Source of the DNA: a virus
Lineage: Duplodnaviria; Heunggongvirae; Uroviricota; Caudoviricetes
Direction: 5' to 3' (one strand)
IMG/VR virus record: IMGVR_UViG_3300042348_001285
Length of the DNA: 64,000 nucleotides
In this document: piece after piece, positions 1 to 64,000 of the stretch
Numbering within the stretch: the stretch's first letter is position 1
Layout: every line of letters begins with the position of its first letter
The notes under the pieces: model-generated
What the model was told of the DNA's origin: nothing
Database searches by the model: none
The model's input: the letters and a program-made list of their open reading frames with translations, nothing else
Made by a program: the position numbers and the translations under genes

Positions 1-7
1 CCGCACG

Positions 8-519
8 TCAAGCATTGGCCCTCAGCATGTTGCAAAAAATACGGCCTTGCTCAATGGCATCATCAAGGGCTATATGGGTATGCTTAGACTTTGGGGGAAA
101 CCACGCCTTTGGATAATTACGTTTTGTAGATTGCCTGTACGGTCTCTTCAAGAGAGCCATAGCATATGTCTTGCCATCTAGGGCAGAGAAGCTAAATGGG
201 GATTCCCCTGCGAATTTAATCATATACCAATACACGAACAGGAAGTCAAAGCCTGCGGGAAACGCAACAAATACAGGTTTGCCACTCCCTGTACGTTCTC
301 CCGGCACGCCGCCCAAGCCCCAGGTTGAGACCTCCACCACTCGGCAGTTTGGGGATCTGGTTTTGCCCCTGGCAATGTTTTTAAGTTAATACTAAATGTC
401 CCTAACAAAACACCATCCGAACTAAAAGCAGCTGACCCCAAAGATAACATACTGTGTGGGCCCGGGATTGGCCCGTCAGTTTCTATGTCGGTTGAGAAGT
501 AGATTTCATGGTTTGTCAT
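8..519 (-). pseudogene. DnaQ-like DEDDh 3'-5' exonuclease with the reading frame split by a frameshift near 220-340
   Basis: The ORF at 220..519 carries the Exo I motif 'FSTDIETDG'. The overlapping ORF at 8..340, in another minus frame, carries Exo II-like '[10 protein letters not shown]' and Exo III 'HIALDDAIE'. Together they make one exonuclease domain, so this is a frameshift, a sequencing error, or programmed. Confidence 0.55.
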
Positions 520-579
520 GGGTCGAGTCAGGTGTTTACCGTGGGTGATATAGATGGTGTAGATAACCCCAAACAGCGA

Positions 580-882
580 TTAGCGAGGCAAAATAAGGCG
601 GGACTCTGGTTCGTCTTCGATTCGAATAGCCTCCTTGACGGTTAGATCGTTAGTCCCCTCAATCCGAGTGAATGATAAGGCATAGTTTCCTTCTTCAGCT
701 TGAGATGCTACGGAGTAGAGACCAAGTGAGCGCATGAATAATTCATCTCGGGTCAGTCCCTCTCGTTCTGAGAGCGAATTAAAAGCTTCGGCAAAGTTGG
801 TTGGTAAATTGATTGTGACTGCGGTTTGCTGTGGTTGCTTTGAGTTTTCTGCCGAATAGTCAGGTGGTTCTACAGTTGTCAT
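580..882 (-). CDS. small DNA-binding protein, ribbon-helix-helix (CopG/Arc-like) candidate
   Basis: 'VTINLPTNFAEAFNSLSEREGLTRDELFMRSL' fits the beta-strand plus two-helix RHH pattern. Confidence 0.35.
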   Translation of the reverse strand: MTTVEPPDYSAENSKQPQQTAVTINLPTNFAEAFNSLSEREGLTRDELFMRSLGLYSVASQAEEGNYALSFTRIEGTNDLTVKEAIRIEDEPESRLILPR

Positions 883-1029
883 TTGCTATTTGCGATTTGC
901 GAATGGGTGTTGTTGTTGCCTAGGGTTGTTGTTGCGATGCGTTAAGGACTTTTTCGTTGGCCCTATCAATGTAACTAAGCGTGATTGCCGTTAGCATAGG
1001 GGTCAAGTTTCGGCGTGCGACCACTCATT

Positions 1030-1410
1030 TCAGTTCACGCCTGCAATGTCACCGAAAGTTCTAACTTTCTTGACCGCAGGGGTAGTGGCATTAAACTCAT
1101 CAATGGCTTTTGATAATGACTGCGTTATAATGGTGGTTAGTTCTGCGTGGGTCAAAGCTGTCGAGTCGGAAAATTTGATGGCAGGTTCGATAACAACCGG
1201 TGCGGCAACAACTGGGCTACCCGATGCAGCCTTCATTGCGCGGATAGCATCGAGAGCAGTATTATGATCGGTGGCACCTAGGCACTCCAGAAGTTCACCA
1301 TAGTTCGTCTGAATCTCCTCAGCCTCATCGCGCATATTGCAAACCCGCCTTCTTAAGTCAATGTTTGCATTCTCAATGCCCTGAAGAATCGAATCAAAAT
1401 TAATGGTCAT
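1030..1410 (-). CDS. hypothetical protein (126 aa)
   Basis: Intact ORF. Its ATG is immediately preceded on the minus strand by an A18 tract and a TTGACT-N18-TACAAT promoter. Confidence 0.5.
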   Translation of the reverse strand: MTINFDSILQGIENANIDLRRRVCNMRDEAEEIQTNYGELLECLGATDHNTALDAIRAMKAASGSPVVAAPVVIEPAIKFSDSTALTHAELTTIITQSLSKAIDEFNATTPAVKKVRTFGDIAGVN

Positions 1411-1428
1411 TTTTTTTTTTTTTTTTTG
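1411..1428. repeat. homopolymer T18 (A18 on the coding strand) abutting the start codon of 1030..1410
   Basis: Direct reading of 'ttttttttttttttttttgag'. Confidence 0.9.
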
Positions 1429-1439
1429 AGAAAGTCATT

Positions 1440-1485
1440 GTCATTACCATTGTAACTACTCCCCCCCTACAAAGTCAAGGTTCGG
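1440..1485 (-). promoter_or_regulatory. sigma70-type promoter TTGACT-N18-TACAAT
   Basis: Reverse complement reads 'TTGACTttgtagggggggagtagtTACAAT'. Confidence 0.5.
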
Positions 1486-2029
1486 TTTCCACCCGGCAAA
1501 CGATCAGTCGCTTGCCCCTAACTGCGATGATAGACGCCCGCTCTGATTTTACCAGGTCCCTAAACCATTCCTTGACTTTTGCGGTTGGTAGCTGATGAGT
1601 TTTCGCGAATGTGGTTGCATTTACCCGGTGTGGTAACCCGAAGATACCTTCAAACATAGCAGGCAAACCCTTTGCATTGACTCTGAATAAGTCCTCAGGT
1701 TGCCGTATACCTAGCACAGAGTTATAATATCGAATGGTGCTTGATTTTAGGTTAGGGTTCTTTAAACCTAATCTAGCCCGGATGAGTTCAGGGTATGTCG
1801 CCACTTTGGTTCTGCGGGGCCCTGGCCTAAACATTCCTCCACCACGATGGAATCTAACCACATATTCATTTTCAACCAACCAATTTAATGCGCAGGGCGT
1901 ATACCCCTTGAGTTTACCAATTTGATTGGCATTTAGGGTAGAGTCTGCCAGTGGTGATCTAACCCATTCGAGTAATAGCGCCAGGGGGGCTAAGGGGGCC
2001 TCTATTATTTTCGGGCCGTCCTGCCCCAT
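1475..2029 (-). CDS. hypothetical protein (184 aa)
   Basis: Long ORF with no recognised motifs. Confidence 0.5.
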   Translation of the reverse strand: MGQDGPKIIEAPLAPLALLLEWVRSPLADSTLNANQIGKLKGYTPCALNWLVENEYVVRFHRGGGMFRPGPRRTKVATYPELIRARLGLKNPNLKSSTIRYYNSVLGIRQPEDLFRVNAKGLPAMFEGIFGLPHRVNATTFAKTHQLPTAKVKEWFRDLVKSERASIIAVRGKRLIVCRVETEP

Positions 2030-2150
2030 GCTGCTTGTCTGCCGTGCAATTAGGGTTTACCCTGCACCCTGCTTCGAGGTTGCCGTCGGGATTGATCACC
2101 GCTGGTTAGGCTTCACATTAAGTATCAGTTACAAGCCTTTCATAGTATGG

Positions 2151-2630
2151 TCAATCATGCTCCCCCGAAAAGTCATTCACCTGGAACCCTTCCCGTGTTG
2201 CAATTACAGTGTTGTCTGACCCGAAGGTTGCCTCCATAATCGGTTCCATCACCTTTGAGGTTAAAAGAGAAGAAAGAGATTTTGTTGAGACGGGGTCTAC
2301 TCCTTCGGGGATAATAACCTCTCCATATTTACATGTGAACGAATACTCAGACCAAATGTCCTCTTTTTCCCCGTCGTATTCACCCCACGAGGTGATATCC
2401 TCAAGATCTTTTCCTTCGGCATTCGTGAAGTAAGGATCATTCACACTGAATTCGCATGGGTCTCCATCGTTGAAGTAAGGTGCATATTGGTTCCAAGTTA
2501 CGGCTTTAATAGCAGGGTTCTCTTCCCAGAATTTTACGAAGAACTCTTTAAGTTTTTCCGTAGCTAATTTCCTGAATTGCTCTTGGTAAGAGATAAAATC
2601 TTGAATAAGGGAGTCAAGGGATTGAGTCAT
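2151..2630 (-). CDS. hypothetical acidic protein (159 aa)
   Basis: Intact ORF. Confidence 0.5.
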   Translation of the reverse strand: MTQSLDSLIQDFISYQEQFRKLATEKLKEFFVKFWEENPAIKAVTWNQYAPYFNDGDPCEFSVNDPYFTNAEGKDLEDITSWGEYDGEKEDIWSEYSFTCKYGEVIIPEGVDPVSTKSLSSLLTSKVMEPIMEATFGSDNTVIATREGFQVNDFSGEHD

Positions 2631-2633
2631 GGT

Positions 2634-3053
2634 TTAATCTCCGATTGGGATGAATTTAGTCTGTTTGTTTGGTGATTTGTTAGTTCCTGACATCCATGGT
2701 TGGACAACCATATTGTTCAGGTATTTCTCGACTGTGGGAATAAACCCCAGATCCTGAATAATGTGATCCTCAGCAATGTCTCGCGGAGAGTAAGTTACCC
2801 CCGCAGAGTTTACACGAGTGCGTCCGAACATTTGCTCGACGACGAAACACCCGAAAGAAGAGTGCAACAACGCACGGTGCCGAATGTCGGGGAACGCAAT
2901 TTTACTACTGTCGATAAAGTCGTCGATGTCAGCGTAATCGTCTGGTAATCCGCCGTACTTCTTGGCATGTTTTCGCCCATGTAGAAAAGGTTTCATTTTG
3001 CTTTTGGGTCTAGGGTGTGTATGTATCCAGGTTTCATTGGTACCGCTCATCAC
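2634..3053 (-). CDS. hypothetical protein (139 aa)
   Basis: Intact ORF, 4 nt downstream of the previous gene. Confidence 0.5.
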   Translation of the reverse strand: MMSGTNETWIHTHPRPKSKMKPFLHGRKHAKKYGGLPDDYADIDDFIDSSKIAFPDIRHRALLHSSFGCFVVEQMFGRTRVNSAGVTYSPRDIAEDHIIQDLGFIPTVEKYLNNMVVQPWMSGTNKSPNKQTKFIPIGD

Positions 3054-3076
3054 GGTCTACAAAAGCAGGGACTGAT

Positions 3077-3820
3077 TTACCACACGACCTTATAACGAGT
3101 TGGGCTAATTACCTTGGGGGCACTGACCACATCTAAGGCAGCAACAAAGTTGGCTATGGCATCCTTGCAATACTCAGTTACCTTGCCGATATCGCAACAC
3201 CCATCGATTGTAACATGCGGATACTCCTTAATAAAAGGTAACTTACTTGCATTGTCGTAACCTTCAATAACCCTATCCATAAATGGTCTCCCTTGGGACT
3301 CGAACCGATCTTTGACATCGGATTTCCTGCCATGTTCTTGCCTCAATTGTTTATTCCTCCTTTCAATCCTCAACGCAGCTTCATCGGCAGGAACATCAAA
3401 GTAAATCTCAAAGTCTGGATAAAACAAACCGCACGCAAGTTCATGTGCTTGCTTAACGGCTTGCCACCCTAAGGCTCTACCCCACCCTTGGTATGCCATG
3501 GTGCTGGTATAGAATCGGTCGCATAATACCCAATTGCCTCTTTCAAGTTCAGGCTTAATTACAGTTTCCACATGTTGGGCTCGATCAGCCATCATCAATA
3601 GGAGTTCGGCCCTTGGGGTTAATGCGGTGGCAGGATCTTTAAGTAGGGATCTAACTGCTGGTAGACATCCGGGTTCGCGAGTCTCTACAACCTGTGCTCC
3701 TTCTGGCAATAAACCACTTGACCATAGCCAATCAGCGATAGTTGCTAGTTGAGTTGTCTTTCCGCACCCATCTATGCCTTCGAAGGTTATGAATTTTCCT
3801 TTCTTTGCTTTAGTTTTCAT
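3077..3820 (-). CDS. tmk: thymidylate kinase
   Basis: P-loop 'FEGIDGCGKTTQ', 'TREPG', 'CDRFYTSTMAYQG' and 'LLMMADRAQH' match the dTMP-kinase family signature. Confidence 0.85.
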   Translation of the reverse strand: MKTKAKKGKFITFEGIDGCGKTTQLATIADWLWSSGLLPEGAQVVETREPGCLPAVRSLLKDPATALTPRAELLLMMADRAQHVETVIKPELERGNWVLCDRFYTSTMAYQGWGRALGWQAVKQAHELACGLFYPDFEIYFDVPADEAALRIERRNKQLRQEHGRKSDVKDRFESQGRPFMDRVIEGYDNASKLPFIKEYPHVTIDGCCDIGKVTEYCKDAIANFVAALDVVSAPKVISPTRYKVVW

Positions 3821-3857
3821 TGCTTGTATGTTGTTGATTGGCGTTAGTTGGCGTCCC

Positions 3858-4196
3858 TCAAAGCCACTGCTTGGCTAGTTTTTCAAAGTTCTCCCCGTTC
3901 TCAAAGTCAGCCTCTCCCAGAATCTCAGACGACCCGTCACTGTAGAAGTTCACCATGATGTATCTCTGGTACCCGCAACTGATTCTCCATGAACATTCTT
4001 TAAACTCTTCAGTTTCTTTTTCGGGGTACTTTGGGGTAAAGCGACCATCATCACCCCGAGCATTACAGTCTATGTCGCCCAAAAAGTGCAAATTAACTGC
4101 TTTTCTCAGTTCTCTCTGAGTTTTATCACTAAAGCCATAGCTGATGAAGACCGGGAAGGTCCCCAATAGGGCCTTATTGCGGGGTTCAGATTGCAT
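3858..4196 (-). CDS. hypothetical protein (112 aa)
   Basis: Intact ORF. Confidence 0.45.
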   Translation of the reverse strand: MQSEPRNKALLGTFPVFISYGFSDKTQRELRKAVNLHFLGDIDCNARGDDGRFTPKYPEKETEEFKECSWRISCGYQRYIMVNFYSDGSSEILGEADFENGENFEKLAKQWL

Positions 4197-4379
4197 GTTT
4201 TATCGAATGATTGTCTTTAAATAGGCTTGATATCGCATAAACCTCCCAACCGATGGGTTAACACCTAGGCTCCGACAAACTTCGCAATACGACAAGAATT
4301 CATACCACGGGGTTGTAGGATCTAAGGCTTCTAGGGATCTTGGGACTTTTGACTTTACAGCTGAACTAAGCATTAACAC

Positions 4380-4943
4380 CTATGGAATAATACGATGAAC
4401 CCATGCCCTTCCGACATCAGGTTGAACTTTCTCGGAGTAATAACGAATTGAATCCCATCGGTTTGTCCCAACAACGCAAGAAGCATAGATGATGCGGTCG
4501 CTATAGAACCCATCGAAGAAGTTTACCGAGGGTTTATTATAGCTCCATGTGGGACCATCAAATTCACTCCAAGGGTCCTTTACATTGAAAGCGTGCCCCT
4601 TAGAAGATGCTCCTGTGGTCTTCACTCCATCAAGAGCAATAACGTGACCACTATCAGTAAACCAACCATGAGTTATCAAAAACTCACCATTTTTCAGGTA
4701 GCCAACCATATCATTGATGGAAGCACTTTCGTCATAGATATACTTTTCCCCTTTGTAACGCCTAAGAATCTGCCCCATATTTGATGGGTGGCCTGCATCC
4801 CCTAGTTTCAAAAGCTGAGACCGGATACCATAGATGTCATTACTGCCGATTGCCATTGCGATGCAAGTTGCTTGACATGTGCTGCCATCGGGTTGGGATA
4901 GGTTTAAGGCTCGTACTTTAGTGCCCCATTCTGTTTGTGTCAT
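4380..4943 (-). CDS. papain-like (C39-like) cysteine peptidase candidate
   Basis: 'SQPDGSTCQATC' has a Gln six residues before a Cys. Downstream 'SGHVIALDG' could supply the His. This fits a Cys/His papain-like fold. Confidence 0.35.
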   Translation of the reverse strand: MTQTEWGTKVRALNLSQPDGSTCQATCIAMAIGSNDIYGIRSQLLKLGDAGHPSNMGQILRRYKGEKYIYDESASINDMVGYLKNGEFLITHGWFTDSGHVIALDGVKTTGASSKGHAFNVKDPWSEFDGPTWSYNKPSVNFFDGFYSDRIIYASCVVGTNRWDSIRYYSEKVQPDVGRAWVHRIIP

Positions 4944-5012
4944 GGTATGATAATTATGTAATTGAGTTCTAGTCTATGGCTATTTATTTAATGGTGGTTA
5001 GGACAAAGGCCA

Positions 5013-5321
5013 TCAATCGTTCCTCAACCATGGGGGTGCCTTAAAGAAGTTTGCCAGATCGTCTGGACTTTGGGGGCCAATTAGGTGCCGCTCGGGGTCA
5101 GAAAAGCCGAGATTCATGCTGTCAATGAGTTCATCCATGGATCCCGGCTCAGGCTTTCCCGATATTGCTCTCCGCCTTGCTTTTTCCAGGATTTCATAAG
5201 CATGGCGGTTGTGAGTTGCCCACTTCTGTATAAATGACGCCTCTTCAAATGAAACTTCGTCGCCAGTTGCAATCCTAGCCGCTATATCTTCGAGTCGTAG
5301 CCTAGTTTGGGTTGATATCAT
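5013..5321 (-). CDS. hypothetical protein (102 aa)
   Basis: Intact ORF. Confidence 0.45.
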   Translation of the reverse strand: MISTQTRLRLEDIAARIATGDEVSFEEASFIQKWATHNRHAYEILEKARRRAISGKPEPGSMDELIDSMNLGFSDPERHLIGPQSPDDLANFFKAPPWLRND

Positions 5322-5342
5322 GTTAGGGGGGGAGTTTTGTTA

Positions 5343-5537
5343 CTAGGGCCCCGTAATCAAGGGACGATCACCTTTACCCACCAAAGACTTTACCATGAGT
5401 TCAGTAAATCGCTCTTGCCTGCTGGGGCAAACTGACTGGGGGTAGCCGTCAATTGCTTTTTTCAAGGTAGCAAGCTCTTGCCATTCTGCCAGGCTAATGG
5501 GGGCTGGGCCAATGGGTGCAACTTGTTGTGAATTCAT
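5343..5537 (-). CDS. small hypothetical protein (64 aa), start overlaps the upstream stop (ATGA)
   Basis: 'AAA TGA' stop overlaps 'ATG AAT' start, giving MNSQQVAPIGPA... This indicates translational coupling. Confidence 0.5.
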   Translation of the reverse strand: MNSQQVAPIGPAPISLAEWQELATLKKAIDGYPQSVCPSRQERFTELMVKSLVGKGDRPLITGP

Positions 5538-5863
5538 TTTGAGGTGGATGGTGTTAGAGGTTCGGGGATTACCACAGCGGGTGCCATAACCTTGGGAGCA
5601 TACACAGTTAGGGCACGATCGACGGCAATGATCATACCGACCGGGGGAATACAAGCTGCGAGTTTCCACCAAAACCATGGCGCAATCGCTATCCCAGCAA
5701 ACCACCATGCCATCGTGAGTATAGACAGGGCCTTCGTGATACCGAAATCTACCTTGAGTTCGATGGTCGGTTGGTTGGTGGCGGTTTCGATTGCCTTTAA
5801 TGCAGTGTTGTCATTGGCGGGTTGTCTAGATGCGGAGCTAATTGATGCGGAGCTATCAGTCAT
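5534..5863 (-). CDS. small membrane protein (109 aa)
   Basis: Trp-rich hydrophobic segment 'LTMAWWFAGIAIAPWFWWKLAACIPPV'. Confidence 0.5.
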   Translation of the reverse strand: MTDSSASISSASRQPANDNTALKAIETATNQPTIELKVDFGITKALSILTMAWWFAGIAIAPWFWWKLAACIPPVGMIIAVDRALTVYAPKVMAPAVVIPEPLTPSTSK

Positions 5864-5929
5864 TTTAGTGGGTGTCGTTGGATCGGGTGAGTATCACTGG
5901 GAACTAGAAGCGACGGGCAATCTGATTCT

Positions 5930-5966
5930 GTTCTATTGTAGGGAGTTTACCCCCGAAAGTCAATGG
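5930..5966 (-). promoter_or_regulatory. sigma70-type promoter TTGACT-N17-TACAAT
   Basis: Reverse complement reads 'TTGACTttcgggggtaaactcccTACAAT'. Confidence 0.5.
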
Positions 5967-6365
5967 GTGCCGTTGGGATTACCAGTCACCCTCCCGCGAA
6001 CAACGAACTAGGATCGAACCAGGGCCCGCGAGTTCTAACGCAGTAGTAATTGCGTGAGTTGAGTTGTGGGCCAGTATGTTGTGGGTTTGCGGTCCAATGG
6101 ATGAGTAGGTTGAGTTTGAAGTTATTTCGGTTATGACTCGATACGGGAGAAGTTTGAAGTTTGACATTTGTTGCTCGGGGTTTAATATCGGTGTTGCGCT
6201 TCGGGTGTTGCGCTTCGGGTGAGTTAGCCACCGGGTATCAACACAAAACTTAACATTCCGATGGCAGTTTGACGGCAATGAGTTAGCTACCAGATAGCAA
6301 CACAAAACTTAACATTCCGGTAGTAACCGGGTGCAATGAGTTTGATGACAATTAGTTAAAGTTCC

Positions 6366-6392
6366 AAACGACAAAACCCCCGTTTCCGGGGG
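6366..6392 (-). terminator. Rho-independent terminator
   Basis: Minus strand reads CCCCCGGAAACGGGGG followed by UUUUGUCGUUU, just after the stop of 6414..6629. Confidence 0.7.
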
Positions 6393-6413
6393 CGCTGTGG
6401 GAAGGTATGAGCC

Positions 6414-6629
6414 TCATCCAACCCGGCGAAGGTGGGGGGCGCTGTAGCCGTCACACCAATGCCCTTCAGGTGTGCGGCGGTAGCCCGTAATGCTCTTCGG
6501 ATTGACATAGCGGACGGGGCCCTGATGTCCGCCATCATTCTGCATACAACACCAGATGACAGCCTGTGCGGCGTCGTCGGTGACGTACTCCCAGGTACGG
6601 CCGGTAGCGTCGTCGGTAACGGTGGTCAC
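6414..6629 (-). CDS. small cassette ORF (71 aa) with a GTG start in the conserved start position
   Basis: The promoter cassette TGCTACAAT...CGGAACACACC is followed by GTG ACC ACC. Confidence 0.45.
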   Translation of the reverse strand: MTTVTDDATGRTWEYVTDDAAQAVIWCCMQNDGGHQGPVRYVNPKSITGYRRTPEGHWCDGYSAPHLRRVG

Positions 6630-7055
6630 GGTGTGTTCCGGTGCGGTACTTGCATATTGTAGCACCCTGAGGTGAGGACTGTGGCTCCTGGTACCTAGGC
6701 TCGGGAAATCGTTACGGTTCGTCACATTGCCGTGGATGTCGAAACCATGGGAAAAGCCCCGGAAACCGGGGCGGTAGTGGCGGACCCGGAAAGTTACCAG
6801 CGGGCGGCCCAGACCTTAAGCTCAGCCAGGTTGTAAGTGGCCATTGCGGTCCGGTGCGGATGACTCTGTAATTATAGCATGGTTGCCAGGGGTGCTGACG
6901 GGTCTGTGAACATTCGGTAAGTTTGCGCCTCGGGTGTGATGTTACAAAACTTAACACATCAAGGCAGGGAGTTTAACGGCAAGGAGTTTACCACGAGAGT
7001 AATACACTTGTACTAGCTCACCTAGTGGCATTACCCGGTGGCAATACCCAAACAG

Positions 7056-7079
7056 CAAAAAGCCCCGGCGAACCGGGGC
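7056..7079 (-). terminator. Rho-independent terminator (UUCG-loop hairpin plus U-run)
   Basis: Minus strand reads GCCCCGGTTCGCCGGGGC followed by UUUUU, just after the stop at 7092. Confidence 0.7.
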
Positions 7080-7091
7080 AGGGCCAGATAC

Positions 7092-7277
7092 TCAGCGGCG
7101 GTAGCAAAGTTCCCGGTGGAGTGCATTGGACTTTGCGACGCAGCCCCCAAGGCTCTCGGGGCGGATCCTGGCCTCGATGCCAAGACGACGGATGGCCCGG
7201 TGGATTTCAGGGTCCGTCATCAGGGTGGCCTCTTTCTGCCAAGCGGTGAGATCAGCGATGGTAGCGACGGCGGGCAT
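7092..7277 (-). CDS. small cassette ORF (61 aa)
   Basis: The cassette 'TATAATATGTAAGTACCGCACCGGAACGCACC' is followed by ATG. Confidence 0.5.
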   Translation of the reverse strand: MPAVATIADLTAWQKEATLMTDPEIHRAIRRLGIEARIRPESLGGCVAKSNALHRELCYRR

Positions 7278-7556
7278 GGTGCGTTCCGGTGCGGTACTTA
7301 CATATTATATGCCAGGGATGGATGGGTGTCAAGGCGCTGGGCGGTTTTGTTTGCGCCCTGTAACAATGCCGGTCGGTGAGTTTACGCTTCGGGTGTCGCG
7401 CTTCGGGTGAGTTGACTATCGGGTGCGATGTTACAAAACTTAACATTCCGATGCCAATGAGTTCGACCGCAATGAGTTAAGGGTCCAAGTAGCAAGAACC
7501 CGGATAGCAAAAAGCCCCGGCAAGGCCAGGGCAAGGCAGGCAATGGGCCGGAGCCC

Positions 7557-7808
7557 TTAGGTAAGTGCCTCGATAGACTCGATAGACTGGCTCAGCATTC
7601 CCCTCAGCAGACGCAGGGTCTCAAGGGTTTCAGGGGCAGGACGGAAGATAGCCTCGCCATCGGGCCGGTACACTTCCCTCAGGGACCCAATCAGGTTGGC
7701 CAGGGCGATTCCCTCGGTGACGGCCTTGTTCATAATCCGGTCTACCTCAGCGGCGACGGGTGTGGCGGCAGTGGTTGCCGTGAATGTGATGCCGGTTGCG
7801 GTTGCCAT
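7557..7808 (-). CDS. small cassette ORF (83 aa, begins MATAT)
   Basis: Cassette-derived Met at 7808. The ORF-track N-terminal extension is promoter read-through ('CATITESPT'). Confidence 0.5.
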   Translation of the reverse strand: MATATGITFTATTAATPVAAEVDRIMNKAVTEGIALANLIGSLREVYRPDGEAIFRPAPETLETLRLLRGMLSQSIESIEALT

Positions 7809-8194
7809 TGGTGCGGTGTCGGTTGGTGACTCTGTAATTGTAGCACAGGGCCAAGGGTGCTGTGGGTTTGCCGTTGGTTTGCCGTTGGTTTTGTTTACGT
7901 TCGGTAACAATGCCGTTGAGGGTTGGCCGCTAGGAGTAATACACTTGTACTAGCTTGCCCGGTGTTGCTCTCCGGTGTTGCTCTCCGGTGAGTTAACTAT
8001 CATGTGACAACACAAAACTTTACATATCAGGGCAGGGAGTTTGGCGGCAATGAGTTTACTGTCAGGTGGCGACACAAAACTTAACACACCATGGCAGGGA
8101 GTAATACACTTGTACTAGCTCACCCGGTGAGTTTACGCTTCGTGACGATAGGCATGGCAAGGGGGCCCGGCAGGCAAGACCCCCCTAGGCACCC

Positions 8195-8329
8195 TCAGGC
8201 CTCGCCAACGACTTTCCAGCCCTTGGGTTTCAGGCTAAGGGGACCAGTGTAGACGACTTGCTCAAGGAAACCATCGCGGTTGGTGCGCTCAAGCAGCCAC
8301 TGGCTGGAGGTGGTGGTTTTGGTGGCCAT
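8195..8329 (-). CDS. small cassette ORF (44 aa, MATKTTTSSQWLLER...)
   Basis: The cassette at 8335-8380 is followed by ATG GCC ACC. This ORF is below the track threshold. Confidence 0.4.
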   Translation of the reverse strand: MATKTTTSSQWLLERTNRDGFLEQVVYTGPLSLKPKGWKVVGEA

Positions 8330-8403
8330 TGCGGTTCGGTGGGTGACTCCCGGTTAGTGACTCTGAGATTATAGCACGGATAGGCAGGGGGGCGCAAGCC
8401 CCC

Positions 8404-8616
8404 TCAGGCAGGCATCGTGAAGTATGTATCCTCTTCGTCCCATCCTTGCTCGATAAGTTCTGCGATGCCCAGCTCCCCATCTTCCTTGGAAGGGTGCAGC
8501 CAATTCAGCTCCCAGCTCCCATCGTAGCCAACCCGGAAAGTGGCACAGACGGTACCGGGTAGGAGGTGGTAGGGGTGGCCCTCAGGGCAGTAGCAGATGG
8601 AAGGGATGGTTGCCAT
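8404..8616 (-). CDS. small cassette ORF (70 aa, begins MAT)
   Basis: Cassette at 8620-8660. Confidence 0.5.
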   Translation of the reverse strand: MATIPSICYCPEGHPYHLLPGTVCATFRVGYDGSWELNWLHPSKEDGELGIAELIEQGWDEEDTYFTMPA

Positions 8617-8700
8617 GGTGCGTTGCGGTGTCGGTTGGTGACTCTGTGATTATAGCAGGGATGGGCCAGGGAACACAAGCCCCCCCAATCCCCGTCACCC

Positions 8701-9153
8701 TCAGCCAGCAACCACAGCACCCTTGGCAACCTTACGGGGGGCACGCTTGCGGGCGGGGGCCGGTGCATCGGCGGTCACAGTGGCCTTGGTTGCCTTGGTT
8801 GCCTTGGTTGCCTTAGTCCGTTTCCGTGGTGCCGGGGCCGGTGCAGCAGCCAGCAGGGCGATAGGGCCACTTGCGGCCATCAGGACGGGAACCTCAGCGG
8901 GCACGACAATTTCCTGGAACTCAATAGCGATGCCATCGATGGCTTCAACCGTGGCCCTAGCCAGGGCAGCTAATTGGTCGTTGCGGGCATCGATTGCCTC
9001 GCGGGTTTGACAACCCAGATCATAGGCAGTGTCTGCCGTGATGGTGGCCACGGTGATGATGTAGGCGATCACAATGCCAGCAATGCGGGCAGCCTTCTCA
9101 AGGGTGGGGGCCCAATCGGCCTTCAGGATGGTTGCGATGGTGGTGGTGGCCAT
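8701..9153 (-). CDS. hypothetical protein (150 aa) with a KAT-tripeptide repeat and a basic C-terminus
   Basis: Begins MATTT. A 9-bp 'ggccttggt' DNA repeat run at 8775-8810 encodes KATKATKATKAT. Confidence 0.5.
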   Translation of the reverse strand: MATTTIATILKADWAPTLEKAARIAGIVIAYIITVATITADTAYDLGCQTREAIDARNDQLAALARATVEAIDGIAIEFQEIVVPAEVPVLMAASGPIALLAAAPAPAPRKRTKATKATKATKATVTADAPAPARKRAPRKVAKGAVVAG

Positions 9154-9200
9154 GGTGCGTTGCGGTGTCGGTTGGTTGACTCTGTAATTGTACCATACGG
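9154..9200 (-). promoter_or_regulatory. representative copy of the conserved promoter-leader cassette
   Basis: Reverse complement reads 'TGGTACAATTACAGAGTCAACCAACCGACACCGCAACGCACC ATG GCC ACC'. More than 50 near-identical copies lie between 6.3 and 31.4 kb. Confidence 0.7.
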
Positions 9201-9233
9201 CAGGCAGGGGGCGCAAGCCCCCCGTACCCGCAA

Positions 9234-9425
9234 TCACTCTGCGTCGTAACCGTCGAACCATGGGCCCCTTTGCCGTGTGCGGCGACGGGCGGTAGCACTG
9301 ATGGCGGTCTTGTAGGAAGTCTCAGGGCTTTTGCAGTGGGCTTGGGCCTCAGTCAGGGTTAGACCACGGGCAATGGTGCGATCGGGGCCGTTCATGAAGG
9401 AGCGAACGATCTTGTAGGTGGTCAT
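9234..9425 (-). CDS. small cassette ORF (63 aa)
   Basis: A TACAAT -10 box at about 9445 is followed by ATG. Confidence 0.45.
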   Translation of the reverse strand: MTTYKIVRSFMNGPDRTIARGLTLTEAQAHCKSPETSYKTAISATARRRTRQRGPWFDGYDAE

Positions 9426-9867
9426 GATGCGTTCCGGTTCGGGACCCCCATATTGTATGCCATGGGTGGCCAGGTGTCAAGGTGCCGGGTTGTTTGTTTG
9501 CATTTCGTAATAATGCTAGTGGGAGTAATACAAACGTACTAGCTTACCCGGTGAGTTTGCGCTTCGGGTGTCGCGGTCCGGTGAGTTTGCGCTTCGGGTG
9601 TCGCGGTCCGGTGAGTTTGCCGGTCGGTGAGTTTGCCGGTCGGTGAGTTAACTATCGGGTGCGATGTTACAAAACTTTACATACCGGGGCAGGGAGTTTA
9701 ACCGTAATGAGTTAGCCACCCGGTGACAACACAAAACTTAACATTCCGGTGGTAGCTTCACGGCAATGAGTTAGCCACTCGGTGTCAGCACACCATGGCA
9801 GGGGGCATGTGAAACCAGCATAAAGAAAGGCCGCCGATTGGCAGCCCTTTACTATGCGGACTTTCGT

Positions 9868-10257
9868 TCACAAAGGGTTGAGATTATCATCCACATCATC
9901 CATTCTTTCAAAGGAAGGGCAATGGAGCAGATTGCCGCTTTCCGCATACCCATCGATCACATATTGTGCGTACTGCTTAATCTTCTGCACAGCCACTTTG
10001 CTGTCTACTGTCTCCACGAACTCGCCCATGTTATAGTATGAAATCCGATCACCATTGTGGAAGTGATAAACCCTCTTTAGAATGAGGCGCATCCCGCTAA
10101 CAAAAAACTCCATATCGACTTGACATTCGTCCCCTACCCCAAAGAATACGGGAAATGTATACAAATCGTTAGGGGAGGGATTAGCCCAGGGGCTGGAATT
10201 TTCCCACTGAAGGGTAACTGAAGTCGTCCCACGAGAAATGATCGAGGAGGTGGGCAT
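9868..10257 (-). CDS. hypothetical protein (129 aa)
   Basis: Cassette at 10262-10295. Lower-GC gene body. Confidence 0.5.
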   Translation of the reverse strand: MPTSSIISRGTTSVTLQWENSSPWANPSPNDLYTFPVFFGVGDECQVDMEFFVSGMRLILKRVYHFHNGDRISYYNMGEFVETVDSKVAVQKIKQYAQYVIDGYAESGNLLHCPSFERMDDVDDNLNPL

Positions 10258-10562
10258 GGTGCGTTCCGGTTGACTCTGTAATTATAGCATGGGGCGGGAG
10301 CCTGCTGTGGGTTTCCGGGGGTTTTGTTTGCATTCCGTAATAATGCCGGGTCGGTGAGTTTGCGGTTCGGTGAGTTGACCATCGGGTGAGATGTTACAAA
10401 ACTTAACACACCGGGGCAGGGGGTTTGACCGTAATGAGTTAGCCACTCGGTGTCAACACAAAACTTAACACATCATGGCAGGGGGTTTGACCGTAATGAG
10501 TTAAACCCCCAAACAGCAAGCCCCAGCAAAGCCAGGGCAGTAGCAACAACCTGATGCAACCC

Positions 10563-10766
10563 TCAACCTCGCGCAGCCCGAGAAAAGTCCAACTCAGGGT
10601 AAACCACCAACTCCCTAGGCAGGCTGCGGGCACGACGGGCCCATGCGTACTCATCGGAATACATCGCCTCGATGCGGGCATTATCACAGGCAACGGCAGC
10701 GGTGATACGTTCACGGGCGGCAGCACGACGGTCGGAGGCGATCTGGGTGCGGTAGGTGGTGGCCAT
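10563..10766 (-). CDS. small cassette ORF (67 aa, begins MATT)
   Basis: Cassette at 10775-10800. Confidence 0.5.
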   Translation of the reverse strand: MATTYRTQIASDRRAAARERITAAVACDNARIEAMYSDEYAWARRARSLPRELVVYPELDFSRAARG

Positions 10767-10954
10767 CGGGGCGTTTCGCTTGGGACCCCCTAATTATAGC
10801 ATGGTGGGGCCTGCTGTGGGTTACTAATGGTTTTGTTTGCGTTTTGTGACAGTGCCGTGGGCAATGAGTTTGCTATCGGGTGAGTTGTAACAAAACTTTA
10901 CACACCAGGGCAATGAGTTTGACGGCAATGAGTTAAACCCCGGACAGCAAACAG

Positions 10955-10977
10955 CAAAAAACCCCAGCGAACCGGGG
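10955..10977 (-). terminator. Rho-independent terminator
   Basis: Minus strand reads CCCCGGTTCGCTGGGG followed by UUUUUU. Confidence 0.65.
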
Positions 10978-10998
10978 CGAGATGGAAAGGTCGCGGTA

Positions 10999-11307
10999 TC
11001 ATGCGCAGCGGTAGAGCCAGCCAGTCGTCGGCTGAACCGGGCTAGGATCGGCCAAAATTGAAGCCAGCCATGCCCGAACACCTTTAGCGGGGGCTTTCCA
11101 GCTATCGGCTTTCAAGATGGCCCCGTCTGTCAGGCGTATAAAGCAGTAGACCGAACGCTGCGACTCGCAGGGAACACCACTGTGGATAGGCGCCATTGAT
11201 ACCTTGGCATTGCTGCGGCCCATTTGGTAGGCGTAGGCGTAGGCGCCAGCGCTCTTACTGGTCAAAATGGCGATAAAGGCATCGATCTGGGATGTGGTGG
11301 TGGCCAT
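10999..11307 (-). CDS. hypothetical protein (102 aa) of the WKAPAKG(V/I)R family, paralogous to 30961..31365
   Basis: Begins MATTT. 'FIRLTDGAILKADSWKAPAKGVRAWL' compares with 'FVDRVTGDVYKVANWKAPAKGIRYNL' in the paralogue. Confidence 0.5.
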   Translation of the reverse strand: MATTTSQIDAFIAILTSKSAGAYAYAYQMGRSNAKVSMAPIHSGVPCESQRSVYCFIRLTDGAILKADSWKAPAKGVRAWLASILADPSPVQPTTGWLYRCA

Positions 11308-11384
11308 CGGGGCGTCTCGGGTGGGGACTCTGTAATTGTACCATGGATGGGCTAGGGAACGCAAGCCCCCTAACCCCGTGGCGG

Positions 11385-11546
11385 TCAGGCGACTCTAACG
11401 TGGAGGCCCCGAGCGATCTCTTTAAGTTCGGATTCAGTGCGGAAGATCAGCATGAGCCAGAATTCTCCGGTGACTTCAAGATTGTTGGCCCTGATGACGT
11501 TCATGATGTCGTGGCGGAGGGCTTGCTTGCGTTGGGTGGCGGTCAT
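11385..11546 (-). CDS. small cassette ORF (53 aa)
   Basis: Cassette-derived start MTATQRK. Confidence 0.4.
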   Translation of the reverse strand: MTATQRKQALRHDIMNVIRANNLEVTGEFWLMLIFRTESELKEIARGLHVRVA

Positions 11547-11596
11547 GGGTGGCTCCCGGTTGGTTGACTCTGTAATTATAGCACGGGGCCGTAGAG

Positions 11597-11830
11597 TCAG
11601 CAATAAGCGTTTAGAGATCCGTATGGATTGGACGAAAGATCGAAAAAACCCTCCCAGCTTTCTGCTTCAGCGCGTGCCATTGGCATCAATGGAGAGGGTG
11701 ACTGAGAAGTGCCCCACTGGTGGCGATCATTTGCTCTAGCGAGGTGATGGTGGTGCTTAATCCTGGAGCGTGTTTCACTCCAGTAGCAAGCGGTTCCATG
11801 AAAGTAGCCGTAGCCGGTTGCATTGGTCAT
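11597..11830 (-). CDS. small cassette ORF (77 aa) with a HHHH run
   Basis: Cassette at 11845-11880. Confidence 0.45.
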   Translation of the reverse strand: MTNATGYGYFHGTACYWSETRSRIKHHHHLARANDRHQWGTSQSPSPLMPMARAEAESWEGFFDLSSNPYGSLNAYC

Positions 11831-11971
11831 GGCGGGGCGGGTGGTGGTGGTTGGTGACAGGTGAATTGTAGCATGGGTGCCGGGGCAAAGTCAGCCCCCC
11901 TGGATTCTGCGGTAAGCACGGGGGCCCGAACGGCATCCGCCGAACAGCAACCCCCCCCCCGTTCATACCCC

Positions 11972-12259
11972 TTAAAGCCCCGCAACCCTAGCAAGCTCCT
12001 GCATGGTGCAGGGGGAAGAACCCATCAGGGGCAAGATAGCAACCTCAAAATCCGAATGCAGATTCTGCCAGCGGATAGCAGCAGCGGCGGCATCTTCGAT
12101 GGACCAGCCTTCTACGGGGCCACCCTGCAGGAACCAGCGGCGCTGATGGGCGGTGGGGGTCTCAGGCTTGACGCGAGCCCACAGGCGGTAGGTTGTTGCT
12201 GGGGCGGGGGGTTGCATCGGGGCGGGGGGTTGCATCGGGGCGGCGGTTGCAGTAGCCAT
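11972..12259 (-). CDS. small cassette ORF (95 aa, begins MATATAAPMQPPAPMQPPAP)
   Basis: The cassette and a tandem 15-bp repeat encode the duplicated PMQPPA. Confidence 0.5.
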   Translation of the reverse strand: MATATAAPMQPPAPMQPPAPATTYRLWARVKPETPTAHQRRWFLQGGPVEGWSIEDAAAAAIRWQNLHSDFEVAILPLMGSSPCTMQELARVAGL

Positions 12260-12336
12260 CGTTGCGGTGTCGGTTGGTTGACTTCGGTATTATAGCACAG
12301 GGGGCCAGAGAACACAATCCCTAACCCCCCCGGTCA

Positions 12337-12546
12337 TCAGGCGGCAGCCAGGGCCAGCCAGTCGGCGGGTAGACACGTCGGATAGGGGCAGCGGCTGGTC
12401 CAGCGGACTTCTGCCCGCAGCTCGCCGCAGTCTTCCCACATGTCAACTACTTGCCCCCGCAGGCGGTTCCAGTGGAGGACGCGACCGGCGGTGTCTTCGC
12501 CGTTGTTGGCGGGGCGGACGGTGGCTCCAATGGTGATGGTGGTCAT
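12337..12546 (-). CDS. small cassette ORF (69 aa)
   Basis: Cassette at 12560-12595. Confidence 0.45.
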   Translation of the reverse strand: MTTITIGATVRPANNGEDTAGRVLHWNRLRGQVVDMWEDCGELRAEVRWTSRCPYPTCLPADWLALAAA

Positions 12547-12887
12547 CGCTGGTTGGGGGGGGGGGTGCGTTACCCTGAAATTATAGCACAGGGCCGAGGG
12601 TGCTGGGGTTGCCGGGTGTGCCGTTGGTTTTGTTTACGTTTGGTAACAATGCCGTTGGGAGTAATGCACTTGTACTAGCTTGCCTGTGGTTTGTTTGCGC
12701 TCCGGGTGCGATGTTACAAAACTTAACATTCCGATGGCAGGAAGTTTGACGGCAAGGAGTAATACACTTGTACTAGCTTGCCCGGTAAGTCTACGCTTCG
12801 TGACGGCAGGCAAGGGGCCAACATAGTGTCAACCCCATGGCATTGTCAACCCCATGGCATTGTCAACCCCTGGGCATCGTCAACCCC

Positions 12888-13127
12888 TCAAGCAGCAGCC
12901 AAGGCATCCAGGGCGGTAGCCAGGGCAGTAGCAGGGAAATAGCGGTCCTCACCTTCGCAGATGTCAGACAGGCACCAGCGGAAGCCGTTACGGGTCGCAT
13001 CAGCGGTCAGGATGTAGTCGGCACCTTTGAAGAAGGCACGGGATCCTTCACTGAATTCCACACCGGCAGGGAGGCCTTTGCGGAGAGCAGCGTTAATCAT
13101 GGTGGATGGGGTGGTTGCCGGGCCCAT
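12888..13127 (-). CDS. small cassette ORF (79 aa)
   Basis: Cassette at 13135-13170. Confidence 0.45.
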   Translation of the reverse strand: MGPATTPSTMINAALRKGLPAGVEFSEGSRAFFKGADYILTADATRNGFRWCLSDICEGEDRYFPATALATALDALAAA

Positions 13128-13398
13128 GTTGTCGTTTGGTGCGTTACCTAGTAATTATAGCATGGGGTCGAGGGTACTGTGGGTTGCCGGTGGGTGTCGA
13201 TGGTTTTGTTTACGTTTGGTAACAATGCCGGTCAATGAGTTTGCAGTTCGGTGAGTTAACTAACGGGTGCGATGTTACAAAACTTTACATATCGGGGCAG
13301 GGAGTTTGGCGGCAATGAGTTTACTGCCAGGTGGCGACACAAAACTTAACACATTGAGGCAGGGAGTTTGACGACAAAGAGTTATCGCACCGGCCAAC

Positions 13399-13422
13399 AA
13401 AAAAAACCCCGGCGAACCGGGG
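13399..13422 (-). terminator. Rho-independent terminator (UUCG loop plus U8)
   Basis: Minus strand reads CCCCGGTTCGCCGGGG followed by UUUUUUUU. Confidence 0.75.
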
Positions 13423-13449
13423 CAGGGGCAGGGCAGTATTGGGTGGGTG

Positions 13450-13662
13450 TCAGCCTACGCCTTGTCCCCAGACGGTTAAGCAGCGGTCTCGGGCGACCCG
13501 GTAGGATTCAAGCTCCCTGCGGTTAAGATCCAACATGGGGCGATAACCGTTGATACCGGCTGCACATGCCGCTTTCCAAGCAGCCTCAGCACGGTCAATA
13601 GCACATTGGGCGATATTAGCCCAAGAATCGGCGGAGATGGTTGCGGTGGTGGTGGGAGCCAT
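13450..13662 (-). CDS. small cassette ORF (70 aa, begins MAPTTTAT)
   Basis: Cassette at 13670-13700. Confidence 0.5.
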   Translation of the reverse strand: MAPTTTATISADSWANIAQCAIDRAEAAWKAACAAGINGYRPMLDLNRRELESYRVARDRCLTVWGQGVG

Positions 13663-14281
13663 TTGCCGTTTGGTGCGGTACCCTGTAATTATAGCATGGT
13701 GCAGGGGCAATTGCGGGGTGCCGTTTGATGGCGTTTGGTAACAATGCCGTTCGAGTAGTAGGTTTGTACTAGCGGACTTCGGCGGCAATTTTCGGTTCGA
13801 ACTATCGGGTGTGATGTTACAAAACTTAACATTCCGATGGCAGTTTGACGGCAATGAGTTTACCACAGGAGTAATACAAACGTACTAGCTGACTCCGGCG
13901 GCAATTTGCGGTTGAGAGTGGTACTAACGTACTACCTAACCCGGTGTCAAAATGGGGGCCACGAGGATCGGACTCGTCTTCTATTTGTTATGAGCAAATT
14001 GCATTCACCAGATTGCTAGACCCCCGTGAGTATTACATTACCCTGGCAAGTAAGTTCCGGTCACTATTCCTAGCAGCCATGGCAACCAGCACAGGCAAGC
14101 AAGCCCCTGTAGGCATGGTGCGTCCCAACCGTGCAATGAGTTTGGGGTCCTCACCAGGGAGAACGACCGGTTTCCATGGGCCCGGTGGAAAGGTGGTTTC
14201 GGTGGTCATAAGCCTGGGGGGTGACAGGTTGATTATAGCATAGGGGCCAACACAGTGTCAACCCCTCGGCAACCCCGACCA

Positions 14282-14540
14282 TCAATAACCCAGCCAAACC
14301 AGGGCCTGACCAGCATGGTTAGGGTTGACTTCAGGGTGGGAATCAGCCTTAAGGTCCGCAACATTTGCCTCATGCTGCCGTAGAAGCCGCCCAAGCTCGC
14401 GGTCAGTCAGGATCAGAGACTCGCTGCGGTCCCAAGCTGCGGCCAGAACGCTAGCGGCATAATTGTCGGGATCTTGACCCAGTGCATAATCAAAGCAGTC
14501 GGCCCACTGCTCGTCGGTGAAGGCAACCTGCTCGGCGCTG
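14282..14540 (-). CDS. cassette ORF whose conserved ATG position is lost; start uncertain
   Basis: The cassette 'TGCTACAATTACAGAGTCACTACCTGGACCGCCACC' is present, but I find no in-frame ATG before the body (...HIISAEQVAFTDEQW...). This is either a non-canonical start or a decayed gene. Confidence 0.25.
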
Positions 14541-14689
14541 ATGATGTGGCTGGTAGCGGTGACAGCGGTTGCCGTGGGTGGCGGTCCAGGTAGTGACTCT
14601 GTAATTGTAGCACACGGGGGTAGGGTGCCGTGGGTTCTGTTACGCTTCGTGATGATGGGCACGGCAAGGGGCCAACACAGTGTCAACCA

Positions 14690-14869
14690 TCACCCGATGC
14701 CTTCCCGATCGTATTCCCCGTAAGTCGATTCATATACGGCACGGTCATCGTAGAATTCAGCCTCAGCATTAGGATCGCCGTCAGCCAGTGCTTGGAGGAA
14801 TTTTAGGGTATCTTCGTCAGTGGGGGTAGCGGCGAAGGCGGCGGTAATGGTTGCTGATGTGGGGGCCAT
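14690..14869 (-). CDS. small cassette ORF (59 aa, MAPTSATITAAF...)
   Basis: A TACAAT box at about 14895 is followed by ATG GCC CCC. The ORF is below the track threshold. Confidence 0.4.
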   Translation of the reverse strand: MAPTSATITAAFAATPTDEDTLKFLQALADGDPNAEAEFYDDRAVYESTYGEYDREGIG

Positions 14870-15065
14870 TTTTTCTCCGGGGTGTCCGTCTATTGTAGCA
14901 TAGTGCTGGGGGGGGGGTTGGGGTTTGCGGGTCGGTGTTGTGCTTCGGGTGTTAGGCTTCGGTGAGGTTGCCGGTCGGTGAGTTTGCAGTCCGGTAAGTT
15001 GACTATCGGGTGCGATGTTACAAAACTTAACATTTCATTGGCATCGAGTTTGTGGTATGAGTTAC

Positions 15066-15372
15066 TTAAATGTAATTATAGGGTGCTTTTTGCGAGTAAT
15101 GTAGAATTCCGGGGTGTGTTTTCGGAGTAATGTAGAACGCCCCAAAATAAAAACCCAAAATTCAATCCTTGAGATCGATTGCAGGGGAACGGAGTTACTC
15201 CTAAAAAAATTAAAAATTTTAGGACCTTTTCAAAAACAGCATGAAAAATTCTATATTTGAATGCAAATTCTGCACCCTACTACTATAATCGCATATAAAT
15301 TATTTAATAGAAGACTCTTATCAATGAGTTATGATACATAAGAGTTCCTTATCAATAGGTAATAGCAGTAAA
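15066..15372. repeat. complex intergenic module, copy A (iterons, hairpins, AT-rich tail with IHF-like site)
   Basis: Carries 2x 'GGGTGCTTTTTGCGAGTAATGTAGAA'-type iterons, the hairpin TCCTAAAA-N10-TTTTAGGA, and TTGAAT...TATAAT. Related to the copies at 17.1, 19.9, 21.5, 22.2, 25.2, 25.7 and 29.4 kb. Confidence 0.8.
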
Positions 15373-15430
15373 GCAACAAAAAAAAGGGAGGGTTACCCCT
15401 ACCCATTCTTTGCGCTAAGTTTATCGCCAA

Positions 15431-15781
15431 TCAATCATTCTTGGCACCCCATGCACGCAACCGGCTAATCGCCTCCTCTATGCTGCTGGCATTAGACTTA
15501 CGGAATTTGGCCGTTTTGCTATAGGAGAACATTTCGATCTTCCCACCCCCGACGGAAAACATTGCGTAGCGGGAATTGTGGAAAATTCCGTTAATCCATT
15601 CTTCCTTGGGGTCTAGGGATACCTTGACGATTAGGGAAGCGTTTTGCTCACCGCCAAGTGTGGACCTTTGCACAGAAGAAACCGGGAAGGTGGCATTAAG
15701 GGCAGCAGCCAGGGTCTCACGGTCGGCTTCGGTCGGGATGAAGGCGGTTGCAAGGGTTGCGGTAGTTGCCGGGGCCATCAT
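15431..15781 (-). CDS. hypothetical protein (116 aa, begins MMAPATTAT)
   Basis: Cassette at 15790-15820. Confidence 0.5.
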   Translation of the reverse strand: MMAPATTATLATAFIPTEADRETLAAALNATFPVSSVQRSTLGGEQNASLIVKVSLDPKEEWINGIFHNSRYAMFSVGGGKIEMFSYSKTAKFRKSNASSIEEAISRLRAWGAKND

Positions 15782-15940
15782 TGCCGGTGGTTGGTTGGCT
15801 TCGTAATTATAGCACAGGGCCGAGGGTACTGTGGGTGATGTTACAAGGAGTGACAACAGGCACGGCAGGGTGCCGTCACGGCCTGCAACAACAGGCAAGG
15901 CAGGGGCTACCGGCAGGCAACCCCCCCCCCTGGCCATCAC

Positions 15941-16237
15941 TCACACAGCCGGAACCTGGCAGCCGGCAGCGATCACCCCTTTGCCTTCCATCTCATCCAG
16001 CAGGGTGACGTAAGCGGCAGCGATGGCGTTCTTGGTGGCACGGCCGGTTAGCTCAACCCGGAAACTCCGGCAGCTGAAGGGTAGGCATGTGAACGTGCTG
16101 TAGCCGGTGCTGGTCTCTACAGTGCCCTCACTGGCAGTGACCCTGGCAGGGCGGCCATTGGGTTTGTAGTAGGAGACTTGGAAAACCTTGCCGGGCTGGT
16201 CAAGGCTGTTCACGTAGAAGGAATTGGGGGTTGCCAT
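15941..16237 (-). CDS. hypothetical protein (98 aa, begins MATPNS)
   Basis: Cassette at 16245-16285. Confidence 0.5.
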   Translation of the reverse strand: MATPNSFYVNSLDQPGKVFQVSYYKPNGRPARVTASEGTVETSTGYSTFTCLPFSCRSFRVELTGRATKNAIAAAYVTLLDEMEGKGVIAAGCQVPAV

Positions 16238-16326
16238 TGCGGTTCGGGGTGGTTGCCGTTGGTTGGTTGCTCTGTGATTATAGAATGGAATGGAAGGGGG
16301 CGCAAGCCCCCCTCAACTCCTAGCAA

Positions 16327-16578
16327 TCACACAGCAGGCAGGTAAATTTCCAATGTGTAGGTAACCTCAGCCTCATTATAGGCAGCCAGCGTATCGGCTA
16401 GTTCCCCAAGCGTCACATAGTCGCTGTAGTCTCCATCGTCAATCAGGAATTCCATCTCATCGCCTTCGGCGGGTTCTTCCGATAGGTAGGGGGCACAGAA
16501 GGGGGCCAGTCCGGTGGGCATGGCGACGGGCAATGCAGCGAGGATTTCAGCTAGGGTAGGGGCGGTTGCGGTAGCCAT
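16327..16578 (-). CDS. small acidic cassette ORF (83 aa, begins MATATAPT)
   Basis: Cassette at 16585-16620. Confidence 0.5.
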   Translation of the reverse strand: MATATAPTLAEILAALPVAMPTGLAPFCAPYLSEEPAEGDEMEFLIDDGDYSDYVTLGELADTLAAYNEAEVTYTLEIYLPAV

Positions 16579-16771
16579 GGTGGTCTCGGTGGGTGACGAC
16601 AGGTAAATTGTAGCACACGGGGTCCTGGAACGCAAGGCCCCCCCTACTATTAGTTGCCAACTTTCGGTAGTATAGTCCCATACGTCAAATAGCCATACCT
16701 TTCGATGCCGTACTTGTGCAAAATATGCACACTGGACCATGGTACACCTTGTCCCCAAGTACCTGACTGAC

Positions 16772-16888
16772 TCATACGCTCAAAAGCACATTCAACGCTG
16801 TTACGCAGCCAGGAATGATCAATACGGGATGCTGATGCCGCTTGGTTGCTGCGGTAGTTGCGGTACTTGGGGGGGTGGGGAATGCCAT
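16772..16888 (-). CDS. tiny cassette ORF (38 aa, MAFPTPPSTATTAATKRHQHPVLIIPG...)
   Basis: Cassette at 16895-16925. The remainder of track ORF 16772..17197 is read-through. Confidence 0.3.
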   Translation of the reverse strand: MAFPTPPSTATTAATKRHQHPVLIIPGCVTALNVLLSV

Positions 16889-17027
16889 TGTTGCCGGTGG
16901 TTGGTTGGCTCCGTAATTATAGCACATTGCCTCGGGGGTTGGGGCCCCGGATTGCTGACTCCCAAGGTGTGGTGGACAGTTTGTAAACTGTCTATTTGAC
17001 TTCGTGAGTTTGACTTTTAGGGTTTGA

Positions 17028-17318
17028 TTCTGGGGTGTGTTTTCGGGGTCAATGTGGAATCTCAGAGTGCTTTTTGCAGGTAATGCAGAAACCCCAATTT
17101 GAAAAGTTCGAAAGTCAACCGCTGAGATCGACTGCAGGGGAACGGAGTTACTCCTAAAAAAATTAAAAATTTTAGGACCTACTGAAAAACCATCCAAAAA
17201 ATTCTACATTTGAATGCAAATTCTGCACCCTACTATCATATACTCGCGTAAAAATTATTTAATAGAAGACTCTTATCTAAATGTCTAGACAGATAAGTAA
17301 TTCTTATCAATCTAATCC
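17028..17318. repeat. complex intergenic module, copy B
   Basis: Same iteron, hairpin and AT-rich architecture as copy A. Confidence 0.8.
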
Positions 17319-17449
17319 CCCATCAAACCGCAATGTTGTGGGCTATTCGAGGATGCTAACCGGAGTCTCACACCAAATAGCAAAGGGGGCGATGCCGTAG
17401 CACCAACCCCCAAACATTAAACTAAGGTCAATCTAAGGCCAAACCAAGG

Positions 17450-17638
17450 TCAAACATAGAGACGAACCTGAGCCAGGAAGCACTCCCGGTGTTGCTTGCG
17501 AAGGATGGTGCGGATTCGCTTAGCCTGCTCAAGACTCCATACCCGGTTGCCCCCTACGGGCTCAGACCATGGTTTGCGGGTGATTTCCTGAACAGTGTAG
17601 AAGATTCGGGTTTTCTTGGTTGCGGTTGCGGTGGCCAT
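17450..17638 (-). CDS. small basic cassette ORF (62 aa, begins MATATATKK)
   Basis: Cassette at 17645-17690. Confidence 0.5.
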   Translation of the reverse strand: MATATATKKTRIFYTVQEITRKPWSEPVGGNRVWSLEQAKRIRTILRKQHRECFLAQVRLYV

Positions 17639-17809
17639 TGGTGCGTGTCGGTTGGTTGGTGACAAGTGAATTGTAGCACGGTCGCCGGGGGCTGTCAATG
17701 CTTTTGGGGTAGGGACCCGGCTTCCAAATTTTCGGAGGGGGCGCAAGCCCCTTGCCATCTGGTCATCATTCCCTAGGTATCAATGCCCTTGCAGTAGGAT
17801 CCAGTTCTC

Positions 17810-17880
17810 AAAATTTTCGGAGGGGGCGTTAGCCCCCGACTGGTTCGGGCGCCGTAGGCGGTAACCCGAACCCAATCCCA
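17810..17880. repeat. 71-bp GC-rich structured element, copy 1 (second copy at 39816..39885)
   Basis: Near-identical 'AATTTTCGGAGGGGGCGTTAGCCCCCGACTGGTTCGGGCGCCGTAGGCGGTAACCCGAACCCAATCCCA'. It holds hairpin GGGGGC-GTTA-GCCCCC and a perfect 8-bp stem GGTTCGGG/CCCGAACC that encloses CGCC-GTAG-GCGG. Confidence 0.75.
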
Positions 17881-17930
17881 GGGCATCAATCCCAGGGCAT
17901 CAATCCCAGGGCATCAATCCCATGGGCAAA
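17876..17930. repeat. microsatellite (gggcatcaatccca)x4 directly after the structured element
   Basis: Direct tandem reading. Confidence 0.85.
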
Positions 17931-18012
17931 GTTGCCAGTGGCTGATAACAATGGTAGTATAACAAAAAAGGCCAGGAAGCACAAGCCCCCTGACCATGGT
18001 AGCTAATCCCTA

Positions 18013-18315
18013 TCAGGAACACTGATTTAATGGGGTAGGATCAAAGTGAATATCCCGCTCGATGCGTAGTCCAGCTGGGCCCCGAGTAGCTTCTAGGTCC
18101 CTGAGGTCGAAGTACCCAAGTTCCCGCTCCAGACCGATAACCAACCCAAAGCATAACCCTGTCGCAGGATCCATCTCCGTGAGATACCATGTCCAGTTTG
18201 ACCAGGGGGTGAAAAATTTGGTATAGGCGATTGCTGCCATACCTTTACCGTCCTGTGCGTACAGGGCAGGAACCTTGGTGGCGATTGCCTTGGTTAGTAG
18301 CTTGGTGTTGGCCAT
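18013..18315 (-). CDS. hypothetical protein (100 aa, begins MANT)
   Basis: Cassette at 18320-18360. Confidence 0.5.
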   Translation of the reverse strand: MANTKLLTKAIATKVPALYAQDGKGMAAIAYTKFFTPWSNWTWYLTEMDPATGLCFGLVIGLERELGYFDLRDLEATRGPAGLRIERDIHFDPTPLNQCS

Positions 18316-18695
18316 GGTTGCCGGTGGGTGACGACAGGGTAATCATAGCACAGGCAGGAAGGGGGGGCGCAAGCCCCTTGCCCCCCGGTTTTGTCCCTCA
18401 GTCTGGAATTGATTGGCCGTAGCGGAGGGGTTCGGCTTCTTTCATTACCTAATAGCTGCATGAATGTTTAATAGCCCCATGGTAAACCACGCTCACATTC
18501 TCATATATTCTTTGTTGAAAACAAAGACTTGGCATCATTCATGCAGGTTTTCGGCTCTTACTTCACCTCATTTAACTCTCGCTGAGACAATGCGAGTAGC
18601 CCCGTTGACTTTGCGGTTTGGGTGGTGGTGGTGGGTGACTTCGGTAGTATAGCACTAATGGGAAGGGAACGCAAGCCCCCCCGACATGCCAATAA

Positions 18696-18869
18696 TCACT
18701 TGCTATCGGTCACTTCCCAAGCAGTGATTTCTTGGTCTACCAAGTTGCCTTGACCGGGATGCGGAAAGAAGTTGTAGTCCATATCGCACAGGGCATCTTC
18801 CATGTTCACACCCTCTTTAAGGTCAAAGGTGACCTTCACAGTGACGGTGGCGGTGACTTTGCGGCTCAT
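18696..18869 (-). CDS. small cassette ORF (57 aa) behind two tandem cassettes
   Basis: Two promoter cassettes at 18895-18910 and 18945-18970 have no ORF between them. The Met sits at 18869. Confidence 0.4.
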   Translation of the reverse strand: MSRKVTATVTVKVTFDLKEGVNMEDALCDMDYNFFPHPGQGNLVDQEITAWEVTDSK

Positions 18870-18999
18870 GGCGGTTCGGTGGTTGGTGACAGGGTAATCA
18901 TAGCACGGGCAGGCAGGGGGGCAAGCCCCCTCAACCGCCCGACAAGTTGACTTCGGTATTATAGCACAGGTAGGCAGGCAGGTAGGCAGGCAGGCAGGG

Positions 19000-19248
19000 T
19001 CACTCCTCCCACAGTGGGCCAGCCGACATTGCGCCAACGGGGTCACCTAAGTTTTCTGCGCTAACCGGGACGGCGGCAACATCATAGCTGGGGTGGATTT
19101 CGCCGGCTGCATTACATACCCAGCAATCGACCGTCCAAAAGCGGCCCGTGTAAATCGGGTTATAGCAATCATACTCTGGACGGTTTTCATCGTGCGGAGC
19201 ATCAGCCTGATAGATCAAGCGAGCGGAAACGGTTTTAGCGTCAGCCAT
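19000..19248 (-). CDS. small Cys/Trp-containing cassette ORF (82 aa, begins MADAKT)
   Basis: A variant cassette with a TAATAAT -10 box and a C-run leader lies at 19250-19290. Confidence 0.45.
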   Translation of the reverse strand: MADAKTVSARLIYQADAPHDENRPEYDCYNPIYTGRFWTVDCWVCNAAGEIHPSYDVAAVPVSAENLGDPVGAMSAGPLWEE

Positions 19249-19291
19249 GGTTGGGGGGGGGTGGCGGTTGGTTGGTGTTGTCGAGTAATTA

Positions 19292-19582
19292 TTAGCGTTT
19301 GGCAAGTTTGCCAGTGGCCAGCATTCCATCACCTTGGCCGCGACAATTAAAAACACGACCATCAGGCAAGCGCACAACAAAGGAATACATCCTTGTTGCG
19401 TAAGGGCCGGTACGCCATGATCCAGTTACGGCACCAGTCCCTATTTGATTACCATGCCAATCCGTAAAGGTCCAATGAGAAGTCTGGAAGAAACCTTTTA
19501 CGTTTGACCCATTGGCTGGACGCTTGGCGTAACAAGCAATGCTGTCATTAGCCTTACAATTGGTTTCAACTAAAGTGACCAT
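19292..19582 (-). CDS. hypothetical protein (96 aa)
   Basis: Cassette at 19630-19660. Confidence 0.45.
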   Translation of the reverse strand: MVTLVETNCKANDSIACYAKRPANGSNVKGFFQTSHWTFTDWHGNQIGTGAVTGSWRTGPYATRMYSFVVRLPDGRVFNCRGQGDGMLATGKLAKR

Positions 19583-19744
19583 TGCATAATCCGGCTATCT
19601 GCCGGTGGGAGGAGGGGGCCGGGTTTGTCCCGATGGGTGAATTATAGCACATTGTCGGTGGTGCTGGGGGTCCAGGATTGTTGACTCCTGGGGTGTGGTG
19701 GACAGTTTGTAAACTGTCTATTTGCGTTGGGAGTTATGACTCTG

Positions 19745-20060
19745 GGGTTGGGTGCCGAGGGTGCATTTTGTGAGTAATGTGGAACCTTAGGGTGCGTTTT
19801 CAGGGCAATGTGGAAACTCTGAAATCAAAAACCGAAAATTCAATCCCTGAGATCCGTTGCAGGGCAACGGAGTTACTCCTAAAATTTTTGAATTTTTTAG
19901 GACCTAGTGAAAAATGAGTAAGAAAATTCTACATTTGAATGCATATTCTGCACCCTACTATCATATACTCGCGTAAAAATTATTTATAGTACACTCTTAT
20001 CTAAATATCTAAACAGATAAGAAATTCTTATCCATAAGCACAATCAATGAGTTAAGAACC
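19745..20060. repeat. complex intergenic module, copy C
   Basis: Iterons 'GGGTGCATTTTGTGAGTAATGTGGAA' and 'GGGTGCGTTTTCAGGGCAATGTGGAA'. Also the hairpins, a palindrome CTTATCT-N12-AGATAAG, and 'TTATCCATA', which is DnaA-box-like. Confidence 0.8.
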
Positions 20061-20065
20061 AGGAG

Positions 20066-20093
20066 ACAAAAAAAGGGGGGGCAACCCCCCCCC
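20066..20093 (-). terminator. Rho-independent terminator G7-CAA-C9 plus U7
   Basis: Minus strand reads GGGGGGGGGUUGCCCCCCC followed by UUUUUUU, just after the stop at 20099. Confidence 0.8.
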
Positions 20094-20098
20094 GACCA

Positions 20099-20530
20099 TC
20101 ACAGCTCCTGAACTTCAACCCCGATGCGATCTGCTGCAGCAAGCAGAAGTTCCCGGTAGGAGTCGAACTTGTTGGGAGTTGGCACCCAGAACCTCAAGAC
20201 ACCTGGATCACTAGGAATACCACTGGACCACCCCTGGTAATCGGGAGTTGGGATACCGTCGCTTACTACAACGATTCCATCAGTTGGGTTGTAAGAAATA
20301 TTCGTCTTCACCATTCGGCCAGCAATATAATCGCCACGCAATTCGATAAAGCCATCATTGGCATAAGTAGGGTAATTGTGAACTTGGTCCAGGATTGTAA
20401 GCTCATTGAGACCACGAACAGCCTGAAGGAAACCCATACCAGTTTCAGTGCCACATGCTTCATAAGCAATTAGCAGGTATGTTGCAGCGAGTTTGGCAGT
20501 TTGTGACGGGTCGGATACTTGGAATTTCAT
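20099..20530 (-). CDS. hypothetical protein (143 aa)
   Basis: Intact ORF. Confidence 0.5.
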   Translation of the reverse strand: MKFQVSDPSQTAKLAATYLLIAYEACGTETGMGFLQAVRGLNELTILDQVHNYPTYANDGFIELRGDYIAGRMVKTNISYNPTDGIVVVSDGIPTPDYQGWSSGIPSDPGVLRFWVPTPNKFDSYRELLLAAADRIGVEVQEL

Positions 20531-20591
20531 GGAGTTTGAGAGTGTGTGGTTACAGAGTAGATGGGCCCAGATCGCAACCCCTGACTAACAA

Positions 20592-20789
20592 TCAAGTAGC
20601 CGCCAACGCAGCTTCAGCCTCGACAATACGGGCAGCTTTGTTGTGTGCCATTTCAGCCTGGAGTGCCTTAAGGAGGTCCGTAGATGCTTTCAAGTCCTCA
20701 GCACCGATGACTCCTTGATTGTAAAGGTCGATAGCACCCCCTGCGGCGAAGTGGGAGCGATAGGCTCGTTGGTAACGTGTTTGGGCCAT
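20592..20789 (-). CDS. small helical cassette ORF (65 aa, begins MAQTRYQRAYR)
   Basis: Cassette at 20795-20840. Confidence 0.45.
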   Translation of the reverse strand: MAQTRYQRAYRSHFAAGGAIDLYNQGVIGAEDLKASTDLLKALQAEMAHNKAARIVEAEAALAAT

Positions 20790-20915
20790 TTTGCTGTGGG
20801 GCGGTTGCCCTCGGTTGGTTGTTTGGTGATGGGTGAATTGTAGCATGGTGCCACTGGTTCCGTCAACCCCCTGGATTCTGCGGCAGGAAGGGGACCCGGC
20901 AGGCAAGGACTCCCC

Positions 20916-21116
20916 TCAGTAAGCCCCCAGGGCAATAGGAGAGCTGAAGGTACCATTCCCGTACTGGAAGATAGCATAGAGCTTACGCCCCCTGTGGCGC
21001 TTCACTACATAACGTGTACGGGATTCTTTGATACCACCAAAGCATTCAGCTTCAAACTGTCGGGTACTTACGACGTTGTAGGTGATGCTGTCGATTGTGA
21101 GGGTTGCTGGGGTCAT
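20916..21116 (-). CDS. small cassette ORF (66 aa)
   Basis: Cassette at 21125-21160. Confidence 0.45.
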   Translation of the reverse strand: MTPATLTIDSITYNVVSTRQFEAECFGGIKESRTRYVVKRHRGRKLYAIFQYGNGTFSSPIALGAY

Positions 21117-21439
21117 CGTTGCCGTTTGGTGCGGTTGACTCTGAAATTATAGCACGGTTGCTGGGTCCTGTCGATGCCTTCGTATTGTTGCCTATGGGTC
21201 GTGGTCTCATTGGTCTCAGTTGGGTATCAAGGTGAAATTGCCGGGCAGTGAGTTTGCCGGTCGGTGAGTTGACTATCGGGTGCGGTGTTACAAAACTTAA
21301 CATTTTGGCGACAATTCGCGGCCCAGTGAGTTTACCATCGGGGACAACACAAAACTTAACATTTTATTGTCAATGAGTTTGATGCAATAGTTCCCTATTA
21401 TGGGGGAATTGTGGCTACTTTTTTATTCATTGCCCATTG

Positions 21440-21716
21440 TAATGAGTTTGATTTCGGTTTGACTTTAGGTGTTATGGCACTAGGGTTGAGTGCTAGGGGT
21501 GCATTTTGCAAGTAATGTAGAAACCCCAAAATCAAAAACCCGAAAGTCAATCCCTGAGATCCATTGCAGCGGAACGGAGTTACTCCTAAAAAAATCAAAA
21601 ATTTTAGGACCTAGATGAAATCCATCCAAAAAATTCTACATTTGAATGCATATTATGCACCCTGGGGCTCTTTATATACACTTTTTCGCGAATATATGAA
21701 TAATAAGTGTTTATCT
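21440..21716. repeat. complex intergenic module, copy D (subfamily with 'atgcaccctggggctctttatatacactttttcgcgaatatatg')
   Basis: Shares its core with the other copies but has a distinct right arm, which copy F also has. Confidence 0.8.
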
Positions 21717-21724
21717 TATGTTGT

Positions 21725-22050
21725 TGGACCCGAGTAGTAAACAACTGGGCGTGGTTCCACCAGTCTTAGTTAAGTATCGCAATGAGTCTACATCGAGTAG
21801 TTTACAGTTGGCATCAGTCCCAACAGTCTCGTTTCAGTCCCACAATGAGACCCACCCAAGTAGTAAACAACTGGGATACAGTCCCAACAGTCTCGTTTCA
21901 GTCCCACAATGAGACCCACCCAAGTAGTAAACAACTGGGATACAGTCCCAACAGTCTCGTTTCAGTCCCACAATGAGACCCACCCAAGTAGTAAACAACT
22001 GGGATACGGTCTCAACAGTTTCGTTTCAGTCCCATAATGAGACCACACCT
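21725..22050. repeat. tandem array of a 64-bp unit (about 5 units, 3 near-perfect)
   Basis: Unit 'cccaacagtctcgtttcagtcccacaatgagacccacccaagtagtaaacaactgggatacagt'. The array is sandwiched between modules D and E. Confidence 0.85.
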
Positions 22051-22054
22051 CAGG

Positions 22055-22445
22055 GTAAACATGGCAGGTATTTTCGGAGTTAATGTGGAACCTTGGGGTG
22101 CTTTTTGCCAGCAATGTAGAATACCAGGGTGCGTTTTCCGGTTAATGCAGAAACCACAAAATCAAAAAACCAAAATCCATTCCTTGAAATCGACTGCAGG
22201 GGAACGGAGTTACTTCTAAAATTTTTGAATTTTTTAGGACCTAGTTGAAAACAGCATGAAAAATTCTACATTTGAATGCAAATTCTGCACCCTACTATCA
22301 TATACTCGCGTAAAAATTATTTATAGTACACTCTTATCTAAATATCCATAATCAATAAGTTATCCTTATCTATGTACCAACCAATAGGTAATAGCAGTAA
22401 AGCAACAAAAAAGGGAGGGCCACCTTTCGGCAGCCCCCTTATCAG
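22055..22445. repeat. complex intergenic module, copy E (three iterons)
   Basis: Three 29-31-bp iterons are followed by the conserved hairpins and the AT-rich tail. Confidence 0.8.
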
Positions 22446-22539
22446 TAAATATTTATACTTACGGGGTTAAATTAGACCCCTGAGCCAACGACCCCGGAGC
22501 CAACAACCCCGGAGTCAACAACCCCGGCAGCCTTCACCC

Positions 22540-22863
22540 TCAATAGTCAGCAAAGTCATATCTATCGAAAGGTACTGAATCCCGCTTAATTTCAGATTCG
22601 ACAATTTTGCGTGATTCGCTGTCATAATGGCGCACAATGACAGACTCGGTGGCAAAACCCCAATTTTCATCAGGTTGCCGGGTATAATGGACCCTGGCAT
22701 CATCCAGGCTGGCCCATGCGAATTTTTCCTGAGAGCCGACTACATTCTCCACCGCATCCATGGTTTGGCAGAGGGTAGTGCCATTGGCTCCCCTAACAGT
22801 ATAACCAGCAATGCGCTTGCCAACTTCATCGGTCGTGACGTAGTAGTAGTCGATGGTTGCCAT
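22540..22863 (-). CDS. hypothetical protein (107 aa, begins MATIDYYY)
   Basis: Cassette at 22870-22900. Confidence 0.5.
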   Translation of the reverse strand: MATIDYYYVTTDEVGKRIAGYTVRGANGTTLCQTMDAVENVVGSQEKFAWASLDDARVHYTRQPDENWGFATESVIVRHYDSESRKIVESEIKRDSVPFDRYDFADY

Positions 22864-23007
22864 TGTTGCGGTGCTGGTTGGTTGACTTCGGTATTATAGC
22901 ACAAGGGGCCAGGGTGCGGGGGGGTGATGTTACAAGGGGTAACAACAGGCACGGCAAGGGGCCACCGGATGGCAACCCCCCCCCCCAGCCATCAGACCGT
23001 AATGGCA

Positions 23008-23193
23008 TCAACTCAAACAGACGACAGATTCCCCTACCCGGCCTTCACAATTTCCACAATCGTCTGCCTGTTGTTCGGTGATTTCTGAGGTAGAGCAACA
23101 ATCAACATCAGCTAAACCTCCCCAATTCTCATAAAACATAACCTCAAGATCAGGTCCGGCAAGAAGTTCCTTAGCGAGTTCGTGTGCTTTCAT
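23008..23193 (-). CDS. small acidic Cys-rich cassette ORF (61 aa)
   Basis: Cassette at 23225-23260. Met at 23193. Confidence 0.4.
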   Translation of the reverse strand: MKAHELAKELLAGPDLEVMFYENWGGLADVDCCSTSEITEQQADDCGNCEGRVGESVVCLS

Positions 23194-23323
23194 TGTTGCT
23201 AGCGTAGATGGTCGGAAAGTTGATAACGATGGTAGTATAGCACAGATGGTTAGGGGGCCGTGGTTGCCGTTATGGTTGGTGACGCTTCGTAACGACAGGC
23301 ACGGCAAGTTGCCGGGGGCAGGG

Positions 23324-23566
23324 TCAGCCTGCGTTAAAACTTGCTAGCATTACTCCCTGACGGGTTCCGGGAGCAGCGGTTCCAATTAGCTCAACTGTTA
23401 CTTGGTCTGGGCTATTGCACCATGTTGAAGAATAGGGGGGGTAATCCCAATCACGATCCTCAGGGTGAATGTTCCTGGCCTCTTCCTCATCTTTGGCGCA
23501 AACTATGGCGCTGTCGTAAGTGTCGTACCCTCTGTTTAAGGTTTGGCTGATTTTGTAGAGTTTCAT
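23324..23566 (-). CDS. small cassette ORF (80 aa)
   Basis: Cassette at 23590-23620. Confidence 0.45.
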   Translation of the reverse strand: MKLYKISQTLNRGYDTYDSAIVCAKDEEEARNIHPEDRDWDYPPYSSTWCNSPDQVTVELIGTAAPGTRQGVMLASFNAG

Positions 23567-23730
23567 TGTTGCTTGCGTTTTGGTTGGTGGACTTCGGTAC
23601 TATAGCACAAGGAGGTTAGGGTTACAAGGGGAAACAACAGGCACGGCAAGTTGCCGATGGGTTTTGGGTTTTGTTGCATTTCGCAACAACAGGCAAGGAA
23701 GGGCCACCGGCAGGCAACCCCCCCCCAAGA

Positions 23731-24000
23731 TCATGCCATGAACTTAGCAATAGCCTCTTCGGCATCGGCACCATCGGCACCATGATTTACCATAAACTCC
23801 CACATAAGGTTAGTATCACCATCGAATCGCATCAGAAGGGAATCCAACAGTTCATCTTGACTGATACCACCAGAGGCATTCTGAAGCTCTGACATCCTGC
23901 TGTCCATGGCTGCATTCCTAAGCTCATCAAGGCTCATCGAATCGACATCACGTTGGCAATGGGCCTCGGCGATCTTACGAATCAAGGATTGGTCGATCAT
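23731..24000 (-). CDS. small acidic cassette ORF (89 aa)
   Basis: Cassette at 24010-24045. Confidence 0.45.
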   Translation of the reverse strand: MIDQSLIRKIAEAHCQRDVDSMSLDELRNAAMDSRMSELQNASGGISQDELLDSLLMRFDGDTNLMWEFMVNHGADGADAEEAIAKFMA

Positions 24001-24126
24001 GGTTGCGTGTGCGGTTGGCTGACTTCGGTATTATAGCATGGATAGGCAGGGTGCGAGGGATGTTACAGGGGGGTAACAACAGGCGCGGCAAGGGGCCAGG
24101 GTTCACAACCCCGACCCCCAGGACAG

Positions 24127-24501
24127 TCAACCAAAAGCCACAATGGCCTTTAGACTGGTGCGCCACGTTCCCGGCAGCTTCTCACCACGACGACCTACGA
24201 TCACGGGCAATTCCCCGACCATCTCAACCACGGTAACAATCTCAAATACCTGCAAGGTCGCAGCCAGCCAGGTTCCAAACCAGCGAGTCCGACCCGTGGC
24301 CTTGGCAATGTAACGGCAGCCATGGGGGCCTTCCAAGGCAAACTCTCCTTCCTCAAGGCAAAGATCATGGGGCGCATCAGCCAGGACATCCCAGTGCCCC
24401 CACCAGCCTTTACGGACGCCACCAGGGGCCTTCTCGCAGGGTTCAGCGGTGTGGGAACCGGTGCGGTTGATGGGTGAGGTGGCGGCGGTTGCGAAGGCCA
24501 T
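24127..24501 (-). CDS. hypothetical protein (124 aa, begins MAFATAATS)
   Basis: Cassette at 24510-24540. Confidence 0.45.
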   Translation of the reverse strand: MAFATAATSPINRTGSHTAEPCEKAPGGVRKGWWGHWDVLADAPHDLCLEEGEFALEGPHGCRYIAKATGRTRWFGTWLAATLQVFEIVTVVEMVGELPVIVGRRGEKLPGTWRTSLKAIVAFG

Positions 24502-24593
24502 TTGCCGGGGGGTGCGATACCTTGAAATTATAGCATGTTGCCAATGGGGTCGGGGTGCATCCCAACCACAAAACTGCCTACTAGCAACAAAAC

Positions 24594-24929
24594 TTAACCC
24601 ATAATGCCCCCAGGCCAACGTCCTCCCGGCGGGGTGCGCTCTGATGGGGATAGTTCGGGTGTTTCATCATAATAGCTAGGACGCAACTTGGCGAGGCGCT
24701 CTGCGTCGGAGACGCATTGGCAGTGTGGATTGTGCCCATTTTCCGCCATATAATTAGCGCCGCGCTTTGTTCTGGATGGTCCGATAACTGCCATGTAGTA
24801 CGGGGTATTGGCTTCGGTAGGGGTAACTACCGATTTGAAAACTTCCCGGTTACCTTGGTCGTATAACAAACCCACATAGAATTTTGCCCGTTGGGGTGTG
24901 TTAGTGGTTGAGGGGGTTGCGGTAGCCAT
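24594..24929 (-). CDS. hypothetical protein (111 aa, begins MATATPSTT)
   Basis: Cassette at 24935-24965. Confidence 0.5.
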   Translation of the reverse strand: MATATPSTTNTPQRAKFYVGLLYDQGNREVFKSVVTPTEANTPYYMAVIGPSRTKRGANYMAENGHNPHCQCVSDAERLAKLRPSYYDETPELSPSERTPPGGRWPGGIMG

Positions 24930-25039
24930 CGTTGCGGTGTCGGTTGGTTGGCTTCGTAATTATAGCACATGGCCGGGTGTGGATGCGGTTCGGCATGTTG
25001 ACCCCGGGGTGTGGTGGACAGTTTGTTAAGTGTCTATTT

Positions 25040-25330
25040 GCGTTGGGAGTTTGACTTTAGGGGTTTGATTCCGGGGTGTATTTTCGGAGTTAATGTGGAA
25101 CCTTAGGGTGCGTTTTCAGGGCAATGTGGAAACTCTGAAATCAAAAACCCGAAAGTCAATCCCTGAGATCCATTGCAGGGGAACGGAGTTACTCCTAAAA
25201 AAATTAAAAATTTTAGGACCTAGTTGAAAACCATCCAAAAAATTCTACATTTGAATGCATATTATGCACCCTGGGGTCTTTATATATATACTTTTTCGCG
25301 AATATATGTATAATAAGTGTTTACCTTATG
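25040..25330. repeat. complex intergenic module, copy F
   Basis: Same subfamily as copy D. Confidence 0.8.
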
Positions 25331-25537
25331 TTGTTGGTGAGTTGAATAGTTGACGACTGGGTGTGATCTCGTCGGTCTCAGTTGAGTATCGGAATGAGTT
25401 CACATCGAGTAGTTTACAGTTGGGATACAGTCTCGTTTCAGCCCCACAATAAGACTCATCCAAATAGTCAACAACTAGGGTACGGTCTCAACAGTCTCAC
25501 TTCAATCTCACAATGAGATCACACTTCAAGAGCAAAC
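25331..25537. repeat. degenerate copies of the 64-bp unit between modules F and G
   Basis: Reads '...gatacagtctcgtttcagccccacaataagactcatccaaatagtcaacaactagggtacggtctcaacagtctcac...'. Confidence 0.6.
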
Positions 25538-25865
25538 AGATGGGTGCATTTTAGGAGTAATGTGGAATCTCAGGGTGCATTTTAGGAGTAATGTAGAATG
25601 CCCCAAATCGAAAATCGAAAATCCATTCCTTGAAATCGACTGCAGGGGAACGGAGTTACTCCTAAAAAAATTAAAAATTTTAGGACCTAGTTGAAAACCA
25701 TCCAAAAAATTCTACATTTGAATGCATATTCTGCACCCTACTACTATAATCGCATATAAATTATTTAATAGAAGACTCTTATCAATGAGTTACGATATAT
25801 AAGAGTTCCTTATCAATAGGTAATAGCAGTAAGGCAACAAAAAAAGGGGGGGTAATCACCCTAAG
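25538..25865. repeat. complex intergenic module, copy G
   Basis: Two near-identical iterons 'GGGTGCATTTTAGGAGTAATGT(G/A)GAAT'. The right arm is nearly identical to copy A. Confidence 0.8.
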
Positions 25866-25890
25866 GCAATCCCTCCCCTAAAAACAGCAC

Positions 25891-26076
25891 TTATGCCCAA
25901 ATAGTATCAACCTGTGCCTGATACCCTTTCTGCTTCATCGCTTCGGCAATCCGCTGGGCCACGTTCCGATCATGGTAATCGGCCCTGGTGGTATAACCCG
26001 AAGCCCCAGAACCAGTGGCAATCAAACCAGTGGCAATCGGACTGGGGGCAATGGTGACACGGTGTAGTTGGGCCAT
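25891..26076 (-). CDS. small cassette ORF (61 aa)
   Basis: Cassette at 26085-26115. Confidence 0.45.
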   Translation of the reverse strand: MAQLHRVTIAPSPIATGLIATGSGASGYTTRADYHDRNVAQRIAEAMKQKGYQAQVDTIWA

Positions 26077-26151
26077 GGTGCGGTTTGGTGTGGTACCACG
26101 TAATTATAGCATTATGCCGTGGCATTGGCAAGCATGGGGCCGGGGGGAACG

Positions 26152-26526
26152 TCAACCCCGCCCATACTGGCGAACCCTCTCCAAATAGGTCCCCCAAACC
26201 GACGGATCCATGGCACCTGCCGTTGTCTTAAAGTGATGGGAGAAAAACGTAATGGCAAGCTCCATATTGCGCCTACCAACAGGATTAGCAGAATGAATGA
26301 CCACAGCCGGTGGAATAAACCCACCATCAAAACCATTCTCATACACAATTTGCTCAATCCACTTGCAAACATCCATGCCAGTTCCCCTAGCGTCATCCCC
26401 GAGATCATGATCCAAGGATACAACTTCGACATTGCCAGTCTTCAGCAATTCGATAACCTCATCAGGCCAATAGCAACGGACCCATCCATCAGGGGTAGGC
26501 CTGATATCATCGAGAAATACTTTCAT
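26152..26526 (-). CDS. receiver-fold-like small protein (CPR/REC-like signature LDDxR...DHDLG)
   Basis: 'MKVFLDDIRPTPDGW...VVSLDHDLGDD'. The start overlaps the stop of the cassette mini-ORF (ATGA). Confidence 0.35.
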   Translation of the reverse strand: MKVFLDDIRPTPDGWVRCYWPDEVIELLKTGNVEVVSLDHDLGDDARGTGMDVCKWIEQIVYENGFDGGFIPPAVVIHSANPVGRRNMELAITFFSHHFKTTAGAMDPSVWGTYLERVRQYGRG

Positions 26527-26564
26527 TGCCTTGGGGTTAGGTAGACTGTGGGCGTGGTTGCCAT
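26523..26564 (-). CDS. cassette-encoded mini-ORF (13 aa, MATTPTVYLTPRQ), translationally coupled to 26152..26526
   Basis: ATG GCC ACC in the conserved cassette position. Its stop TGA overlaps the ATG of the next gene. Confidence 0.3.
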   Translation of the reverse strand: MATTPTVYLTPRQ

Positions 26565-26886
26565 TGGGGAGGTCCGGTGGGTTACGGCAGGGGAATCATA
26601 GCATGGCCCTGGCAGGTTAGTTGGTGGCCCCGTAATTATAGCACAGGGGGGCCAGGCTACGGGTGCCGTTACATTCCGTAACAACAGGTACGGCAAGGAG
26701 TCACTGGATGGCAACCCCTGTAAAGAATTGGCCAGGTTGTGGGGTTATGCTTTCGCTCCTGAAGGGTAGCCAGGCGAAGAAGGGCAGCCCTGCGGCTGAT
26801 AGTCCTACTTCCATTTCCCACTATTTGCCTTCACGTCTACCTGTATTTTGGGTTGTGACCCTATTGTAGCATGGGCCGAGGCAGAG

Positions 26887-27081
26887 TCAACCCTCAGGGT
26901 CCTTGGGGCTGCTGTCATCAAGTAAAGCCATTGCGACTATGGATCCAATGAAAAGTAGAAACCATAACGTACTCAATATAGATAATAGCCCTAGGTTTCC
27001 CTTAGCTACCCAATAAGCAGCAGAGAATATGTGACATTGGGTGATAATAAACTTGGTGTTACGTTTGAGGTTTGACAGCAT
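26887..27081 (-). CDS. small membrane cassette ORF (64 aa)
   Basis: Hydrophobic 'LLSILSTLWFLLFIGSIVAMALL'. Confidence 0.4.
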   Translation of the reverse strand: MLSNLKRNTKFIITQCHIFSAAYWVAKGNLGLLSILSTLWFLLFIGSIVAMALLDDSSPKDPEG

Positions 27082-27208
27082 GGTGCGGTTGGGGGTTGGC
27101 GACAGGTGTATTATACCACAGGTCCGGCAGACAGTGGAAAGGGGCCAATGCCAACGGCACCAACCCCCCAAGCAATCGGCCAATGCCAACAGCAGCCAGC
27201 GGCACCAA

Positions 27209-27463
27209 TCAGCTAGCCACTGCAAGCAGCCGATCAGCCACCCTGCCTTTCGCAGTACGCTTCCCATCGAGATAATACAAGGTATAGACCCGCCCCGGCT
27301 TCACACTGGGGGTGACTGTGATGGCTAGGGCCTTGCCGTTGATGCGGATGGCAGTTTCGGCCTTGTTGCCAGCAGCAGCAGCAGCCACGGTATCGGCTTC
27401 GATGGTGGCGAGACGGGTAGCCAGAGTCTCAGGCTTACGGATGGTGAGAGGGGGAGTAGCCAT
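27209..27463 (-). CDS. hypothetical protein (84 aa, begins MATPPLT)
   Basis: Lies downstream of three tandem consensus promoters. Confidence 0.5.
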   Translation of the reverse strand: MATPPLTIRKPETLATRLATIEADTVAAAAAGNKAETAIRINGKALAITVTPSVKPGRVYTLYYLDGKRTAKGRVADRLLAVAS

Positions 27464-27499
27464 GGTTGTGGGTGGGTTGTGTTGTGGGGTGAATCCCTG

Positions 27500-27672
27500 G
27501 GACCTTGCTATTATAGGGTAGGCAATGGATGTTGTCAATACCCGGTTAATGGTGGCGGTGGTCTGGACCTTGCCATTATAGGCGAGACAATAGGTGTTGT
27601 CAATACCCGGTTAATGGTGGGGGCATCGGGAATAGAGCCACTATAGGCAAGGCAATGTGGGGTGCCAATACC
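27500..27672 (-). promoter_or_regulatory. three tandem near-consensus sigma70 promoters (TTGACA-N17-TATAAT) with a 65-bp period
   Basis: Reverse complement of each unit reads 'GTATTGACAACATCCATTGCCTACCCTATAATAGC'. The third copy reads TTGGCA...TATAGT. Confidence 0.7.
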
Positions 27673-28102
27673 AGACGGCAGGATCCCTCAGGGTCACCAT
27701 ATTATGGCATATTGCCCGTGTTATTGCAACCCCTTGGCCCCGGTTTATACCTTGGCTTGTTCGCCCCCGCCACGATGTGTTAAGTTTTGTAACGATCTGG
27801 GGGGGGGTAATTAAGTTTTGTTACGATTCGGAGTTTGTTACCCCGTGGCATCGACTCGGAGTTTGCCATCCGGGGCGTCTACCCATCTCCAAGGCATTGA
27901 CAGCTGCCGGAATCCACGCTATAATACGCAGACAACCAAACGAGGGGCGAGGTAGCCCTGCTGACGAAAAAGGTCGCCACGGAACCTGCCTGCTTATAGT
28001 TATTACCGGATAGTAAAAAAAGGGGGGGGGTTAGCCCCGAGTTTATCCCAGAGTCATAACCCTGGAGTCATAACCCCGAAGCCATAACCCCCAATTCCAA
28101 AG

Positions 28103-28576
28103 TCATACCGCAGCCAACTGCCGACCCCTGGAATAGAACTGCTTACAGCCATACTTGGCCGCAATTTCATCCAAACTACCCGGATTGGAGCGGCTCCGGC
28201 CCAGCCCAGCAGGCTTCCAGAACCAGCATTTCCGGCCACTATGCCAGCGGCACCCTAGCGCCTTCAGGTCTTCCTTAACGGGCTTGGTATCACCCGTGAC
28301 CCATACCCATAACCCAATCAGGTTAATGTCCAGGTTAGGAATCTTAAGCAATTCTGCAATCTGATCCATGATAGCCTGCTCGGTTTTTTCCGTATAGCGA
28401 TAGGTGCGCCCATCGTCCTCTTGACCGTTGCAGCTTGCGAGAGCGGCATGGTAGGCAGCATTAAGGGCCTTCATGGTTTCCAGATCGCCACCAAGATCAG
28501 GGTGGTGCTTGCGAGCCAGATCACGATAGGTGCCTTTAATGGTTTCGACAGTGGTGAGGCCAGTGAAGAATGTCAT
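28103..28576 (-). CDS. J-domain (DnaJ-like) protein
   Basis: 'YRDLARKHHPDLGGD' carries the HPD motif. Confidence 0.7.
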   Translation of the reverse strand: MTFFTGLTTVETIKGTYRDLARKHHPDLGGDLETMKALNAAYHAALASCNGQEDDGRTYRYTEKTEQAIMDQIAELLKIPNLDINLIGLWVWVTGDTKPVKEDLKALGCRWHSGRKCWFWKPAGLGRSRSNPGSLDEIAAKYGCKQFYSRGRQLAAV

Positions 28577-28721
28577 TGCCGGTTCCAGGTGGTGTGTGGG
28601 AACGATGTTAGTGTAGCATGGTTGCCGGTGGGTCGTCAACCCCCCTTTTTTAGGGGAAAGGTTAAAACCGCTACCTGCTGACTCTGGAATTATAGCACAC
28701 TGCACTAAAGGCTGTGGCCCC

Positions 28722-28991
28722 TCAAGGGTAGGTAAATTTTTTGTGCAGAACAAGGGCGCATTTGGAACCCTGTGCCTTCAATGTAAGATAGTATCCGTCA
28801 TCTTTTCTGGAGCAACGAATACCTGTCCACCCGAATATCTTCTTTGCCTTTTGTACAATTTGTCTATTTGTCATACCGCCACAAGCAAACTCATCATATC
28901 TATGGCATTGGCTCACATCTTTGCCAACAAGAGTAACCTCCTCTACGCAAGCCATTTCTTTGGTTCTAAAAACAGATGGGGATGTACTCAT
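28722..28991 (-). CDS. small Cys-containing ORF (89 aa) behind two tandem cassettes
   Basis: Cassettes at 29010-29050 and 29085-29110. Confidence 0.4.
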   Translation of the reverse strand: MSTSPSVFRTKEMACVEEVTLVGKDVSQCHRYDEFACGGMTNRQIVQKAKKIFGWTGIRCSRKDDGYYLTLKAQGSKCALVLHKKFTYP

Positions 28992-29261
28992 GGTGGGACC
29001 CGGTGCGTTTAGTTGGTGGGTGACTTTGGTAGTGTAGCATGGGGCCAGGGGCAATGTCAACACCCTGGTTTTGGTCCCTTGCTTGCTGACCCATGAATTA
29101 TAGCATGTCCGGGGGCCAACTGTGGATGGCCGGGAGTTAATGCTCATGGGCCGACACATTGCCGAAGGGATTGACAAGGCTGGGGGGAGTCGCCCTATAA
29201 TGGGCAAACAATCAGAGAAGGGGCCTTGCCCACAGGTAATAGGTTATGCCACGGGGCTATG

Positions 29262-29545
29262 CCATGGTGCGTTTTGCCGTTAATGTAGAATTTTGGGGTG
29301 TGTTTTCGGGGTTAATGTGGAATCGTCAAAATCAAAAACCCAATTTTCATTTCCCCAAATCCATTGCAAGGGAACGGAGTTACTCCTAAAATTTTTGAAT
29401 TTTTTAGGACCTAATGAAAAACGATCCAAAAAATTCTACATTTGAATGCAAATTCTGCACCCTACTATCATATATTCGCGAAAAATTTATTTATAGTACA
29501 CTCTTATCTAAATACCTATATAGATAAGTTTTGTTTATCAATGAG
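29262..29545. repeat. complex intergenic module, copy H
   Basis: Iterons 'GGTGCGTTTTGCCGTTAATGTAGAAT' and 'GGGGTGTGTTTTCGGGGTTAATGTGGAAT', plus the hairpins and the AT-rich tail. Confidence 0.8.
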
Positions 29546-29653
29546 TTTGCTGTTAGTTCTCATCAGCCATCTAACTATCGTCAAGCCAATTTAAATACCA
29601 TGCCATTTTATTCCCCGAAAGATATAGTCAGTAGGTCATCACCCTATCAGCAA

Positions 29654-29860
29654 TCAGCAATCAATCCCCATAGCCAAGCACCAATTATCAAGGGCACTGT
29701 CCCAAATCCAATGGGTCTCATCTTGGAGCCATCCCTTAGGAAGCCCCAAAATATCAATAGCAGCCTCTGCCAAGGCGGTAGCACAATTGTACTCCCGAGC
29801 GTTGCCATACATCCAGCTTGAGATCGAACGTTGGTTGAAGCTTGAGATTGAGCGAGCCAT
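29654..29860 (-). CDS. small cassette ORF (68 aa)
   Basis: Cassette at 29865-29900. Confidence 0.4.
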   Translation of the reverse strand: MARSISSFNQRSISSWMYGNAREYNCATALAEAAIDILGLPKGWLQDETHWIWDSALDNWCLAMGIDC

Positions 29861-29924
29861 GGTTTCCTCCGTTAGTGACAGGGAAATTGTAGCACGGTGT
29901 CGGCGGGTTGTCAACTTATTGGCA

Positions 29925-30158
29925 TCAATCCCCTTCGGAAACAACCTCGAAGTCCACCTCAAAGGGGCCATCCCACTCCTGAGCCCACTGGGGGGCACAC
30001 TCGCCCATGAAGCGAAGATCATCCGACTGATGAGAGAATGGTTCAGGAACCGTGTCAACTACACAGACCCAAGTTGGAAGATTCCCCCGACGCACAGGGT
30101 GGGCAGTGTCCCCGACCCATTCTTGAGCCAGGAAGGTGCAGCGTAGGGTGTGTGCCAT
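29925..30158 (-). CDS. small acidic cassette ORF (77 aa)
   Basis: Cassette at 30190-30230. Confidence 0.45.
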   Translation of the reverse strand: MAHTLRCTFLAQEWVGDTAHPVRRGNLPTWVCVVDTVPEPFSHQSDDLRFMGECAPQWAQEWDGPFEVDFEVVSEGD

Positions 30159-30324
30159 TGTGAGGTCGGTGGGTTGGTTGCGTTTGGTATGAACCTATTG
30201 TAGCATGGGGCTAGCGGGACCGTCAACCCTTGAGTCTCAGGGACTGGCAATCATGGTTGCCGGTGGGTTGTCTACCGGCTGGCTTTAGCTGCCTGGCTTC
30301 GACCATCGGGCCCCGACCGGAAGC

Positions 30325-30780
30325 CTAATCAATGCAGGCAGATAGCCACCATTGGGGTTCTCCCGTGGTTTCAATCCCGAACTTTCGTACAAATTCTACC
30401 AATCTCCGATGTTCTTCCCCTGAAATTGATAGGGAATCAGGGCCCAATGATACAGGGTCACAATCGCTGCTACTTCTCAACTCCTGCACAGCTAGGATGA
30501 TACAAGGGTTCTGAGCCCATCCATATGCCACTACCTTAACAGGGACCGGATTAGATTTCAGCCATTCCCTCTGATTACGCCACCGAGCATCGGCATCTGC
30601 GCATGTAAAACCATCCTTATATTCACCTTTATCATCAAAGGGGCACTCAACAGGGTTAACGTACCCATTTACATCAACCCACCATTCTTCAATATCGCAG
30701 TCTTCATCATCAGACCAGGGGAATTCAAACCCTTCTTCAAACATGAAGCCGTAACTTAGGCCAGCAGTGGCAGAGGTCAT
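30325..30780 (-). CDS. hypothetical acidic protein (151 aa, begins MTSATAGLSYGF)
   Basis: Cassette at 30810-30850. Confidence 0.5.
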   Translation of the reverse strand: MTSATAGLSYGFMFEEGFEFPWSDDEDCDIEEWWVDVNGYVNPVECPFDDKGEYKDGFTCADADARWRNQREWLKSNPVPVKVVAYGWAQNPCIILAVQELRSSSDCDPVSLGPDSLSISGEEHRRLVEFVRKFGIETTGEPQWWLSACID

Positions 30781-30960
30781 TGGGGGGGTGCGTTTGGTTG
30801 CGGTTGGTTGGTACGGACTTATCTTAGCATGGTGCCGGGGTGGTGTCAACCCCCTAGCTTCAAGGGCTGGCAAGCACGGGGCCGATGGGAACGTCAACCC
30901 TTGGGCTTCGGGGATTGGAAACCTATCGGCAACAACCTATCGGCACCAACCCCACGGCCC

Positions 30961-31365
30961 CTATCGACTGGCATACAAATATCCCCCAGCCCAATCTGCC
31001 CGCTGATAGCAACTTTCCGGGTCTTCCAACAAATTGTAACGAATACCCTTGGCCGGGGCCTTCCAATTAGCTACCTTGTAAACATCCCCGGTTACCCGGT
31101 CCACAAAAGCATGAGCAGAGCGATTGCCGGACGTTGCCATTATGATTTTCAGATACTTGCGCCCTTCCTCCACTGAGAATGTCGGGGCATAATCCTTGCC
31201 AACCCCATTAGGATTAAACCGCGCATAGTTATCAGCCAGAACCGCGCATAGCTTGAGGGTGGCGGTGAGAACCGGGCTAGGAGCCTCAGGGGTGGTAGCC
31301 TCAGGGGTGGTAGCTTCGGGGTTGGCAGTGCCAGGGCCAGCAACCGGGTTAATCATAGCAATCAT
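30961..31365 (-). CDS. WKAPAKG(V/I)R-family protein (134 aa), paralogue of 10999..11307
   Basis: Shared motif. An N-terminal direct repeat PEATTPEATTPEA arises from a 15-bp DNA repeat. Confidence 0.5.
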   Translation of the reverse strand: MIAMINPVAGPGTANPEATTPEATTPEAPSPVLTATLKLCAVLADNYARFNPNGVGKDYAPTFSVEEGRKYLKIIMATSGNRSAHAFVDRVTGDVYKVANWKAPAKGIRYNLLEDPESCYQRADWAGGYLYASR

Positions 31366-32008
31366 GGCGGGTCGGGAACGGTGGTGTTTGGTTCCTGCCT
31401 ATTATACGCCTTAGGGGCTCAAACTGTCAAGGCATCGTCAAGAGGCCACCAGGGGAATTGCCGAGGTATTGTCAAGGCATCGTCAAGGGGCCATCAGGGG
31501 ACTTACCATAGGGAACCAATGGGCATACCAAGGGGCCACCAGGGGGCCAGAATGGCAAAAAAAAGCAAAAAGCCAAGGGACCCCCACCGAGCCGAGGCTC
31601 AGAAACCCAGTCACTGTCAGGGATTTTCCCTTACTGTGGTTGTCTTCATTTGAGAATGCCCTAGGTGGGTGTTCCTAATTGTTGTTACCAAAGTTTCAAA
31701 CCTGAAAAATTGAAAAATTTGAATTTATTATATTTTTCTAAAATACTAACACACTATAATGTCATAATGCCATAACAGTATAACACTATCGTTATACGAT
31801 CATAGAGTCATTTTGATCTTGGGGGGCACCTTGACACTACGGAACCTTAACCTCATAGTACCAACATATCGTGGCACCGTCTCACAGTAACATCATTGCG
31901 CTAACACACTATAATGCCATAACAGTATAACACTATCGTTATACGATCATAGAGTCATTAACCCTGGGGACTAAAGCGTGTCTGGGCAGGCACAGGCAGG
32001 CCCGGCAA
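31366..32008. other. about 640 bp of AT-rich non-coding region at the compositional boundary: direct repeats, palindromes, TTGACA-N18-TATAAT promoter at its left edge
   Basis: Contains 2x 32-bp 'tgtcaaggcatcgtcaag(a/g)ggccaccagggga', 2x about 60-bp 'ctaacacactataatg..ccataacagtataacactatcgttatacgatcatagagtcatt', and the palindrome GTATAAC-N6-GTTATAC. There are no ORFs. Confidence 0.7.
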
Positions 32009-32218
32009 TCAAACAATAGCCAAGACTTCACATCGGCTTCCATCCGTGTTTCCCCATGTGTCACCAATGCTTACACCTTGGCGGAAGACGAAGCCGATTG
32101 AATAACGACGCGGGCTATACCAAAGTTTGGTAATAGCTGCCGGGAGCTGATACCCGTGCATAGCTTTGACTTCCAATGCCCGGTAGATTTGCTCTTGAAT
32201 TTGATCGTTATTGGCCAT
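32009..32218 (-). CDS. hypothetical protein (69 aa)
   Basis: Intact ORF. Confidence 0.45.
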   Translation of the reverse strand: MANNDQIQEQIYRALEVKAMHGYQLPAAITKLWYSPRRYSIGFVFRQGVSIGDTWGNTDGSRCEVLAIV

Positions 32219-32242
32219 AACTTGCGATGCGGTGGGGTCGAT

Positions 32243-32473
32243 TTAATTAAAGCCTTCAATAAACTCGCGCACCTTCCAGCTCGTGGTCAGGTCTCCAAAC
32301 GACATCATGCCCACCCCAAGCGCGATACCTGAGTGATCTACGGTCTCGGGGTGCTTTCTGAGGTCGCTAAACATGGAACTCAGCGCTTGTTGCAAGTAGC
32401 CTTGATCGCAGTAGGCCAATGCTCGCTTCTTGCACCATTCCAGGTGCTGTGCTCGGGTTTGTATGGTTTGCAT
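32243..32473 (-). CDS. hypothetical protein (76 aa)
   Basis: Intact ORF. Confidence 0.45.
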   Translation of the reverse strand: MQTIQTRAQHLEWCKKRALAYCDQGYLQQALSSMFSDLRKHPETVDHSGIALGVGMMSFGDLTTSWKVREFIEGFN

Positions 32474-32592
32474 GGTTTGAATGTGGGTGAAGTTGTGAGT
32501 ATAGGTTATGGATTGAAGCAGTGGTGGCCCTAGTGTGCCAATTTTCTAGGTGTCACTTTAATCTAACTAATCCAACTATTATTATCTGGAAG

Positions 32593-33012
32593 TCAACCAT
32601 CCCTCAAATAAGACGTAACAATGACGGGCACCCTATCGGGCCACATATAAGCTCCATTATCCTCCAGACCTTCCATCACACAGGTAACTTCTACTTCACC
32701 GTCGTCTGGGGTTTCATAGATCTTAGTGTCACACTCTTCTGCTGCGGATGGGCTATAAAATGCTAGTCGTTGCTTGGTAGAGCAAGAGTAGATGAAGCTC
32801 AAAAACTTTGACAGTTTGGCATCATCGTAGAAGCAATCTGCCTCTGCGGGGATAATAATGTAAGGGTACTTTTCCCCTAATCGGGCACTAAGAAACTGCC
32901 CGTATCTTAGACCCCCTTTATGCGCAAGCCATGCAGAGTTTGCATCTCTCAAAAACAATTCGGGGCAGAATGAATCCATTGGGGGTTGCGGTTTGTGGAA
33001 TCTGACTCCCAT
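32593..33012 (-). CDS. hypothetical protein (139 aa)
   Basis: Intact ORF. Confidence 0.5.
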   Translation of the reverse strand: MGVRFHKPQPPMDSFCPELFLRDANSAWLAHKGGLRYGQFLSARLGEKYPYIIIPAEADCFYDDAKLSKFLSFIYSCSTKQRLAFYSPSAAEECDTKIYETPDDGEVEVTCVMEGLEDNGAYMWPDRVPVIVTSYLRDG

Positions 33013-33137
33013 AGTCTAGCACACGGGAGACCTAGCCAGACCCCCCCTATGCCAGTTCTCAGGGTGTCACTACCATCCTGCGTGCGTGCAATAACCGGGA
33101 AGGCAAGTCCCCATAAGATAGGCCCAAGGCCCAAGAC

Positions 33138-33827
33138 TCAATAAGAAACGCACCGGAAAGCTCGCACATTGTAAGTATTGCTTTTGATGCCGGAGCTGCT
33201 CTGGACACCTCCAGCGAAACAGACGGGACAAGCCATGGACCCAATAAACTCGCTAGAACTCCAATACCAGACCCCATTGAACTCACCAGGAATGACCCCA
33301 TACGCTAGCATCAGTTGCTCTACCGTGGGAACAAACCACTGAGAAGGAATAAAACCTAGTTCTGCAAGCCTATCAAAGACTTCCGAAAATTCCTTAGACC
33401 ATTGGCAAGAAACTTCCGTCGATTTCGGTGCAACCACCAGGGCAAGACCGTTCCCTTTCTTTAGAACAATAGAACCATCCCCCAAGGTATCTCCTACTTC
33501 CGCATCTTGAATGTTAGGTGCCGGTTCGGACTCAAGTTGTTCTTTCAGTTTTACCAGTTGTTCTTCTGTGTCCTTAATGGACTGGAGTAATTGCCTGTTG
33601 ATACTCATTGTTTCTACGATCCTCTCGATCTTCACAATATCCTTTGAGTGTTGGCAATCATAGGAAAGATAATATCCCCCAGGGCCCCACATACAATCAC
33701 TAAGTTTGAATGGATAGTAACCACTCTTCAAATTTAATTCAATAGTGCCCGTAAGAACATCACCATTACGCAACGTAACCGTTACTTCTTTGCCGACAAA
33801 TTGTTCAAGATTGATAGAGGTTGCCAT
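33138..33827 (-). CDS. protein with an N-terminal 'NLxQFVGKEVxVxLRxG' beta-barrel-like domain (paralogous to 45959..46648 and 46724..47419) and a coiled-coil middle
   Basis: 'MATSINLEQFVGKEVTVTLRNGDV' compares with 'MTLKLNLSQFVGKEVDVELRDGEI' in the paralogue. Confidence 0.55.
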   Translation of the reverse strand: MATSINLEQFVGKEVTVTLRNGDVLTGTIELNLKSGYYPFKLSDCMWGPGGYYLSYDCQHSKDIVKIERIVETMSINRQLLQSIKDTEEQLVKLKEQLESEPAPNIQDAEVGDTLGDGSIVLKKGNGLALVVAPKSTEVSCQWSKEFSEVFDRLAELGFIPSQWFVPTVEQLMLAYGVIPGEFNGVWYWSSSEFIGSMACPVCFAGGVQSSSGIKSNTYNVRAFRCVSY

Positions 33828-33958
33828 TTAATTGGTTGGTGGTGGATGCCGGTTGGTGGTGGTTTACTCCGGCTATGCACCAATTGTAGCATGATGACGG
33901 GGTAGTGTCAACTCCCCATAGCTTTAACCAAATGGCAAGCATAGGGCCAACGGCAACG

Positions 33959-34234
33959 TCAACCCCCTGGCTCCAAACCCGTATTAAAACACCGGGGCGG
34001 AAACATTTGAACGTAACGGCGAACATCAGCCAAATAAATTGACCTAGACATAACGGTTATGCCGTTCCCCCCATTTAGTCGAAATTGATAGGCCAATTGA
34101 ACAGGATTCCACAGCGGGTTGATAACTTTTCCTGATTCACAATCAACATAAACCCCTATGCCAGGTGTTACAAATTCAACCTCTCTCCAACCATGGGCTA
34201 AAGCTTCTTGAAGGCTATTAAAAGAGTTAATCAT
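33959..34234 (-). CDS. hypothetical protein (91 aa)
   Basis: Intact ORF. Confidence 0.45.
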   Translation of the reverse strand: MINSFNSLQEALAHGWREVEFVTPGIGVYVDCESGKVINPLWNPVQLAYQFRLNGGNGITVMSRSIYLADVRRYVQMFPPRCFNTGLEPGG

Positions 34235-34310
34235 GTTGATGTTGGTTAATATTGGTCAATATTGGTCAATGTCAGTTAATGGGGTGGTGACTGGTCAATG
34301 TTAACACAGA

Positions 34311-34517
34311 TTAGGTCCAAAAAGAAGACTCCGAAATTATAATAACAACCACCTTCAAATCATAAAAATACCTAACCTGACAAACATCGTAAGATACCCC
34401 ACCAATAATAATCATTTCGCCCTTTCGCGGAATAATGCTAGAAAAATAATTTATGTCCAAGATAGGGCCACCATGGATCTTAAAATGAAGTTGAAATTGG
34501 TTAACGATGGAGTTCAT
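34311..34517 (-). CDS. hypothetical protein (68 aa)
   Basis: The stop of the upstream gene overlaps this start (ATGA at 34514-34517). Confidence 0.4.
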   Translation of the reverse strand: MNSIVNQFQLHFKIHGGPILDINYFSSIIPRKGEMIIIGGVSYDVCQVRYFYDLKVVVIIISESSFWT

Positions 34518-35254
34518 TGGTTGCGAGGAGAGTTAATTCCAGTAGTCAGACCAATGACCAGCTGATACATCATGTCACGATGCTTTGTTGTCCATTGTTC
34601 ATCAGAATAAGACGTTCCAACCTTATGCACCCTTCCAGCACCAAGTTCCTTATTAAGATAATTCAACCATGCAGTGCAAAAATTCAATGCGACTCCTCGC
34701 ACACATTCCGGTGATTTACTGCTAAGTAAGTAAACCTTAGAATACTCCTCAGAGAGTGGATAAGGTCTTACATATTTGTACTCGTCGCCACCACCATGCT
34801 CGGTTCTCATTGGGTTATCCTCTTCGTTCACCAGCTGCTGATACAGACTGTCAACCGAAAGGTCATCCGGTGTAATCTCAGGAAAGACATACTTTGCAAG
34901 TTCCCCCTCAATGAATGCCTCTTTGTTCCAGTTACACTCCCTTTCTCTGCCTACTTTTTTGTATATTTTTTCCAGCTCAAGTTCCCATTCTTCTTTCTCT
35001 TCTGCTCTTTTTTCAACCTTCTCTCTCCATCGCGGCACCATCTCTTTCGTCATTTCTTCCTTATTGAAATCAGGAAACAAATGAATTGGGTACCTATCTC
35101 CAATGCCAATAGGCGACTGAGTTTCTTCATCCATCTCATAACCATTACCAATGGTAAAGAAAATGTGACCAAGAACACTTGCAGCACTAGGGAAGATACT
35201 GTGATATTCACCCATTTGGTATGAAATAAAATTACAAATTGATTGGATTGTCAT
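34514..35254 (-). CDS. hypothetical protein (246 aa)
   Basis: Long ORF with a Glu/Lys-rich central segment. Confidence 0.55.
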   Translation of the reverse strand: MTIQSICNFISYQMGEYHSIFPSAASVLGHIFFTIGNGYEMDEETQSPIGIGDRYPIHLFPDFNKEEMTKEMVPRWREKVEKRAEEKEEWELELEKIYKKVGRERECNWNKEAFIEGELAKYVFPEITPDDLSVDSLYQQLVNEEDNPMRTEHGGGDEYKYVRPYPLSEEYSKVYLLSSKSPECVRGVALNFCTAWLNYLNKELGAGRVHKVGTSYSDEQWTTKHRDMMYQLVIGLTTGINSPRNQ

Positions 35255-35330
35255 GGTAGTTGATTAGGGTCAGTTTATAGGGTAGGTTGATGCGGTTGTG
35301 GTTCTATTGTGCCAGGTTTCCAATTGCCTC

Positions 35331-35690
35331 TCACAAATACAACCCGGGGTGAAAATGATCATTGCTATAGGACCTTACTTTCTGATTATCTGACATAAGA
35401 AAATAAGTCAAATTATCAATGAGATTTTTCGTAACCCTGGTAATCATCATCTGCCGATTAAGTTTGTAGTTCAAGTCCTTAAGAAGATCCCTAACAGCAA
35501 CTGCAGAAAGAGTAACTTCAAAACCCCATTGCTTACGGACTGATTCTTGCAAGTTGCTATAAACAAACTCACCTATATCAGTATAAACATAACCAACTTC
35601 TAATACAATCCTAAAGTCGGACAAAAATGCAGCCGCTTCTTGACGTTCAAGAAAAACCGTAAGAGACGATTCCCGTTTTTTGAAGTTCAT
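35331..35690 (-). CDS. hypothetical protein (119 aa)
   Basis: Met follows the promoter at about 35745-35770. Confidence 0.45.
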   Translation of the reverse strand: MNFKKRESSLTVFLERQEAAAFLSDFRIVLEVGYVYTDIGEFVYSNLQESVRKQWGFEVTLSAVAVRDLLKDLNYKLNRQMMITRVTKNLIDNLTYFLMSDNQKVRSYSNDHFHPGLYL

Positions 35691-35820
35691 AGGTGGTAGG
35701 TGGTGGGGGCGGTTGGTTGGTTGGTCCCGGCTGGTCCCGGTGATGAACCCACTATAGCACAATGCCAAGGCAGCGTCAACTCCCGGGAATAAGTAAGTAT
35801 AAATACCTACCACACCCCCC

Positions 35821-36087
35821 CTATAGTGGAAGAGGGGGCAACCATTCCGATTCGGAAGACAGTAAAAACGCAGCCAAACTTAAAACTGCATCCTCTACAT
35901 ATTTAAACTCTTCTGGAGAAACAGAATTAGGTCTAAATACTTTAGCATAGCCTTGAATATCCAAAATAACCCAGCGCCAAATTCTCCCCCTGGTAACATC
36001 CCCACAAGTCGAATCATCCATAACCCGAAATGACCAACCTACAGGCAATCTCTCTCCTATTACAACCAAGGCATCAGGTAATTCCAT
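35821..36087 (-). CDS. hypothetical protein (88 aa)
   Basis: Intact ORF. Confidence 0.45.
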   Translation of the reverse strand: MELPDALVVIGERLPVGWSFRVMDDSTCGDVTRGRIWRWVILDIQGYAKVFRPNSVSPEEFKYVEDAVLSLAAFLLSSESEWLPPLPL

Positions 36088-36131
36088 AGTAAACCATCAA
36101 CAAAAAATAAGCAATCAAACGACACCAAATA

Positions 36132-36401
36132 TCAATTAGCAGGCTCAACCCCACCGGCAGTCACAAGCTCCCGCCAGCGTAAATCCGATGCCTTACCCAC
36201 AAGATAATCCACACACTCCCACCAATCCCCTTCCCTAACCCCATGACTCAACAATCTCTGCAATGCCACAGCTAAAACCTCAGAAGTCGGCAACGGCCTT
36301 CCACTTTCCTTCCGAGACCTTACCAATAAGGATATATCCCGGCAGGCTTCATTGCAGGCGGCTTCAATTTTGCGCGGTTGGTTGGTTGCGGTGGTATCCA
36401 T
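36132..36401 (-). CDS. hypothetical protein (89 aa)
   Basis: Intact ORF. Confidence 0.45.
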   Translation of the reverse strand: MDTTATNQPRKIEAACNEACRDISLLVRSRKESGRPLPTSEVLAVALQRLLSHGVREGDWWECVDYLVGKASDLRWRELVTAGGVEPAN

Positions 36402-36458
36402 GGTTGTTTGCAGTTTGGTAGCGGTTTGGTAGCAGTTTGGTAGCGGTTCGGCACGGGC

Positions 36459-36647
36459 TTAGAATGGCATACCGCCAGATGCCAACAGCCAGTCGCTAAA
36501 GTCGCTAAACTTGATCTTGGGTTCCAATTCGGGGGATTCCGAGCCAAATGCCAACTCATCTTTCGGACCATAAAATCCACGACCACTAGAAAGGGCAACT
36601 TGCATAGCGCCTTCTTTGACCAGAAAGATAAAACCACCTAGTCGCAT
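36459..36647 (-). CDS. hypothetical protein (62 aa)
   Basis: Intact ORF. A further short minus-strand ORF may begin near 36802. Confidence 0.35.
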   Translation of the reverse strand: MRLGGFIFLVKEGAMQVALSSGRGFYGPKDELAFGSESPELEPKIKFSDFSDWLLASGGMPF

Positions 36648-36897
36648 AACAACACGTGTGAACCGGGGGTATCACCATCACCTTTTTCTTGCTGGATATA
36701 GGCAATTAGAGACGGGTCCAGAAAAATTGACTCGCCTGTTTGACTATCGGTCAAAGACAGGAATTCATTTTTGCGCGATTGGTTGCTGGTTGCGGTGTTC
36801 ATTGGTTATCGGGTAGTTGACTTTTAAAGTTTAGGTTACGAGTTGGGAACAGTGGCGGTTCTAGGGTTCCAGTTGATCAAGTGGTTTCAGCTAAAGT

Positions 36898-37086
36898 TTA
36901 TTTCAACATCTCAGTATAATCAAGTTGGCATACAGAAAAAGCGCCTGTATTCATTAACTCCCTAAACGAGTATCTGTAAAAACAGGTAGGCATATTCAAT
37001 TTATTATTATCCCCTGTATATGTACCGTCTTCGTTGCGTGAAAATCTTTCACCATCATCTCTCCATAAGTGGGGAACTTTATTCAT
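36898..37086 (-). CDS. hypothetical protein (62 aa)
   Basis: Start and stop overlap the neighbouring gene (ATGA at 37083-37086). Confidence 0.4.
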   Translation of the reverse strand: MNKVPHLWRDDGERFSRNEDGTYTGDNNKLNMPTCFYRYSFRELMNTGAFSVCQLDYTEMLK

Positions 37087-37301
37087 AATTTCGTTGGTAT
37101 AAGATCACGATCTTCCAAGTGTTCTTCAAAAGACTTATCAGTATATCTCGCCAAGTCATAAGCAGCATCCAATAGGTCATTGAGCATTTCTTGAAGCTCC
37201 CCCTTTGGGTTCGATTTGTGAACCGATGTGATAATCGTAGTTGAACCATCTTCTACAATAATTTCTACATCATCGTAGTGACACTTTGTTGTAAGTTTCA
37301 T
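37083..37301 (-). CDS. hypothetical protein (72 aa)
   Basis: Intact ORF. Confidence 0.45.
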   Translation of the reverse strand: MKLTTKCHYDDVEIIVEDGSTTIITSVHKSNPKGELQEMLNDLLDAAYDLARYTDKSFEEHLEDRDLIPTKL

Positions 37302-37372
37302 TGGCGGTCTGGTTGTTTACTTAGTAATGGTAACAGAGAGCGGGGTCGTTCGGTTGGCTGGGGCACCAGTTC

Positions 37373-37795
37373 TCAGGTTGTTTCCCCCGCAATACTAGAC
37401 ATCAATTCTCTGGCTTGTGAAACAAACTCTTTCGTCTCTTCTTCGTGCCAGTAGTAGTTACCCTGCCAATCGTGAGTTTCCAGAAAAAACAACATTTCCT
37501 TGGCATTAAACCACTTGATTTTATTAACCAAGTCTTGACGAAGCTCTTCTACTTCTTCATATGAATTACAACCTTGGAGCCAATCGCAGCCGCTGCAACT
37601 TCCCCAGCCAAAAATAAGAAAGCCATAACTTTCCCCTTTCTTGAGGATGAGACGGCTATCCCCCTGATAATCACTGTCGTCTACTTGAAGAAGAATTTCG
37701 CCAAAACTCTCAAGTAGGGGTTGATAGTCACAGAAACTGAAATAATCCGATTCATTGTCTAGGGGATACAAACTTTTAACGATGGATAGTTCCAT
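37373..37795 (-). CDS. hypothetical protein (140 aa)
   Basis: Intact ORF. Confidence 0.5.
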   Translation of the reverse strand: MELSIVKSLYPLDNESDYFSFCDYQPLLESFGEILLQVDDSDYQGDSRLILKKGESYGFLIFGWGSCSGCDWLQGCNSYEEVEELRQDLVNKIKWFNAKEMLFFLETHDWQGNYYWHEEETKEFVSQARELMSSIAGETT

Positions 37796-37887
37796 AATGA
37801 ATTTTTCAAGGATAAAGATAGTATGGTCGGTTAAATGGTCGTTTGGTTGGTCAGAAGGGTTAATGGGCCAGTTGTTAAAGTGTCACG

Positions 37888-38619
37888 TCATTTCGATTGA
37901 TTCTCAAGAAAGGGCGCAATTCCTAGCCAATCGTTATGCGTTTCTGGGTAGAACACATGAAGATAACTGCTAATGTGCTCAGAAATTCTACTGGAAAAAT
38001 ACTTATCGGCTTTCACCAATTCGTAAATTTTTGCGTAGGTTTCTTGGTCGGGACGAATGATAACCCTGCTGATGCATTGATCATAATCATATTCACAGTT
38101 ATAATAAGGAATATCTTCAATCTCCAAATCTTCTTTATTAAGAACCCAAGGATGCCCTTTGAGGTACTTCAAAAGTTCGGGGAGATTGCAGTGTTTGTTA
38201 CTGAAGGGGGAGCCAATATAATCAAACCCACGCGGAAGAGTATATGGAACAGCATTTGAATCAAAAATTATATGGCCAGAACTGTAAAACCAAATAAGAT
38301 TCTTTTCAGAAATGTTACCTTCAAGAATCTCTCCATCACTCATTTCGTGGCATTCACAGTCCCAAAATGGATTATTAGTTTTAATGCGTTCAAAGAATGA
38401 GTCCTTAACAAATGTAGGTCGGCACCCCTTAAGAACTTTCAGGTTCCTATCTTTGACCGCATTGATAACTTCAACTACTGCGGAAGTCTTACCTGATGGC
38501 TCCACCGTGGAAGTCGTCACTTGAAGATAGGCAAGACTCTTATCCACACCGGGAATAATGTAAGATGCAATCTCCGTAAATGTTGTGTGACGAGTGATTT
38601 CAATTGATGAAAGTTTCAT
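37888..38619 (-). CDS. hypothetical protein (243 aa); the track ORF 37888..38994 is over-extended
   Basis: The upstream part of the track ORF overlaps gene 38672..39052 in another frame. The likely start is MKLSSIEI at 38619. Confidence 0.45.
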   Translation of the reverse strand: MKLSSIEITRHTTFTEIASYIIPGVDKSLAYLQVTTSTVEPSGKTSAVVEVINAVKDRNLKVLKGCRPTFVKDSFFERIKTNNPFWDCECHEMSDGEILEGNISEKNLIWFYSSGHIIFDSNAVPYTLPRGFDYIGSPFSNKHCNLPELLKYLKGHPWVLNKEDLEIEDIPYYNCEYDYDQCISRVIIRPDQETYAKIYELVKADKYFSSRISEHISSYLHVFYPETHNDWLGIAPFLENQSK

Positions 38620-38671
38620 GGTTGGTTTTGCGAGTTTGGCAGATTTTGCGAGGCCGTCCGAGTACAGCAAC

Positions 38672-39052
38672 TTACTTGATAAGCTCAACAAGGTCTGAAA
38701 ACTTACTATAAATTTCACTAAATCCGTAAGCGTGGCCATCAGCATAGGCAATCGAATAGCAGAGTCCCTTTTTGGGATTATCAGTGACGCCAAATTCTTC
38801 AAAAAGGTCTTGAATAAATTCATTTTCCTTTTTGGCCATGGCACCTCTATGCGCCCCAACCCTTTCCCCATAAGCCTCTTTATCAAAATGACTTTCAATA
38901 AGCGCATCGGGATACTGTTTCCGAACTTCGGCCAAATTCTCTCCCCTACCTTGCCATAAAATTTCACCTTTGCTATACACATAGATGGTGACATATTCAG
39001 ATTTTACCGGGTAAGGAATGTCAGCGGTTCCGTAATAATCAAAGGGTTTCAT
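38672..39052 (-). CDS. hypothetical protein (126 aa)
   Basis: Promoter at 39120-39140. Confidence 0.5.
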   Translation of the reverse strand: MKPFDYYGTADIPYPVKSEYVTIYVYSKGEILWQGRGENLAEVRKQYPDALIESHFDKEAYGERVGAHRGAMAKKENEFIQDLFEEFGVTDNPKKGLCYSIAYADGHAYGFSEIYSKFSDLVELIK

Positions 39053-39183
39053 TTTGGTTTTGGGGTTGGTTGCGGATGGGGTTGGTTTGAAGAAAGTCGG
39101 GGTTGGTGGCAGTTTGGCTTAACCCCACTATAACATGGTGCCAGGTCGTGAACCCGTGCAACCACGTAACCCTATGATTGGTG

Positions 39184-39408
39184 TCAATCTGACCTAAGAC
39201 CATTATAGCACGGTGCCAGAGCAGGGGCAATCCCTTCCCCCACTACATCTAACAACATATCCCTAAGACGGCTCATTTCTTCACGATCACCAGCCATCAA
39301 CCACCCATAGCAAACATAATTCTTACTATATTCCTCATCCAAAATTGTGAACAGAACTTTAGCCGTCCTCTCTGGGAGGACAATTGTAACACCTTTAGAA
39401 ACTTCCAT
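39184..39408 (-). CDS. hypothetical protein (74 aa); 3' end overlaps the next promoter
   Basis: The C-terminal '..APCYNGLRSD' is a translation of a promoter cassette. Confidence 0.4.
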   Translation of the reverse strand: MEVSKGVTIVLPERTAKVLFTILDEEYSKNYVCYGWLMAGDREEMSRLRDMLLDVVGEGIAPALAPCYNGLRSD

Positions 39409-39499
39409 GAACCCTCCGGGGTTGTGATTTGAGGTTGAACAGGCACACACTATAGCACAATGCTAAGGCCCTGTCAATGCGGTCGGGTGTTGTTGGCTG

Positions 39500-39795
39500 T
39501 GTGGGGTTGGTGAGTATTTATACCTAGTGCTTGGCTAGGATGAGAGCCACTAGAAGTCGTTGACTCCTATAAGTTGGTGAGTATTTATACCTAGTGCTGA
39601 TTAGGTTAGGGGCCGTCTAGTGTTGTTGACTCCTGGGGCCCGTAAGTATTTATACTTAGTGCTGGTTAGGTTAGGGGCCGTTTTGTGTCGTTGACTCCTG
39701 AGGGGTCCGTAAGTATTTATACTCACTGCCGGCTAAGTCGGAGTCCCCCCGGTGTCGTTGGCTCCACACAAGTCAGTAAGTATTTATACTCACTG
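39500..39795. repeat. tandem array of about 65 bp, five units, each carrying AAGTATTTATAC (TATAAATA on the minus strand)
   Basis: Units begin at about 39512, 39578, 39642, 39708 and 39772. The inter-unit segments are mutually similar, so this is not CRISPR. Confidence 0.85.
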
Positions 39796-39815
39796 TTTTA
39801 AAACAAAAATCCCAC

Positions 39816-39885
39816 AATTTTCGGAGGGGGCGTTAGCCCCCGACTGGTTCGGGCGCCGTAGGCGGTATCCCGAACCCAATCCCAA
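39816..39885. repeat. 71-bp GC-rich structured element, copy 2
   Basis: Near-identical to 17810..17880. Confidence 0.75.
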
Positions 39886-39927
39886 GGCAATCAACCCTCA
39901 GGCAACTAACCCATCGATCACCAACCC

Positions 39928-39990
39928 ATCGGCAACCATCGGCAACCATCGGCAACCATCGGCAACCATCGGCAACCATCGGCAACCACC
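39928..39990. repeat. microsatellite (ggcaaccatc)x6
   Basis: Direct tandem reading. It sits directly after the structured element, as the microsatellite does at copy 1. Confidence 0.85.
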
Positions 39991-39995
39991 AACAA

Positions 39996-41381
39996 TCACA
40001 AAACCTCAGGTAAAACATAGCCTTTAATCTTCGCAACCCGCTTATTCAAAATAGCCCAATCATCCAAATCCTTAAACCTAAAGTGAGCAGACCCCTTCAG
40101 GAATACCTTAAACTCAAAGAATCCCCAATCTTGCCATACCCCTGGTTCCAATCGGTCTTTGCCACAAACAGGGTCCTTAACGGCATCATAATCTTTGCCA
40201 GTCAAAGTAGATAGGACCTTAATTAGATCCGCCACCTTATGGTAATTAGACTGATAAGATTTAACAGATACAGTGCCCCCACTCCAATCTTTCTCCGCAA
40301 AGTACGGCAAAATAAACTTCTTACCGAATAAATACTGCTCATTGGTTTTCCACCCTTCTACACCATGCCTATTATCGTGATAATGCTTAGTGAAAGCATC
40401 GAAAACTTGCTCTACAGTCCTATCTAATCGCTGATCCTGAGTTGCAATAACGATCTCTAACATCCTGTAGATATTCCGCATTGTAAACGGAACCCTACTT
40501 TGTTGCTCTACAAACCTGTTAATATCTTTAAGCAATTCCGTAGTTGCTAATTTCTCCATTCCCATCTTACTAAATACAAATTCCCACGCTGATCTTTGCA
40601 GGTCTATTTGAAAGTCATTCCTTGCTTTTGCCTGGCCATTTTCCGTACAGACAAATGCGATATTTGATTTGTAAAATCCTTTCAGAACCCTATTTATACC
40701 AACTGCAGACTCAATTTGTTTGTCATAAATCCTGCAGGCTTCCACGTATCGGTTGACAATATCCCTAACGAAATTGTAAGGAATAAGCCCCTCCCCTTCA
40801 GCTTCAATTGCATCGGGACCCATAAAGAACCCATTAAACTCATCATCAGAATCCGGGGCAGGCTTCCTTAGGGTAACTAATCCTATTGCCACATCCGTAG
40901 AACGCTCCGCACCCTTAAAGACCTCACCCAAGTTCTCAACATACCCGTAGTTCCTAATTAGGGACCCCAATTGCCTACGAGCCAAGGAATATTCATTCCG
41001 CACAGTCTCCCAATTACATAAAGACACAATTTGACACCCTGGTGGTGCAATCTCGAAGGCATAGTTAATATGTTTTTCGTCCCCACTGAAAGGGGGATTC
41101 ATTATGATGAAGTCCACATGGCTTATTGCTTCCGGTTTGATATCTAGGAAGTCGGTGCCAATTAGTTTACATTGTTTTGTTGTCAGGATTGCCCTGAGGT
41201 TATCATCAATTTCACACGCCAGAACTTCACTAGCCCCATATTGCAAACAACCTTCTACCAAATTGCCAGAACCTGCGGATGGCTCCAGAATGACTTTATC
41301 AGCCAAATCGAATGGCCCCAGCATTGCGCCTATAACTTGGTCGGGAGTCGGATAATAGTCCTTGTTGTTATAGGATGGCAT
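39996..41381 (-). CDS. DNA methyltransferase domain protein (gamma-class N6-adenine/N4-cytosine type) with an about 300-aa C-terminal extension
   Basis: Motif I 'ILEPSAGSGNL' precedes motif IV 'IIMNPPF'. There is an N-terminal 'YYPTP'. I see no cognate restriction enzyme. Confidence 0.6.
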   Translation of the reverse strand: MPSYNNKDYYPTPDQVIGAMLGPFDLADKVILEPSAGSGNLVEGCLQYGASEVLACEIDDNLRAILTTKQCKLIGTDFLDIKPEAISHVDFIIMNPPFSGDEKHINYAFEIAPPGCQIVSLCNWETVRNEYSLARRQLGSLIRNYGYVENLGEVFKGAERSTDVAIGLVTLRKPAPDSDDEFNGFFMGPDAIEAEGEGLIPYNFVRDIVNRYVEACRIYDKQIESAVGINRVLKGFYKSNIAFVCTENGQAKARNDFQIDLQRSAWEFVFSKMGMEKLATTELLKDINRFVEQQSRVPFTMRNIYRMLEIVIATQDQRLDRTVEQVFDAFTKHYHDNRHGVEGWKTNEQYLFGKKFILPYFAEKDWSGGTVSVKSYQSNYHKVADLIKVLSTLTGKDYDAVKDPVCGKDRLEPGVWQDWGFFEFKVFLKGSAHFRFKDLDDWAILNKRVAKIKGYVLPEVL

Positions 41382-41528
41382 TAGGTTTCGGGGTGGTTGG
41401 TAGCGGGGGGTACGGTGGAAAAGGCAGGGTGCCGGTTAGTTGCGGTGGGAATGATTGATAACGACGATGGCCACAAGCGGTCAGACCCCAATTCCTAGCC
41501 TAAACCAAACAGCAATATTAAAGCAAGG

Positions 41529-42302
41529 TCAAACCCAATCCTCAGCCTCTTTACGAGTCATAAAGAAATGAATACCATTAGTACACTCAATCCGAATATC
41601 GTCATCATAGCTATCTGCAACCACAATCTCGCCTTCCTTGTATTCAAGGGCATTCTGAGTATGGGTAGGGGAGTTGCCGGACCCTTCCAAGACTAGGACA
41701 TAAGATGCTCGGCACTTCCTACCCACCAATGTAGAAGTTCTCTTGGCATCTTCCGGGATCAGGATTTTGATAACCCCTGTATCAACTTTTTTGAACGCAA
41801 TAAATGACCCCTCCTCTGGGACTATTTGAAAGGGGGGAAGAGTTGCACCCTGGAGATTAGCACCCCAGAGATTAGCACCCCGGAGAATTGCACCCTGGAG
41901 ATTAGCACCCCGGAGATTAGCATCCTGGAGATTAGCATCCTGGAGATTAGCACCCCGGAGATCAGCATCCTGGAGATTAGCATCCTGGAGATCAGAATCC
42001 TGGAGATTAGCACCCCGGAGATCAGCACCCCGGAGAATAGCACCCCGGAGATTAGCATCCTGGAGATTAGCATCCTGGAGATTAGCACCCCAGAGATTAG
42101 CATCCTGGAGATTAGCACCCCAGAGATTAGCATCCTGGAGATTAGCACCCCAGAGATTAGCATCCTGGAGATTAGCATCCTGGAGATCAGAAAACGGCCC
42201 AATAACGTACTCAGACCCGTTGATTAGCATTGTTTTGGAAGACATTGTTTTTGGAAAATGGGTATTGGTGGTGGGTTGATTGGGAGCGGTTTGCCGTGGC
42301 AT
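41529..42302 (-). CDS. pentapeptide-repeat protein
   Basis: About 35 consecutive A(N/D)L(Q/R/W)(D/G) pentapeptides. The underlying DNA is a 15/30-bp tandem repeat. The start could instead be at 42245. Confidence 0.85.
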   Translation of the reverse strand: MPRQTAPNQPTTNTHFPKTMSSKTMLINGSEYVIGPFSDLQDANLQDANLWGANLQDANLWGANLQDANLWGANLQDANLQDANLRGAILRGADLRGANLQDSDLQDANLQDADLRGANLQDANLQDANLRGANLQGAILRGANLWGANLQGATLPPFQIVPEEGSFIAFKKVDTGVIKILIPEDAKRTSTLVGRKCRASYVLVLEGSGNSPTHTQNALEYKEGEIVVADSYDDDIRIECTNGIHFFMTRKEAEDWV

Positions 42303-42345
42303 CGGGCCCCACTATCTCACTATAGCATGGTGCCGGGGCAGTGTC
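42303..42345 (-). promoter_or_regulatory. representative second-half promoter TTGACA-N17-TATAGT
   Basis: Reverse complement reads 'GTTGACACTGCCCCGGCACCATGCTATAGTGAGATAG'. This family 'gtcaacc...agcatgg' recurs before most genes from 30 to 62 kb. Confidence 0.65.
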
Positions 42346-42421
42346 AACCCCCATAGCTTCAACCCCTAGGTCAGATAAGTATAAATACCTACCCACCCAA
42401 ACAGTATAAGCACTAAGGCCA

Positions 42422-42856
42422 TCAGTCTATCCTAACAACAATAACCGCACTCTCCAGCAAGGTACCATCTGGCAACCTGCAAACTACAGAGCTAGTATAA
42501 GCCTTGCGCTTGCGATTACCAATCGAAACCACACCTTCCAGCCGATGCCCAGTAGGAAAACAACCCTGCAATTGCCTTTCCCCATACAACGTATAAGACT
42601 CAATGAGTCCACCCTCGCTATGGCAAATCGAAACCGCCGGAGCTTTGAATCCGATAATAGTATCATGGACTCCAACCTTATGACAAATACCCCGACAATC
42701 TTCAAGATTCGGCGAAATGTATTGTTGCCATTGCCCTACAGTTAGAGCCAAGGCGTTTTCTTTCCAGTGGGCTGTAATCGGCGGTTCCCGCTTTTGTGAC
42801 TTTGGGGGTTTTGTGGTTTTTGTGGTCTTGGGGGTGCGAAGGCTAAATGTTTGCAT
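42422..42856 (-). CDS. hypothetical protein (144 aa)
   Basis: Met follows the tandem promoters at 42880-42960. Confidence 0.45.
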   Translation of the reverse strand: MQTFSLRTPKTTKTTKPPKSQKREPPITAHWKENALALTVGQWQQYISPNLEDCRGICHKVGVHDTIIGFKAPAVSICHSEGGLIESYTLYGERQLQGCFPTGHRLEGVVSIGNRKRKAYTSSVVCRLPDGTLLESAVIVVRID

Positions 42857-43009
42857 GGGTGCAGTTTGGTTGCTGTTTGGTTGTGTACCTACCCTAGCAT
42901 GATGCCGTGGCAGTGTCAACCCCCATAGCTTCAACCAAACAGCAAGCATGGGGCCGTGGTATCGTCAACCCCCCCCCGGGTTAAGTAAGTATTTATATTC
43001 AGGCCCCTC

Positions 43010-43693
43010 CTAATCAACCCCCAAAATACCCAAATTCCTTATATCCTGTGGAGTCAACCCCACGGACTTCCTGACCCTGATGTGAACAGTCTCAAACCCC
43101 CTCTTACCTTCTACAATGTGCCGCACTTTATCGGACGGGTCATTATAGAGAACTTCTAAAATTCTATCCGAAACATCCTTACGCCTAGCAATCTCAATAC
43201 GAACTCTCTCTTCACTATCTTTATATAACGCTTCAATGAGCCCCAAAGGGAGATTCGGCTTCTTAGCAACATGAAACCTAACCATTTCATAGCCATACAG
43301 AGCCAACTTCCATAAAATAAAATCAGGAAGATCTGACTTCAGAGCAAGTTCCATTTGAATATGATTGTTGTGCCCTAATTTATCAAAAACAGCAAAATAC
43401 CATTTCTTAGCGTCTCCCCTTTTAAGGATGGCCATTGCGAACTTGAATGCCTTTTTATGGTTAAATGCCTGCTTAATTACATCCTCCGTTAATTCCCTTG
43501 GTGATTTAATAGCCGAAAGAATACGACCCTCAGAGAGTACATTAGGGTCATAGGCACATTTCTGATAACTAAACGTAACCAATTCCTTATCACTCAACCC
43601 ATCCAAAACGCTAATTAACTTATCAGCCTCTTCCTCACTCATTAGGTCGGAATACTCTGAACCCTCATACCAGATGCGAAAAAGTTTGTCCAT
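43010..43693 (-). CDS. hypothetical protein (227 aa)
   Basis: Intact ORF behind tandem promoters at 43720-43800. Confidence 0.55.
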   Translation of the reverse strand: MDKLFRIWYEGSEYSDLMSEEEADKLISVLDGLSDKELVTFSYQKCAYDPNVLSEGRILSAIKSPRELTEDVIKQAFNHKKAFKFAMAILKRGDAKKWYFAVFDKLGHNNHIQMELALKSDLPDFILWKLALYGYEMVRFHVAKKPNLPLGLIEALYKDSEERVRIEIARRKDVSDRILEVLYNDPSDKVRHIVEGKRGFETVHIRVRKSVGLTPQDIRNLGILGVD

Positions 43694-43847
43694 GTTGGTT
43701 GGTTGCTGTTTGGTTGTGGTCCTACCCTAGCATAATGCCGGGGTAGTGTCAACCCCTTGTAGCTTTAACCAAATGGCAAGCATGATGCCGTGGCAGTGTC
43801 AACCCGCCATAATTGCTAACTACTGCGGGTCAAATAAGTATAAATAC

Positions 43848-45290
43848 TTACCCCGAAACCCTGCCATCACTAATCATTATGCCTTCACTTACCAATAACT
43901 CCCGAATCCTATCTGCTTCCTTAAAATCACGATTAGCCCTTGCGATGTTGCGCATTTCAATTAGTGCCTGAATTTCATCACTTTTTGGTTTTTGAGGCTC
44001 GGAAACCTCGTGAACCAGCCCCAAAATCCCAGCTAATTCATGTAAAAGCCCCCAACGATTTAGAATTTCCCTATTTTCATCGCCTGCCGATACAATGGGA
44101 CGAGCCAAATAGAATAATTCGCTGATGGCTACAGACGTATTAAGATCATCATTGATTGCCGAAATGAAGCGGTCTCGGCTATTTTTTAAGTCTGTAGTTA
44201 AAATCAAGGGTTCATTCGTTTGCTGACTAATCCCGTGCCGACTAATTCCATGCTGACTAATTCCATTCCGGCTAGCCCCATGCCAACTATACCCATGCCG
44301 ACTATCACCCCGCCAACCAAACCCCAATGCAGCATTTAATACTTTCCAACCATTGATCGCGGGTATCATTGCCTCTGAATTAAAATCTATCGGCTTCCTG
44401 TAATGGGCTTGTAATACGAATAACCTAATGGTCATGGGACTAATGCCGGATCCAATTAGGTCCCTGATGGTTGTAAAATTCCCTAAGGATTTAGCCATTT
44501 TTTCTTCGCCAACCGTGACAAACCCGTTATGAAGCCAATACCTGGCTAGTTCAGCCCCATTGGCAGCCTCAGATTGGGCTATCTCATTTTCGTGGTGGGG
44601 AAAGATCAGATCGGCTCCACCCAAATGAATGTCAATTGTCTCACCTAGTTCTTCCCTAATCATAGCCGAACATTCAATGTGCCATCCGGGTCGGCCCCAC
44701 CCCCATGGTGACGGAAAGCCGGGTTCACTCGCCATGGCACCCTTCCAGAGGGCAAAATCAAAAGGGTGGCCCTTCTTTGAGTCGCTATTAACCTGTTGTT
44801 GGCCAAGGTTGCGACCACTTAGTTTCCCATACCCCTTAAACCCCATAACCGAGAAGTACATATCACCACCCATAGAATAAGCAAATCCCTTATCGGCAAG
44901 GTCCTGAATCATGGTGCGGATTGCATCAAGACTACGGGTAACCCTTGGCATTTTGTCGGCGGGCAGGATGTTCAATGCACCCATATCCCCCTCAAAGGCC
45001 CTGATATTACGCTCACTGACGGCTTCGATTGTTGTTCCTTCAGAGTTGGCTTTGGCTAGAATTTTATCGTCGATATCCGTATAATTCTGAACAAACGTAA
45101 CCTCATACCCATGCCACATAAAATTACGCCTTAAAACATCCCACACAATATAACTGCGGGCGTGCCCTAAGTGGCATAAATCATAAACGGTAACACCGCA
45201 ACAATACATCGACACTTTGCCTGGAACCAGCGGAGTAAACTTTTCCTTGGCTTTAGTAAGGGTGTTGGTTAGGGTAATGTCGTTAATCAT
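43848..45290 (-). CDS. cysS: cysteinyl-tRNA synthetase with an internal HGIS repeat insertion
   Basis: HIGH region '[15 protein letters not shown]' and KMSKS region 'KMAKSLGNF'. The insertion '..[27 protein letters not shown]..' is encoded by a 15-bp tandem DNA repeat at about 44215-44290. Confidence 0.85.
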
Positions 45291-45423
45291 TGTATTTGCA
45301 GTGGGGGGGGCTGGGGGCTGCGTCAATTACTTATGTGTCCTTGTTAAATGGAGAAATTGCCAACTGAATCGCAAAGTGCTGCAATAAGTGCGGGCACATA
45401 TGAAATATAAATAACCCCCCTTG

Positions 45424-45843
45424 TCAATCCTTGTCAATCTCCCCTTGAGACGAAAGAATCACCAATTTTTGCAGATAAAGAATGTCATCTTCCGTGAGAG
45501 GTTCCAATCCTTCGTAGATTTTCCGCCAATAGCCCTCTCCTTGAGGGGTTTCAAACCAAGCGAAGGCATATATTAAAGATAGGAGATCACCATTCAGAAC
45601 TTCAATGATCACTTCCCGATCTAAACTCGTAGGGAAGTTAGTTTCTTTCGTTTCTTTCATATCTTTTGCCATCTCACTCTTTTCTTCGTCCTTAAGACGC
45701 TCCACTTCTTTTTGGAGATCAGCGAGTTTATGGCCAAATTTTGTGAGATCAACCATTTTCCAAGTTGGTATTGATGTAAAACATTCACCGATTAGAGTCC
45801 GAAATTCCTCAATTTTGGTTTCCAGTTGTTCGTACTTTCTCAT
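45424..45843 (-). CDS. hypothetical coiled-coil protein (139 aa)
   Basis: Intact ORF. Confidence 0.5.
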   Translation of the reverse strand: MRKYEQLETKIEEFRTLIGECFTSIPTWKMVDLTKFGHKLADLQKEVERLKDEEKSEMAKDMKETKETNFPTSLDREVIIEVLNGDLLSLIYAFAWFETPQGEGYWRKIYEGLEPLTEDDILYLQKLVILSSQGEIDKD

Positions 45844-45958
45844 GGGGGGTCGATAGTTGGGTTTGTGGTTGCTGTTTGGTTATGGGCCGATCGTAAATCC
45901 AATGTGGGCCCAATGTAGACTCAATGTGTACCCATTATAGCATGGTTCCGAAGCAAAG

Positions 45959-46648
45959 TCAATCCCTGCCTTTGGCAAGATACACCCGGTCAAAAATCAT
46001 AAACGGCAATTCACCATTTGCATTGCCAAGATTCTTCTCTACATACTCAATAATAAGGGCCTGCATTACTTTGGCGTACTCCGGGTGAGACTCCACAAAC
46101 TTGATTGCCCCTGGTGTTAATGCCGATGCAATCGTGGATAGGGCTTCGGGTTCCAAGGAATTAGCTTCTTTCGGTGTTTGTTGTGGCCCCTGTTCGGGGT
46201 CGGAGGAGTCTGGATCCGCATCCAGAATTTCAATTTCCCTAATATTACGTCCTGTAGAACAATAGTTTTCTCCATTATTGTAATAAAGCAATGTTCCCCT
46301 ACCCTCCGGGTAGAACACATACGAGTTAGTAACATATGGGCGAAGCTTCCCAGTGTAAACTTCATTATGACAAGTAGTTACTTTGACTACATTATCGACA
46401 TACTTAGAAAGGTCAATCATTGGTTGCGGTTTGGGGGTTGATAGTTGGATTTTCACAATGTCATTACCATGGGGGGTCCAGCCTTCGTAGTAACAGCCAT
46501 CTATTTTATAGGATAATCCGCCGATAGTGTAAGGATATGATTCGGGGCCATTGGCTAATAACAGGGTATTAAGAATAATTTCCCCGTCACGAAGCTCAAC
46601 ATCAACTTCTTTGCCGACAAATTGTGAGAGATTTAGTTTCAGTGTCAT
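45959..46648 (-). CDS. protein with two tandem 'FVGKxVxVxLRxG'-type beta-barrel-like domains
   Basis: 'LNLSQFVGKEVDVELRDG' and 'IDLSKYVDNVVKVTTCHN'. Paralogous to 33138..33827 and 46724..47419. Confidence 0.55.
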   Translation of the reverse strand: MTLKLNLSQFVGKEVDVELRDGEIILNTLLLANGPESYPYTIGGLSYKIDGCYYEGWTPHGNDIVKIQLSTPKPQPMIDLSKYVDNVVKVTTCHNEVYTGKLRPYVTNSYVFYPEGRGTLLYYNNGENYCSTGRNIREIEILDADPDSSDPEQGPQQTPKEANSLEPEALSTIASALTPGAIKFVESHPEYAKVMQALIIEYVEKNLGNANGELPFMIFDRVYLAKGRD

Positions 46649-46723
46649 AGTAAAAAAAAGGGGGGGATGATCTGAATGGTTGCTATTTAGCTTTAATCTG
46701 GGGTACGGTTACTGGGGGGTCCA

Positions 46724-47419
46724 TCAATCGTCCATAACCTCAAAAGTTACCTTAATGCGGGAACCCGGTGAAAGATTTCCTTCCATATCAAAATATTCCT
46801 TTGGGATTAAATTTTTGGAGTGGTCAAACATGGTCTCCAGATTCCCTAGGAATTGCAATTTTTCCCTGGTTTCTTCATCATCCCACATCTTAAGGAAAAA
46901 GGAGCTTTTTTTGACTGATGGTTTTACTGATGGTTCGTCCATGGTTGTTATGAGTGGTTCAGGAATTAAGACTTCAATTTTTACAATATCAAAGGGTGAT
47001 AATCCTGAAAAAGGGTCAATTGGATCCAGATAATGGCCGGCATAATGACCACATTGTGTATAACGCGACCCTCCTACAGAGTAAGGATAAAGCGGATTAT
47101 TAGGGGTAGTTTCAACTACACGACAATAGGAAGTCTCTGCATTACGATATGTAACAAAAACGGTTTTTCCAACAAACTTTGAAAGGTCAATAGGCATTGA
47201 TGGCCATGAGCAGTTGTGGTTCTGAACCAATTCCCTCAACTTATCCACAGTAAAACGCTCCCGGCCATACTTAGCGATGTCCCTACCCTCCAGCAGCTTC
47301 CACATCCTACGCTTGGCGCAATCCCAACTCCCATAGGCCCACGCATGGCAAGCAAGCCCGTACTGAGATCGCAGGGAGTCGGTTAGGGGGTTAAGGGGAT
47401 GGTCGAATGGTGTGGGCAT
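46724..47419 (-). CDS. protein with the same 'IDLSKFVGKTVFVTYRN' domain
   Basis: Third member of the paralogue family. Confidence 0.55.
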   Translation of the reverse strand: MPTPFDHPLNPLTDSLRSQYGLACHAWAYGSWDCAKRRMWKLLEGRDIAKYGRERFTVDKLRELVQNHNCSWPSMPIDLSKFVGKTVFVTYRNAETSYCRVVETTPNNPLYPYSVGGSRYTQCGHYAGHYLDPIDPFSGLSPFDIVKIEVLIPEPLITTMDEPSVKPSVKKSSFFLKMWDDEETREKLQFLGNLETMFDHSKNLIPKEYFDMEGNLSPGSRIKVTFEVMDD

Positions 47420-47827
47420 TGGGTTGGTTGGTTGGTTGGTCGGGGTTGGTGGGGGGTACTATAGCACGGATGCGCCACAGGTATGCCCGTGTTGTTAACA
47501 CCCCCGAAGTCAATAAGTATAAATACTTACTTAACCCTGGGGCCAATAACACCCTTCCGTACCAATCCTGGAGTCAATACCCCGAAGTCAACTACCACGC
47601 AGCGCCAACCTACCGCCACCACCACCAACCTGAGTATTCAATCCCACTCCATTGGCCGCCTGAGCACCCATTCGAGTTCCACGGAGATCATTTTGATTGT
47701 CGGGGGGACAGGGATGCTCGGGGCACCAAAGCAGCGCCCTCACCCCGTTATTATACCATGCTGGGGAGACCTTGGCAAGATGCTATCGGGAGTCGTTGAC
47801 TGTTACGGGTGAGATAAGTATTTATAC

Positions 47828-48109
47828 TCAGTGACGTTTCTTTGAGTTTCTGCCACTGTACCCACTGACTGGGATTGGGTTACCGTTTAGCTCTCTTTCA
47901 TCTGCTAAATGCCACGCTATGGCCTCTGCTATTGCGGCTAATTTTTTACGTGCTGGTTTAGTGTAGAGGTATAATCCTTCCGTTTCTTTGTTATTTGGGT
48001 CTCCTTCAATTTCGGATGTCAATTGGACAAGTTCCTGCTTAGAGTATTTTTTATAGTATGTGTTTGAAGTTGGCATTATGTTGGGGGAAAAAGAAGGGGC
48101 CATCGCCAT
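47828..48109 (-). CDS. hypothetical protein (82-93 aa)
   Basis: The start is either 48109 or 48076. Confidence 0.45.
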   Translation of the reverse strand: MAMAPSFSPNIMPTSNTYYKKYSKQELVQLTSEIEGDPNNKETEGLYLYTKPARKKLAAIAEAIAWHLADERELNGNPIPVSGYSGRNSKKRH

Positions 48110-48148
48110 GCAGCAACGACCCTACAAGTATCAATACTTAGGGCAAAA

Positions 48149-48766
48149 TCAAGGGAGCATTACAGCTTTGGTAACTGCCATGTTATGTAGAATGTCCTTA
48201 GCAATTTCCCCACAATGTGGGCACAAAGTAGCATGTTTGATCCTAGATTTGAAAATCGAAGTATTGGTATTGCTATCGCCAGAAATCAAATCTCGATTAT
48301 ACCTATAGACCGCAGTTACCAATTTAAGAACTTGACGGTGCTTGACATTATCCTTATACTTAAGGTGAACTCCCGTCATGTTTTGTAGGTTGTTAGTAAT
48401 CCGAACCTTGGGGAAAATAAAGCTGATCTCATCAATCATTTCCTGGGGAACAAAGTCCCGAATAGACTCAATAATAGCAATCTCAAGTTTGACAATTTGT
48501 TTTACTTTGGTCAGCCTATTCCTAAACTGCTCGACCCTGGATTGCTCAATGGGGTCCCACTGATTGGTTAGAGTTTCTGTAATAACTTCCGTGATTGGCT
48601 TAGCTTGTTCCAGCTCTGATTTACGTGCCAGAAGTTGTTTGTAGATGGATTCAATCTGTGTGGCTTGTGTGGTTTCCATTTTGGAGTTAGTGTGGTTGGA
48701 GCGGTTGGTGTGACCTAGTGTCTTGGGTTGAAGTTTGTTAACCTGGGGTTTAAACCCAGAAGTCAA
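48149..48766 (-). CDS. hypothetical protein with a C-terminal Cys pair (CPHC)
   Basis: The start is either 48766, overlapping the upstream stop (ATGA), or 48679. Confidence 0.5.
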   Translation of the reverse strand: MTSGFKPQVNKLQPKTLGHTNRSNHTNSKMETTQATQIESIYKQLLARKSELEQAKPITEVITETLTNQWDPIEQSRVEQFRNRLTKVKQIVKLEIAIIESIRDFVPQEMIDEISFIFPKVRITNNLQNMTGVHLKYKDNVKHRQVLKLVTAVYRYNRDLISGDSNTNTSIFKSRIKHATLCPHCGEIAKDILHNMAVTKAVMLP

Positions 48767-50142
48767 TCAATGAGGTTAAGTTGCCTAAACTGTGAGACGA
48801 CATTCCTAACAGTCTTGCTATCACTTTTAGCCACATCCCTGATAGTTTCCCGAAGAGATGATGGCTTACCAAAATAGTCATCCCCAAGGATAGCCCGCTT
48901 GTTGAGGCGATAAACAGCAAACGATACTTTAGCAATTTCACGAACTTCGTAGAATTCGGGCCCTTTTACTTTCTGGAAGAATGTTTGGGTCCCTTTGAAA
49001 TTTTTAGTCTCTTGGCAGTGATTAACTGTTCGGAAGAAATCCTTAGCAACATCTTCACCGACTGACTTACTGAGGATAGAATTAATAGAAGTTTTCAGGA
49101 AGAAGTTTCTCTTGTCTTTGTTCAAATTGTCCTCAAACTCCCGCTGCATGGAACCTTCAATTTCGGGCCATTCCTCCCTAAAAGTCTCATCAACTACATC
49201 TTGAATGGGGCGCTTTTTAGACGCTTCCATGGAAGCCTGAAGTTGTGGCAGTAGCTTCTCAATTTCTTCAAGAGAAAGGTTGTCGATTGTTTCCAGGATT
49301 GTGATAGCCGGAATTTTTTCAATCGGTTTCGCAACTACTTTCGGAACATAAATGGTTTGTTTGGGCATTGTTGATGGTTGAGGTTGTGGATGGTCTAGGG
49401 CTGGTGTTAGATGGCTATTAGTTGCTCCCTGTAACCTGAGGAACTCGTTATGCACAAAAGTTGGTAACTCCTCGCCAGAATACACTTTGACTTGCGGGAC
49501 TTCGATAGATGGCTCAGAGTCGGAAATTAGTTCGGGGGGTACTTGGGGAATCTGGCCATTAGGGTCGTAATCAGGTACAGTATCCGGATTGTAAACTCTA
49601 ATTATACACTTTTTAGTTGGTCTATCAGTTTGGGGTAATTCATTAATGATATGGACATCCCGGGTGTCCCAGATTCCAAACCCGCGATTAGAGTGAATTT
49701 TCCACCCGTTATCGAAACTAATCAGCTTACGAAAGTCTAAAGGAGATCCATCTACTTCCCAGGAAAAATTAACATTCAAACTCCCAGAAGCCCTGAAAGC
49801 CCTAACTAGAACATTCAAATTATCTGCTTGTTGCTTTAGTTTTTCTTCTTCGGAGAAATCACAGTCACGTTCATCGGGGCCGTCCACTCTTGTAACTAAG
49901 TGAACTTCTACTTTATTGGTAACCTCTCGATTTACCATCCTCAGGAAATCTGTCAGATTGCTAACTTGGAGGCGAGTGCGAATGTAGGGGTCACGAATAA
50001 TAATGCAACTACACCCTTCCAGGTATTCAGCAAAAATCCTTTTGTAACTCCATCCGGTAGAACCCTCAGGGATGTCAATAGTTTTAATGTGGTCGAGGAA
50101 ACTAGGGATGTCAATAGTTTTAATGTGGTCGAGGAAACTCAT
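48763..50142 (-). CDS. hypothetical protein (459 aa) with a duplicated N-terminal dodecapeptide
   Basis: 'SFLDHIKTIDIP' occurs twice, from a 36-bp tandem duplication at 50083-50140. Confidence 0.55.
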   Translation of the reverse strand: MSFLDHIKTIDIPSFLDHIKTIDIPEGSTGWSYKRIFAEYLEGCSCIIIRDPYIRTRLQVSNLTDFLRMVNREVTNKVEVHLVTRVDGPDERDCDFSEEEKLKQQADNLNVLVRAFRASGSLNVNFSWEVDGSPLDFRKLISFDNGWKIHSNRGFGIWDTRDVHIINELPQTDRPTKKCIIRVYNPDTVPDYDPNGQIPQVPPELISDSEPSIEVPQVKVYSGEELPTFVHNEFLRLQGATNSHLTPALDHPQPQPSTMPKQTIYVPKVVAKPIEKIPAITILETIDNLSLEEIEKLLPQLQASMEASKKRPIQDVVDETFREEWPEIEGSMQREFEDNLNKDKRNFFLKTSINSILSKSVGEDVAKDFFRTVNHCQETKNFKGTQTFFQKVKGPEFYEVREIAKVSFAVYRLNKRAILGDDYFGKPSSLRETIRDVAKSDSKTVRNVVSQFRQLNLID

Positions 50143-50292
50143 GTTGGCCGGTAATTAGGGTTGGGTTTTTGAGTAGGAGTTAAATTCAAGGGGCCATCAC
50201 CATGCAGCAACGACCCCATAGCAATCAGTGGGAGCCCTAGTCAGACCGAGGATTATCACTGTGGCCCCCTAACGGGTATGTCACTTCCTGAT

Positions 50293-51462
50293 TTAAACAG
50301 GCATTACCAAATATGTGTAACATGCCCCATCATTGGAATTAACCGGGGTCAAAACTGCTGGTGTTGTCGGGGCGTTCATTTGAATTTTAACTTTATCTGC
50401 ACCCATAACCTTAGTCTTCAGGACTTCAATTAGGTAACGCACATTAAATGCGATTGTGATTTCCGGACTATTACCAATGACCGTCAAACTCTCATTAAAT
50501 GACATCATTCCTTCGGCTTGAGCACTAATTGTGGCCCCAACCTCAGTAAACTCAAACTTGACTACATTATTATGGGCATTAGCCACAATGGCAGCTTGCT
50601 CAAGTGTAGTCAGCAGAGAAAGACGATCAAAGACAGCAACCGACTTGAAATTATCAGGAATCAACTGCCGATAGTTAGGGTATTGCCCATCTGCCAATCG
50701 GAATTGAACCTTATAGGTGCCGTACACCATGGTAACATCTTGCTTGGATACAGTGAAGGAAACCGGACTAAACTTAGGCTTAGCTCCAATAATCCTGGCA
50801 ATCTCTGCTAGGATCTTAGCGGGCATCGTAAAGTTAAATTCTGTTTCCTCAGTATCAACAATGTCATCCAAAGTCAAAACTGATAACCTGATCCCGTCCG
50901 TAGCAGCAAAAGTCAAAGAATTGCCAGCAAGTTGTAGGTTGACCCCGGTAAGGAGCATCTTGGCCTGGTCCGAACTTGCCGAAAACAGGGTACTTCCCAA
51001 ACCAGAAACAAACTCAGCAGATTGCACACCGAACGTTATTGAATCGGTAGTAATACTGGCTGTGACTGGCACACTCGGAAAATCATCTGCTGAGATCGTA
51101 TTGATCTTAACTGCTGCCCCCTTGTCCGAAGAAACCAACAACTTACCTTCAGAATCACCGGGGTCAAAACTAAGGATGACCGCCGAAGTCTTAGGCATCC
51201 CGTTTACGATATCCTTAAGGGTGGACACCGAAGCAGTAATTGAACCTGGAGACTGCACCGATGCAGCAATATCGACTGATACTTGTTTGATGAAACCGGA
51301 ATTATTTCCCAGATCATACACCGTGGCCACCAACTTACCTGTATCAGGAACAGCGGTAAGCAACACATTGAGGAGAACAGGATGCTTAGCCCGCTTATCA
51401 TAGTTCCGTGCTAGAACTTTCAAGGCTTGGCTGAAATCAGATTGGGCAACTACGGCTTTCAT
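50293..51462 (-). CDS. dnaN: DNA polymerase III beta sliding clamp (bacterial DnaN type, three-domain)
   Basis: 389 aa. 'TDGIRLSV' matches the beta-clamp TDGHRL motif. The C-terminus '..YLVMPV' is typical of DnaN. Confidence 0.8.
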   Translation of the reverse strand: MKAVVAQSDFSQALKVLARNYDKRAKHPVLLNVLLTAVPDTGKLVATVYDLGNNSGFIKQVSVDIAASVQSPGSITASVSTLKDIVNGMPKTSAVILSFDPGDSEGKLLVSSDKGAAVKINTISADDFPSVPVTASITTDSITFGVQSAEFVSGLGSTLFSASSDQAKMLLTGVNLQLAGNSLTFAATDGIRLSVLTLDDIVDTEETEFNFTMPAKILAEIARIIGAKPKFSPVSFTVSKQDVTMVYGTYKVQFRLADGQYPNYRQLIPDNFKSVAVFDRLSLLTTLEQAAIVANAHNNVVKFEFTEVGATISAQAEGMMSFNESLTVIGNSPEITIAFNVRYLIEVLKTKVMGADKVKIQMNAPTTPAVLTPVNSNDGACYTYLVMPV

Positions 51463-51714
51463 GTGACAGGGGGGTAGATGGTTTGGTGACGGTGGGCTTA
51501 AGGGGGGGGGCAGGGGTCCAAAACCCGCTACTCACAAGGTAATTATAGGGGACAGGGGGCCAAATGTCAACCCCCTTGCCCTGGGTATCGGTGTTGGTAT
51601 TGCTGGCATTGCTGGTATTGCTTGCATTGCTGGTATTCGATCAATTCTTAGCCAATTCTTAGCCAACTCGTGGTCAACTATCAATCGGCCATTAGAATTA
51701 ACGCATGGCCACAA

Positions 51715-52026
51715 TCAAACCGCTAGCATAGCCGCTAAACGGGCTGCCTGTTTCTGGCTACGGGTCTGTGCCCGGCGGCGGTATTGGGCCTTTGCAGTTG
51801 CAGCCAAGGTAGTAGCTTCAAGCAAGTTGACTGCAAGGGAGGCAGCACCGATGGCATTGGCCCACTTGAGCAGAGATGCACGATTCATGGCAACCGTGGG
51901 CCAGCCTGGCACATTATACACACCTTTAGCCACAATTTCAAGCGGCTGTTTGAGGATTTCCTGAATTTGGGCGATCGTGGTGATTTTCATGGTTGTTTTC
52001 ATGGTTGTTGCGTTCAATGAATACAA
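51715..52026 (-). CDS. hypothetical protein (103 aa)
   Basis: Intact ORF. Confidence 0.45.
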   Translation of the reverse strand: MYSLNATTMKTTMKITTIAQIQEILKQPLEIVAKGVYNVPGWPTVAMNRASLLKWANAIGAASLAVNLLEATTLAATAKAQYRRRAQTRSQKQAARLAAMLAV

Positions 52027-52408
52027 GTCCGGTGCCGCGTTCCCCGGCGTGATCGGCAGTTGGGTCGAACCGGCGCTTTGCCGATGGGTGCATTATAGGG
52101 TGGATTCCCCGAGGTGTCAACCCCCCATGCCCTGGGCATCGATGTCAACTCCCTGGGCCCCATTTGAGTCACTAGCTCAATTCCTCGAACTCCCCTAATC
52201 CGTCAAAGATGCGAATCTCTAGCGAACTACACAAAAGTAAAATAGCAGCAAAAAGGAACTCACCATGCGCAGCAAGCAGGGCTACCCCAAATCCATGCCC
52301 ATAGGACATCGTTAAAAAGCCACAGATACATGAGGTAAAATTCTGCGCCATTTGTAGCGTACCAAGCTAATGCTCTGGTGGTTTTTTGATTCATTGGGGG
52401 GATAGGGT

Positions 52409-52660
52409 TCAGGGTGCAAGTCGAAGGTAGTTAACCACATGGTTAACGAAGTAGTCATCGGTATGTCCGTTCCCGTTAATCAGAACACACTCACGAAGTC
52501 TATTCCGAATTTCACTGTGAGATACAGTGCCGTTATCGAGAAGATCAATCAGTTCTCCAGCGATGGATACGCAAAGTTCGTTTTCTTCACGAGCACTGAG
52601 GCACTGGATGCTGCCGAAGGAGGTTTCAGTCATTGAAAAGAATTCGTTTTTCATGGTCAT
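52409..52660 (-). CDS. hypothetical protein (83 aa)
   Basis: Intact ORF. Confidence 0.45.
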   Translation of the reverse strand: MTMKNEFFSMTETSFGSIQCLSAREENELCVSIAGELIDLLDNGTVSHSEIRNRLRECVLINGNGHTDDYFVNHVVNYLRLAP

Positions 52661-52853
52661 ATCATAGCATAGGGCGCACGCCTCAGGGTGCCATAGGGTG
52701 CCGCAGCATACCAGTTAGTTAGGTGTCCATCAGCCTGTCAACTTCTTTTTGAGCAAGTTACCTTGATGTCCTGGTCATTCATATCGCAATTATTGAAAAC
52801 CTCTTTGAGAATAAGGTTCCAATACTTTCGGCGGATTCGGCGTTTCATTTTGG

Positions 52854-53201
52854 TTAGATGTATGAAAAGTAAGGATTGTTAACCGAATTAACAAGGTCTA
52901 AATGCGCTTTTACTCTTTCTCTTTCGTACTCAAGGTCTATGCTATTCCATATCCCGTTAGTATGTTGATTTACCCATTGATTATACCTTCGTCGTACTGC
53001 TTCGTGTCCACCATCAGGCTCATTAGTCTCCGGGTTGTAAGACAAACAAATGAAAGTTACCCAAGTTGGTGTTTGCCAAAGAGGAATTTGCGGCCCATCT
53101 TCGCTACTATGTAAAGTAAGATTGAAACTCACTTCAGGAGTCCTCCTGATAACGAAATACTTTGGCAAACTCCTCTGCAGCTTCAAATGATGCTTCTGCA
53201 A
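52854..53201 (-). CDS. hypothetical protein (115 aa)
   Basis: Intact ORF. Confidence 0.45.
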   Translation of the reverse strand: MQKHHLKLQRSLPKYFVIRRTPEVSFNLTLHSSEDGPQIPLWQTPTWVTFICLSYNPETNEPDGGHEAVRRRYNQWVNQHTNGIWNSIDLEYERERVKAHLDLVNSVNNPYFSYI

Positions 53202-53331
53202 TAAACTTGAAGACTAACCTTCGTCCCTCTTCAGTAGTGGATGTGGCATTAGCCATTGAAACTGAACTCAACCACTTAATATAGAGCGTCTGACCCAAAT
53301 CAACAAAGCGGTTTTGAGAAAATTCAGTCAT
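53134..53331 (-). CDS. hypothetical protein (65 aa), overlapping the downstream gene by about 68 nt
   Basis: Intact ORF. Confidence 0.35.
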   Translation of the reverse strand: MTEFSQNRFVDLGQTLYIKWLSSVSMANATSTTEEGRRLVFKFIAEASFEAAEEFAKVFRYQEDS

Positions 53332-53440
53332 TGGTTTTGTGTATGAGGGGGTTGTTCTGGGGACAATAGGTTGAACGGATCCATTATAGCAAGAAGCGTG
53401 TTACTCTGGGGCAACGTGCCAGTTGGTCAAGCGTCTTCAA

Positions 53441-54253
53441 TCACTTAAAGGTATTATCGGAAAGTGAAAGAACGTTAGCGCCGTTAATTAGGATCTTCTG
53501 AATGCTACCATTCTTCATCGCTTCACGAAGAACTTCAAGGCGTTGATACTCAAGAGATTGTGCCGTCACAGTAGATGCTAGTGCCCTGTTTTCCTCTGCT
53601 TTGAGTTGTGCAGTCTGCGTCTTAACTTGCTGTTCTTTATTCGCAGATTGTGCTGCAACCACACGGTTGATAGATTCAACAAGAGTATCAGGAAGGTCTG
53701 CCTTACCTACGATGATGGAATCAATGGTGATCTTACCTTCAAGACCATTTTTCTTCAAGGCATCAGAAAGATTGGCTTTAATTGAGTCTTGAACTTGACC
53801 AAGGCTGCTGTTTACAACCAAAGCCGGGAATTCGTCTACAGATTGGTTTACAGCAGAAGTAATCAGGCGAGCAATGTAACTACTCATAAGTTGAACTTGG
53901 TTACCATCACTAATCGCATGATTAGTCATATCATAACCAGTATAAAACTCATAAAGAGAAGTAGGGTTGATACTGTAGGTTACAGTCACATCCATCTCTT
54001 TCATAATGGTGTTGTCTTTAGTTTTGGGGCGAAGGTCATTTGCCGTTACCGTAATCTTACGTGTATTGAAGACTTTGATGCTACCAAAGCCATCATATTT
54101 AATTCCAGGTGTAAGAACTTCATTCTTCACCTGGCCATCAAAACCTACGAATAGGCCATTTTCACCAGTGCTAATTGTGGTGAATTGTCCTGCCGTAAGT
54201 GCAAGAACAATGACACCAGCGCCAAGACCGATACCGACTTTTGCGAGAGACAT
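53441..54253 (-). CDS. SPFH/band-7 (prohibitin/HflKC-like) membrane protein
   Basis: An N-terminal TM segment 'VGIGLGAGVIVLALTAG' is followed by an about 200-aa SPFH-like region and a C-terminal coiled coil (QQVKTQTAQLKAEENRA). Confidence 0.5.
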   Translation of the reverse strand: MSLAKVGIGLGAGVIVLALTAGQFTTISTGENGLFVGFDGQVKNEVLTPGIKYDGFGSIKVFNTRKITVTANDLRPKTKDNTIMKEMDVTVTYSINPTSLYEFYTGYDMTNHAISDGNQVQLMSSYIARLITSAVNQSVDEFPALVVNSSLGQVQDSIKANLSDALKKNGLEGKITIDSIIVGKADLPDTLVESINRVVAAQSANKEQQVKTQTAQLKAEENRALASTVTAQSLEYQRLEVLREAMKNGSIQKILINGANVLSLSDNTFK

Positions 54254-54292
54254 GATTAAGGGGGGGGTAGTTAAGGGGGGGGTAAAGAACAA

Positions 54293-54598
54293 TTAGTCAG
54301 ATGTTACGCCTGCGTATATAAACGCAATCGCAACAAAGAGTAGAAAAGCGAGAGGAATCATCTTAAGAAAGAACAACACTGGTAGTCCTCTCAAAAGAAG
54401 AATGTAGAGTAGAGAAGCTACTCCGATAGAGATACCTATAATTCGGATTACCATTTTCAATTGTAAGTGCAGAGTTGTGCCATGTGCTTTAGTTGGATGG
54501 AACAAAGATTGCGAATGTTGATTTTCATAAGAGTTCGTGGTTGTTTGGACTGAAGCCAGTATAGCGGGGATTTGGGAGACAAGGTGCCATAACCACAA
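54293..54598 (-). CDS. small two-TM membrane protein adjacent to the SPFH gene
   Basis: 'IIGISIGVASLLYILLL...MIPLAFLLFVAIAFIYAGV'. Confidence 0.45.
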   Translation of the reverse strand: MWLWHLVSQIPAILASVQTTTNSYENQHSQSLFHPTKAHGTTLHLQLKMVIRIIGISIGVASLLYILLLRGLPVLFFLKMIPLAFLLFVAIAFIYAGVTSD

Positions 54599-54601
54599 CA
54601 G

Positions 54602-54811
54602 TCAAGACAACCCCCAGACCCTGCCCACATCCCCAACCATCTTCACAATTGAATCAGCATTGGATTCTTCCGGTGTTAAAATAACGGATGTCCTGCTGTC
54701 AGCAAGTACCAAATCGCCGTCAAAATTGAAAGACAGGTATAAGCCGGGAATCAAACAAAGTTCCCCGTGGTGATCCCCGTGATTCAAAAAGTGTTCAATT
54801 TTGTCTTTCAT
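54602..54811 (-). CDS. hypothetical protein (69 aa)
   Basis: Intact ORF. Confidence 0.4.
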   Translation of the reverse strand: MKDKIEHFLNHGDHHGELCLIPGLYLSFNFDGDLVLADSRTSVILTPEESNADSIVKMVGDVGRVWGLS

Positions 54812-54833
54812 GGCTGGTTGCGGCTAGTTAAAA

Positions 54834-55052
54834 TTACGGTAAGTTCAAAATCTGGAGCAACATCTTTAACTCAATTCGTTCCCCATCATTATAATTACCG
54901 TAGAACCCTTTAAATCTATCGAAAGCACCCATTTGGACTGCAATACTAACAGCAGACAGGTAGGATACTTTACCGTGAGGATCAATAACCATGAGCAATT
55001 GCCCTGGCGGGATCTTATCGGCTTTAACTAAGGGTTGATCGGAAAATTCCAT
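54834..55052 (-). CDS. hypothetical protein (72 aa)
   Basis: Intact ORF. Confidence 0.4.
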   Translation of the reverse strand: MEFSDQPLVKADKIPPGQLLMVIDPHGKVSYLSAVSIAVQMGAFDRFKGFYGNYNDGERIELKMLLQILNLP

Positions 55053-55109
55053 GGTTTTTGAGGTTGTGAACTGAGGTTGTGAACTAATGGCCCCTAATTA
55101 AGCAGGATC

Positions 55110-55379
55110 CTATACGCTACCAACCACCCCTATGTACCGATCAAATTCGTCCATGAAAGCAGTAACGTCATCCTCACAAGAAGAATCAGGATTCACCCAA
55201 TCAAGTTCAACTTTCCGACTGACATTTTCTGAGAAAATCAAATCAAACTTAGCTTCCCAAGATAGGTTAGAGTCGAAGATCTTCCTAGCCTCATTGTAGA
55301 TTAAATGAAGCTCATCGAAGGTTGGTTGGTTTGTCATTGGTTTTGGTAGGGAGTGGTTGTTGGCTGGTAGTGAACCCAT
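55110..55379 (-). CDS. hypothetical protein (89 aa)
   Basis: Intact ORF. Confidence 0.45.
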   Translation of the reverse strand: MGSLPANNHSLPKPMTNQPTFDELHLIYNEARKIFDSNLSWEAKFDLIFSENVSRKVELDWVNPDSSCEDDVTAFMDEFDRYIGVVGSV

Positions 55380-55419
55380 CTTATCACAGTGCCGGGGTCA
55401 GTGTCAACCCCTCATATCT

Positions 55420-56094
55420 TTAACCCAGCAGCAAGCACGATGCCGAAGCATCGTCAACCCATAGGGTTTCCAGATCATAGACAGAATTTGGCTTGCCTTC
55501 TTCCAAGGTAACTCCAAGGTTCCCCGTATAGTAGTTACTGGTTACCCTAGCCACTGTGCCTATGGGCTTTACTGTCTTTTTCTTTTGCCTCCTGTAAACA
55601 GTTTGCCCCTTCAAATATGAATATCCATTAGGATCACATCTGACAGGGCTATCACTAACTTTGGTGTACCCTTCGATATTGACCCCCTTAGTCTCACCAT
55701 CGGCACAATTTGTTTGTTTATTGCCTTTCCTGTTTCTATAGGGTCGGTCACCATTACCCTTCCTAAAGTTACATCCCGCGCACATTGGTTGGAGATTATT
55801 AAGGCTGTCACCACCCCCTTTAGACTTGGGAACAATATGATCAACAGTCAATGGATAAAGATCTTCAGTATAAACATCCCAATGTCTCCCACCACGGCCT
55901 TTACCCAATACTAACCTAGACCCAACTTTGCCGCAAGTTACGCAAGTACACCCTTTGTTTGCAAAAACTCTTAGGCGCGGATGGGAACTAAATGATGGCA
56001 AACTTAATTTCTCAATTGGGGTCTCCCTGAGGACAATATAGTTAAAAATCTGGGTCTTTGCGGTCAGGTTAACCCTTGTGGCTACGGCACCCAT
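55420..56094 (-). CDS. HNH endonuclease
   Basis: 'CTCVTCGK...HWDV...LTVDHIVPKSKGGGDSLNNLQPMCAGCN' carries the Cys and His/Asn residues of the HNH motif. Confidence 0.8.
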   Translation of the reverse strand: MGAVATRVNLTAKTQIFNYIVLRETPIEKLSLPSFSSHPRLRVFANKGCTCVTCGKVGSRLVLGKGRGGRHWDVYTEDLYPLTVDHIVPKSKGGGDSLNNLQPMCAGCNFRKGNGDRPYRNRKGNKQTNCADGETKGVNIEGYTKVSDSPVRCDPNGYSYLKGQTVYRRQKKKTVKPIGTVARVTSNYYTGNLGVTLEEGKPNSVYDLETLWVDDASASCLLLG

Positions 56095-56225
56095 CACTTC
56101 ACCCCCAACTTAACCAGCAGGCAAGTACGGCGAGCCCTAGCGGCCTTAGCCGCCTGTGGCTTACGTTTGCCCTTGGATTTACGACCCTTCTCACGGGGTC
56201 CCAGTTTGCTGTGGTTGCTGGTCAT
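56094..56225 (-). CDS. small basic ORF (43 aa) translationally coupled to the HNH gene (TGATG overlap)
   Basis: A TATAAT promoter at about 56245 is followed by 'MTSNHSKLGPREKGRKSKGKRKPQAAKAARARRTCLLVKLGVK'. Confidence 0.35.
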   Translation of the reverse strand: MTSNHSKLGPREKGRKSKGKRKPQAAKAARARRTCLLVKLGVK

Positions 56226-56348
56226 GGCATTAGCGGTCCGATACTTGTGTATTATAGTGCGTGGGAGTGGCTTTGTCAACCCCCCTGACACTGCGGCAAC
56301 AACCCCTAGCCTTGACCCTGTGGCCACAACTATGGGGGCCAAACCCCA

Positions 56349-56876
56349 TTAGCCGTCCATCAAAATACGATTAGGAACATAAATCCACTTAGCATCATGG
56401 CTAATGTTCGTGTCCAAAATACAAACTTCTAGCTTTTTCCCTTCATTTTTAGACGCAAAATCGGTGAAAGGTTTTTCGTAGGAGCGCATAGTCCCAGCTA
56501 ACTTACCCGTAAACAGATTCCTACTTACATTGTAACCCCTAAAACTTTCTGCAGAAGGGTCAGGCAAGTCAAAATGAGTTTCAATGTAGATACCGCTATC
56601 GGCACACTCAGGTTTGAATTCGCGTTCGATTTTGACCCTGTTAAGGGTGGTCCGATTAAAATGCGAAAGCAAATTCCCAATGTGCCCGATAGCCAATTCA
56701 TCCCTATCAAAAGATGCCTTATATGAGGTCATCCAGTCAACTTGCACCACCTCTTTTCTATGGTTCAAAAGTTCAAAGGCAATAACTGGAATTTGCTGCA
56801 AAGCAGAATAGGGATACGTATTAAGCATTACGATGGCTTCTTTGGGCGCTGTGATGTGAAATTCGTAGGTACTCAT
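56349..56876 (-). CDS. hypothetical protein (175 aa)
   Basis: Intact ORF. Confidence 0.5.
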   Translation of the reverse strand: MSTYEFHITAPKEAIVMLNTYPYSALQQIPVIAFELLNHRKEVVQVDWMTSYKASFDRDELAIGHIGNLLSHFNRTTLNRVKIEREFKPECADSGIYIETHFDLPDPSAESFRGYNVSRNLFTGKLAGTMRSYEKPFTDFASKNEGKKLEVCILDTNISHDAKWIYVPNRILMDG

Positions 56877-56963
56877 GGTTGTTGTTGGTTGTTGCTGGGT
56901 ATGGACATGAGCATGTGCCTGGGACGGTAACTTGTGGTAGACCGTATTGAGGCAAAACCATAT

Positions 56964-57713
56964 TTACATTTTCATTGTAGCATCTAGACGCAAGCCCCCA
57001 GAGAAGATAACCTTAGCCATTGTGTCAGGTAGCGTCCCCAGTAGATGCAGAGAGTCTAAAGTGGAAAACATAAACATTTTGTTAAGCTCCTCCCTTACCC
57101 TTTCTCTGGAGACGCAAGCTAGCATTTCTACTGCCAAGTCACTGCGCAATACGGCATAAGTTTCATCATCGGGGATGAATCCTTTGGTAATTTGGAACCT
57201 GAACCCTCTGAGTACCCTAAGGCCGTCCTCTCTGATTCTGTCAGCAGGGTTCCCAACGAAACGGAGAATTTTGTTCCTAATGTCGAGAACTCCCCCGAAA
57301 GGGTCAATCAGGGATCCATCAATGGCCTTGGCAATTGCCCCACTGGAAAAGTCCCTTCTGGCTAAATCATCATGCAAAGTACCCGGCTTCACCCAATCAG
57401 GGTGACGGCCATCGCTGTAGGGACCATCTTTGCGGGCTAGTACAAAATCTGCGACGGTGGTGCGGGCTTCTAGCGCATGGCCCTTTGGGACCCGCGCACG
57501 GATGGTTAGAAACTCACGGCGAGATTCGAAGATTTGAAAACCTTGTTCAGAGAGTTGAGCTTCCATTGCTAAGAAAGCGCTATCGGCCGTGGCGAAGACA
57601 CCCTTGGGAGCAACAACAGAGAAGTCAATGTCCTTGGATGGAATCCCAAGTAAACTATCCCTGACACAACCCCCTACCTCAAAAAATTGAAATTTTTCCA
57701 CTTGCTTTGCCAT
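56964..57713 (-). CDS. class-II nucleotidyltransferase (CCA-adding enzyme / poly(A) polymerase head-domain family), short form
   Basis: 'FEVGGCVRDSLLGIPSKDIDFSV' matches the GGxVRDxLLGxxxxDxD signature. The protein is only 249 aa, so head and neck domains without the tRNA-binding body. Confidence 0.7.
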   Translation of the reverse strand: MAKQVEKFQFFEVGGCVRDSLLGIPSKDIDFSVVAPKGVFATADSAFLAMEAQLSEQGFQIFESRREFLTIRARVPKGHALEARTTVADFVLARKDGPYSDGRHPDWVKPGTLHDDLARRDFSSGAIAKAIDGSLIDPFGGVLDIRNKILRFVGNPADRIREDGLRVLRGFRFQITKGFIPDDETYAVLRSDLAVEMLACVSRERVREELNKMFMFSTLDSLHLLGTLPDTMAKVIFSGGLRLDATMKM

Positions 57714-58129
57714 TTATGCCTCGGTTTTTGATTACTGGTATTTTAGCATAGGGGGTGGCAAGCTGTCAAGGGGTGGTGCTTATGGGGTAGCCGAGGGTGG
57801 CTGAGGGTGGCCGATGCGGTTGTTTACGCCTACCATGATACATTAAGTTTTGTTACTGTCTTTATTCTGTGGCAAAGTGACGCTTACAAACCTTGAGCAA
57901 CACTAATTCCCCCAAGTATCTATCACTGTGTTCCAAAAATGCACTCATTGCTTCCCCCCTCAGAATTATAACCACCATAGGAATTTAAACGTTTACCAAA
58001 CATAGCCCTATCATCAGGATCTACAAGGCGCCCTTCATCTGTCAATTCTCTCCAAATGTAGGAAGTTGTTATTCTGGTGGCTTTTCTAGATTGATACATT
58101 ATTGGGGGAGGTTAATATACCGAGTACAA

Positions 58130-58924
58130 TCAAATCTTAGGCAATTCAACTACTTTGCCGACAGGTTCTGGGGGTACCATGGCATCAGCCCCACCATCAG
58201 CCCCACCATCGGCCCCACCATCAGCCCCACCATCAGCCCCACCAATCAACTTACTGCCGTCAACCATGGCCGCCATAGCACCTACACCATAACTATGAGC
58301 AGTTTGGATAAAATGGGCTTCAACTTCTGCCTTAGCTTCTTCGACCATGTCTTCAGTTGCCTCCCTAAAGGATTCCACTGCAAAGTTTAGGTCCCCCGGT
58401 AGCTTATTGGCTTCAGATTTTAAATTGCTTACAATTTCCCTTAGTTTAACCTTGCTGATAGACTTATCATTAAGTACCCCCTCTAGTTGGTCTGCAATGT
58501 CATTGATCCCTTGCATAGCCTGTTCAAGTTTAACCCCAAACTCCTCATTGAAACTATCTTTCCGGTTCTTCTCTGGTGGTTTAATCCCAGGAACAGCAAC
58601 CAGTGGCCCCTCAGAAAGGCGATTCAAAGTAATTGGGGTAGCTTGACTTCTACCTGCTCCGCTGACAAATTTCCCCCATTGAGCTTCACTCATTGAGAAC
58701 TCAACAACTTGTCCCCTAGGGAATACCCAATCCCTATGCAAATTCCTTTCCATCTCTGCTGTTTGAATGGTTACCGATATGTAGTGATTATGGCTTAAAT
58801 CAGACCCGAACAAATAAACCCCAGGTGTACATTGCGGGCGAGTAACTGTGATCACCCCATAAGCAGGATGGCTGTAAACTTGGTTGTTGTCTTTGGTGGT
58901 GATGGTAGGTGCTTGATTGCTCAT
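58130..58924 (-). CDS. hypothetical protein (264 aa) with a (GGAD)x5 repeat
   Basis: A 12-bp tandem DNA repeat 'caccatcagccc' lies at 58188-58247. Confidence 0.5.
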   Translation of the reverse strand: MSNQAPTITTKDNNQVYSHPAYGVITVTRPQCTPGVYLFGSDLSHNHYISVTIQTAEMERNLHRDWVFPRGQVVEFSMSEAQWGKFVSGAGRSQATPITLNRLSEGPLVAVPGIKPPEKNRKDSFNEEFGVKLEQAMQGINDIADQLEGVLNDKSISKVKLREIVSNLKSEANKLPGDLNFAVESFREATEDMVEEAKAEVEAHFIQTAHSYGVGAMAAMVDGSKLIGGADGGADGGADGGADGGADAMVPPEPVGKVVELPKI

Positions 58925-59024
58925 TGATTTTGGTGGGGTTGTCTTTGGTGGGGATGTGTGTCGCTGCTGTCGTTGCTGTCGGGTTATATGGAAAGGGCTT
59001 ACATTCACTGCATACTATCGGCGA

Positions 59025-59456
59025 TTAGCGACTAGCAGTAACTTTAGAGCGACTGAGGATCGTAGCAACATAAATGCGCCCCTTTTTAGCCATGGCAGAT
59101 ACTGCTTTGTTACGATTAAATACCGGAACTTTCTTAACGGTGGGCTCCATTTTAGCCTTGGCAGCATCTTCTAGGGCCTTCAGTTTGGCTTTGGCAACTT
59201 CCACCGTTTGGGTAGCCTTTTGGATCTTAGTATTGCCAGAAAAATCATATTCCTTATCCTCCCGCAGAATGAAATTACCAAAAATTGTCTCAATTTTCTT
59301 AAGATCGGCAGCCGTCAGTTTCCCAGCAATGGAAGCTTTAACAGCATTCCTGCGCTCAGTCAGGGCAGCAATACGCTCTTCCAGCGAAGACAAGCGACGG
59401 ACAAGGTTCTCGGTGGTTTGGGCTTGGGTTTGGATTGTAGTTTGGGCGATGGCCAT
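59025..59456 (-). CDS. hypothetical coiled-coil protein (143 aa)
   Basis: Ala/Lys-rich heptad-like sequence. Confidence 0.45.
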   Translation of the reverse strand: MAIAQTTIQTQAQTTENLVRRLSSLEERIAALTERRNAVKASIAGKLTAADLKKIETIFGNFILREDKEYDFSGNTKIQKATQTVEVAKAKLKALEDAAKAKMEPTVKKVPVFNRNKAVSAMAKKGRIYVATILSRSKVTASR

Positions 59457-59578
59457 GGCTTCGGTGTGTGTCAACTGAACCCAGTATAAGGGGTGCCTTG
59501 CCCCCTTGTCAACCCCCCCTAACCAAAACGCAACCATCACCCGTCGTCTTAGTACGGGAGAAGAAGCGACAATGGCTA

Positions 59579-59986
59579 CTAAACCAACTTAGCTTGAATT
59601 TTATCTAACTTTTCCAACAGGGCACCCATGGACTTGGCTTCCTCCACTGCAAGGTCTAATTGCCCCCTGGTCACATAAGTAGCAATCCGCTCACTTTGCC
59701 TTGTGCGAAATACAGAACAAAAAGACTCAGCACATTGTGCTAAGATGCCCCATTCTTCATTACTTAGTTCAATTGAGCGCTTGATTGGGCTATTTGCATC
59801 ATTGTCAAAATCCCTATAGCCCTCAGACTCTATTGCACATGGTTCTAAAAGCAGGCGATGGAGCCTAGGGAGCCGGCGGGGCGGTGCATCAAGGGCGGCA
59901 TTAAATGCGTCCCAATTCGCCGTATCCAAAATAATAGGCTGTTGGTCTCCCTGGTCTCCGCCGGGAAGCCCACTTGGTGTGGTCAT
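59579..59986 (-). CDS. hypothetical protein (135 aa)
   Basis: Intact ORF. Confidence 0.45.
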   Translation of the reverse strand: MTTPSGLPGGDQGDQQPIILDTANWDAFNAALDAPPRRLPRLHRLLLEPCAIESEGYRDFDNDANSPIKRSIELSNEEWGILAQCAESFCSVFRTRQSERIATYVTRGQLDLAVEEAKSMGALLEKLDKIQAKLV

Positions 59987-60279
59987 TTGTTGTTATGCAA
60001 TTTATGTAGTTTATTCAGAAAGAGGAAACCAGCATATTTATGGAAAACCTCAACAGGTCTCCAATCATTGAAGTATTCAGATGACAGAAACCATTTGCCA
60101 CTTTCCGATTTATATACTCTGCCACACTCTGACATTGTATTTGAGCTACGGTAAATGACTAGGGACGGTTTATTTACTGAGATGTAGAGAGGGGATTGGT
60201 ATTTTGTTTGTGGTTTGTCCATGGTGGAGGCGGAAAGGAGGGGGTAGGGTGGATGAGAGTTAAACGAATGTGGTGACAA
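59983..60279 (-). CDS. hypothetical protein (98 aa)
   Basis: Intact ORF. The start overlaps the upstream stop (ATGA). Confidence 0.45.
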   Translation of the reverse strand: MSPHSFNSHPPYPLLSASTMDKPQTKYQSPLYISVNKPSLVIYRSSNTMSECGRVYKSESGKWFLSSEYFNDWRPVEVFHKYAGFLFLNKLHKLHNNK

Positions 60280-60298
60280 TCAACAAATGTAGAGACAA

Positions 60299-61021
60299 TC
60301 AACTAAAGATATCTACTGTTTCTTTTTTCTTAATCTGCCAGTAAGTGTCTCGGGTAGCATTATACGCGGTCAAAATACCTGAAAACACAGCACCAGTATC
60401 AATGCCGATACGGTCCTTGGTTATATCCGGATCTTTACCTACGATAGTATGGCCATGGACAACTTTCTTTATTTTGTCGGTCCATTTATGTAGTTCGGGC
60501 CCCGTGCTCAAAAATGGTTCACGCACCCATAGTAGGTTGTCGGCCTTTTTAGTTTTAATTTGTTCAAAGGGGTCATGCCCAGGAAACACTCCAGCATGAA
60601 TAAACATTGTGTCCCCCACAGTCATGTAGATAGGTAGTTGTTTGATCCATTCATAGTGATTGGCTTTCATGTCTTCAAACTGTTTAAGATTTCCGCCATT
60701 TCTCACCCAAATCGCCAAAGAATTGTATCCCCACATGGTTTCGGATCCTGCAACAACATCGACAAACATACGCTCATGATTGCCCATCAGCACATTGAAA
60801 CTTTCTAGTCCTGCACTTTCGGGGTCATCCATAAGCTCCTTGACTTTGTTAAGGACCTTCATATCTTCCCCGCCACGATCTATCAAGTCCCCCAGCAGAA
60901 TCACTCGCGCCCCAGTTCCATTAAGCCACTTTAATGCGGCAGTTAAAACATCATAACGAGCGTGGATGTCACCAATGGCTACTACATCACCGGCATTTAC
61001 TTTTTTCCTTAGTTTAGTCAT
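60299..61021 (-). CDS. calcineurin-like metallophosphoesterase (lambda-phosphatase/ApaH-type Ser/Thr phosphatase)
   Basis: 'GDIHARYD', 'GDLIDRG' and 'GNHE' motifs. Confidence 0.8.
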   Translation of the reverse strand: MTKLRKKVNAGDVVAIGDIHARYDVLTAALKWLNGTGARVILLGDLIDRGGEDMKVLNKVKELMDDPESAGLESFNVLMGNHERMFVDVVAGSETMWGYNSLAIWVRNGGNLKQFEDMKANHYEWIKQLPIYMTVGDTMFIHAGVFPGHDPFEQIKTKKADNLLWVREPFLSTGPELHKWTDKIKKVVHGHTIVGKDPDITKDRIGIDTGAVFSGILTAYNATRDTYWQIKKKETVDIFS

Positions 61022-61132
61022 TTTACTTCGGGGGTTTTACTTTGGGGGTTAATACTTCGGTATTTACCCTGTGGATATCCTATGGGTAATCCTACAGAGC
61101 CACCCTGCGGGGCCACCCTGCGGGTTCATAAC

Positions 61133-61618
61133 CTAGCAACCAACATATTCTACCATAGAGAAACCTTCCGTGTCAACCCCCCTTAAGGACGCTTGCAAGG
61201 CAGAGTGCATCTTTTCAATAACCAACTCAGGTACATTGCGAACCCTGGCTGAGTTTTGCTTAAGGCAAATGTCTAAGGGTGGGTTCACTACGATGGCCCT
61301 AATGTCAGGGTACCCATAACTCTGGAGCAAAGCAATTGCGTCCTTGCGGTATTTTGCCCTATAATGGGTGCCATCCATAATGAGTACCTTGCCAACATTT
61401 TCCTCAATTAAGTTCTCAATACGGTTCTGAATAACCATCCATTCGCCTTGAATGTTGGCGTCCCCATATAATTCTGCTCGGATTTGGTCCCCGGAAATTA
61501 TTACCGCATTTTCACGCTTAGCAATCCCAGCAGCATAGGTGGATTTACCGGAGCCAGGGGGCCCTACCATGATGTAGGCATAGTTGTGGTTGTGGGTGAG
61601 GGTGTTTATGGGGGCCAT
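61133..61618 (-). CDS. polynucleotide 5'-kinase (T4 Pnk kinase-domain-like P-loop kinase)
   Basis: 'IMVGPPGSGKSTYA', then 'ISGDQIRAEL' (like DxxR), 'LIMDGTH' and 'NSARVRNVPELVIEKM'. These are co-linear with T4 Pnk 'GCPGSGKSTWA / NRDDYR / ISDTNL / NSKRGTKAVPIDV'. Confidence 0.6.
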   Translation of the reverse strand: MAPINTLTHNHNYAYIMVGPPGSGKSTYAAGIAKRENAVIISGDQIRAELYGDANIQGEWMVIQNRIENLIEENVGKVLIMDGTHYRAKYRKDAIALLQSYGYPDIRAIVVNPPLDICLKQNSARVRNVPELVIEKMHSALQASLRGVDTEGFSMVEYVGC

Positions 61619-61727
61619 AATGGGATCCAAGGGGTATAGGTAGGTGCAGGGACCTAAGGACCGGGTGTCAAACCGCATCAATTACACTTAGTATAGCATA
61701 CCGCTAACCAAAGTCAATGCCCTAAGG

Positions 61728-61970
61728 TCAACGCCCCAAAATCAAAAACCTATATCTATCCAACCAATCCTTAAGCAAATCATCATCTTCGACTACTTGG
61801 GAGTTTTGATTTACAAAATCTTCAACTATCCACGCAACCTCTTTAAATTGCAATTCATTGCAGTCGGGTTTGAATGATACTTTGAGATTAGGATATTTCG
61901 GCAGTATCGCAATTAGTTGCGACTTTAGGCTTGATGGTGTGCTCATTTTGCAACTGACGGGATTCAACAA
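61728..61970 (-). CDS. hypothetical protein (80 aa)
   Basis: Intact ORF. Confidence 0.45.
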   Translation of the reverse strand: MLNPVSCKMSTPSSLKSQLIAILPKYPNLKVSFKPDCNELQFKEVAWIVEDFVNQNSQVVEDDDLLKDWLDRYRFLILGR

Positions 61971-61985
61971 ACTTACCCATTGCCA

Positions 61986-62216
61986 TCAAAGGTCAGTCTC
62001 TAAGGCAATTTCCCCCAAGTTAAACTTTTCCATAATATCCAAATAACCAGCATTCAAGATACCTTGAATAAGGTCACCGTCATCTAGTTCCTTCAGATTT
62101 GCAGTCAAGGCTTCGCAATAAACACGAATAAGCTCTTTAACTGGTGCATTTTCTGCAACACGGGACACTAAAATGTCGATCAGTTCGTTGCGATTTTCAA
62201 TAGATTCAGGAGCCAT
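61986..62216 (-). CDS. hypothetical protein (76 aa)
   Basis: Intact ORF. Confidence 0.45.
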   Translation of the reverse strand: MAPESIENRNELIDILVSRVAENAPVKELIRVYCEALTANLKELDDGDLIQGILNAGYLDIMEKFNLGEIALETDL

Positions 62217-62327
62217 TTTTTGTTGGGTTTGCTTGGTCTGTTTGGTTTGCTTGGTCTGTTTGGTCTATCAATGTAATTTTACAATTACCTTAATATAACC
62301 GTGATGTAACCCCCATGGATTACAATA

Positions 62328-62412
62328 AGGAAGAGGGGAGATTCGAACTCCCGGAGGTTTAACCCCCTGCAGTTTTCAAGACTGCTGCTATCAACCACTC
62401 AGCCACTCTTCC
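62328..62412 (-). tRNA. trnS(UGA): tRNA-Ser (anticodon UGA), class II with long variable arm; 3' CCA not encoded
   Basis: Minus strand folds as follows. Acceptor GGAAGAG/CTCTTCC. D-stem GCTG/TAGC with loop AGTGGTTGA. Anticodon stem GCAGT/ACTGC with loop CUUGAAA, anticodon UGA. Variable arm of 16 nt. T-stem GGGAG/CUCCC with loop UUCGAAU. It is followed by UUAU, not CCA. Confidence 0.9.
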
Positions 62413-62422
62413 AATAGCTCAC

Positions 62423-62629
62423 CTAAGGGGCTTTAATGTTGCTCTTTGCAAGGTCTAACCTAATCCAATTTTTCAAGGTTTGAACACTGCGAATTTTTGC
62501 CTGAAGGTGTGATAATCCTTCTTCGGAAAAAGACTCAGGACATAACTCTCGTTCGGCAATTAGTTCCCCCGCATACATTTCAAGGGCTTCGATTGCGAGT
62601 TCTTTATCTTGTTTGGAAATTAGTGACAT
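62423..62629 (-). CDS. hypothetical protein (68 aa)
   Basis: Intact ORF. Confidence 0.45.
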   Translation of the reverse strand: MSLISKQDKELAIEALEMYAGELIAERELCPESFSEEGLSHLQAKIRSVQTLKNWIRLDLAKSNIKAP

Positions 62630-62632
62630 GGC

Positions 62633-63973
62633 CTATGAGTTGAAACCTTTGGGTGCGTTGAATCTGCGGTTTTCATGAATTTTTTCTATTTTACCCGAGA
62701 TAGCCCATTCAGACCCTTCTTTCGAAGATGAATTTTCTAGATTGCAAAATGATAAGGGCTGTACATAATAATCTTGCTTTAGGGCATTCACCAGTTCGTG
62801 GAACTTTTTATCTGCTTCTGTGTCAGGTCCTAGTTTAGGCACTCGGATCCGTAAAGTTCCGAAAAATCTCCCCTTGCCAACTTCGTAGGTTTCCCTAATC
62901 TTCCCCCAAGCCAGTTCGTTTACTATGTCATCTACAGATAGGTCCAATTCACCTTCAACCATTTCCTTTGTGGCCTCTCTTTTTACTTCGGGGTCATTAG
63001 AGAAGCGGCTGAAAATGAAGTTATTAGAGATGCGGTAGAATCGGCTGATAGCGCCTGACACAGATTGTTTATATTCTGTAAGTTTCCGTTGAGCTTTCCT
63101 TAGGGTGTTACCCTTGGTGGGGTCATAACTCAAGAGCTTACAAAAGTATAAATCTTCAAAACTTTTCCCTTCACCCAAGGTTTGGATTTCGTTAGTGGCG
63201 CAGGCGTAAACACTTTTATATCCCCCCATACAGTCATTGGTAGCAATCCAACCGAAGAACGCACGAGAGTAATCCCCTACAATAATAGTGTCATAAAGAT
63301 CATGCTCACCATCTGGGACTGCTAGGTAAAGGGGCCTTTGTTGATTGTTTGTATGAACTATTTTAAATCCAGGATTCGTTTTTAAAGTCTCTTCTTCTGT
63401 CTGTCTTTTCACTCTGGCAATATCTACAGGTTTCGAGGAAACACCAGGTATGTAATACAAGTCTGGAGCTATAATGTCCAAAGACTCTGCCAAAGTTTTT
63501 AACTTTGCCTTTCGATCTTCGAATTCTCTCCAGCACTTTACTTTACTAACCCAATTTTTTTCAAGTGAAGTTTCGTCATCTCTGGATAGAGCACTTAAAA
63601 AGTACCAAAATTCCAAAACTTTATCCCAATTCTTCCCAAGAACTCTTTCAGGCTCGTTAAGTACGATGGCAGGGTTTAGGCTTGAAAGGTCGTTGAACCT
63701 TTTTAAGAGAACAGCGTGAATAAAACTGATCCCAAGGGTTTTAGCGGTGGTGGCGCTTAAACTTGGATTGTTACCTCGGAGTCCATTAGCCGCCCCCATC
63801 CAGAAAGCCTGAAAGTCCATCACCCCCATGCCCTTAGAGAGCATAATCGCTTCACTCTGGGCACAAGGGCTGAGACCTTTTTCTTCTCTCACCAGTTCGT
63901 AACCCTTACCGGGCATACCCCCAGGCTGAGACCATTTTTTAGTTAGTTTGTTTATTAGTCCGGTGTTTGCCAT
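62633..63973 (-). CDS. large hypothetical protein (446 aa); speculative nucleotidyltransferase/RNA-ligase-like
   Basis: No firm motif. 'GFKIVHTNN' weakly recalls Rnl2 motif I KIHGTN but lacks the Gly. The position next to the PNK/phosphatase/tRNA genes is suggestive only. Confidence 0.5.
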   Translation of the reverse strand: MANTGLINKLTKKWSQPGGMPGKGYELVREEKGLSPCAQSEAIMLSKGMGVMDFQAFWMGAANGLRGNNPSLSATTAKTLGISFIHAVLLKRFNDLSSLNPAIVLNEPERVLGKNWDKVLEFWYFLSALSRDDETSLEKNWVSKVKCWREFEDRKAKLKTLAESLDIIAPDLYYIPGVSSKPVDIARVKRQTEEETLKTNPGFKIVHTNNQQRPLYLAVPDGEHDLYDTIIVGDYSRAFFGWIATNDCMGGYKSVYACATNEIQTLGEGKSFEDLYFCKLLSYDPTKGNTLRKAQRKLTEYKQSVSGAISRFYRISNNFIFSRFSNDPEVKREATKEMVEGELDLSVDDIVNELAWGKIRETYEVGKGRFFGTLRIRVPKLGPDTEADKKFHELVNALKQDYYVQPLSFCNLENSSSKEGSEWAISGKIEKIHENRRFNAPKGFNS

Positions 63974-64000
63974 TTTTTTTTGTAGTTGTTAGCGTAGGTT

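Follow-up and report, generated by a model that had tools for sequence, protein, structure and literature searches.

A probable PeSL-like cassette array of small early genes in a large phage

How does a phage genome come to carry dozens of unrelated small genes, each behind a similar short upstream sequence? We addressed this question in a 64,000-nt window, the whole stretch of viral DNA analysed here (IMG/VR record IMGVR_UViG_3300042348_001285). Positions 6300–31450 were scanned for extended −10 sites, or for TAYAAT with a TTG-type −35. Of the 54 sites returned by the scan, 46 have an ORF of ≥30 aa no more than 80 nt downstream; the density is one cassette per 0.5 kb (Table 1). The predicted array of more than 50 small ORFs behind a shared promoter-leader cassette is thus real. 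Its G+C content is 0.48–0.57, versus 0.41–0.47 in the remaining window. When all array ORFs were compared, they proved mutually unrelated, as had been claimed, with a single real paralogue pair; the ORF starting at 11307 is a paralogue of that at 31365 (32% over 65 aa). Most are ORFans, and four Pfam families were matched among 45 ORFs. The region may be read as about 50 mostly monocistronic units, each with its own promoter and leader.

Anatomy of the cassettes

The motif TGCTATAAT occurs 27 times (0.62 expected), always on the minus strand, and 24 of the 27 copies lie within 6.3–31.4 kb; an extended −10 is indeed repeated ahead of minus-strand genes. Information content delimits a conserved core of about 20 nt, TGCTATAAT-T-N5-GTCA, with GTCA at positions 7–10 after the −10, and the general order is TGCTAYAAT, N6-GTCA, a CA-rich leader of 22–40 nt and often ATG GCN ACC. 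The copies form a degenerate family with sub-families around this core, and the original prediction of near-identical 60–70 bp units was overstated. A GC hairpin or −35 had also been expected at the head of the cassettes, which holds for about half of them but not for the rest: a stable stem-loop lies upstream of about half of the copies, and a TTG-type −35 is present in 21 of 47. Copies nevertheless resemble each other far more than composition-matched shuffles do. At least 10 identical nt are shared by 95 of 861 pairs of non-orthologous leaders, versus 2.9 pairs in the shuffles, and at least 16 nt by 18 pairs (maximum in any shuffle, 1).

In the proposed unit, TGCTAYAAT would serve as an extended −10 promoter of the host sigma70/SigA type, accompanied in about 45% of copies by a putative TTGACA/TTGCGY −35 inside a G-run/C-run stem-loop; copies without the −35 usually stand behind long repeat-rich intergenic modules. 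The conserved G located 7 nt past the −10 is the likely start site. Both promoter activity and this start are predicted from the consensus. A leader of 22–40 nt, C/A-rich, G/T-poor, weakly structured and without a Shine-Dalgarno motif, and a start that is frequently ATG GCN ACC, complete the unit.

The spacing from −10 to ATG is mostly 22–40 nt, and the leaders contain 44% C, 30% A, 18% G and 8% T. An SD-like motif is found in 7% of them, and the start regions fold at −4.7 kcal/mol, versus −8.6 for random 45-mers (p = 6e-8). A CA-rich leader without Shine-Dalgarno is present as described, but it is not cassette-specific: 19 large ORFs located elsewhere than in the array have leaders of the same style. 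It is the phage's general translation-start signal and not private to the array, whose ORFs would be initiated independently of Shine-Dalgarno pairing. The suggested Kozak resemblance is not supported and is a by-product of this genome-wide style. A 33-nt leader quoted as part of the cassette was found once when up to 3 mismatches were allowed. The shared start, given originally as ATG GCC ACC, is often ATG GCN ACC. Of 40 ORFs, 20 encode Ala at the second position, and ATGGCNACC is present 12 times within the array, compared with a single occurrence elsewhere on the minus strand. CACCATGG occurs just 5 times.

Tandem doublets were confirmed at 18966/18905, 26643/26603 and 29105/29039, and at 30.87/30.83 kb, where the first copy is degenerate; two further ones lie at 28697/28618 and 27583/27518. 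Both expected stub ORFs, of 16 and 13 codons, were also found. Composite intergenic modules run from a terminator (GCCCCGG-TTCG-CCGGGGT-T8) through AAACTCA units, one or two TGTTAAGTTTTGT units, GTTACCAAACGTAAACAAAACC and CCCACAGTA to the cassette. A dispersed repeat, AT-rich and about 280 bp long, is present in eight copies, usually downstream of an intrinsic terminator, and the start of its core is the end of some mosaic blocks.

Table 1 Features of the array. Positions refer to the window; R1 is the closest relative.
Feature	Position	Strand	−10	ATG	ORF (aa)	Remarks
Whole array	6300–31450	−			30–157	54 promoter-type cassettes, 46 leading ORFs, all minus-strand transcribed
Cassette	31357–31444	−	31401–31406	31365	134	−35 TTGACA, −10 TATAAT; DUF7717, ORF 31365–30961
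Doublet	30772–30900	−	30821–30829	30780	151	degenerate copy (TTGACG...TGCTTGCC), then full cassette
Cassette	30150–30240	−	30197–30205	30158	77	
Cassette	29852–29929	−	29886–29894	29860	68	among few with GGAGG Shine-Dalgarno
Doublet	28983–29140	−	29097–29105; 29031–29039	28991	89	no real ORF after first −10; second with −35 TTGACA
Doublet	28568–28732	−	28689–28697; 28610–28618	28576	157	hairpin CCCCT-A6-GGGGG, then TTGACG; weak DnaJ match
Tandem 65-bp duplication	27455–27618	−	27583; 27518	27463	84	TTGACA-N17-TATAAT promoter
Cassette	27073–27153	−	27110–27118	27081	64	absent from R1
Cassette	26806–26906	−	26863–26871	26814	37	
Doublet + stub	26518–26678	−	26635–26643; 26595–26603			13-codon stub 26564–26523; its stop overlaps ATG (ATGA) of 124-aa cREC_REC ORF 26526–26152
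Cassette	26068–26146	−	26103–26111	26076	61	
Cassette	24921–25002	−	24959–24967	24929	111	leader sub-family AACCAACCGACACCGCAACG
Cassette	24493–24570	−	24527–24535	24501	124	
Cassette	23992–24073	−	24030–24038	24000	89	palindrome TGTTAC-N-GTAACA upstream
Cassette	23185–23277	−	23234–23242	23193	61	absent from R1
Cassette	22855–22936	−	22893–22901	22863	107	R1 orthologue: upstream half differs
Cassette	21108–21189	−	21146–21154	21116	66	absent from R1
Cassette	20781–20880	−	20837–20845	20789	65	absent from R1
Cassette	19574–19684	−	19641–19649	19582	96	absent from R1
Doublet	18861–19001	−	18958–18966; 18897–18905	18869	57	shortened copy with 12 nt leader, then GGGGGCTTGCCCCCC
Cassette	18616–18689	−	18646–18654			no ORF ≥30 aa downstream
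Cassette	18307–18385	−	18342–18350	18315	100	protein widespread in phages; R1 orthologue: different cassette
Cassette	17878–17999	−	17956–17964	17886	37	terminator-like hairpin over −35
Cassette	17630–17713	−	17670–17678	17638	62	
Cassette	16880–16959	−	16916–16924	16888	38	
Cassette	16570–16650	−	16607–16615	16578	83	
Cassette	16229–16320	−	16277–16282	16237	98	GGGGGGCTTGCGCCCCC with TATAAT
Cassette	15773–15849	−	15806–15814	15781	116	R1 orthologue: other upstream class
Cassette	14861–14935	−	14892–14900	14869	59	
Cassette	14574–14647	−	14604–14612			no ATG within 80 nt
Cassette	14201–14275	−	14232–14240	14209	58	absent from R1
Cassette	13654–13731	−	13688–13696	13662	70	
Cassette	13119–13197	−	13154–13162	13127	79	
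Complete unit	12329–12797	−	12580–12588		69	intergenic module + cassette + ORF 12546–12337; precisely absent from R1
Cassette	12251–12332	−	12289–12297	12259	95	
Cassette	11822–11908	−	11865–11873	11830	77	
Cassette	11538–11618	−	11575–11583	11546	53	
Cassette	11299–11378	−	11335–11343	11307	102	replaced in R1
Cassette	10758–10836	−	10793–10801	10766	67	
Cassette	10249–10324	−	10281–10289	10257	129	
Cassette + ORF	9193–9495	−	9452–9457	9425	63	TTGACA, TACAAT; ORF 9425–9234
Cassette	9145–9230	−	9187–9195	9153	150	exact 33-nt leader of the original prediction
Cassette	8608–8692	−	8649–8657	8616	70	
Cassette	8321–8411	−	8368–8376	8329	44	
Cassette	7800–7880	−	7837–7845	7808	83	
Cassette	7269–7347	−	7304–7309	7277	61	TTGACA-N17-TATAAT
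Cassette + stub	6794–6914	−	6871–6879			16-codon stub 6844–6794
Cassette	6621–6699	−	6656–6664		71	GTG start 6629
Composite module	13103–13423	−				example; ends in cassette
Composite module	6188–6342					
Composite module	6913–7021					
Composite module	7269–7480					
Composite module	7793–8157					
Composite module	9521–9792					
Composite module	10245–10538					
Composite module	10754–10978					
Composite module	12564–12815					
Composite module	13638–13893					
Composite module	14918–15052					
Composite module	21231–21363					
AT-rich repeat	15075–15392	−				copy 1 of 8
AT-rich repeat	17033–17314					
AT-rich repeat	19759–20086					
AT-rich repeat	21496–21663					
AT-rich repeat	22073–22424					
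AT-rich repeat	25074–25272					
AT-rich repeat	25542–25852					
AT-rich repeat	29266–29543					

Junctions among related phages

The window was compared with a 279-kb IMG/VR contig (R1), two other viral contigs and 22 metagenome contigs. Window and R1 form a collinear mosaic, in which R1 lacks about 10 of 42 window ORFs and orthologues with 85–96% amino acid identity stand behind different cassette classes. Twenty-two of the 41 mosaic block ends fall within 60 bp of a −10, versus 8.9 expected, and none of 2000 simulations reached 22. In R1, the cassette of 9193–9495 is joined without a gap to the orthologue of the following ORF (an ORF-plus-cassette indel), which places the indel junction within the cassette.

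Across the 25 sequences, the pan-array comprises 285 units in 95 families. Synteny of the small ORFs is not perfect, with more than one downstream neighbour for 32 of 36 ORF families, and cassette-flanked ORFs are polymorphic for presence: units are gained, lost and replaced on a conserved gene order (2853 consistent versus 37 conflicting cases, 98.7% consistent). Among 169 pairs with the same upstream neighbour, 139 remain homologous for 250 nt or more upstream; among 239 pairs with different neighbours, homology begins between −60 and +10 relative to the −10 in 151. The pairs in both sets are phylogenetically non-independent. Orthologues with different upstream neighbours thus share homology that starts at the cassette. 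These junction positions are upper bounds, because the −10 is common to all cassettes and local alignments reach it wherever the true crossover lies.

Origin of the junctions

The observations made here on cassette anatomy, on similarity among copies beyond chance, on presence/absence polymorphism and on junction positions are consistent with cassettes, recurring in one orientation ahead of unrelated ORFs, that may act as junctions where related phages swap, lose or acquire promoter-plus-ORF units one at a time. Exchange would proceed by homologous or homology-facilitated recombination, presumably through the cassette itself. Gene order is highly conserved, and many of the replacements could be explained without cassette help by ordinary recombination in the shared genes on either side. 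Selection for intact genes would likewise leave junctions in intergenic DNA. About half of the copies are without stem-loop and −35, and some indels, such as one of 469 bp, do not end in a cassette; both points weigh against a role of the cassette. Chimeric assembly at repeats can occur in metagenomes, but the same variant orders were found again in independent contigs. On balance, we consider it reasonably likely that this is a hyperplastic, PeSL-like early-gene array in a large phage, with the cassettes as recombination junctions.

The cassette-mediated shuffling or capture proposed originally holds in that mosaic junctions coincide with cassettes, but not as free shuffling or one-site capture: since variation extends over all slots and gene order is so consistent, the changes are slot-wise indels and replacements. 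The likeness to a promoter-carrying integron was rejected, as no recombinase was seen, no attC-like inverted repeats were found and every unit has its own promoter.

Relation to PeSLs and probable host

PeSLs of T4-type phages are strong promoters of the sigma70 type, in which a GN-loop-CN stem-loop often covers the −35; they are located ahead of ORFans in the hyperplastic region and have been proposed as junctions for unit exchange; in Vibrio phage nt-1, six PeSL-flanked ORFs lie in 5 kb (PMC2839356, PMC4122927). The array matches this concept in architecture, as was predicted, but differs from T4-type PeSL phages in that the window shows no T4 core genes. The claim of a much higher density is moderately true (one per 0.5 kb versus the six ORFs of nt-1). 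To our knowledge, repeated cassettes marking points of single-gene gain, loss or swap were previously seen only in T4-type phages.

The region is probably an early ('host-takeover') gene region, its timing being suggested by the promoter consensus only. Among cellular proteins, the CysRS has its closest homologues in Cyanobium, Vulcanococcus and Synechococcus. The most likely host is a picocyanobacterium of the Cyanobium/Synechococcus type, and the virus is a probable uncultivated picocyanobacterial jumbo phage.

Anatomy of the cassettes and intergenic repeats

In the window, the cassette motif TGCTATAAT has 27 copies, compared with 0.62 expected by chance; every copy is on the minus strand, and 24 of the 27 lie within 6.3-31.4 kb. 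A wider scan, which accepted TGNTA..AT variants and TAYAAT boxes having a TTG-type -35, identified 54 promoter-type sites from 6300 to 31450, each of them on the minus strand and a putative promoter by consensus. This density of 54 sites per 25 kb compares with about 10 TATAAT promoters across the other 39 kb of the window. An ORF of 30-157 aa begins no more than 80 nt after 46 of the 54 sites. The ORFs are mutually unrelated, with a single true pair of paralogues, and only four Pfam families were matched among 45 of them.

Aligned on the -10 box, the copies share a conserved 9-mer, a T directly 3' of it and GTCA at downstream positions 7-10. The leader that follows is CA-rich (C 44%, A 30%, G 18%, T 8%), and in most copies 22-40 nt separate the end of the -10 from the ATG. 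Ala is the second residue in 20 of 40 array ORFs and ACC the third codon in 13; the string ATGGCNACC occurs 12 times in the array versus once on the minus strand of the remaining window. A TTG-type -35 at 16-18 bp spacing was present in only 21 of 47 copies. The segment from -60 to -1 folds at -15 kcal/mol or below in 24 of 47 copies and shows no such structure in the other half; in many copies the stem-loop is formed by a G-run and a C-run around the -35 (e.g., GGGGGCTTGCGCCCCC). The upstream consensus is G/C- and CA-rich, with no AT-rich stretch upstream of the -35. Copies without a -35 depend on the extended -10 and, in 6-15 kb, stand mostly behind long composite intergenic modules. The original prediction of near-identical cassettes of 60-70 bp has to be revised to a degenerate family with sub-families, and the 33-nt leader proposed as a recurring element occurs once, even with three mismatches allowed. 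All of the predicted tandem doublets and stub ORFs (13-16 codons) were confirmed, and two more doublets were found.

We then compared 42 leaders, taken from after the -10 to before the ATG, with shuffles preserving each leader's composition. Of the 861 leader pairs, 95 had an identical stretch of 10 nt or more in common, compared with an expectation of 2.9 and no more than 8 in any shuffle, and 18 pairs shared a string of at least 16 nt, with at most one such pair in any shuffle. When the first 10 nt were dropped, 39 pairs still kept at least 10 nt of identity (4.3 expected). Judged by this excess over composition-matched shuffles, the similarity among the cassettes exceeds that of a generic sigma70 promoter, as had been proposed. 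The expected loss of identity at the ORF boundary was likewise observed: identity falls off at the ORF start, apart from the C/A-rich first few codons (rich in Ala, Thr and Pro), because the ORFs behind the cassettes are unrelated.

The start codon is present at the 3' end of the cassette, and a Shine-Dalgarno (SD)-like motif in only 7% of leaders. Start regions (-25 to +20) fold at -4.7 kcal/mol versus -8.6 kcal/mol for random 45-mers of the region (p = 6e-8), and this weak folding is consistent with initiation depending on an unstructured leader. The same CA-rich and equally SD-poor leader type precedes 19 large ORFs outside the array (e.g., CCAACCCCGACCAACCAACCAACCAACCCA) and looks like the general translation-start style of the phage. 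The SD-less, CA-rich leader is therefore a true property of the cassettes without being specific to them, and the supposed Kozak-like context CACCATGG, with five occurrences, is a by-product of this style. One stub terminates in ATGA, and this end overlaps the start codon of the ORF behind it; instead of being a remnant, the stub may therefore serve as a coupling leader peptide.

Dispersed repeats make up 32% of the array versus 4% of the remaining window. Self-comparison detected no inverted repeats in the array region, and all repeat copies are co-oriented with transcription. One family is AT-rich, with eight copies of about 280 bp. Its nearly invariant core of 125 nt starts with GGGTGCAGAATATGCATTCAAATGTAGAATTTT and is preceded by either of two different upstream variants; in both, a -10-like box lies about 7 nt ahead of the core, and the repeat may therefore form a small transcription unit. 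Two or three tandem units of 28 nt (TTCYACATTAC-N4-AAAANGCACCC) come next. The repeat usually lies just after an intrinsic terminator and carries one hairpin loop that is present in two orientations. Its hairpins are almost invariant and therefore gave no covariation support in RNAalifold, and an Rfam search of the array returned no match at the gathering threshold or at E up to 1. The composite intergenic modules consist of co-oriented sub-repeats almost confined to the array, namely TGTTAAGTTTTGT (17 of 18 copies within the array), AAACTCA-type repeats (21 of 22) and GCTAGTAC-N-TGTATTAC (all 6). They also share a terminator, GCCCYGG-N-CYRGGGY-T(n), and sit before promoters without a -35, at a variable distance from the -10. 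NtcA/CRP-type sites were considered for the palindromes AGTAC-N-GTATTACT and TGTTA-N7-TAACA and rejected, as the spacing (GTA-N9-TAC) misfits and the distance to the -10 ranges from 77 to about 290 nt.

Coordinates of features in the window, with counterparts in the closest relative (R1) or a shorter contig of the lineage (R3) where stated
Feature	Position	Strand	Remark
AT-rich repeat, about 280 bp	15075-15392, 17033-17314, 19759-20086, 21496-21663, 22073-22424, 25074-25272, 25542-25852, 29266-29543	minus	
Composite intergenic modules	6188-15052, 21231-21363	minus	110-365 bp
Tandem 45-bp units at the array head	31425-31545	minus	three units, each with TTGACG..TTGACA
Direct repeats of 49 bp	31764-31959		two, identical, 147 bp apart; AT-rich non-coding stretch 31.4-32.1 kb
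Short tandem CCTGCCTG/CCTACCTG units	18967-19000	minus	immediately upstream of the truncated cassette at 18966
13-codon stub ending in ATGA, before the cREC_REC ORF	26564-26523	minus	
Same stub, interval compared with R1 and R3	26518-26603		100% conserved in R3; R1 counterpart at ~3600-3680
ORFs with switched cassette class	starts 22863, 18315, 15781, 9153, 7808		window versus R1
83-aa ORF of the repeated family	16578-16327	minus	
CA-rich, SD-poor leaders outside the array	before ATGs at 47419, 43693, 56876, 33827		CCAACCCCGACCAACCAACCAACCAACCCA at 47419
tRNA-Met (CAT), ARAGORN	13953-14025	minus	conserved in R1, 15776-15850
tRNA-Ser, Rfam	62328-62412		
Cysteinyl-tRNA synthetase, CCA-adding enzyme and polynucleotide kinase/phosphatase pair	43848-45326, 56964-57713, 60299-61681		synthetase of picocyanobacterial type		

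Gene turnover among related arrays

Relatives were located by the exact 19-mer TGCTATAATTACAGAGTCA, which retrieved three viral contigs of the lineage and 22 metagenome contigs, the latter carrying co-oriented arrays. The closest relative, R1, is a 279-kb IMG/VR contig with 36.3 kb assembled across the array; R2 is a 127-kb contig whose end lies inside the array, and R3 a contig of 13.8 kb. The window and R1 form a collinear mosaic of about 27 blocks at 72-95% identity, with unrelated stretches of 0-1900 bp between them, and about 10 of 42 cassette-led ORFs of the window are without a homologue in R1. The ends of the mosaic blocks lie no more than 60 bp from a -10 in 22 of 41 cases versus 8.9 expected, a count reached in 0 of 2000 simulations and corresponding to a 2.5-fold enrichment over random positions. 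Block ends also fall within some dispersed repeat more often than expected (24 of 41 versus 35%, p = 0.002). Several orthologous ORFs with 85-96% amino-acid identity stand behind different cassette classes in the window and in R1, and are homologous only from the -10 or the leader onward. In the window, the cassette at 9460 leads a 63-aa ORF, behind which the cassette at 9195 leads an ORF of 150 aa. In R1, the orthologue of the cassette at 9460 is fused directly to that of the 150-aa ORF with the joint inside the cassette; therefore one unit of ORF and cassette is present or absent between the two phages. A 469-bp indel between the window and R1 had only microhomology at its ends.

The analysis was extended to 285 cassette-led ORFs from 25 sequences, which fall into 95 families (33 singletons). 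More than one downstream neighbour was seen in 32 of the 36 families represented often enough, so that synteny with the relatives is imperfect both in this respect and in the ORFs absent from R1. Pairwise gene order across the 25 sequences was consistent in 2853 cases versus 37 conflicting ones (98.7% consistent), and variable slots are distributed along the whole array rather than concentrated at its head. Identical variant orders were found again in independent contigs, which argues against assembly chimeras. Junctions were mapped by local alignment of orthologue pairs across genomes. Where the upstream neighbour was the same, 139 of 169 pairs remained homologous over 250 nt or more of upstream DNA; where it differed, the start of homology fell between -60 and +10 relative to the -10 for 151 of 239 pairs. 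The pairs in these counts are not mutually independent, and the junction positions are upper bounds because the shared -10 draws alignments toward itself.

Several smaller differences were recorded between the arrays. The AT-rich repeat numbers four copies in R1 and one in R3. The start region of the stub before the cREC_REC ORF is tandemly duplicated in R1 (CCCCAATGGCAACCAC twice), which suggests replication or recombination slippage within the leader. The family of the 83-aa ORF, present once in the window, has two copies each in R1 and contig L066 and three each in contigs L058 and L076, and is the only family so repeated within single arrays. The 100-aa ORF at 18315 encodes an array protein common to 38 other phage loci; none of these loci holds a co-oriented array, each having at most two matches to TG[CG]TAYAAT and none the strict N6-GTCA form.

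The 19-mer was also searched in 185,579 species genomes, where it gave three chance-level matches in unrelated MAGs and none in a cyanobacterial genome; an origin of the cassette as a copy of a host promoter was ruled out on this ground. Three isolated matches in viral contigs were examined. In L001 (31% G+C) neither a CA-rich leader nor ATGGCN follows the 19-mer, and in L003 a terminator precedes it and sequence unlike the cassette leader follows. L002 (IMGVR_UViG_3300005613_000129, a 43-kb phage contig) has one promoter-leader-start copy at 286-304, TGCTATAATTACAGAGTCAACCACAGAGAGCCCC ATGGCC, which looks like a true cassette in another phage. As L002 is a different and smaller viral contig, the signal may be common to other phages of the same hosts.

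Comparison with known arrays and alternative explanations

In promoter-early stem-loops (PeSLs) of T4-type phages, a promoter of strong sigma70-like type is combined with a stem-loop that often has the form GN-loop-CN. A genome has about 50 of them, concentrated before the ORFans of its hyperplastic regions, and the indels and replacements between close relatives lie at these elements; the phages concerned are RB49/phi1, PST/T4 and nt-1/KVP40 (Arbiol et al. 2010, PMC2839356; Comeau et al. 2014, PMC4122927). The array likewise has repeated sigma70-type promoters before the small ORFans of a hyperplastic region, degraded, doubled and 'half' copies, about 50 copies per genome, and indels and replacements of close relatives located at the elements; many but not all copies also form a GN-loop-CN stem-loop around the -35. 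Exchange between adjacent PeSLs yields mini-circles; of its products, only the corresponding deletion is seen here, in R1, where a single unit is missing and the junction falls within a cassette. New with respect to PeSLs are probably the lineage (no T4 core genes in 64 kb and a bacterial-type DnaN clamp) and the host group (probably cyanobacterial), the extended -10 (TGn) with an optional -35 (more than half of the copies are without a -35 or stem-loop), the SD-free, CA-rich leader, the conservation into the first codons (ATG GCN ACC), the single contiguous 25-kb array that holds all copies, and the additional, array-specific repeat families. Upstream DNA is G+C/CA-rich here and AT-rich in PeSLs. 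Of the PeSL features, the promoter motif, the site before ORFans and the junction role are present here, the AT-rich upstream stretch and the Shine-Dalgarno sequence are absent, and the stem-loop holds for about half of the copies. We conclude that the array probably works like a PeSL array; it is real and well supported by the comparative data, and is not a new kind of system.

PeSL-mediated modular shuffling has so far been documented only in T4-type phages of proteobacteria, and the later literature on PeSLs in phages that we found concerned T4-like phages or was a general review of jumbo phages. With this array, the principle would reach a jumbo phage lineage that is unrelated to these, uncultivated and at home in freshwater picocyanobacteria. 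Its 25 sequence variants with 285 units and 95 ORF families constitute a natural experiment in which unit-wise turnover is directly readable, and its roughly 50 natural compact promoters with SD-free leaders are candidate cyanobacterial expression parts and a model for SD-independent initiation.

The host-takeover module of the Bacillus phage SPO1 and the early regions of T4 and T5 also contain dense small early genes, mostly of unknown function, with many strong host-type promoters and terminators, and in this the array resembles them. They use strong Shine-Dalgarno sites, and to our knowledge they have not been described as recombination junctions with population-level unit turnover. The 'ORFanage' of cyanophage S-PM2 is a comparable dispensable and variable ORFan block; only one early promoter and two stem-loops were reported for that region, in contrast to one cassette per gene here, and this study, the one on a cyanophage in which a PeSL mechanism was considered, judged it unlikely (Puxty et al. 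2015, PMC4503421).

The anatomy of the units, their excess similarity, the polymorphism and the positions of the junctions are direct observations; promoter activity and its timing, initiation without an SD sequence and the route of recombination we infer. Each unit would be a small transcription unit read by the host primary-sigma RNA polymerase from the extended -10 promoter, and stem-loops or GCCCCGG-TTCG-CCGGGGC-T(n) terminators would insulate it from its neighbours. Translation would start on the unstructured CA-rich leader, independently of an SD sequence. The same 20-40 nt in one orientation before every gene could provide short homologies for recombination, within one genome or between co-infecting relatives, by which single promoter-ORF units would be gained, lost or replaced with gene order preserved.

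The main alternative is that the cassettes are only constrained promoter and start signals, alike through selection for one optimal polymerase and ribosome signal. Turnover would then come from ordinary recombination in shared flanking genes or from illegitimate recombination, and the junction positions from the loss of gene-disrupting recombinants together with alignments running into the shared -10. The genome-wide CA-rich leader style, the 766 of 861 leader pairs that share fewer than 10 identical nt, the 98.7% consistency of gene order and the microhomology at the ends of the 469-bp indel all fit this explanation. Against it stand the identical strings of 16-24 nt before unrelated ORFs, far above chance, the upstream cassette halves that differ between orthologous ORFs and switch at the -10 or leader, the unit indel joined inside a cassette, the 2.5-fold enrichment of block ends at cassettes, and truncated and doubled cassettes that resemble recombination scars. 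On balance we regard it as unlikely, though with an appreciable chance of being right. We give somewhat less credence to a reading that goes beyond passive PeSL-type homology, in which the array is a dedicated platform for grafting and expressing genes, with new regulatory elements located in its intergenic modules. A grafted unit may bring with it a promoter and start site, an SD-independent leader with the start codon, and an Ala/Thr-rich N-terminal tag; if this reading were true, a captured ORF would gain immediate expression in a host that makes little use of Shine-Dalgarno sites. Timing or insulation of the units may fall to the repeat families confined to the array, as new regulatory RNAs or protein-binding arrays. 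Candidates are the AT-rich element (about 280 bp, with a -10 box of its own), the modules built on TGTTAAGTTTTGT and AAACTCA, and the TTCYACATTAC units of 28 nt.

The remaining explanations are far less probable. The boxes could be read by a phage-encoded sigma factor or RNA polymerase, with N6-GTCA as part of a phage-specific promoter; conservation beyond the canonical -10 into T-N5-GTCA agrees with this, as does the absence of the exact 19-mer from every cyanobacterial genome among the 185,579 species genomes. TGnTATAAT and TTGACA-N17 are, however, the textbook sigma70 group-1 consensus, promoters outside the array have the same TATAAT and N6-GT context, and neither a sigma nor an RNA polymerase gene was seen within the 64-kb window, which makes this reading very improbable. 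Capture by a recombinase that inserts promoter-bearing ORF cassettes at defined sites, the 'promoter-carrying integron' of the original prediction, is scarcely credible. It is suggested solely by the superficial picture of many small, unrelated and variable ORFs in a single orientation with a boundary repeat, and it fails every defining feature tested: no integrase or recombinase family was matched among the 45 array ORFs and 29 larger ORFs scanned, tyrosine-recombinase integrases included; no attC or attI was found, the self-comparison without inverted repeats leaving nothing attC-like; every unit has its own promoter in place of a single common one; and all slots vary, instead of the array head, with order conserved. 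An origin of the repeats as autonomous, MITE-like mobile elements spread through intergenic DNA would account for their enrichment in the array (32% versus 4% coverage). We rejected it as highly improbable, since every copy is co-oriented with transcription and none inverted, terminal inverted repeats and target-site duplications were not seen, and the repeat positions are bound to gene starts.

The carrier phage and its probable host

Among 50,697 phage records, megablast found nothing that matched 20 kb or 25 kb of the window. The larger genes encode a cysteinyl-tRNA synthetase, a DnaN-type clamp, a thymidylate kinase, a pentapeptide-repeat protein, a CCA-adding enzyme, a polynucleotide kinase and phosphatase and an HNH endonuclease; none of the 29 larger ORFs of the 64-kb window matched a T4 core gene family, and the clamp is of the DnaN type. 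The closest cellular homologues of the synthetase all belong to Cyanobium, Vulcanococcus and Synechococcus (58-60% identity), and the best phage matches of the clamp are cyanophages (26-31% identity). These homologies point to a host that is probably a freshwater picocyanobacterium.

The synthetase, the CCA-adding enzyme and the kinase/phosphatase pair together make up a tRNA maintenance and repair set. ARAGORN predicted a tRNA-Met inside the array; Rfam at the gathering threshold reported a tRNA-Ser as the sole tRNA, so the tRNA-Met call is doubtful or the tRNA atypical. The G+C content is 0.51-0.57 at 6-20 kb versus 0.41-0.47 in most other DNA of the window, and the GC skew there has the opposite sign.

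Follow-up and report, generated by a model that had tools for sequence, protein, structure and literature searches.

The repeat arrays and their promoters

The DNA analysed here, a window of 64,000 nucleotides, comes from a large uncultured freshwater cyanophage, and the repeats described below lie in its gene-cassette ("host-takeover") region, where the early genes are encoded on the minus strand. The host is probably a cyanobacterium; among cellular matches to the phage CysRS the cyanobacterial enzymes are closest, and the DnaN sequences nearest to that of the phage are from Synechococcus and Nodularia phages. Every small ORF is preceded by an extended -10 promoter of its own, TGCTATAAT, and by a short, CA-rich 5′ UTR lacking a Shine-Dalgarno sequence. 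Arrays of short repeats occupy about 13 of the approximately 45 promoter-bearing intergenic regions, fewer than the "most" first-half spacers claimed in an earlier note on this sequence. About 30 neighbouring promoters are entirely free of them, their spacers consisting of 50-160 bp with a hairpin and a promoter only.

All four repeat units distinguished in the earlier note, (i) to (iv), are present, but (ii) and (iv) are variants of a single family, a phased CGGTGAGTT-type repeat with a period of 15-16 bp and the shared core (C)GGTGAGTT / CAATGAGTT / CAGGGAGTT. Unit (i) is GTTACAAAACTTAACAY, and unit (iii) is the palindrome AGTAC-N4-GTAYT. Along the direction of transcription, every array follows the intrinsic terminator of the upstream gene and precedes the next promoter (Table 1); downstream of array 1, a TGCTATAAT promoter was looked for and none was recognised. 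In the general order, the terminator is followed by an optional LexA-box-like palindrome, then by one to three tandem modules of about 60 bp that combine units (ii) and (i) (two 15-bp AACTCA units, then an HLR1-type unit), successive 15-bp AACTCACCG units, in some cases a second LexA-like palindrome and, last, a proximal HLR1-like element with a AAACAAAAC tract ahead of the TGCTATAAT promoter.

Table 1. Repeat arrays and associated elements, in window coordinates. HLR1, RpaB-type site; LexA, LexA-like box
Feature	Position	Strand	Promoter	Upstream terminator	Units and remarks
Promoter field, TGCTAYAAT	6656..30205	-			n~47, one per small ORF; context of the arrays
Array 1	6180..6345	-		6376-6393	Half-HLR1 x2 (cores 6240-6256, 6299-6315); 15-bp GGTGTTGCGCTTCGG / GAGTT repeats
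Array 2	6905..7020	-	-10 at 6871-6879	7062-7079	HLR1 6941-6958; (ii) 6963-6988; LexA 7001-7014
Array 3	7340..7480	-	TTGACA-17-TATAAT (7332-7304)	7514-7532	Proximal HLR1-like 7350-7367; (iv) 7375-7400; HLR1 7430-7447
Array 4	7876..8160	-	-10 at 7837-7845		Proximal HLR1-like 7894-7911; LexA 7938-7951, 8103-8116; half-HLR1 8009-8026, 8071-8087; (ii) 8031-8056
Array 5	9490..9800	-	TTGACA-17-TACAAT (9480-9452)	9826-9849	Proximal HLR1-like 9497-9514; LexA 9527-9540; (iv) x2 9550-9605; 15-bp GGTGAGTTTGCCGGTC repeats; perfect HLR1 9666-9683; half unit 9728-9744
Array 6	10320..10510	-	-10 at 10281-10289	10520-10538	Proximal HLR1-like 10327-10344; HLR1 10393-10410; half unit 10455-10471; (ii) 10415-10440, 10477-10502
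Array 7	10830..10940	-	-10 at 10793-10801	10961-10978	HLR1 10887-10904; (ii) 10909-10934
Array 8	12615..12800	-	-10 at 12580-12588		Proximal HLR1-like 12633-12650 (about -60 to -77); LexA 12663-12676, 12761-12774; HLR1 12713-12730
Array 9	13190..13390	-	-10 at 13154-13162	13406-13423	Proximal HLR1-like 13209-13226; perfect HLR1 13274-13291; half unit 13336-13352; (ii) 13296-13321, 13358-13383
Array 10	13725..13950	-	-10 at 13688-13696		HLR1 13816-13833; LexA 13757-13770, 13873-13886, 13920-13933 (last a perfect RGTACNNNDGTWCB match)
Array 11	14930..15060	-	-10 at 14892-14900		15-bp GAGTT-type repeats; HLR1 15017-15034
Array 12	21200..21380	-	-10 at 21146-21154		GAGTT repeats; HLR1 21287-21304; half unit 21346-21362
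Only plus-strand array	27770..27925	+	Consensus TTGACA-17-TATAAT (27898-27925)		(i) 27776-27793 and about 27809-27825; GAGTTTG repeats
Promoter-proximal TGTTAC-N5-GTAACA / HLR1-like element	22929..22946	-			Centre ~50 bp upstream of the promoter, which has no -35 box
Other proximal copies	14640-14657, 15840-15857, 26668-26685				TGTTAC-N5-GTAACA / HLR1-like

Abundance and placement of the repeat units

Every interval in which the earlier note had located the units does hold them, far above chance expectation: unit (i) yields 20 matches at up to three mismatches versus 0.37 expected, while units (ii), (iii) and (iv) yield 9, 7 and 3 matches, respectively, versus 0 expected. Further arrays were found at 10830-10940, 13725-13950, 14930-15060 and, on the plus strand, 27770-27880.

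If the units were a product of compositional bias, they should be equally dense in coding DNA. We compared the two fractions over positions 5900-21500 (53% non-coding according to rough gene calls) and found the units confined to non-coding DNA: the core ACAAAACTT is non-coding in 18 of 18 copies and unit (iii) in all seven, and plus-strand GAGTT occurs 58 times in non-coding versus four times in coding sequence, as opposed to three and six occurrences, respectively, of its complement AACTC on the same strand. All four units keep a single orientation relative to transcription, which is retained in the lone plus-strand array.

Similarity to cyanobacterial operators

HLR1, the site of the regulator RpaB, has the consensus (G/T)TTACA(T/A)(T/A)-N2-(G/T)TTACA(T/A)(T/A), and RpaB activates when HLR1 is centred -66 to -45 from the start (PMC6525291). 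Unit (i) fits this consensus with 0-2 mismatches. A search with KTTACAWWNNKTTACAWW gave 15 matches at up to two mismatches versus 2.4 expected, two of them perfect and 14 on one strand, functional HLR1 sites being known on either strand. The HLR1 of Synechocystis hliB/scpB, TTACAATAGTTAACAT, differs from the phage sequence TTACAAAACTTAACAT at three central positions, the 2-nt spacer included. The inverted arms that the earlier note saw in unit (i) as a dimer site can indeed be read in it and in the proximal elements as the palindrome TGTTAC-N5-GTAACA (22 matches versus 2.2 expected), and a different dimeric protein on this palindrome is possible, but a direct-repeat response-regulator site fits as well or better. 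The spacer of unit (i), AAAAC, is invariant from copy to copy, and common descent, not selection, accounts for part of the likeness among the copies.

The HLR1-like elements closest to promoters are centred at about -48 to -52 at four promoters lacking a -35 box, and at about -59 to -72 at array-bearing promoters, all distances to the start resting on start sites predicted from the -10 boxes. With ~50 to 70 bp between them and the predicted starts downstream, they occupy the putative RpaB activator position. The centres of the distal HLR1 units, 85 to 290 bp away from the predicted start, fall outside the described window; the distance of these units to the promoter shifts in steps of ~15 bp, so that helical phasing is not kept, and the distal module copies are weaker matches, retaining just one good half-site.

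Unit (iii) fits the cyanobacterial LexA-box consensus AGTACWNWTGTACT and resembles the boxes predicted upstream of lexA in marine picocyanobacteria, GGTACAAATGTATT. The sequence AGTACNNNNGTAYT has six exact matches versus 0.12 expected. Its half-sites are constant across copies while the spacers differ (aagt, gttt, gtta, aaac, agga, tttt), and the fully symmetric GTACT is present in unit (iii) of some relatives. The LexA-like boxes overlap no core promoter, and classical repression is therefore not expected. For the unit (ii)/(iv) family we found no known binder, and GAGTT, the most conserved unit, matched nothing that could be named.

Conservation and turnover in related contigs

Among 13 related lake-metagenome contigs, conservation was 0.89 for HLR1 units, 0.91 for GAGTT and 0.83 for LexA-like boxes, versus 0.76 for other array positions and 0.90 for coding sequence, although these figures come from BLAST alignments of repetitive DNA, which may favour repeat cores. 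The number and order of units vary even between close relatives. One contig (L168) lacks window positions 6988-7448, with array 3 and its entire cassette missing, and the junction falls inside arrays; another (L198) lacks positions 9167-9417, with the junction at promoter/5′ UTR repeats. These comparisons show that the arrays expand and contract by unequal recombination and supply homology for cassette gain and loss.

Such turnover raises the question of whether the arrays are mainly by-products of recombination, in which unequal crossing-over and cassette shuffling duplicated modules upstream of promoters, and at most the promoter-proximal copy is regulatory. They would then be comparable to the PeSL promoter/stem-loop cassettes of T4-type phages, for which shuffling has been documented (PMC2839356, PMC4122927). 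The variable unit content, the location of both deletions, the unphased distances to promoters and the appearance of distal units as degenerate copies of the proximal one all agree with this explanation. We nevertheless consider it fairly unlikely, as the motif cores are conserved like coding sequence (0.89-0.91) while the remainder of the arrays has drifted, the LexA-like palindrome holds its half-sites despite spacer change, and a fit to two host operator consensus sequences is not expected of neutral duplicates.

Possible function of the arrays

The earlier note proposed either operator arrays or UP-element-type enhancers. The latter finds no support in the repeat units: their G+C content is high, and 77 to 300 bp separate them from the predicted starts downstream. 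The operator reading accounts best for units that are non-coding, promoter-locked, conserved and similar to two known consensus sequences, except that the best-matching regulators belong to the host and not to the phage. With about even confidence, and on sequence evidence, we interpret the repeats as regulatory arrays that act in cis upstream of sigma-70-type early promoters and would recruit host regulators. The units would be protein-binding sites, with the OmpR-family regulator RpaB of the host binding unit (i) and the promoter-proximal elements, host LexA binding unit (iii), and a third protein binding the GAGTT-phased units. Once bound, they may jointly determine how strong some of the early promoters are, link that strength to the light/redox and DNA-damage state of the host, and shield neighbouring cassettes from one another. 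The RpaB and LexA operator matches suggest that the phage links its early gene expression to the light and stress signals of the host.

The regulators might instead be encoded by the phage, as early proteins that silence or stimulate early promoters, with the likeness to host operators a coincidence or mimicry. The units look equally site-like under this assumption (non-coding, orientation-locked and conserved), the palindrome TGTTAC-N5-GTAACA would suit a phage dimeric repressor just as well, and no host counterpart is known for the GAGTT-phased family. The candidate named in the earlier note, a ribbon-helix-helix protein at 580..882, gave no Pfam match. No DNA-binding Pfam domain was detected in the 92 ORFs of the window and no significant DNA-binding domain in the 55 early ORFs, in a search covering 64 kb of a genome of possibly ~280 kb, to judge by a relative; one ORF weakly matches a TacA-like ribbon-helix-helix antitoxin. 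Placement of the sites upstream of promoters and not over them is poor geometry for shut-off, and two independent unit types fit two different host consensus sequences, making phage-encoded regulators, in our estimate, an unlikely explanation.

If host proteins are the ligands, promoter control need not be the purpose: on a replicating phage genome, numerous RpaB and LexA sites could act as decoys titrating these regulators, whereby high-light and SOS genes would be de-repressed and photosystem I expression lowered, to the benefit of the phage. Some 20 HLR1-type and 10 LexA-type sites lie within 16 kb, in variable number, and most are poorly placed for controlling a promoter directly. A pure sponge, however, would not need arrays strictly tied to promoters in position and orientation, as they are even on the plus strand, and the distal units match less well; we regard titration as quite improbable.

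We see very little likelihood that transcripts of the arrays function as RNA (a structured UTR or small RNA) or that the arrays serve as tandem weak promoters, even though TGTTAAGTT resembles an extended -10 box, TGnTAAGTT retains key -10 positions, and one plus-strand promoter-like site, TTAACA-18-TACACT, is composed of units: folding energy is no better than that of shuffled sequence on either strand (z -0.27 and +0.08), the arrays matched no Rfam family, inspection of unit copies revealed no covariation, and on the sense strand the arrays sit behind strong intrinsic terminators. Least probable is a role as origin iterons in replication or as sites of partition or packaging. Tandem short direct repeats are typical of iterons, but these occur in at least 13 separate intergenic regions over 22 kb, always paired with a promoter; they form no single cluster, no initiator gene adjoins them, and the arrays contain no AT-rich unwinding element.

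The A-tract AAACAAAAC, situated at about -50 to -60 and separate from the repeat units, could be UP-like.

Repeat arrays between terminators and early promoters

The window is part of a large uncultured phage, and its genes include those for a cysteinyl-tRNA synthetase (CysRS), a DnaN-type sliding clamp, a thymidylate kinase and a pentapeptide-repeat protein. Its DnaN is closest to those of Synechococcus phage S-H1 and of Nodularia phages, and cyanobacterial enzymes are the best of the cellular CysRS matches (44-49% identity to the phage enzyme); from these two affinities we infer a cyanobacterial host. Two CysRS sequences, on a 148-kb contig of Microcoleus sp. Aus8_D2 (L147) and a 57-kb contig of a 'Mesorhizobium' MAG (L088), are 58-59% identical to the phage enzyme, well above all other cellular matches, and may belong to related phages or prophages whose contigs were placed in bacterial bins. 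Other ORFs of the window make up an RNA-repair-like set (a cREC receiver domain, a poly(A)-polymerase/CCA-adding head domain, an AAA_33 kinase and a metallophosphoesterase), and an HNH endonuclease, a DnaJ-domain protein and an SPFH protein are encoded as well. A near-identity search with positions 6000-14000 yielded no cultured phage with similarity at the DNA level; close relatives, at 75-93% nucleotide identity, were a 279-kb contig (IMGVR_UViG_3300044846_005229) and a 127-kb contig (3300027763_000031) in IMG/VR, and about 12 related contigs came from lake metagenomes.

Between about 6.6 and 30.2 kb every gene is on the minus strand, and the G+C content is 52-57%, as opposed to 41-48% past 32 kb. 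Extended -10 promoters of the form TGCTAYAAT number about 47, one before each small ORF, while the plus strand of the same region has only weaker look-alikes. The early 5′ UTRs on the minus strand (6600-30200) are 22-35 nt long, CA-rich and without a Shine-Dalgarno sequence, and have the common consensus TACAGAGTCACCAACCGACACCGCAACG ahead of the ATG, which suggests a shared translation-initiation signal independent of Shine-Dalgarno pairing.

An earlier note had described four short repeat units, (i) to (iv), in the spacers of this region, and all four were recovered in those places well above chance, with 20 copies of unit (i) against 0.37 expected, and 9, 7 and 3 copies of units (ii), (iii) and (iv), respectively, against 0 expected for each. 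The same note would have taken a similar density within genes as a sign of compositional bias; the units turned out to keep to non-coding sequence on a single strand, so that no such sign was seen. The core of unit (i) was non-coding in 18 of 18 cases and unit (iii) in 7 of 7, and the plus-strand pentamer GAGTT occurred 58 times in non-coding and 4 times in coding DNA, compared with 3 and 6 times for its complement. The arrays formed by these units do lie between genes, but only in about 13 of some 45 spacers, rather than in most of them as had been thought, and several were additional to those already listed (Table). The array-free spacers are 50-160 bp long and contain a hairpin, GGGGGCTTGCGCCCCC, with a -35-like TTGCGY in its loop.

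The anatomy of the arrays is regular. In the sense of transcription, each begins directly past the intrinsic terminator that closes the gene before it (the minus-strand calls include eight such terminators) and ends at the next promoter. The terminator is followed by an optional unit (iii) and by one to three modules of about 60 bp, in which two 15-bp AACTCA units, corresponding to unit (ii), precede unit (i). On the promoter side of the modules there is a run of 15-16-bp AACTCACCG units, which include unit (iv), then a second optional unit (iii) and a conserved element, ATTGTTACC-AAACG-TAAACAAAAC; the -35 position is occupied by CCCACAG or TTGACA, and TGCTATAAT follows. Where modules are repeated, the full unit (i) is found in the copy nearest the promoter, the distal variants keeping only one half, the second repeat. 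Units (ii) and (iv) have a common core, (C)GGTGAGTT / CAATGAGTT / CAGGGAGTT, with a period of 15-16 bp, to which no known motif was found to fit. The sole plus-strand promoter with an array, TTGACA-17-TATAAT at 27898-27925, has units that face the same way relative to transcription, so that the arrays follow the promoters, and not the genome strand, in where they lie and how they are oriented.

Table. Coordinates of arrays, short spacers and neighbouring elements in the window
Feature	Coordinates	Strand	Remark
Array not listed earlier	10830-10940
Array not listed earlier	13725-13950		array 10
Array not listed earlier	14930-15060
Array not listed earlier	27770-27880
Short spacer	8376-8403		site within a short spacer, TTGCGY in hairpin loop; similar sites occur besides the five given
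Short spacer	9195-9225		as above
Short spacer	11343-11375		as above
Short spacer	16285-16315		as above
Short spacer	18350-18380		as above
A+T-rich repeat	15040-15400		family of eight, ~300 nt
A+T-rich repeat	16990-17330
A+T-rich repeat	19720-20060
A+T-rich repeat	21430-21700
A+T-rich repeat	22060-22400
A+T-rich repeat	25030-25280
A+T-rich repeat	25500-25840
A+T-rich repeat	29220-29540
Region downstream of array 1	5980-6180	-
tRNA-like element	13953-14025	-	adjoins array 10
Candidate small RNA	27898-28040	+	terminator region near 28010-28035
18-bp tandem repeat	12820-12890		four units
18-bp family	near 14245-14265
18-bp family	near 14670-14689
64-bp tandem repeat	21815-22061		three copies
64-bp repeat, diverged copy	25419-25537

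Resemblance of unit (i) to HLR1 sites

On the plus strand unit (i) reads GTTACAAA-AC-TT(A/T)ACAT(T/A), that is, two imperfect 8-nt direct repeats with a 2-nt gap, which is the architecture of HLR1, (G/T)TTACA(T/A)(T/A)-N2-(G/T)TTACA(T/A)(T/A), the site of the cyanobacterial OmpR-family redox/light regulator RpaB (PMC6525291). A scan with the HLR1 consensus gave 15 matches at no more than two mismatches, against 2.4 expected, and 14 of them were on one strand; the matches at 9666 and 13274 are perfect. Since we calculate the probability of a perfect match at about 1.5e-8 per position, a chance match by one of a few repeat families is unlikely. The phage version TTACAAAACTTAACAT is nearly equal to the HLR1 listed for Synechocystis hliB/scpB, TTACAATAGTTAACAT (PMC6331805), and in architecture unit (i) is like the HLR1 sites of hliB/scpB, photosystem I genes and psrR1; HLR1 sites occur on either strand. 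A pattern scan of metagenomes also returned A+T-rich lake contigs (L203, L232, L190, L178 and others) that are unrelated to the phage. A 10-bp satellite, (TTGTGTAAAG)n, makes up almost all of their sequence, and by construction it fits the HLR1 consensus over and over.

Two further elements lie closer to the promoters. The promoter-proximal element of the arrays, TTTACGTT-TG-GTAACAAT, is an HLR1 with two mismatches and is centred about -59 to -72 from the predicted start, taken as 7 nt downstream of the -10 box; a related element, GTTACAAGGGGTAACAAC, is found ahead of promoters without a -35 box (at 14604, 15806, 22893 and 26635) and is centred at about -48 to -52. By these predicted starts, the proximal copies would lie within or near the interval in which RpaB activates, with site centres from -66 to -45 and a peak near -51 (PMC6525291). 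The unit (i) copies of the arrays have their predicted centres at -85 to about -290, outside both this interval and the repression window used for comparison (-38 to +23). Unlike host HLR1 sites, the phage copies are on a phage genome, many to a genome, mostly 85-290 bp upstream and in tandem ~60-bp modules mixed with other repeats, with the distal ones retaining one good half-site. Unit (i) and the proximal elements can also be read as a palindrome, TGTTAC-N5-GTAACA (22 matches against 2.2 expected), and the direct-repeat and palindromic readings of unit (i) fit equally well, being inseparable from the sequence.

Resemblance of unit (iii) to LexA boxes

Unit (iii), GCT-AGTAC-AAGT-GTATT-ACTC on the sense strand, contains a putative LexA box. 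The cyanobacterial LexA box is AGTACWNWTGTACT, with the Nostoc form RGTACNNNDGTWCB, and the boxes predicted upstream of lexA in marine Synechococcus and Prochlorococcus are GGTACAAATGTATT (PMC3091678). Ten array copies have this 14-bp palindrome at no more than one mismatch, one of them matching the Nostoc consensus perfectly; their half-sites are identical to those of cyanobacterial boxes, the GTATT variant agrees with the predicted lexA-upstream boxes of the marine genera, and some copies have the fully symmetric GTACT. The sequence AGTACNNNNGTAYT has six exact occurrences, with 0.12 expected. Between half-sites that are kept, copies from the window and from related contigs have a range of spacers (aagt, gttt, gtta, aaac, agga, aaga and tttt), a pattern that fits selection for the site of a dimeric protein. 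Given how many motifs were compared, we regard the LexA match alone as moderate evidence; together with the HLR1 match it makes a coherent picture of putative host operators.

In placement the phage boxes differ from those of the host: they are off the core promoter, at -76 to -286 from predicted starts with none overlapping a -10 or -35 box, number one to three per array at either array end, and sit inside a longer conserved unit, GCTAGTAC-N4-GTATTACTC. Placement is a loose measure, because predicted host boxes range from -16 to -172 relative to start codons (PMC3091678).

Conservation and turnover among relatives

Comparison with 13 related contigs gave identities of 0.89 for the HLR1 units, 0.91 for GAGTT pentamers, 0.83 for LexA-like boxes and 0.82 for the proximal element, as against 0.76 for the remaining array positions and 0.90 for coding sequence, figures that suggest constraint on the unit cores and that may be inflated by the alignment of repetitive DNA. 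Relatives differ in the number and order of units; one orthologous pair is almost identical over ~145 bp, from unit (i) up to the start codon, and differs in the unit composition of the distal array. Whole cassettes are also present or absent among relatives, with junctions in repeats in the two examples that document this: in one related contig (L168) window position 6988 is joined to 7448 inside arrays, and in another (L198) position 9167 is joined to 9417 at promoter/5′ UTR repeats. In two more distant phage contigs (L236 and L237; 84-85% amino-acid identity in Tmk), the cassette/array region beside tmk is absent, which limits the motif comparison to relatives at about 75-93% nucleotide identity.

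Possible function and known counterparts

With a confidence that we would call even, we read the arrays as upstream regulatory arrays that recruit host regulators. The units would act as protein-binding sites, with RpaB on unit (i) and the proximal elements aiding RNA polymerase at the extended -10 promoters, LexA on unit (iii), and a third factor on the GAGTT repeats, CGGTGAGTT. The distal units lie 85-290 bp upstream at distances that shift in steps of about 15 bp, and they cannot all touch polymerase from one helix face. Cooperative action is one possibility for them; others are a locally raised concentration of regulator, insulation of cassettes behind the terminators and regulator titration, and alternatively they may be partly decayed duplicates. 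Should the host-regulator reading hold, host photosynthetic redox and DNA-damage signalling would be wired directly to phage host-takeover genes. Cyanophage infection is well known to be light-dependent; the means by which early phage transcription senses the light or redox state of the host are less well known. Modules of ~60 bp whose copy number varies among natural relatives would also offer a system for the tuning of promoter strength by operator arrays, and would suit the study of possible host-regulator titration by phage DNA.

Three other explanations appear less likely to us than the recruitment of host regulators. One is that the binders are phage-encoded: Pfam scans of 92 ORFs (55 and 37) in the window, which is part of the genome, revealed no clear DNA-binding domain, yielding only a weak TacA-like match and the receiver-like cREC domain, and ORF 580-882, which the earlier note had taken for a ribbon-helix-helix (RHH) protein, had no Pfam match. 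Another regards the repeats as a by-product of recombination, which would accord with cassette junctions that fall in repeats; the conservation of the unit cores, as against drift in the rest of the arrays, speaks against it. The third, which we consider improbable, is that the arrays serve as sponges for RpaB and LexA as well as promoter elements. Dozens of operators multiplying with the genome would then drain both host master regulators and put the cell in a high-light/SOS-like state in which hli, psbA, recA and ssb go up and photosystem I goes down, and neither an auxiliary metabolic gene nor an anti-regulator protein would be needed.

The remaining candidates fare worse. The suggestion that the units are UP-element-type enhancers does not agree with their G+C-rich composition and location beyond -77, as UP elements, which the RNA polymerase alpha subunit contacts, are A+T-rich and lie at about -40 to -60; the one sequence that fits is AAACAAAAC, a tract apart from the units and located at about -50 to -60. 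Replication-origin iterons would form one cluster by an initiator gene and an AT-rich region, whereas the arrays are dispersed, at least 13 in number and each tied to a promoter; dispersal and promoter linkage likewise argue against partition or packaging sites. As to structured RNA, one array, folded on either strand, had the same energy as its shuffled versions (z -0.27 and +0.08), and Rfam gave no match at E up to 1 over 5500-30500. An antisense promoter, with unit (i) as -35 and unit (iii) as -10 box, fits 8081-8110 only, the spacing being wrong elsewhere. A scan for TGTA-N8-TACA found no NtcA-type site in the arrays, and for CRP, Pho box, CIRCE, SufR, L-box, IHF and ECF-promoter readings of unit (i) and the 15-bp units, judged by eye against consensus sequences, at most one half-site appears to fit or the spacing is wrong.

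Among known elements, the arrays come closest to HLR1/RpaB promoters, to cyanobacterial LexA boxes and to the promoter-early/stem-loop (PeSL) cassettes of T4-type phages, which are linked to gene shuffling (PMC2839356, PMC4122927). As in PeSLs, there are many small ORFs, each with its own conserved early promoter and preceding stem-loop, and cassette gain and loss has its breakpoints in repeats; judging from the overlap of the hairpin with the -35 position, the short spacers represent a compact PeSL-like arrangement. PeSLs, however, consist of a single compact promoter and hairpin, to which the phage arrays add 100-300 bp of operator-like repeats, and no T4-type genes or markers were found among the window ORFs. 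If the motif matches were fortuitous, the arrays would represent an unusually elaborate promoter/terminator cassette of the gene-shuffling kind in large phages.

Head-to-tail sites of OmpR/PhoB-family regulators are stacked upstream of promoters in other systems, as with OmpR at ompF/ompC and in Pho boxes. The likeness lies in several response-regulator sites before a promoter whose -35 box is weak or missing, but those sites are contiguous, have a period of 10-11 bp and end beside the -35 box, whereas the HLR1 units of the phage recur about every 60 bp with other repeats in between. Cyanophages co-opt host transcription-factor sites, such as NtcA sites and the Pho boxes before pstS/phoA, by which the operator of a host global regulator couples phage expression to host physiology; such cases as are known are single sites before auxiliary metabolic genes, in contrast to the repeated arrays seen here before many early ORFs. 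HLR1 motifs have already been reported from cyanophage genomes (PMC6525291). In the literature searched, no account of repeated arrays of the HLR1/LexA type at early promoters was met. The phage arrays would be early-promoter cassettes that co-opt host regulators.

Other elements near the arrays

Downstream of array 1 lies a stretch in which neither a TGCTATAAT promoter nor the start of an ORF could be recognised. One part of it, GGTTCGATCC, is by eye like a tRNA T-arm; neither ARAGORN nor Rfam called an RNA there. Next to array 10, ARAGORN called a tRNA-Met (CAT) that was absent from the Rfam scan (E up to 1); its T-loop by eye is apparently TCCGATC, which would be unusual, and it may be a degenerate tRNA or a tRNA-like element. 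The perfect plus-strand promoter TTGACA-17-TATAAT is followed by about 110 nt without an obvious ORF, up to a terminator region; this segment, which runs antisense to most transcription in the region, is a candidate small RNA.

Members of the A+T-rich ~300-nt repeat family have a nearly invariant core, TTGCAGGGGAACGGAGTTACTCCTAAAAAAATTAAAAATTTTAGGACCT ... TTCTACATTTGAATGCAAATTCTGCACCCTACTA, with two GGGTGCNTTTT-N5-GTAATGTRGAA repeats ahead of it, and are present in the relatives too; they could be a plus-strand promoter region, a mobile element or another regulatory module. The tandem 18-bp units read GGGGTTGACAATGCCATG on the sense strand with TTGACA in each, and single copies of this family supply the -35 box of promoter 14232. 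Finally, a 64-bp unit forms three tandem copies with 90-100% identity, and a diverged copy lies farther along the window.

Follow-up and report, generated by a model that had tools for sequence, protein, structure and literature searches.

An orientation-locked, non-coding module between the early-gene cassettes of an uncultured freshwater jumbo phage

What is a non-coding module of about 300 bp doing in many copies between the early-gene cassettes of a phage genome? In the window, the 64,000-nt stretch of DNA that we analysed, a repeat search, MAFFT and an nhmmer profile agree on eight copies and no more (Table 1), at the positions where a sequence-only reading had placed them. The right ends given in that reading were approximately correct, with the tail after each core ending near them, but its left ends lay 0-30 nt too far left. 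The 20-mer GAACGGAGTTACTYCTAAAA occurs eight times (0.01 expected) and the iteron pattern 14 times (0.00 expected), and even at E<=10 the nhmmer profile detected neither relics nor solo copies in the rest of the 64 kb. All eight modules lie on the plus strand, whereas all genes lie on the minus strand.

Table 1. Coordinates of the modules and associated features in the window. ND, non-D/F tail class.
Feature	Coordinates	Strand	Elements
Module A core	15081..15277	+	iterons 15081-15106 and 15112-15137; A-tract region; CCTTG/CAGGG
Module A palindromes	15191-15201; 15199-15224	+	GGAGTTACTCC; TCCTAAAA-N10-TTTTAGGA
Module A inverted iteron	15249-15277	+	includes TTGAAT at 15257-15262
Module A ND tail and terminator region	15278..15404	+	TACTAT/TATAAT, CGC box, AATAGCAGTAAAGCAAC
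Module A tail motif	15317-15353	+	CTTAT-N16-ATAAG-N5-CTTATC
Module A, terminator of upstream gene	15377-15404	-
Module B	17033..17411	+	core 17033-17230; ND tail to about 17318
Module B, weak terminator-like hairpin	17375-17411	-
Module C	19759..20093	+	core 19759-19955; ND tail
Module C, terminator	20066-20093	-	polyG/polyC
Module D, left half of double module	21466..21731	+	core 21466-21662, first iteron degenerate
Module D, D/F-type tail	21663-21731		TTCGCGAA segment reversed relative to ND tails
Tandem repeats linking D to E	21732..22061	+	63-64 bp, about 5 units
Module E, right half of double module	22066..22438	+	ND tail
Module E core	22066-22292		three iterons, first degenerate
Module E, terminator	22405-22438	-
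Module F, left half of double module	25074..25343	+	core 25074-25271; D/F-type tail 25272-25343
Repeats linking F to G	25344..25537	+	63-64 bp, about 3 units
Module G	25542..25878	+	core 25542-25738; ND tail; minus-strand terminator 25838-25878
Module H	29265..29545	+	core 29265-29462; ND tail to 29545; no terminator on right
Left flank common to B, C and F	16962..17032; 19687-19758; 25003-25073	+	hairpin GACAGTTTGTAAACTGTC
Left flank common to A and D	14961..15068; 21231-21397	+

The search of related phages and hosts proposed in the sequence-only reading brought the total, close relatives included, to about 43 distinct copies on lake-metagenome and IMG/VR phage contigs. The phage that carries the module is an uncultured freshwater jumbo phage, with a related IMG/VR contig of 279 kb. 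This phage is not T4-like, having a DnaN-type clamp and no near match in INPHARED. Within each locus, related loci included, the copies occupy a single strand, and those of a related genome all fall in the region syntenic with 10-31 kb of the window. Two motif scans of 185,579 bacterial and archaeal species genomes gave 0 matches, and none was present in 50,697 phage records or 72,556 plasmids. As a boundary element in a hyperplastic early-gene region, the module is non-coding, lineage-specific and locked in orientation.

This distribution bears on the proposal that the module is a transposable element resembling MITEs, derived from host or phage, whose terminal inverted repeats would be iteron-like. 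Imperfect terminal inverted repeats of 26-29 nt do surround an AT-rich centre, in a way that recalls Correia and BOX elements. However, the host MITE envisaged earlier is contradicted by the empty scans of the 185,579 species genomes, all copies share one region and one orientation, and there are no solo tails or empty sites. Conservation runs past the inverted repeat into the tail, no target-site duplication was seen by eye at A and C, the two copies compared, and no transposase is found among the best 25 of the 34 Pfam families matched in the window. A MITE-like reading fails most of its own tests, and we consider it extremely improbable.

The module is built of invariant short boxes at fixed distances, in the constant order of five elements that had been described for it. 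The direct iterons, two or three per module, are bipartite, 26 nt long and phased every 31-32 bp (36 of 38 intervals among the distinct copies, relatives included). Element 4 (TTCTACATT..GCACCC), previously not recognised as such, is an inverted iteron with an internal spacer 3 bp longer, and it lies 111 ± 1 bp beyond the last direct iteron in 40 of 43 copies. Phased A-tracts sit between the direct iterons and this inverted one. There are two core palindromes: GGAGT-T-ACTCC, whose central base had been given wrongly as A, and TCCTAAAA-N10-TTTTAGGA, whose N10 spacer is kept in 42 of 43 copies; the former overlaps the TCCTAAAA arm by 3 nt. Although 103 of 200 core columns are variable, the conserved ones are clustered (P=0.0002), and the palindrome arms are nearly constant apart from rare single changes, unlike their spacers, which occur in several alleles. 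The R of AATGTRGAA varies independently in direct and inverted iteron copies. This architecture is constant in all 43 distinct copies, which come from many lake samples. The iteron period and fixed box spacings agree with the protein-site character that had been suggested, and an AA/TT periodicity of 10-10.5 bp, significant in four of the eight cores, agrees with the suggested bent AT-rich core.

One explanation for such a layout is that the modules are replication-origin-like or partition (centromere) sites, resembling iteron plasmids or the T4/T7 promoter-plus-DUE origins, with iterons that would bind an initiator or ParB-like protein and an AT-rich tail that would unwind. Consistent with this, the direct iterons are in helical phase, an inverted copy follows them over a promoter-like site, and the module has bent A-tract DNA as well as an AT-rich tail; the cumulative GC-skew maximum also adjoins the module cluster, at 28-33 kb. 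Against it, each genome carries at least eight copies in 15 kb, and Rep, DnaA-like, ParA/ParB and integrase domains are absent from the best 25 of the 34 Pfam families matched by the window's 102 ORFs. In addition, DnaA-box-like and IHF-like strings occur in some copies only, and no plasmid or phage record shows similarity. This earlier suggestion is therefore unsupported, and we regard an origin or partition role as quite improbable.

The inverted repeats could alternatively belong to a structured ncRNA gene on either strand, in which the ends of the core (iteron and inverted iteron) would pair around internal hairpins. The repeats yield MFE z-scores of about -1 to -3.5; by eye, both tail classes show -10-like hexamers on the minus strand at a distance of 7 nt from GGGTGC, and the forward-reverse-forward boxes could form alternative hairpins. 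Yet both strands fold equally well over that same range, with no asymmetry, no intrinsic terminator follows the core on either strand, and no Rfam family matched even at E<=10. The covariance analysis advised in the sequence-only reading found no covariation in the module alignments: RNAalifold consensus energies were only -17 and -15 kcal/mol with a covariation term near nil, and all covariation measures for a hand-drawn structure were at or below those of shuffled controls, invariant stems being uninformative on RNA structure rather than counter-evidence. The iteron-hairpin test was negative, and the loop in GGAGT-T-ACTCC is too small for a 5-bp hairpin. The ncRNA reading thus found no support, and we think it unlikely.

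Beyond the core, the copies divide into the two right-arm classes already noted, ND tails in A, B, C, E, G and H and the D/F type. The conserved tail motif is CTTAT-N16/17-ATAAG-N5-YYTAT, in which the N5 spacer is invariant (25/25) and the triplet CTTATC, GATAAG, CTTATC reads forward, reverse, forward. Of the tail elements listed previously, the CTTATCT-type palindrome is conserved in this form, but the IHF-like, DnaA-like and TATAAATA strings are limited to some copies. Similarly, the description of element 4 as a TTGAAT -35 box followed by a -10 applies to the six non-D/F copies, which carry TTGAAT-N18-TAYYAT, and not to the D/F copies, which have no plus-strand -10; no in-module promoter scores above 9/12.

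The modules separate the end of a minus-strand early cassette from the promoter of the one that follows, usually lying directly after the terminator of the former. A strong terminator had been said always to flank the module on its right; this minus-strand terminator is evident at A, C, E and G, but it is weaker at B, missing at H and replaced at D and F by the tandem repeats that lead into E and G. Across the whole set, a by-eye reading of the alignment places a terminator in about 24 of 31 distinct ND tails. The cassettes have promoters of their own, and sigma70 promoters close to consensus are located 100-300 nt left of the modules; the left flank shared by B, C and F leads to the next minus-strand sigma70-type promoter, about 105 nt from the first iteron. 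The missing terminator at H, the promoter scores of at most 9/12 and the lack of a plus-strand -10 in D and F count against a boundary array.

The copies recombine with one another over their full length. A four-gamete test gave Rm of at least 21 over 214 columns, exchange points are distributed along the whole module, and orthologous copies differ by allele swapping. Two pairs form double modules, with D as the left half to E and F as the left half to G, and single and double modules alternate at syntenic sites, and the cassettes differ. Related genomes vary in cassette indels and in having single or double modules, with junctions inside cores; one of them (L001) carries a hybrid with the left part of C and the right part of D and lacks the 1.5-kb cassette between C and D. 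Related phages gain and lose gene cassettes through recombination between modules. Recombination and a cassette-boundary role are new here, neither having been foreseen in the sequence-only reading.

We considered two accounts in which recombination itself explains the module. The first is a functionless or selfish repeat whose copies would spread locally through unequal crossing-over and stay alike through gene conversion, with the conserved blocks as a by-product. The extreme mosaicism (Rm at least 21), the allele swapping between orthologous copies and the confinement to a single region and orientation, which tandem-type duplication would predict, are in line with it. The significant clustering of conserved columns, the spacer length fixed to ± 1 bp despite sequence turnover and the shared architecture of all 43 distinct copies from many lake samples are not, and we hold this account to be doubtful. 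Even so, orientation locking and conserved blocks could partly stem from unequal crossing-over and gene conversion rather than function. The second account treats the modules as dedicated integron- or attP-like sites for site-specific recombination, in which the iterons would serve as arm-type sites for a recombinase whose gene lies elsewhere in the genome. It would fit with modules bounding cassette indels and with many fixed-spacing sites around bent DNA, as at attP or transposon ends. But exchange extends over the whole module and is not confined to a single crossover site, cassettes have their own promoters, and the best 25 of the 34 Pfam families matched in the window include no recombinase, making this account very improbable in our view.

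Among the functions proposed before, a promoter/enhancer hub seems the most plausible. We tentatively favour a DNA-level array of putative protein-binding sites that would mark early-operon boundaries in the manner of an enlarged PeSL (promoter-early stem-loop) and would also be a substrate for homologous recombination. One or more phage-encoded, sequence-specific DNA-binding proteins, possibly assisted by a host bending protein, would assemble on each module as a bent or looped complex, and this complex would control transcription where cassettes meet; DNA-binding, recombinase and initiator domains are absent from the best 25 of the 34 Pfam families matched by the window's 102 ORFs. In its most concrete form, this model has the inverted iteron overlapping a weak candidate plus-strand promoter, TTGAAT-N18-TAYYAT, with an A-tract ahead. 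Such a promoter would read back into the cassette upstream, so the protein, once bound, would either switch antisense or interfering transcription or keep neighbouring early operons insulated from each other. The 200-300 bp of shared sequence would in turn allow homologous recombination to shuffle early-gene cassettes as T4-type PeSLs do, either as a by-product or as a selected trait.

Several known systems share parts of this design. Mycobacteriophage L5 stoperators and P1 C1 operators are orientation-specific, dispersed single sites of 13-17 bp. The module resembles them in its multiple asymmetric, here putative, protein sites that are intergenic and oriented to transcription, but it assembles multiple boxes over 300 bp. 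BIME/RIP of E. coli, BOX of pneumococcus and Correia of Neisseria are dispersed on host chromosomes in both orientations, some mobilised by transposase; they consist of short palindromic units, direct and inverted, with a variable number of internal units and an AT-rich centre that can bind IHF. The modular mosaic, variable unit number, AT-rich centre and extragenic location at operon ends are common to both, whereas the module is restricted to one phage region and one orientation, and none of the sampled bacterial genomes contains it. In the pSC101 ori/repA region and P1 oriR, helically phased direct iterons occur together with a partial inverted iteron over a promoter-like site and an AT-rich bendable region that has DnaA- and IHF-like strings. 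The module has the same layout of phased iterons, inverted iteron over a promoter-like site and AT-rich bendable region, but it differs in its many copies per genome, the lack of an adjacent rep gene, its unconserved host-factor boxes and its lack of sequence similarity to plasmid records.

The T4-type PeSLs comprise a terminator, an AT-rich region and an early promoter and mediate cassette indels (Arbiol et al. 2010, PMC2839356; Comeau et al. 2014, PMC4122927). Like them, the modules are repeated intergenic composite signals among small orphan early genes of a hyperplastic region, with a polyG/polyC stem-loop terminator, an AT-rich stretch and then a sigma70-type early promoter, and near relatives vary in cassette indels with junctions in the repeats. 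PeSLs, however, are short and contain only those three parts. In the module, phased iterons, an inverted iteron, two palindromes and a triple CTTATC box add about 200-300 bp of conserved architecture between terminator and promoter, and this added part is oriented opposite to the genes.

A repeat search, a MAFFT alignment and an nhmmer profile each recovered the eight copies of the module (A-H) where the sequence-only reading had placed them, and the profile found no extra copies, relics or solo tails in the 64-kb window even at E<=10. Chance is excluded as the source of the repeat: 0.01 occurrences would be expected of a 20-mer that is found eight times, and 0 of the iteron pattern, which is found 14 times. 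All eight copies are intergenic and lie within the region of small ORFs at 5-31 kb. The order of elements and the two tail subfamilies, ND (A/B/C/E/G/H) and D/F, proved to be as first described. The fourth element, first described by its -35 and -10 boxes, is an inverted iteron, whose reverse complement is GGGTGCAGAATTTGCATTCAAATGTAGAA and whose internal spacer is 3 bp longer than that of the direct iterons. The terminator that was said to flank the module always on its right was found at A, C, E and G and, in a weak form, at B; module H has none. Double modules had gone unnoticed; D and F each form the left, internal half of one. In these, a core is followed by a D/F tail, 63-64-bp tandem repeats, a second core, an ND tail and a terminator. 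In the relatives inspected, a by-eye reading finds another core after each D/F-type copy wherever the locus is long enough. The module is a repeat of fixed architecture with conserved boxes, which lies between the terminator of one cassette and the promoter of the next and is oriented against the genes.

The flanks of the modules contain repeats of their own. The 63-64-bp tandem repeats are up to 100% identical, occur solely between the cores of double modules, hold internal inverted repeats (GTCTC..GAGAC and CCCAAGT..ACTGGG) and vary in copy number among the loci of relatives. The left flanks of A and D have in common 16-bp CGGTGAGTTTGC-type tandem repeats and a ACAAAACTTAACAT palindrome, and these motifs appear again away from the modules. 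A hairpin in the left flanks of B, C and F, GACAGTTTGTAAACTGTC, is followed by TATTTG on the + strand only and is terminator-like for plus-strand transcription.

Positions of genes, tRNAs and repeats observed in the window alongside the modules
Feature	Position	Strand	Remark
Motifs of the A/D left flank	9548-9792		away from modules
tRNA-Met (CAT)	13953-14025	-	
Left flank of A	14961-15068		CGGTGAGTTTGC-type repeats, ACAAAACTTAACAT
Left flank of D	21231-21397		CGGTGAGTTTGC-type repeats, ACAAAACTTAACAT
GACAGTTTGTAAACTGTC hairpin, left flank of B	~16985-17003		
GACAGTTTGTAAACTGTC hairpin, left flank of C	~19712-19730		
GACAGTTTGTAAACTGTC hairpin, left flank of F	~25028-25046		
63-64-bp tandem repeats	21732-22061; 25344-25537		between cores of double modules
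cREC_REC (cyclic-phosphate processing receiver) protein gene	26152-26526		
GTAAGTATAAATACTTAC near-palindrome	39515-39795; 42997; 47826; 22457	-	
GTAAGTATAAATACTTAC near-palindrome	35798; 42380; 43839; 47518	+	
CCATCGGCAA tandem repeat	39926-39988		x6.3
15-nt unit in pentapeptide-repeat gene	41845-42187		x22.9
Cysteinyl-tRNA synthetase gene	43848-45326		full-length
DnaN-type sliding clamp gene	50293-51462		
CCA-adding enzyme gene	56964-57713		
tRNA-Ser (TGA)	62328-62412	-	

As judged from the alignment, the architecture of the module is striking and constrained. Polymorphism affects 103 of the 200 core columns, and the invariant columns are clustered (P=0.0002) into boxes that include GAACGGAGTTAC, TCCTAAAA, TTTTAGGACCT, ACATTTGA, TGCACCC and the iteron half-sites; the sequence between boxes turns over with its length kept. 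The iterons have a period of 31-32 bp in 36 of 38 intervals, which places these direct repeats in helical phase, and in 40 of 43 copies the inverted iteron lies 111 ± 1 bp beyond the last direct one. Spacing is equally regular in the palindromes, with TCCTAAAA-N10-TTTTAGGA kept in 42 of 43 copies and CTTAT-N16/17-ATAAG-N5-YYTAT in each of the 25 tails that matched it. The arms of these palindromes hardly vary and their spacers are hypervariable at fixed length, a pattern that has the look of protein half-sites, whereas in an RNA some compensatory changes in the stems would be anticipated. The degenerate R of AATGTRGAA varies independently in direct and inverted copies. Four of the eight cores show a significant AA/TT periodicity of 10-10.5 bp and the others a trend towards it, which fits intrinsically bent DNA. 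The loop of TCCTAAAA-N10-TTTTAGGA has two alleles, which did not arise by flip-flop inversion: a central TTGAA is common to them, and A-to-T changes distinguish them on both sides of it. Nor did our own reading of the alignments support a small conserved ORF in the core, where both the stop codons and the frames differ among copies.

A structured ncRNA was among the options raised by the sequence-only reading, and a covariance check on the aligned copies gave it no support. RNAalifold applied to 40 distinct copies gave -17.5 kcal/mol for the + strand and -15.1 for the - strand, of which covariation accounted for -0.5 and -0.3, respectively. In a hand-drawn structure with helices between iteron 2 and the inverted iteron, CCCTG/CAGGG and TCCTAAAA/TTTTAGGA, every covariation measure was at or below shuffled controls (equalled or exceeded by 473-487 of 500 shuffles). 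Neither covariation nor strand bias was seen for the internal stems or for long-range pairing between iteron and inverted iteron. Folding of the iteron as a hairpin in which the spacer pairs the variable pentamer is plausible by eye and was negative on permutation (internal iterons, z = +0.7 and -0.2), with a weak plus-strand hairpin trend in the first iterons (z = -1.9; 7 of 300 permutations as low). Single sequences fold better than their shuffled versions, and do so equally on the two strands (z about -1 to -3.5), which is what DNA palindromes yield. Rfam at the gathering threshold gave only the tRNA-Ser elsewhere in the window, and at E<=10 nothing meaningful for the module, which matches no RNA family described there. 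A reading as a ToxI-type antitoxin repeat, suggested by what we take to be a likeness to the ToxI type III antitoxin, was dropped without Rfam support. The RNA model is unsupported, and we consider it improbable; it is not disproved, because stems that never vary are uninformative either way. Given the pattern of variation and the absent RNA support, our interpretation of the module is a DNA-level array of candidate binding sites.

When both strands of 36 copies were scanned for sigma70 promoters, no site scored above 9 of 12; strong promoters lie 100-300 nt left of the modules, in flanks common to only some copies. The sole recurrent promoter-like site is TTGAAT-N18-TAYYAT on the + strand, which is located inside and after the inverted iteron with an A-tract before it, is present in all ND-type copies (score 8-9 of 12) and faces back towards the upstream cassette. 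The iterons and bent DNA have the position that upstream activating sites of such a promoter would take, and the inverted iteron overlaps its -35. We found no clear plus-strand terminators. As a T4-like late promoter, TATAAATA is present in only three of the eight window copies (C, E and H), being broken by an A insertion in A, B and G and missing from the D/F tails. A T4-late-promoter-like TATAAATA also forms the core of an 18-bp near-palindrome, GTAAGTATAAATACTTAC, with ~12 intergenic copies, five of them within 65-67-bp tandem repeats upstream of a gene for 368 aa and one directly before the terminator adjoining module E. This motif may serve as a promoter or operator specific to the phage.

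We tentatively favor a reading of the module as a binding array and boundary element with a role in recombination. A protein complex assembled on the bent DNA would regulate transcription at cassette boundaries, the candidate protein-binding boxes being GGGTGY..AATGYRGAA, GGAGTTACTCC, TCCTAAAA/TTTTAGGA and the CTTATC boxes. The weak plus-strand TTGAAT-N18-TAYYAT might direct antisense transcription into the upstream cassette, which would explain both the orientation of the module against the genes and the lack of a -10 in the internal D/F halves. A stronger version is doubtful: that the module is a programmed nucleoprotein machine, in which a phage-encoded protein spans the bent DNA by binding both the phased iterons and the inverted one, and in which this complex fires an antisense promoter to shut off the upstream early cassette or serves as a dedicated cassette-exchange or initiation site. 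If true, this would be a phage "cassette array" system without homologue among known integrons, origins and operators.

The copies are extremely mosaic. All four gametes are found in 604 of the 780 pairs of 40 biallelic sites, and the minimum number of exchanges (Rm) is at least 21 over 214 columns; exchange has therefore occurred along the whole module, not at a single crossover point. One locus of a related phage contig (L001) carries a hybrid module that joins the left flank of C to the tail of D, without the 1.5-kb cassette separating C and D in the window. Module B of the window corresponds to a double module in this locus and module H to one in locus L019, and the cassettes adjoining modules are replaced in three more loci (L010, L013 and L015). 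Recombination between copies alters cassette content, and the same behavior, cassette indels at repeats, is documented for the promoter-early stem-loop cassettes (PeSLs) of T4-type phages (PMC2839356, PMC4122927). The 102 minus-strand ORFs of the window matched 34 Pfam families, and the best 25 of these include no integrase, transposase, Rep, ParA/ParB or recognizable DNA-binding regulator. Site-specific cassette exchange at an integron attC-like site is very unlikely, with no recombinase among those 25 families and with exchange points spread module-wide. We also think it unlikely that the module is a functionless repeat under concerted evolution, although even then it would illustrate clearly how dispersed repeats of a virus evolve in concert.

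One metagenome scan identified 19 loci on freshwater lake contigs; together with the IMG/VR loci these hold ~43 distinct copies, and all copies of any one locus share a strand. Two further IMG/VR motif scans returned only a 279-kb contig, which is a syntenic relative of the window at 75-95% identity, and one 13.8-kb close relative; 40-odd other single-iteron matches in IMG/VR are chance matches. Every copy in the 279-kb contig maps to the region syntenic with 10-31 kb of the window. There were no matches in two independent motif scans of one genome per species from 185,579 bacterial and archaeal species, nor in near and distant BLAST searches with the region or module as query (50,697 phage records, 72,556 plasmids), and a megablast of window 14-30 kb against the same number of phage records was likewise without match. 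Copies in host chromosomes would have identified the module as a host MITE; with no match in species genomes, plasmids or phage records, that test is therefore negative. The inverted iterons would suit a MITE, but inspection by eye of the flanks of A and C shows no target-site duplication, solo and empty sites are lacking, homology extends past the inverted iteron into the tail, and all copies lie in one syntenic phage region. We regard this origin as barely credible.

The window belongs to an uncultured phage with a genome of roughly 280 kb. It encodes a DnaN-type clamp, CysRS, dTMP kinase, a CCA-adding enzyme, a pentapeptide protein and an HNH endonuclease, and all its credible genes are on the - strand. 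A DnaN protein of identical sequence is present on contigs of several other metagenome samples. At 5-31 kb, GC is mostly 0.50-0.61 outside the AT-rich modules (0.40-0.50 in the rest of the window), and ~60 small minus-strand ORFs are densely packed. Most of these appear to own a near-consensus sigma70 promoter (TTGACA-N17-TGnTATAAT), in many cases with an extended -10 (minus-strand TGTGCTATAAT), and terminators of the polyG/polyC kind are frequent. By its GC, small ORFs, promoters and terminators this region is, by analogy, a PeSL-like hyperplastic early region, and regions with such a signature have been described in T4-type phages (PMC2839356). It is rearranged between relatives. Further intergenic repeat families (D5-D14) also occur in it, and short tandem repeats of 9-18 nt, such as CCATCGGCAA, are numerous just upstream of genes in the window.

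An origin or partition site appears quite unlikely. The direct repeats are in helical phase, as those of iteron-type origins are. An AT-rich tail is present, and DnaA- and IHF-like strings occur in a subset of copies only. Against such an origin, no Rep-like domain is among the best 25 of the 34 Pfam families (102 ORFs) and there are eight copies in 15 kb. As regards a parS or centromere cluster, palindromes are present in the module, and ParA/ParB are absent from the same best 25 families of the 64-kb window. Cumulative GC skew peaks at 28-33 kb without a change of gene orientation, the coding strand being C-rich left of the peak and G-rich right of it; this peak may reflect a switch related to replication, or else a boundary in base composition.

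Hyperplastic early regions of large lytic phages hold fast-evolving host-takeover and anti-defence genes. To our knowledge, the insulation, timing and exchange of such early genes are poorly understood beyond T4-type phages. Here, a jumbo-phage lineage unrelated to the T4 type has a far more elaborate boundary element of strictly conserved architecture, which marks points of cassette gain and loss in natural populations. If a specific protein assembles on the module, it would represent a new regulatory or recombination system, and one that could be put to use in engineering the cassette arrays of large phages.

The module is like iteron origins (pSC101, P1) and bacterial mosaic repeats (BIME, BOX and Correia elements) in layout, and by the features that define membership it belongs to none of them. 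By analogy, the PeSL is closest in genomic role. Like PeSLs, the module is intergenic in a hyperplastic region of small early ORFs, is accompanied by stem-loop terminators (in the copies noted, H excepted), and shows indels and replacements between close relatives via recombination between copies. It departs from PeSLs in one criterion, because the repeat contains no strong sigma70-like early promoter (best 9 of 12). This comparison suggests that the module, with a 200-bp core that has no described counterpart, may be viewed as a regulatory and recombinational boundary cassette of a phage hyperplastic region.
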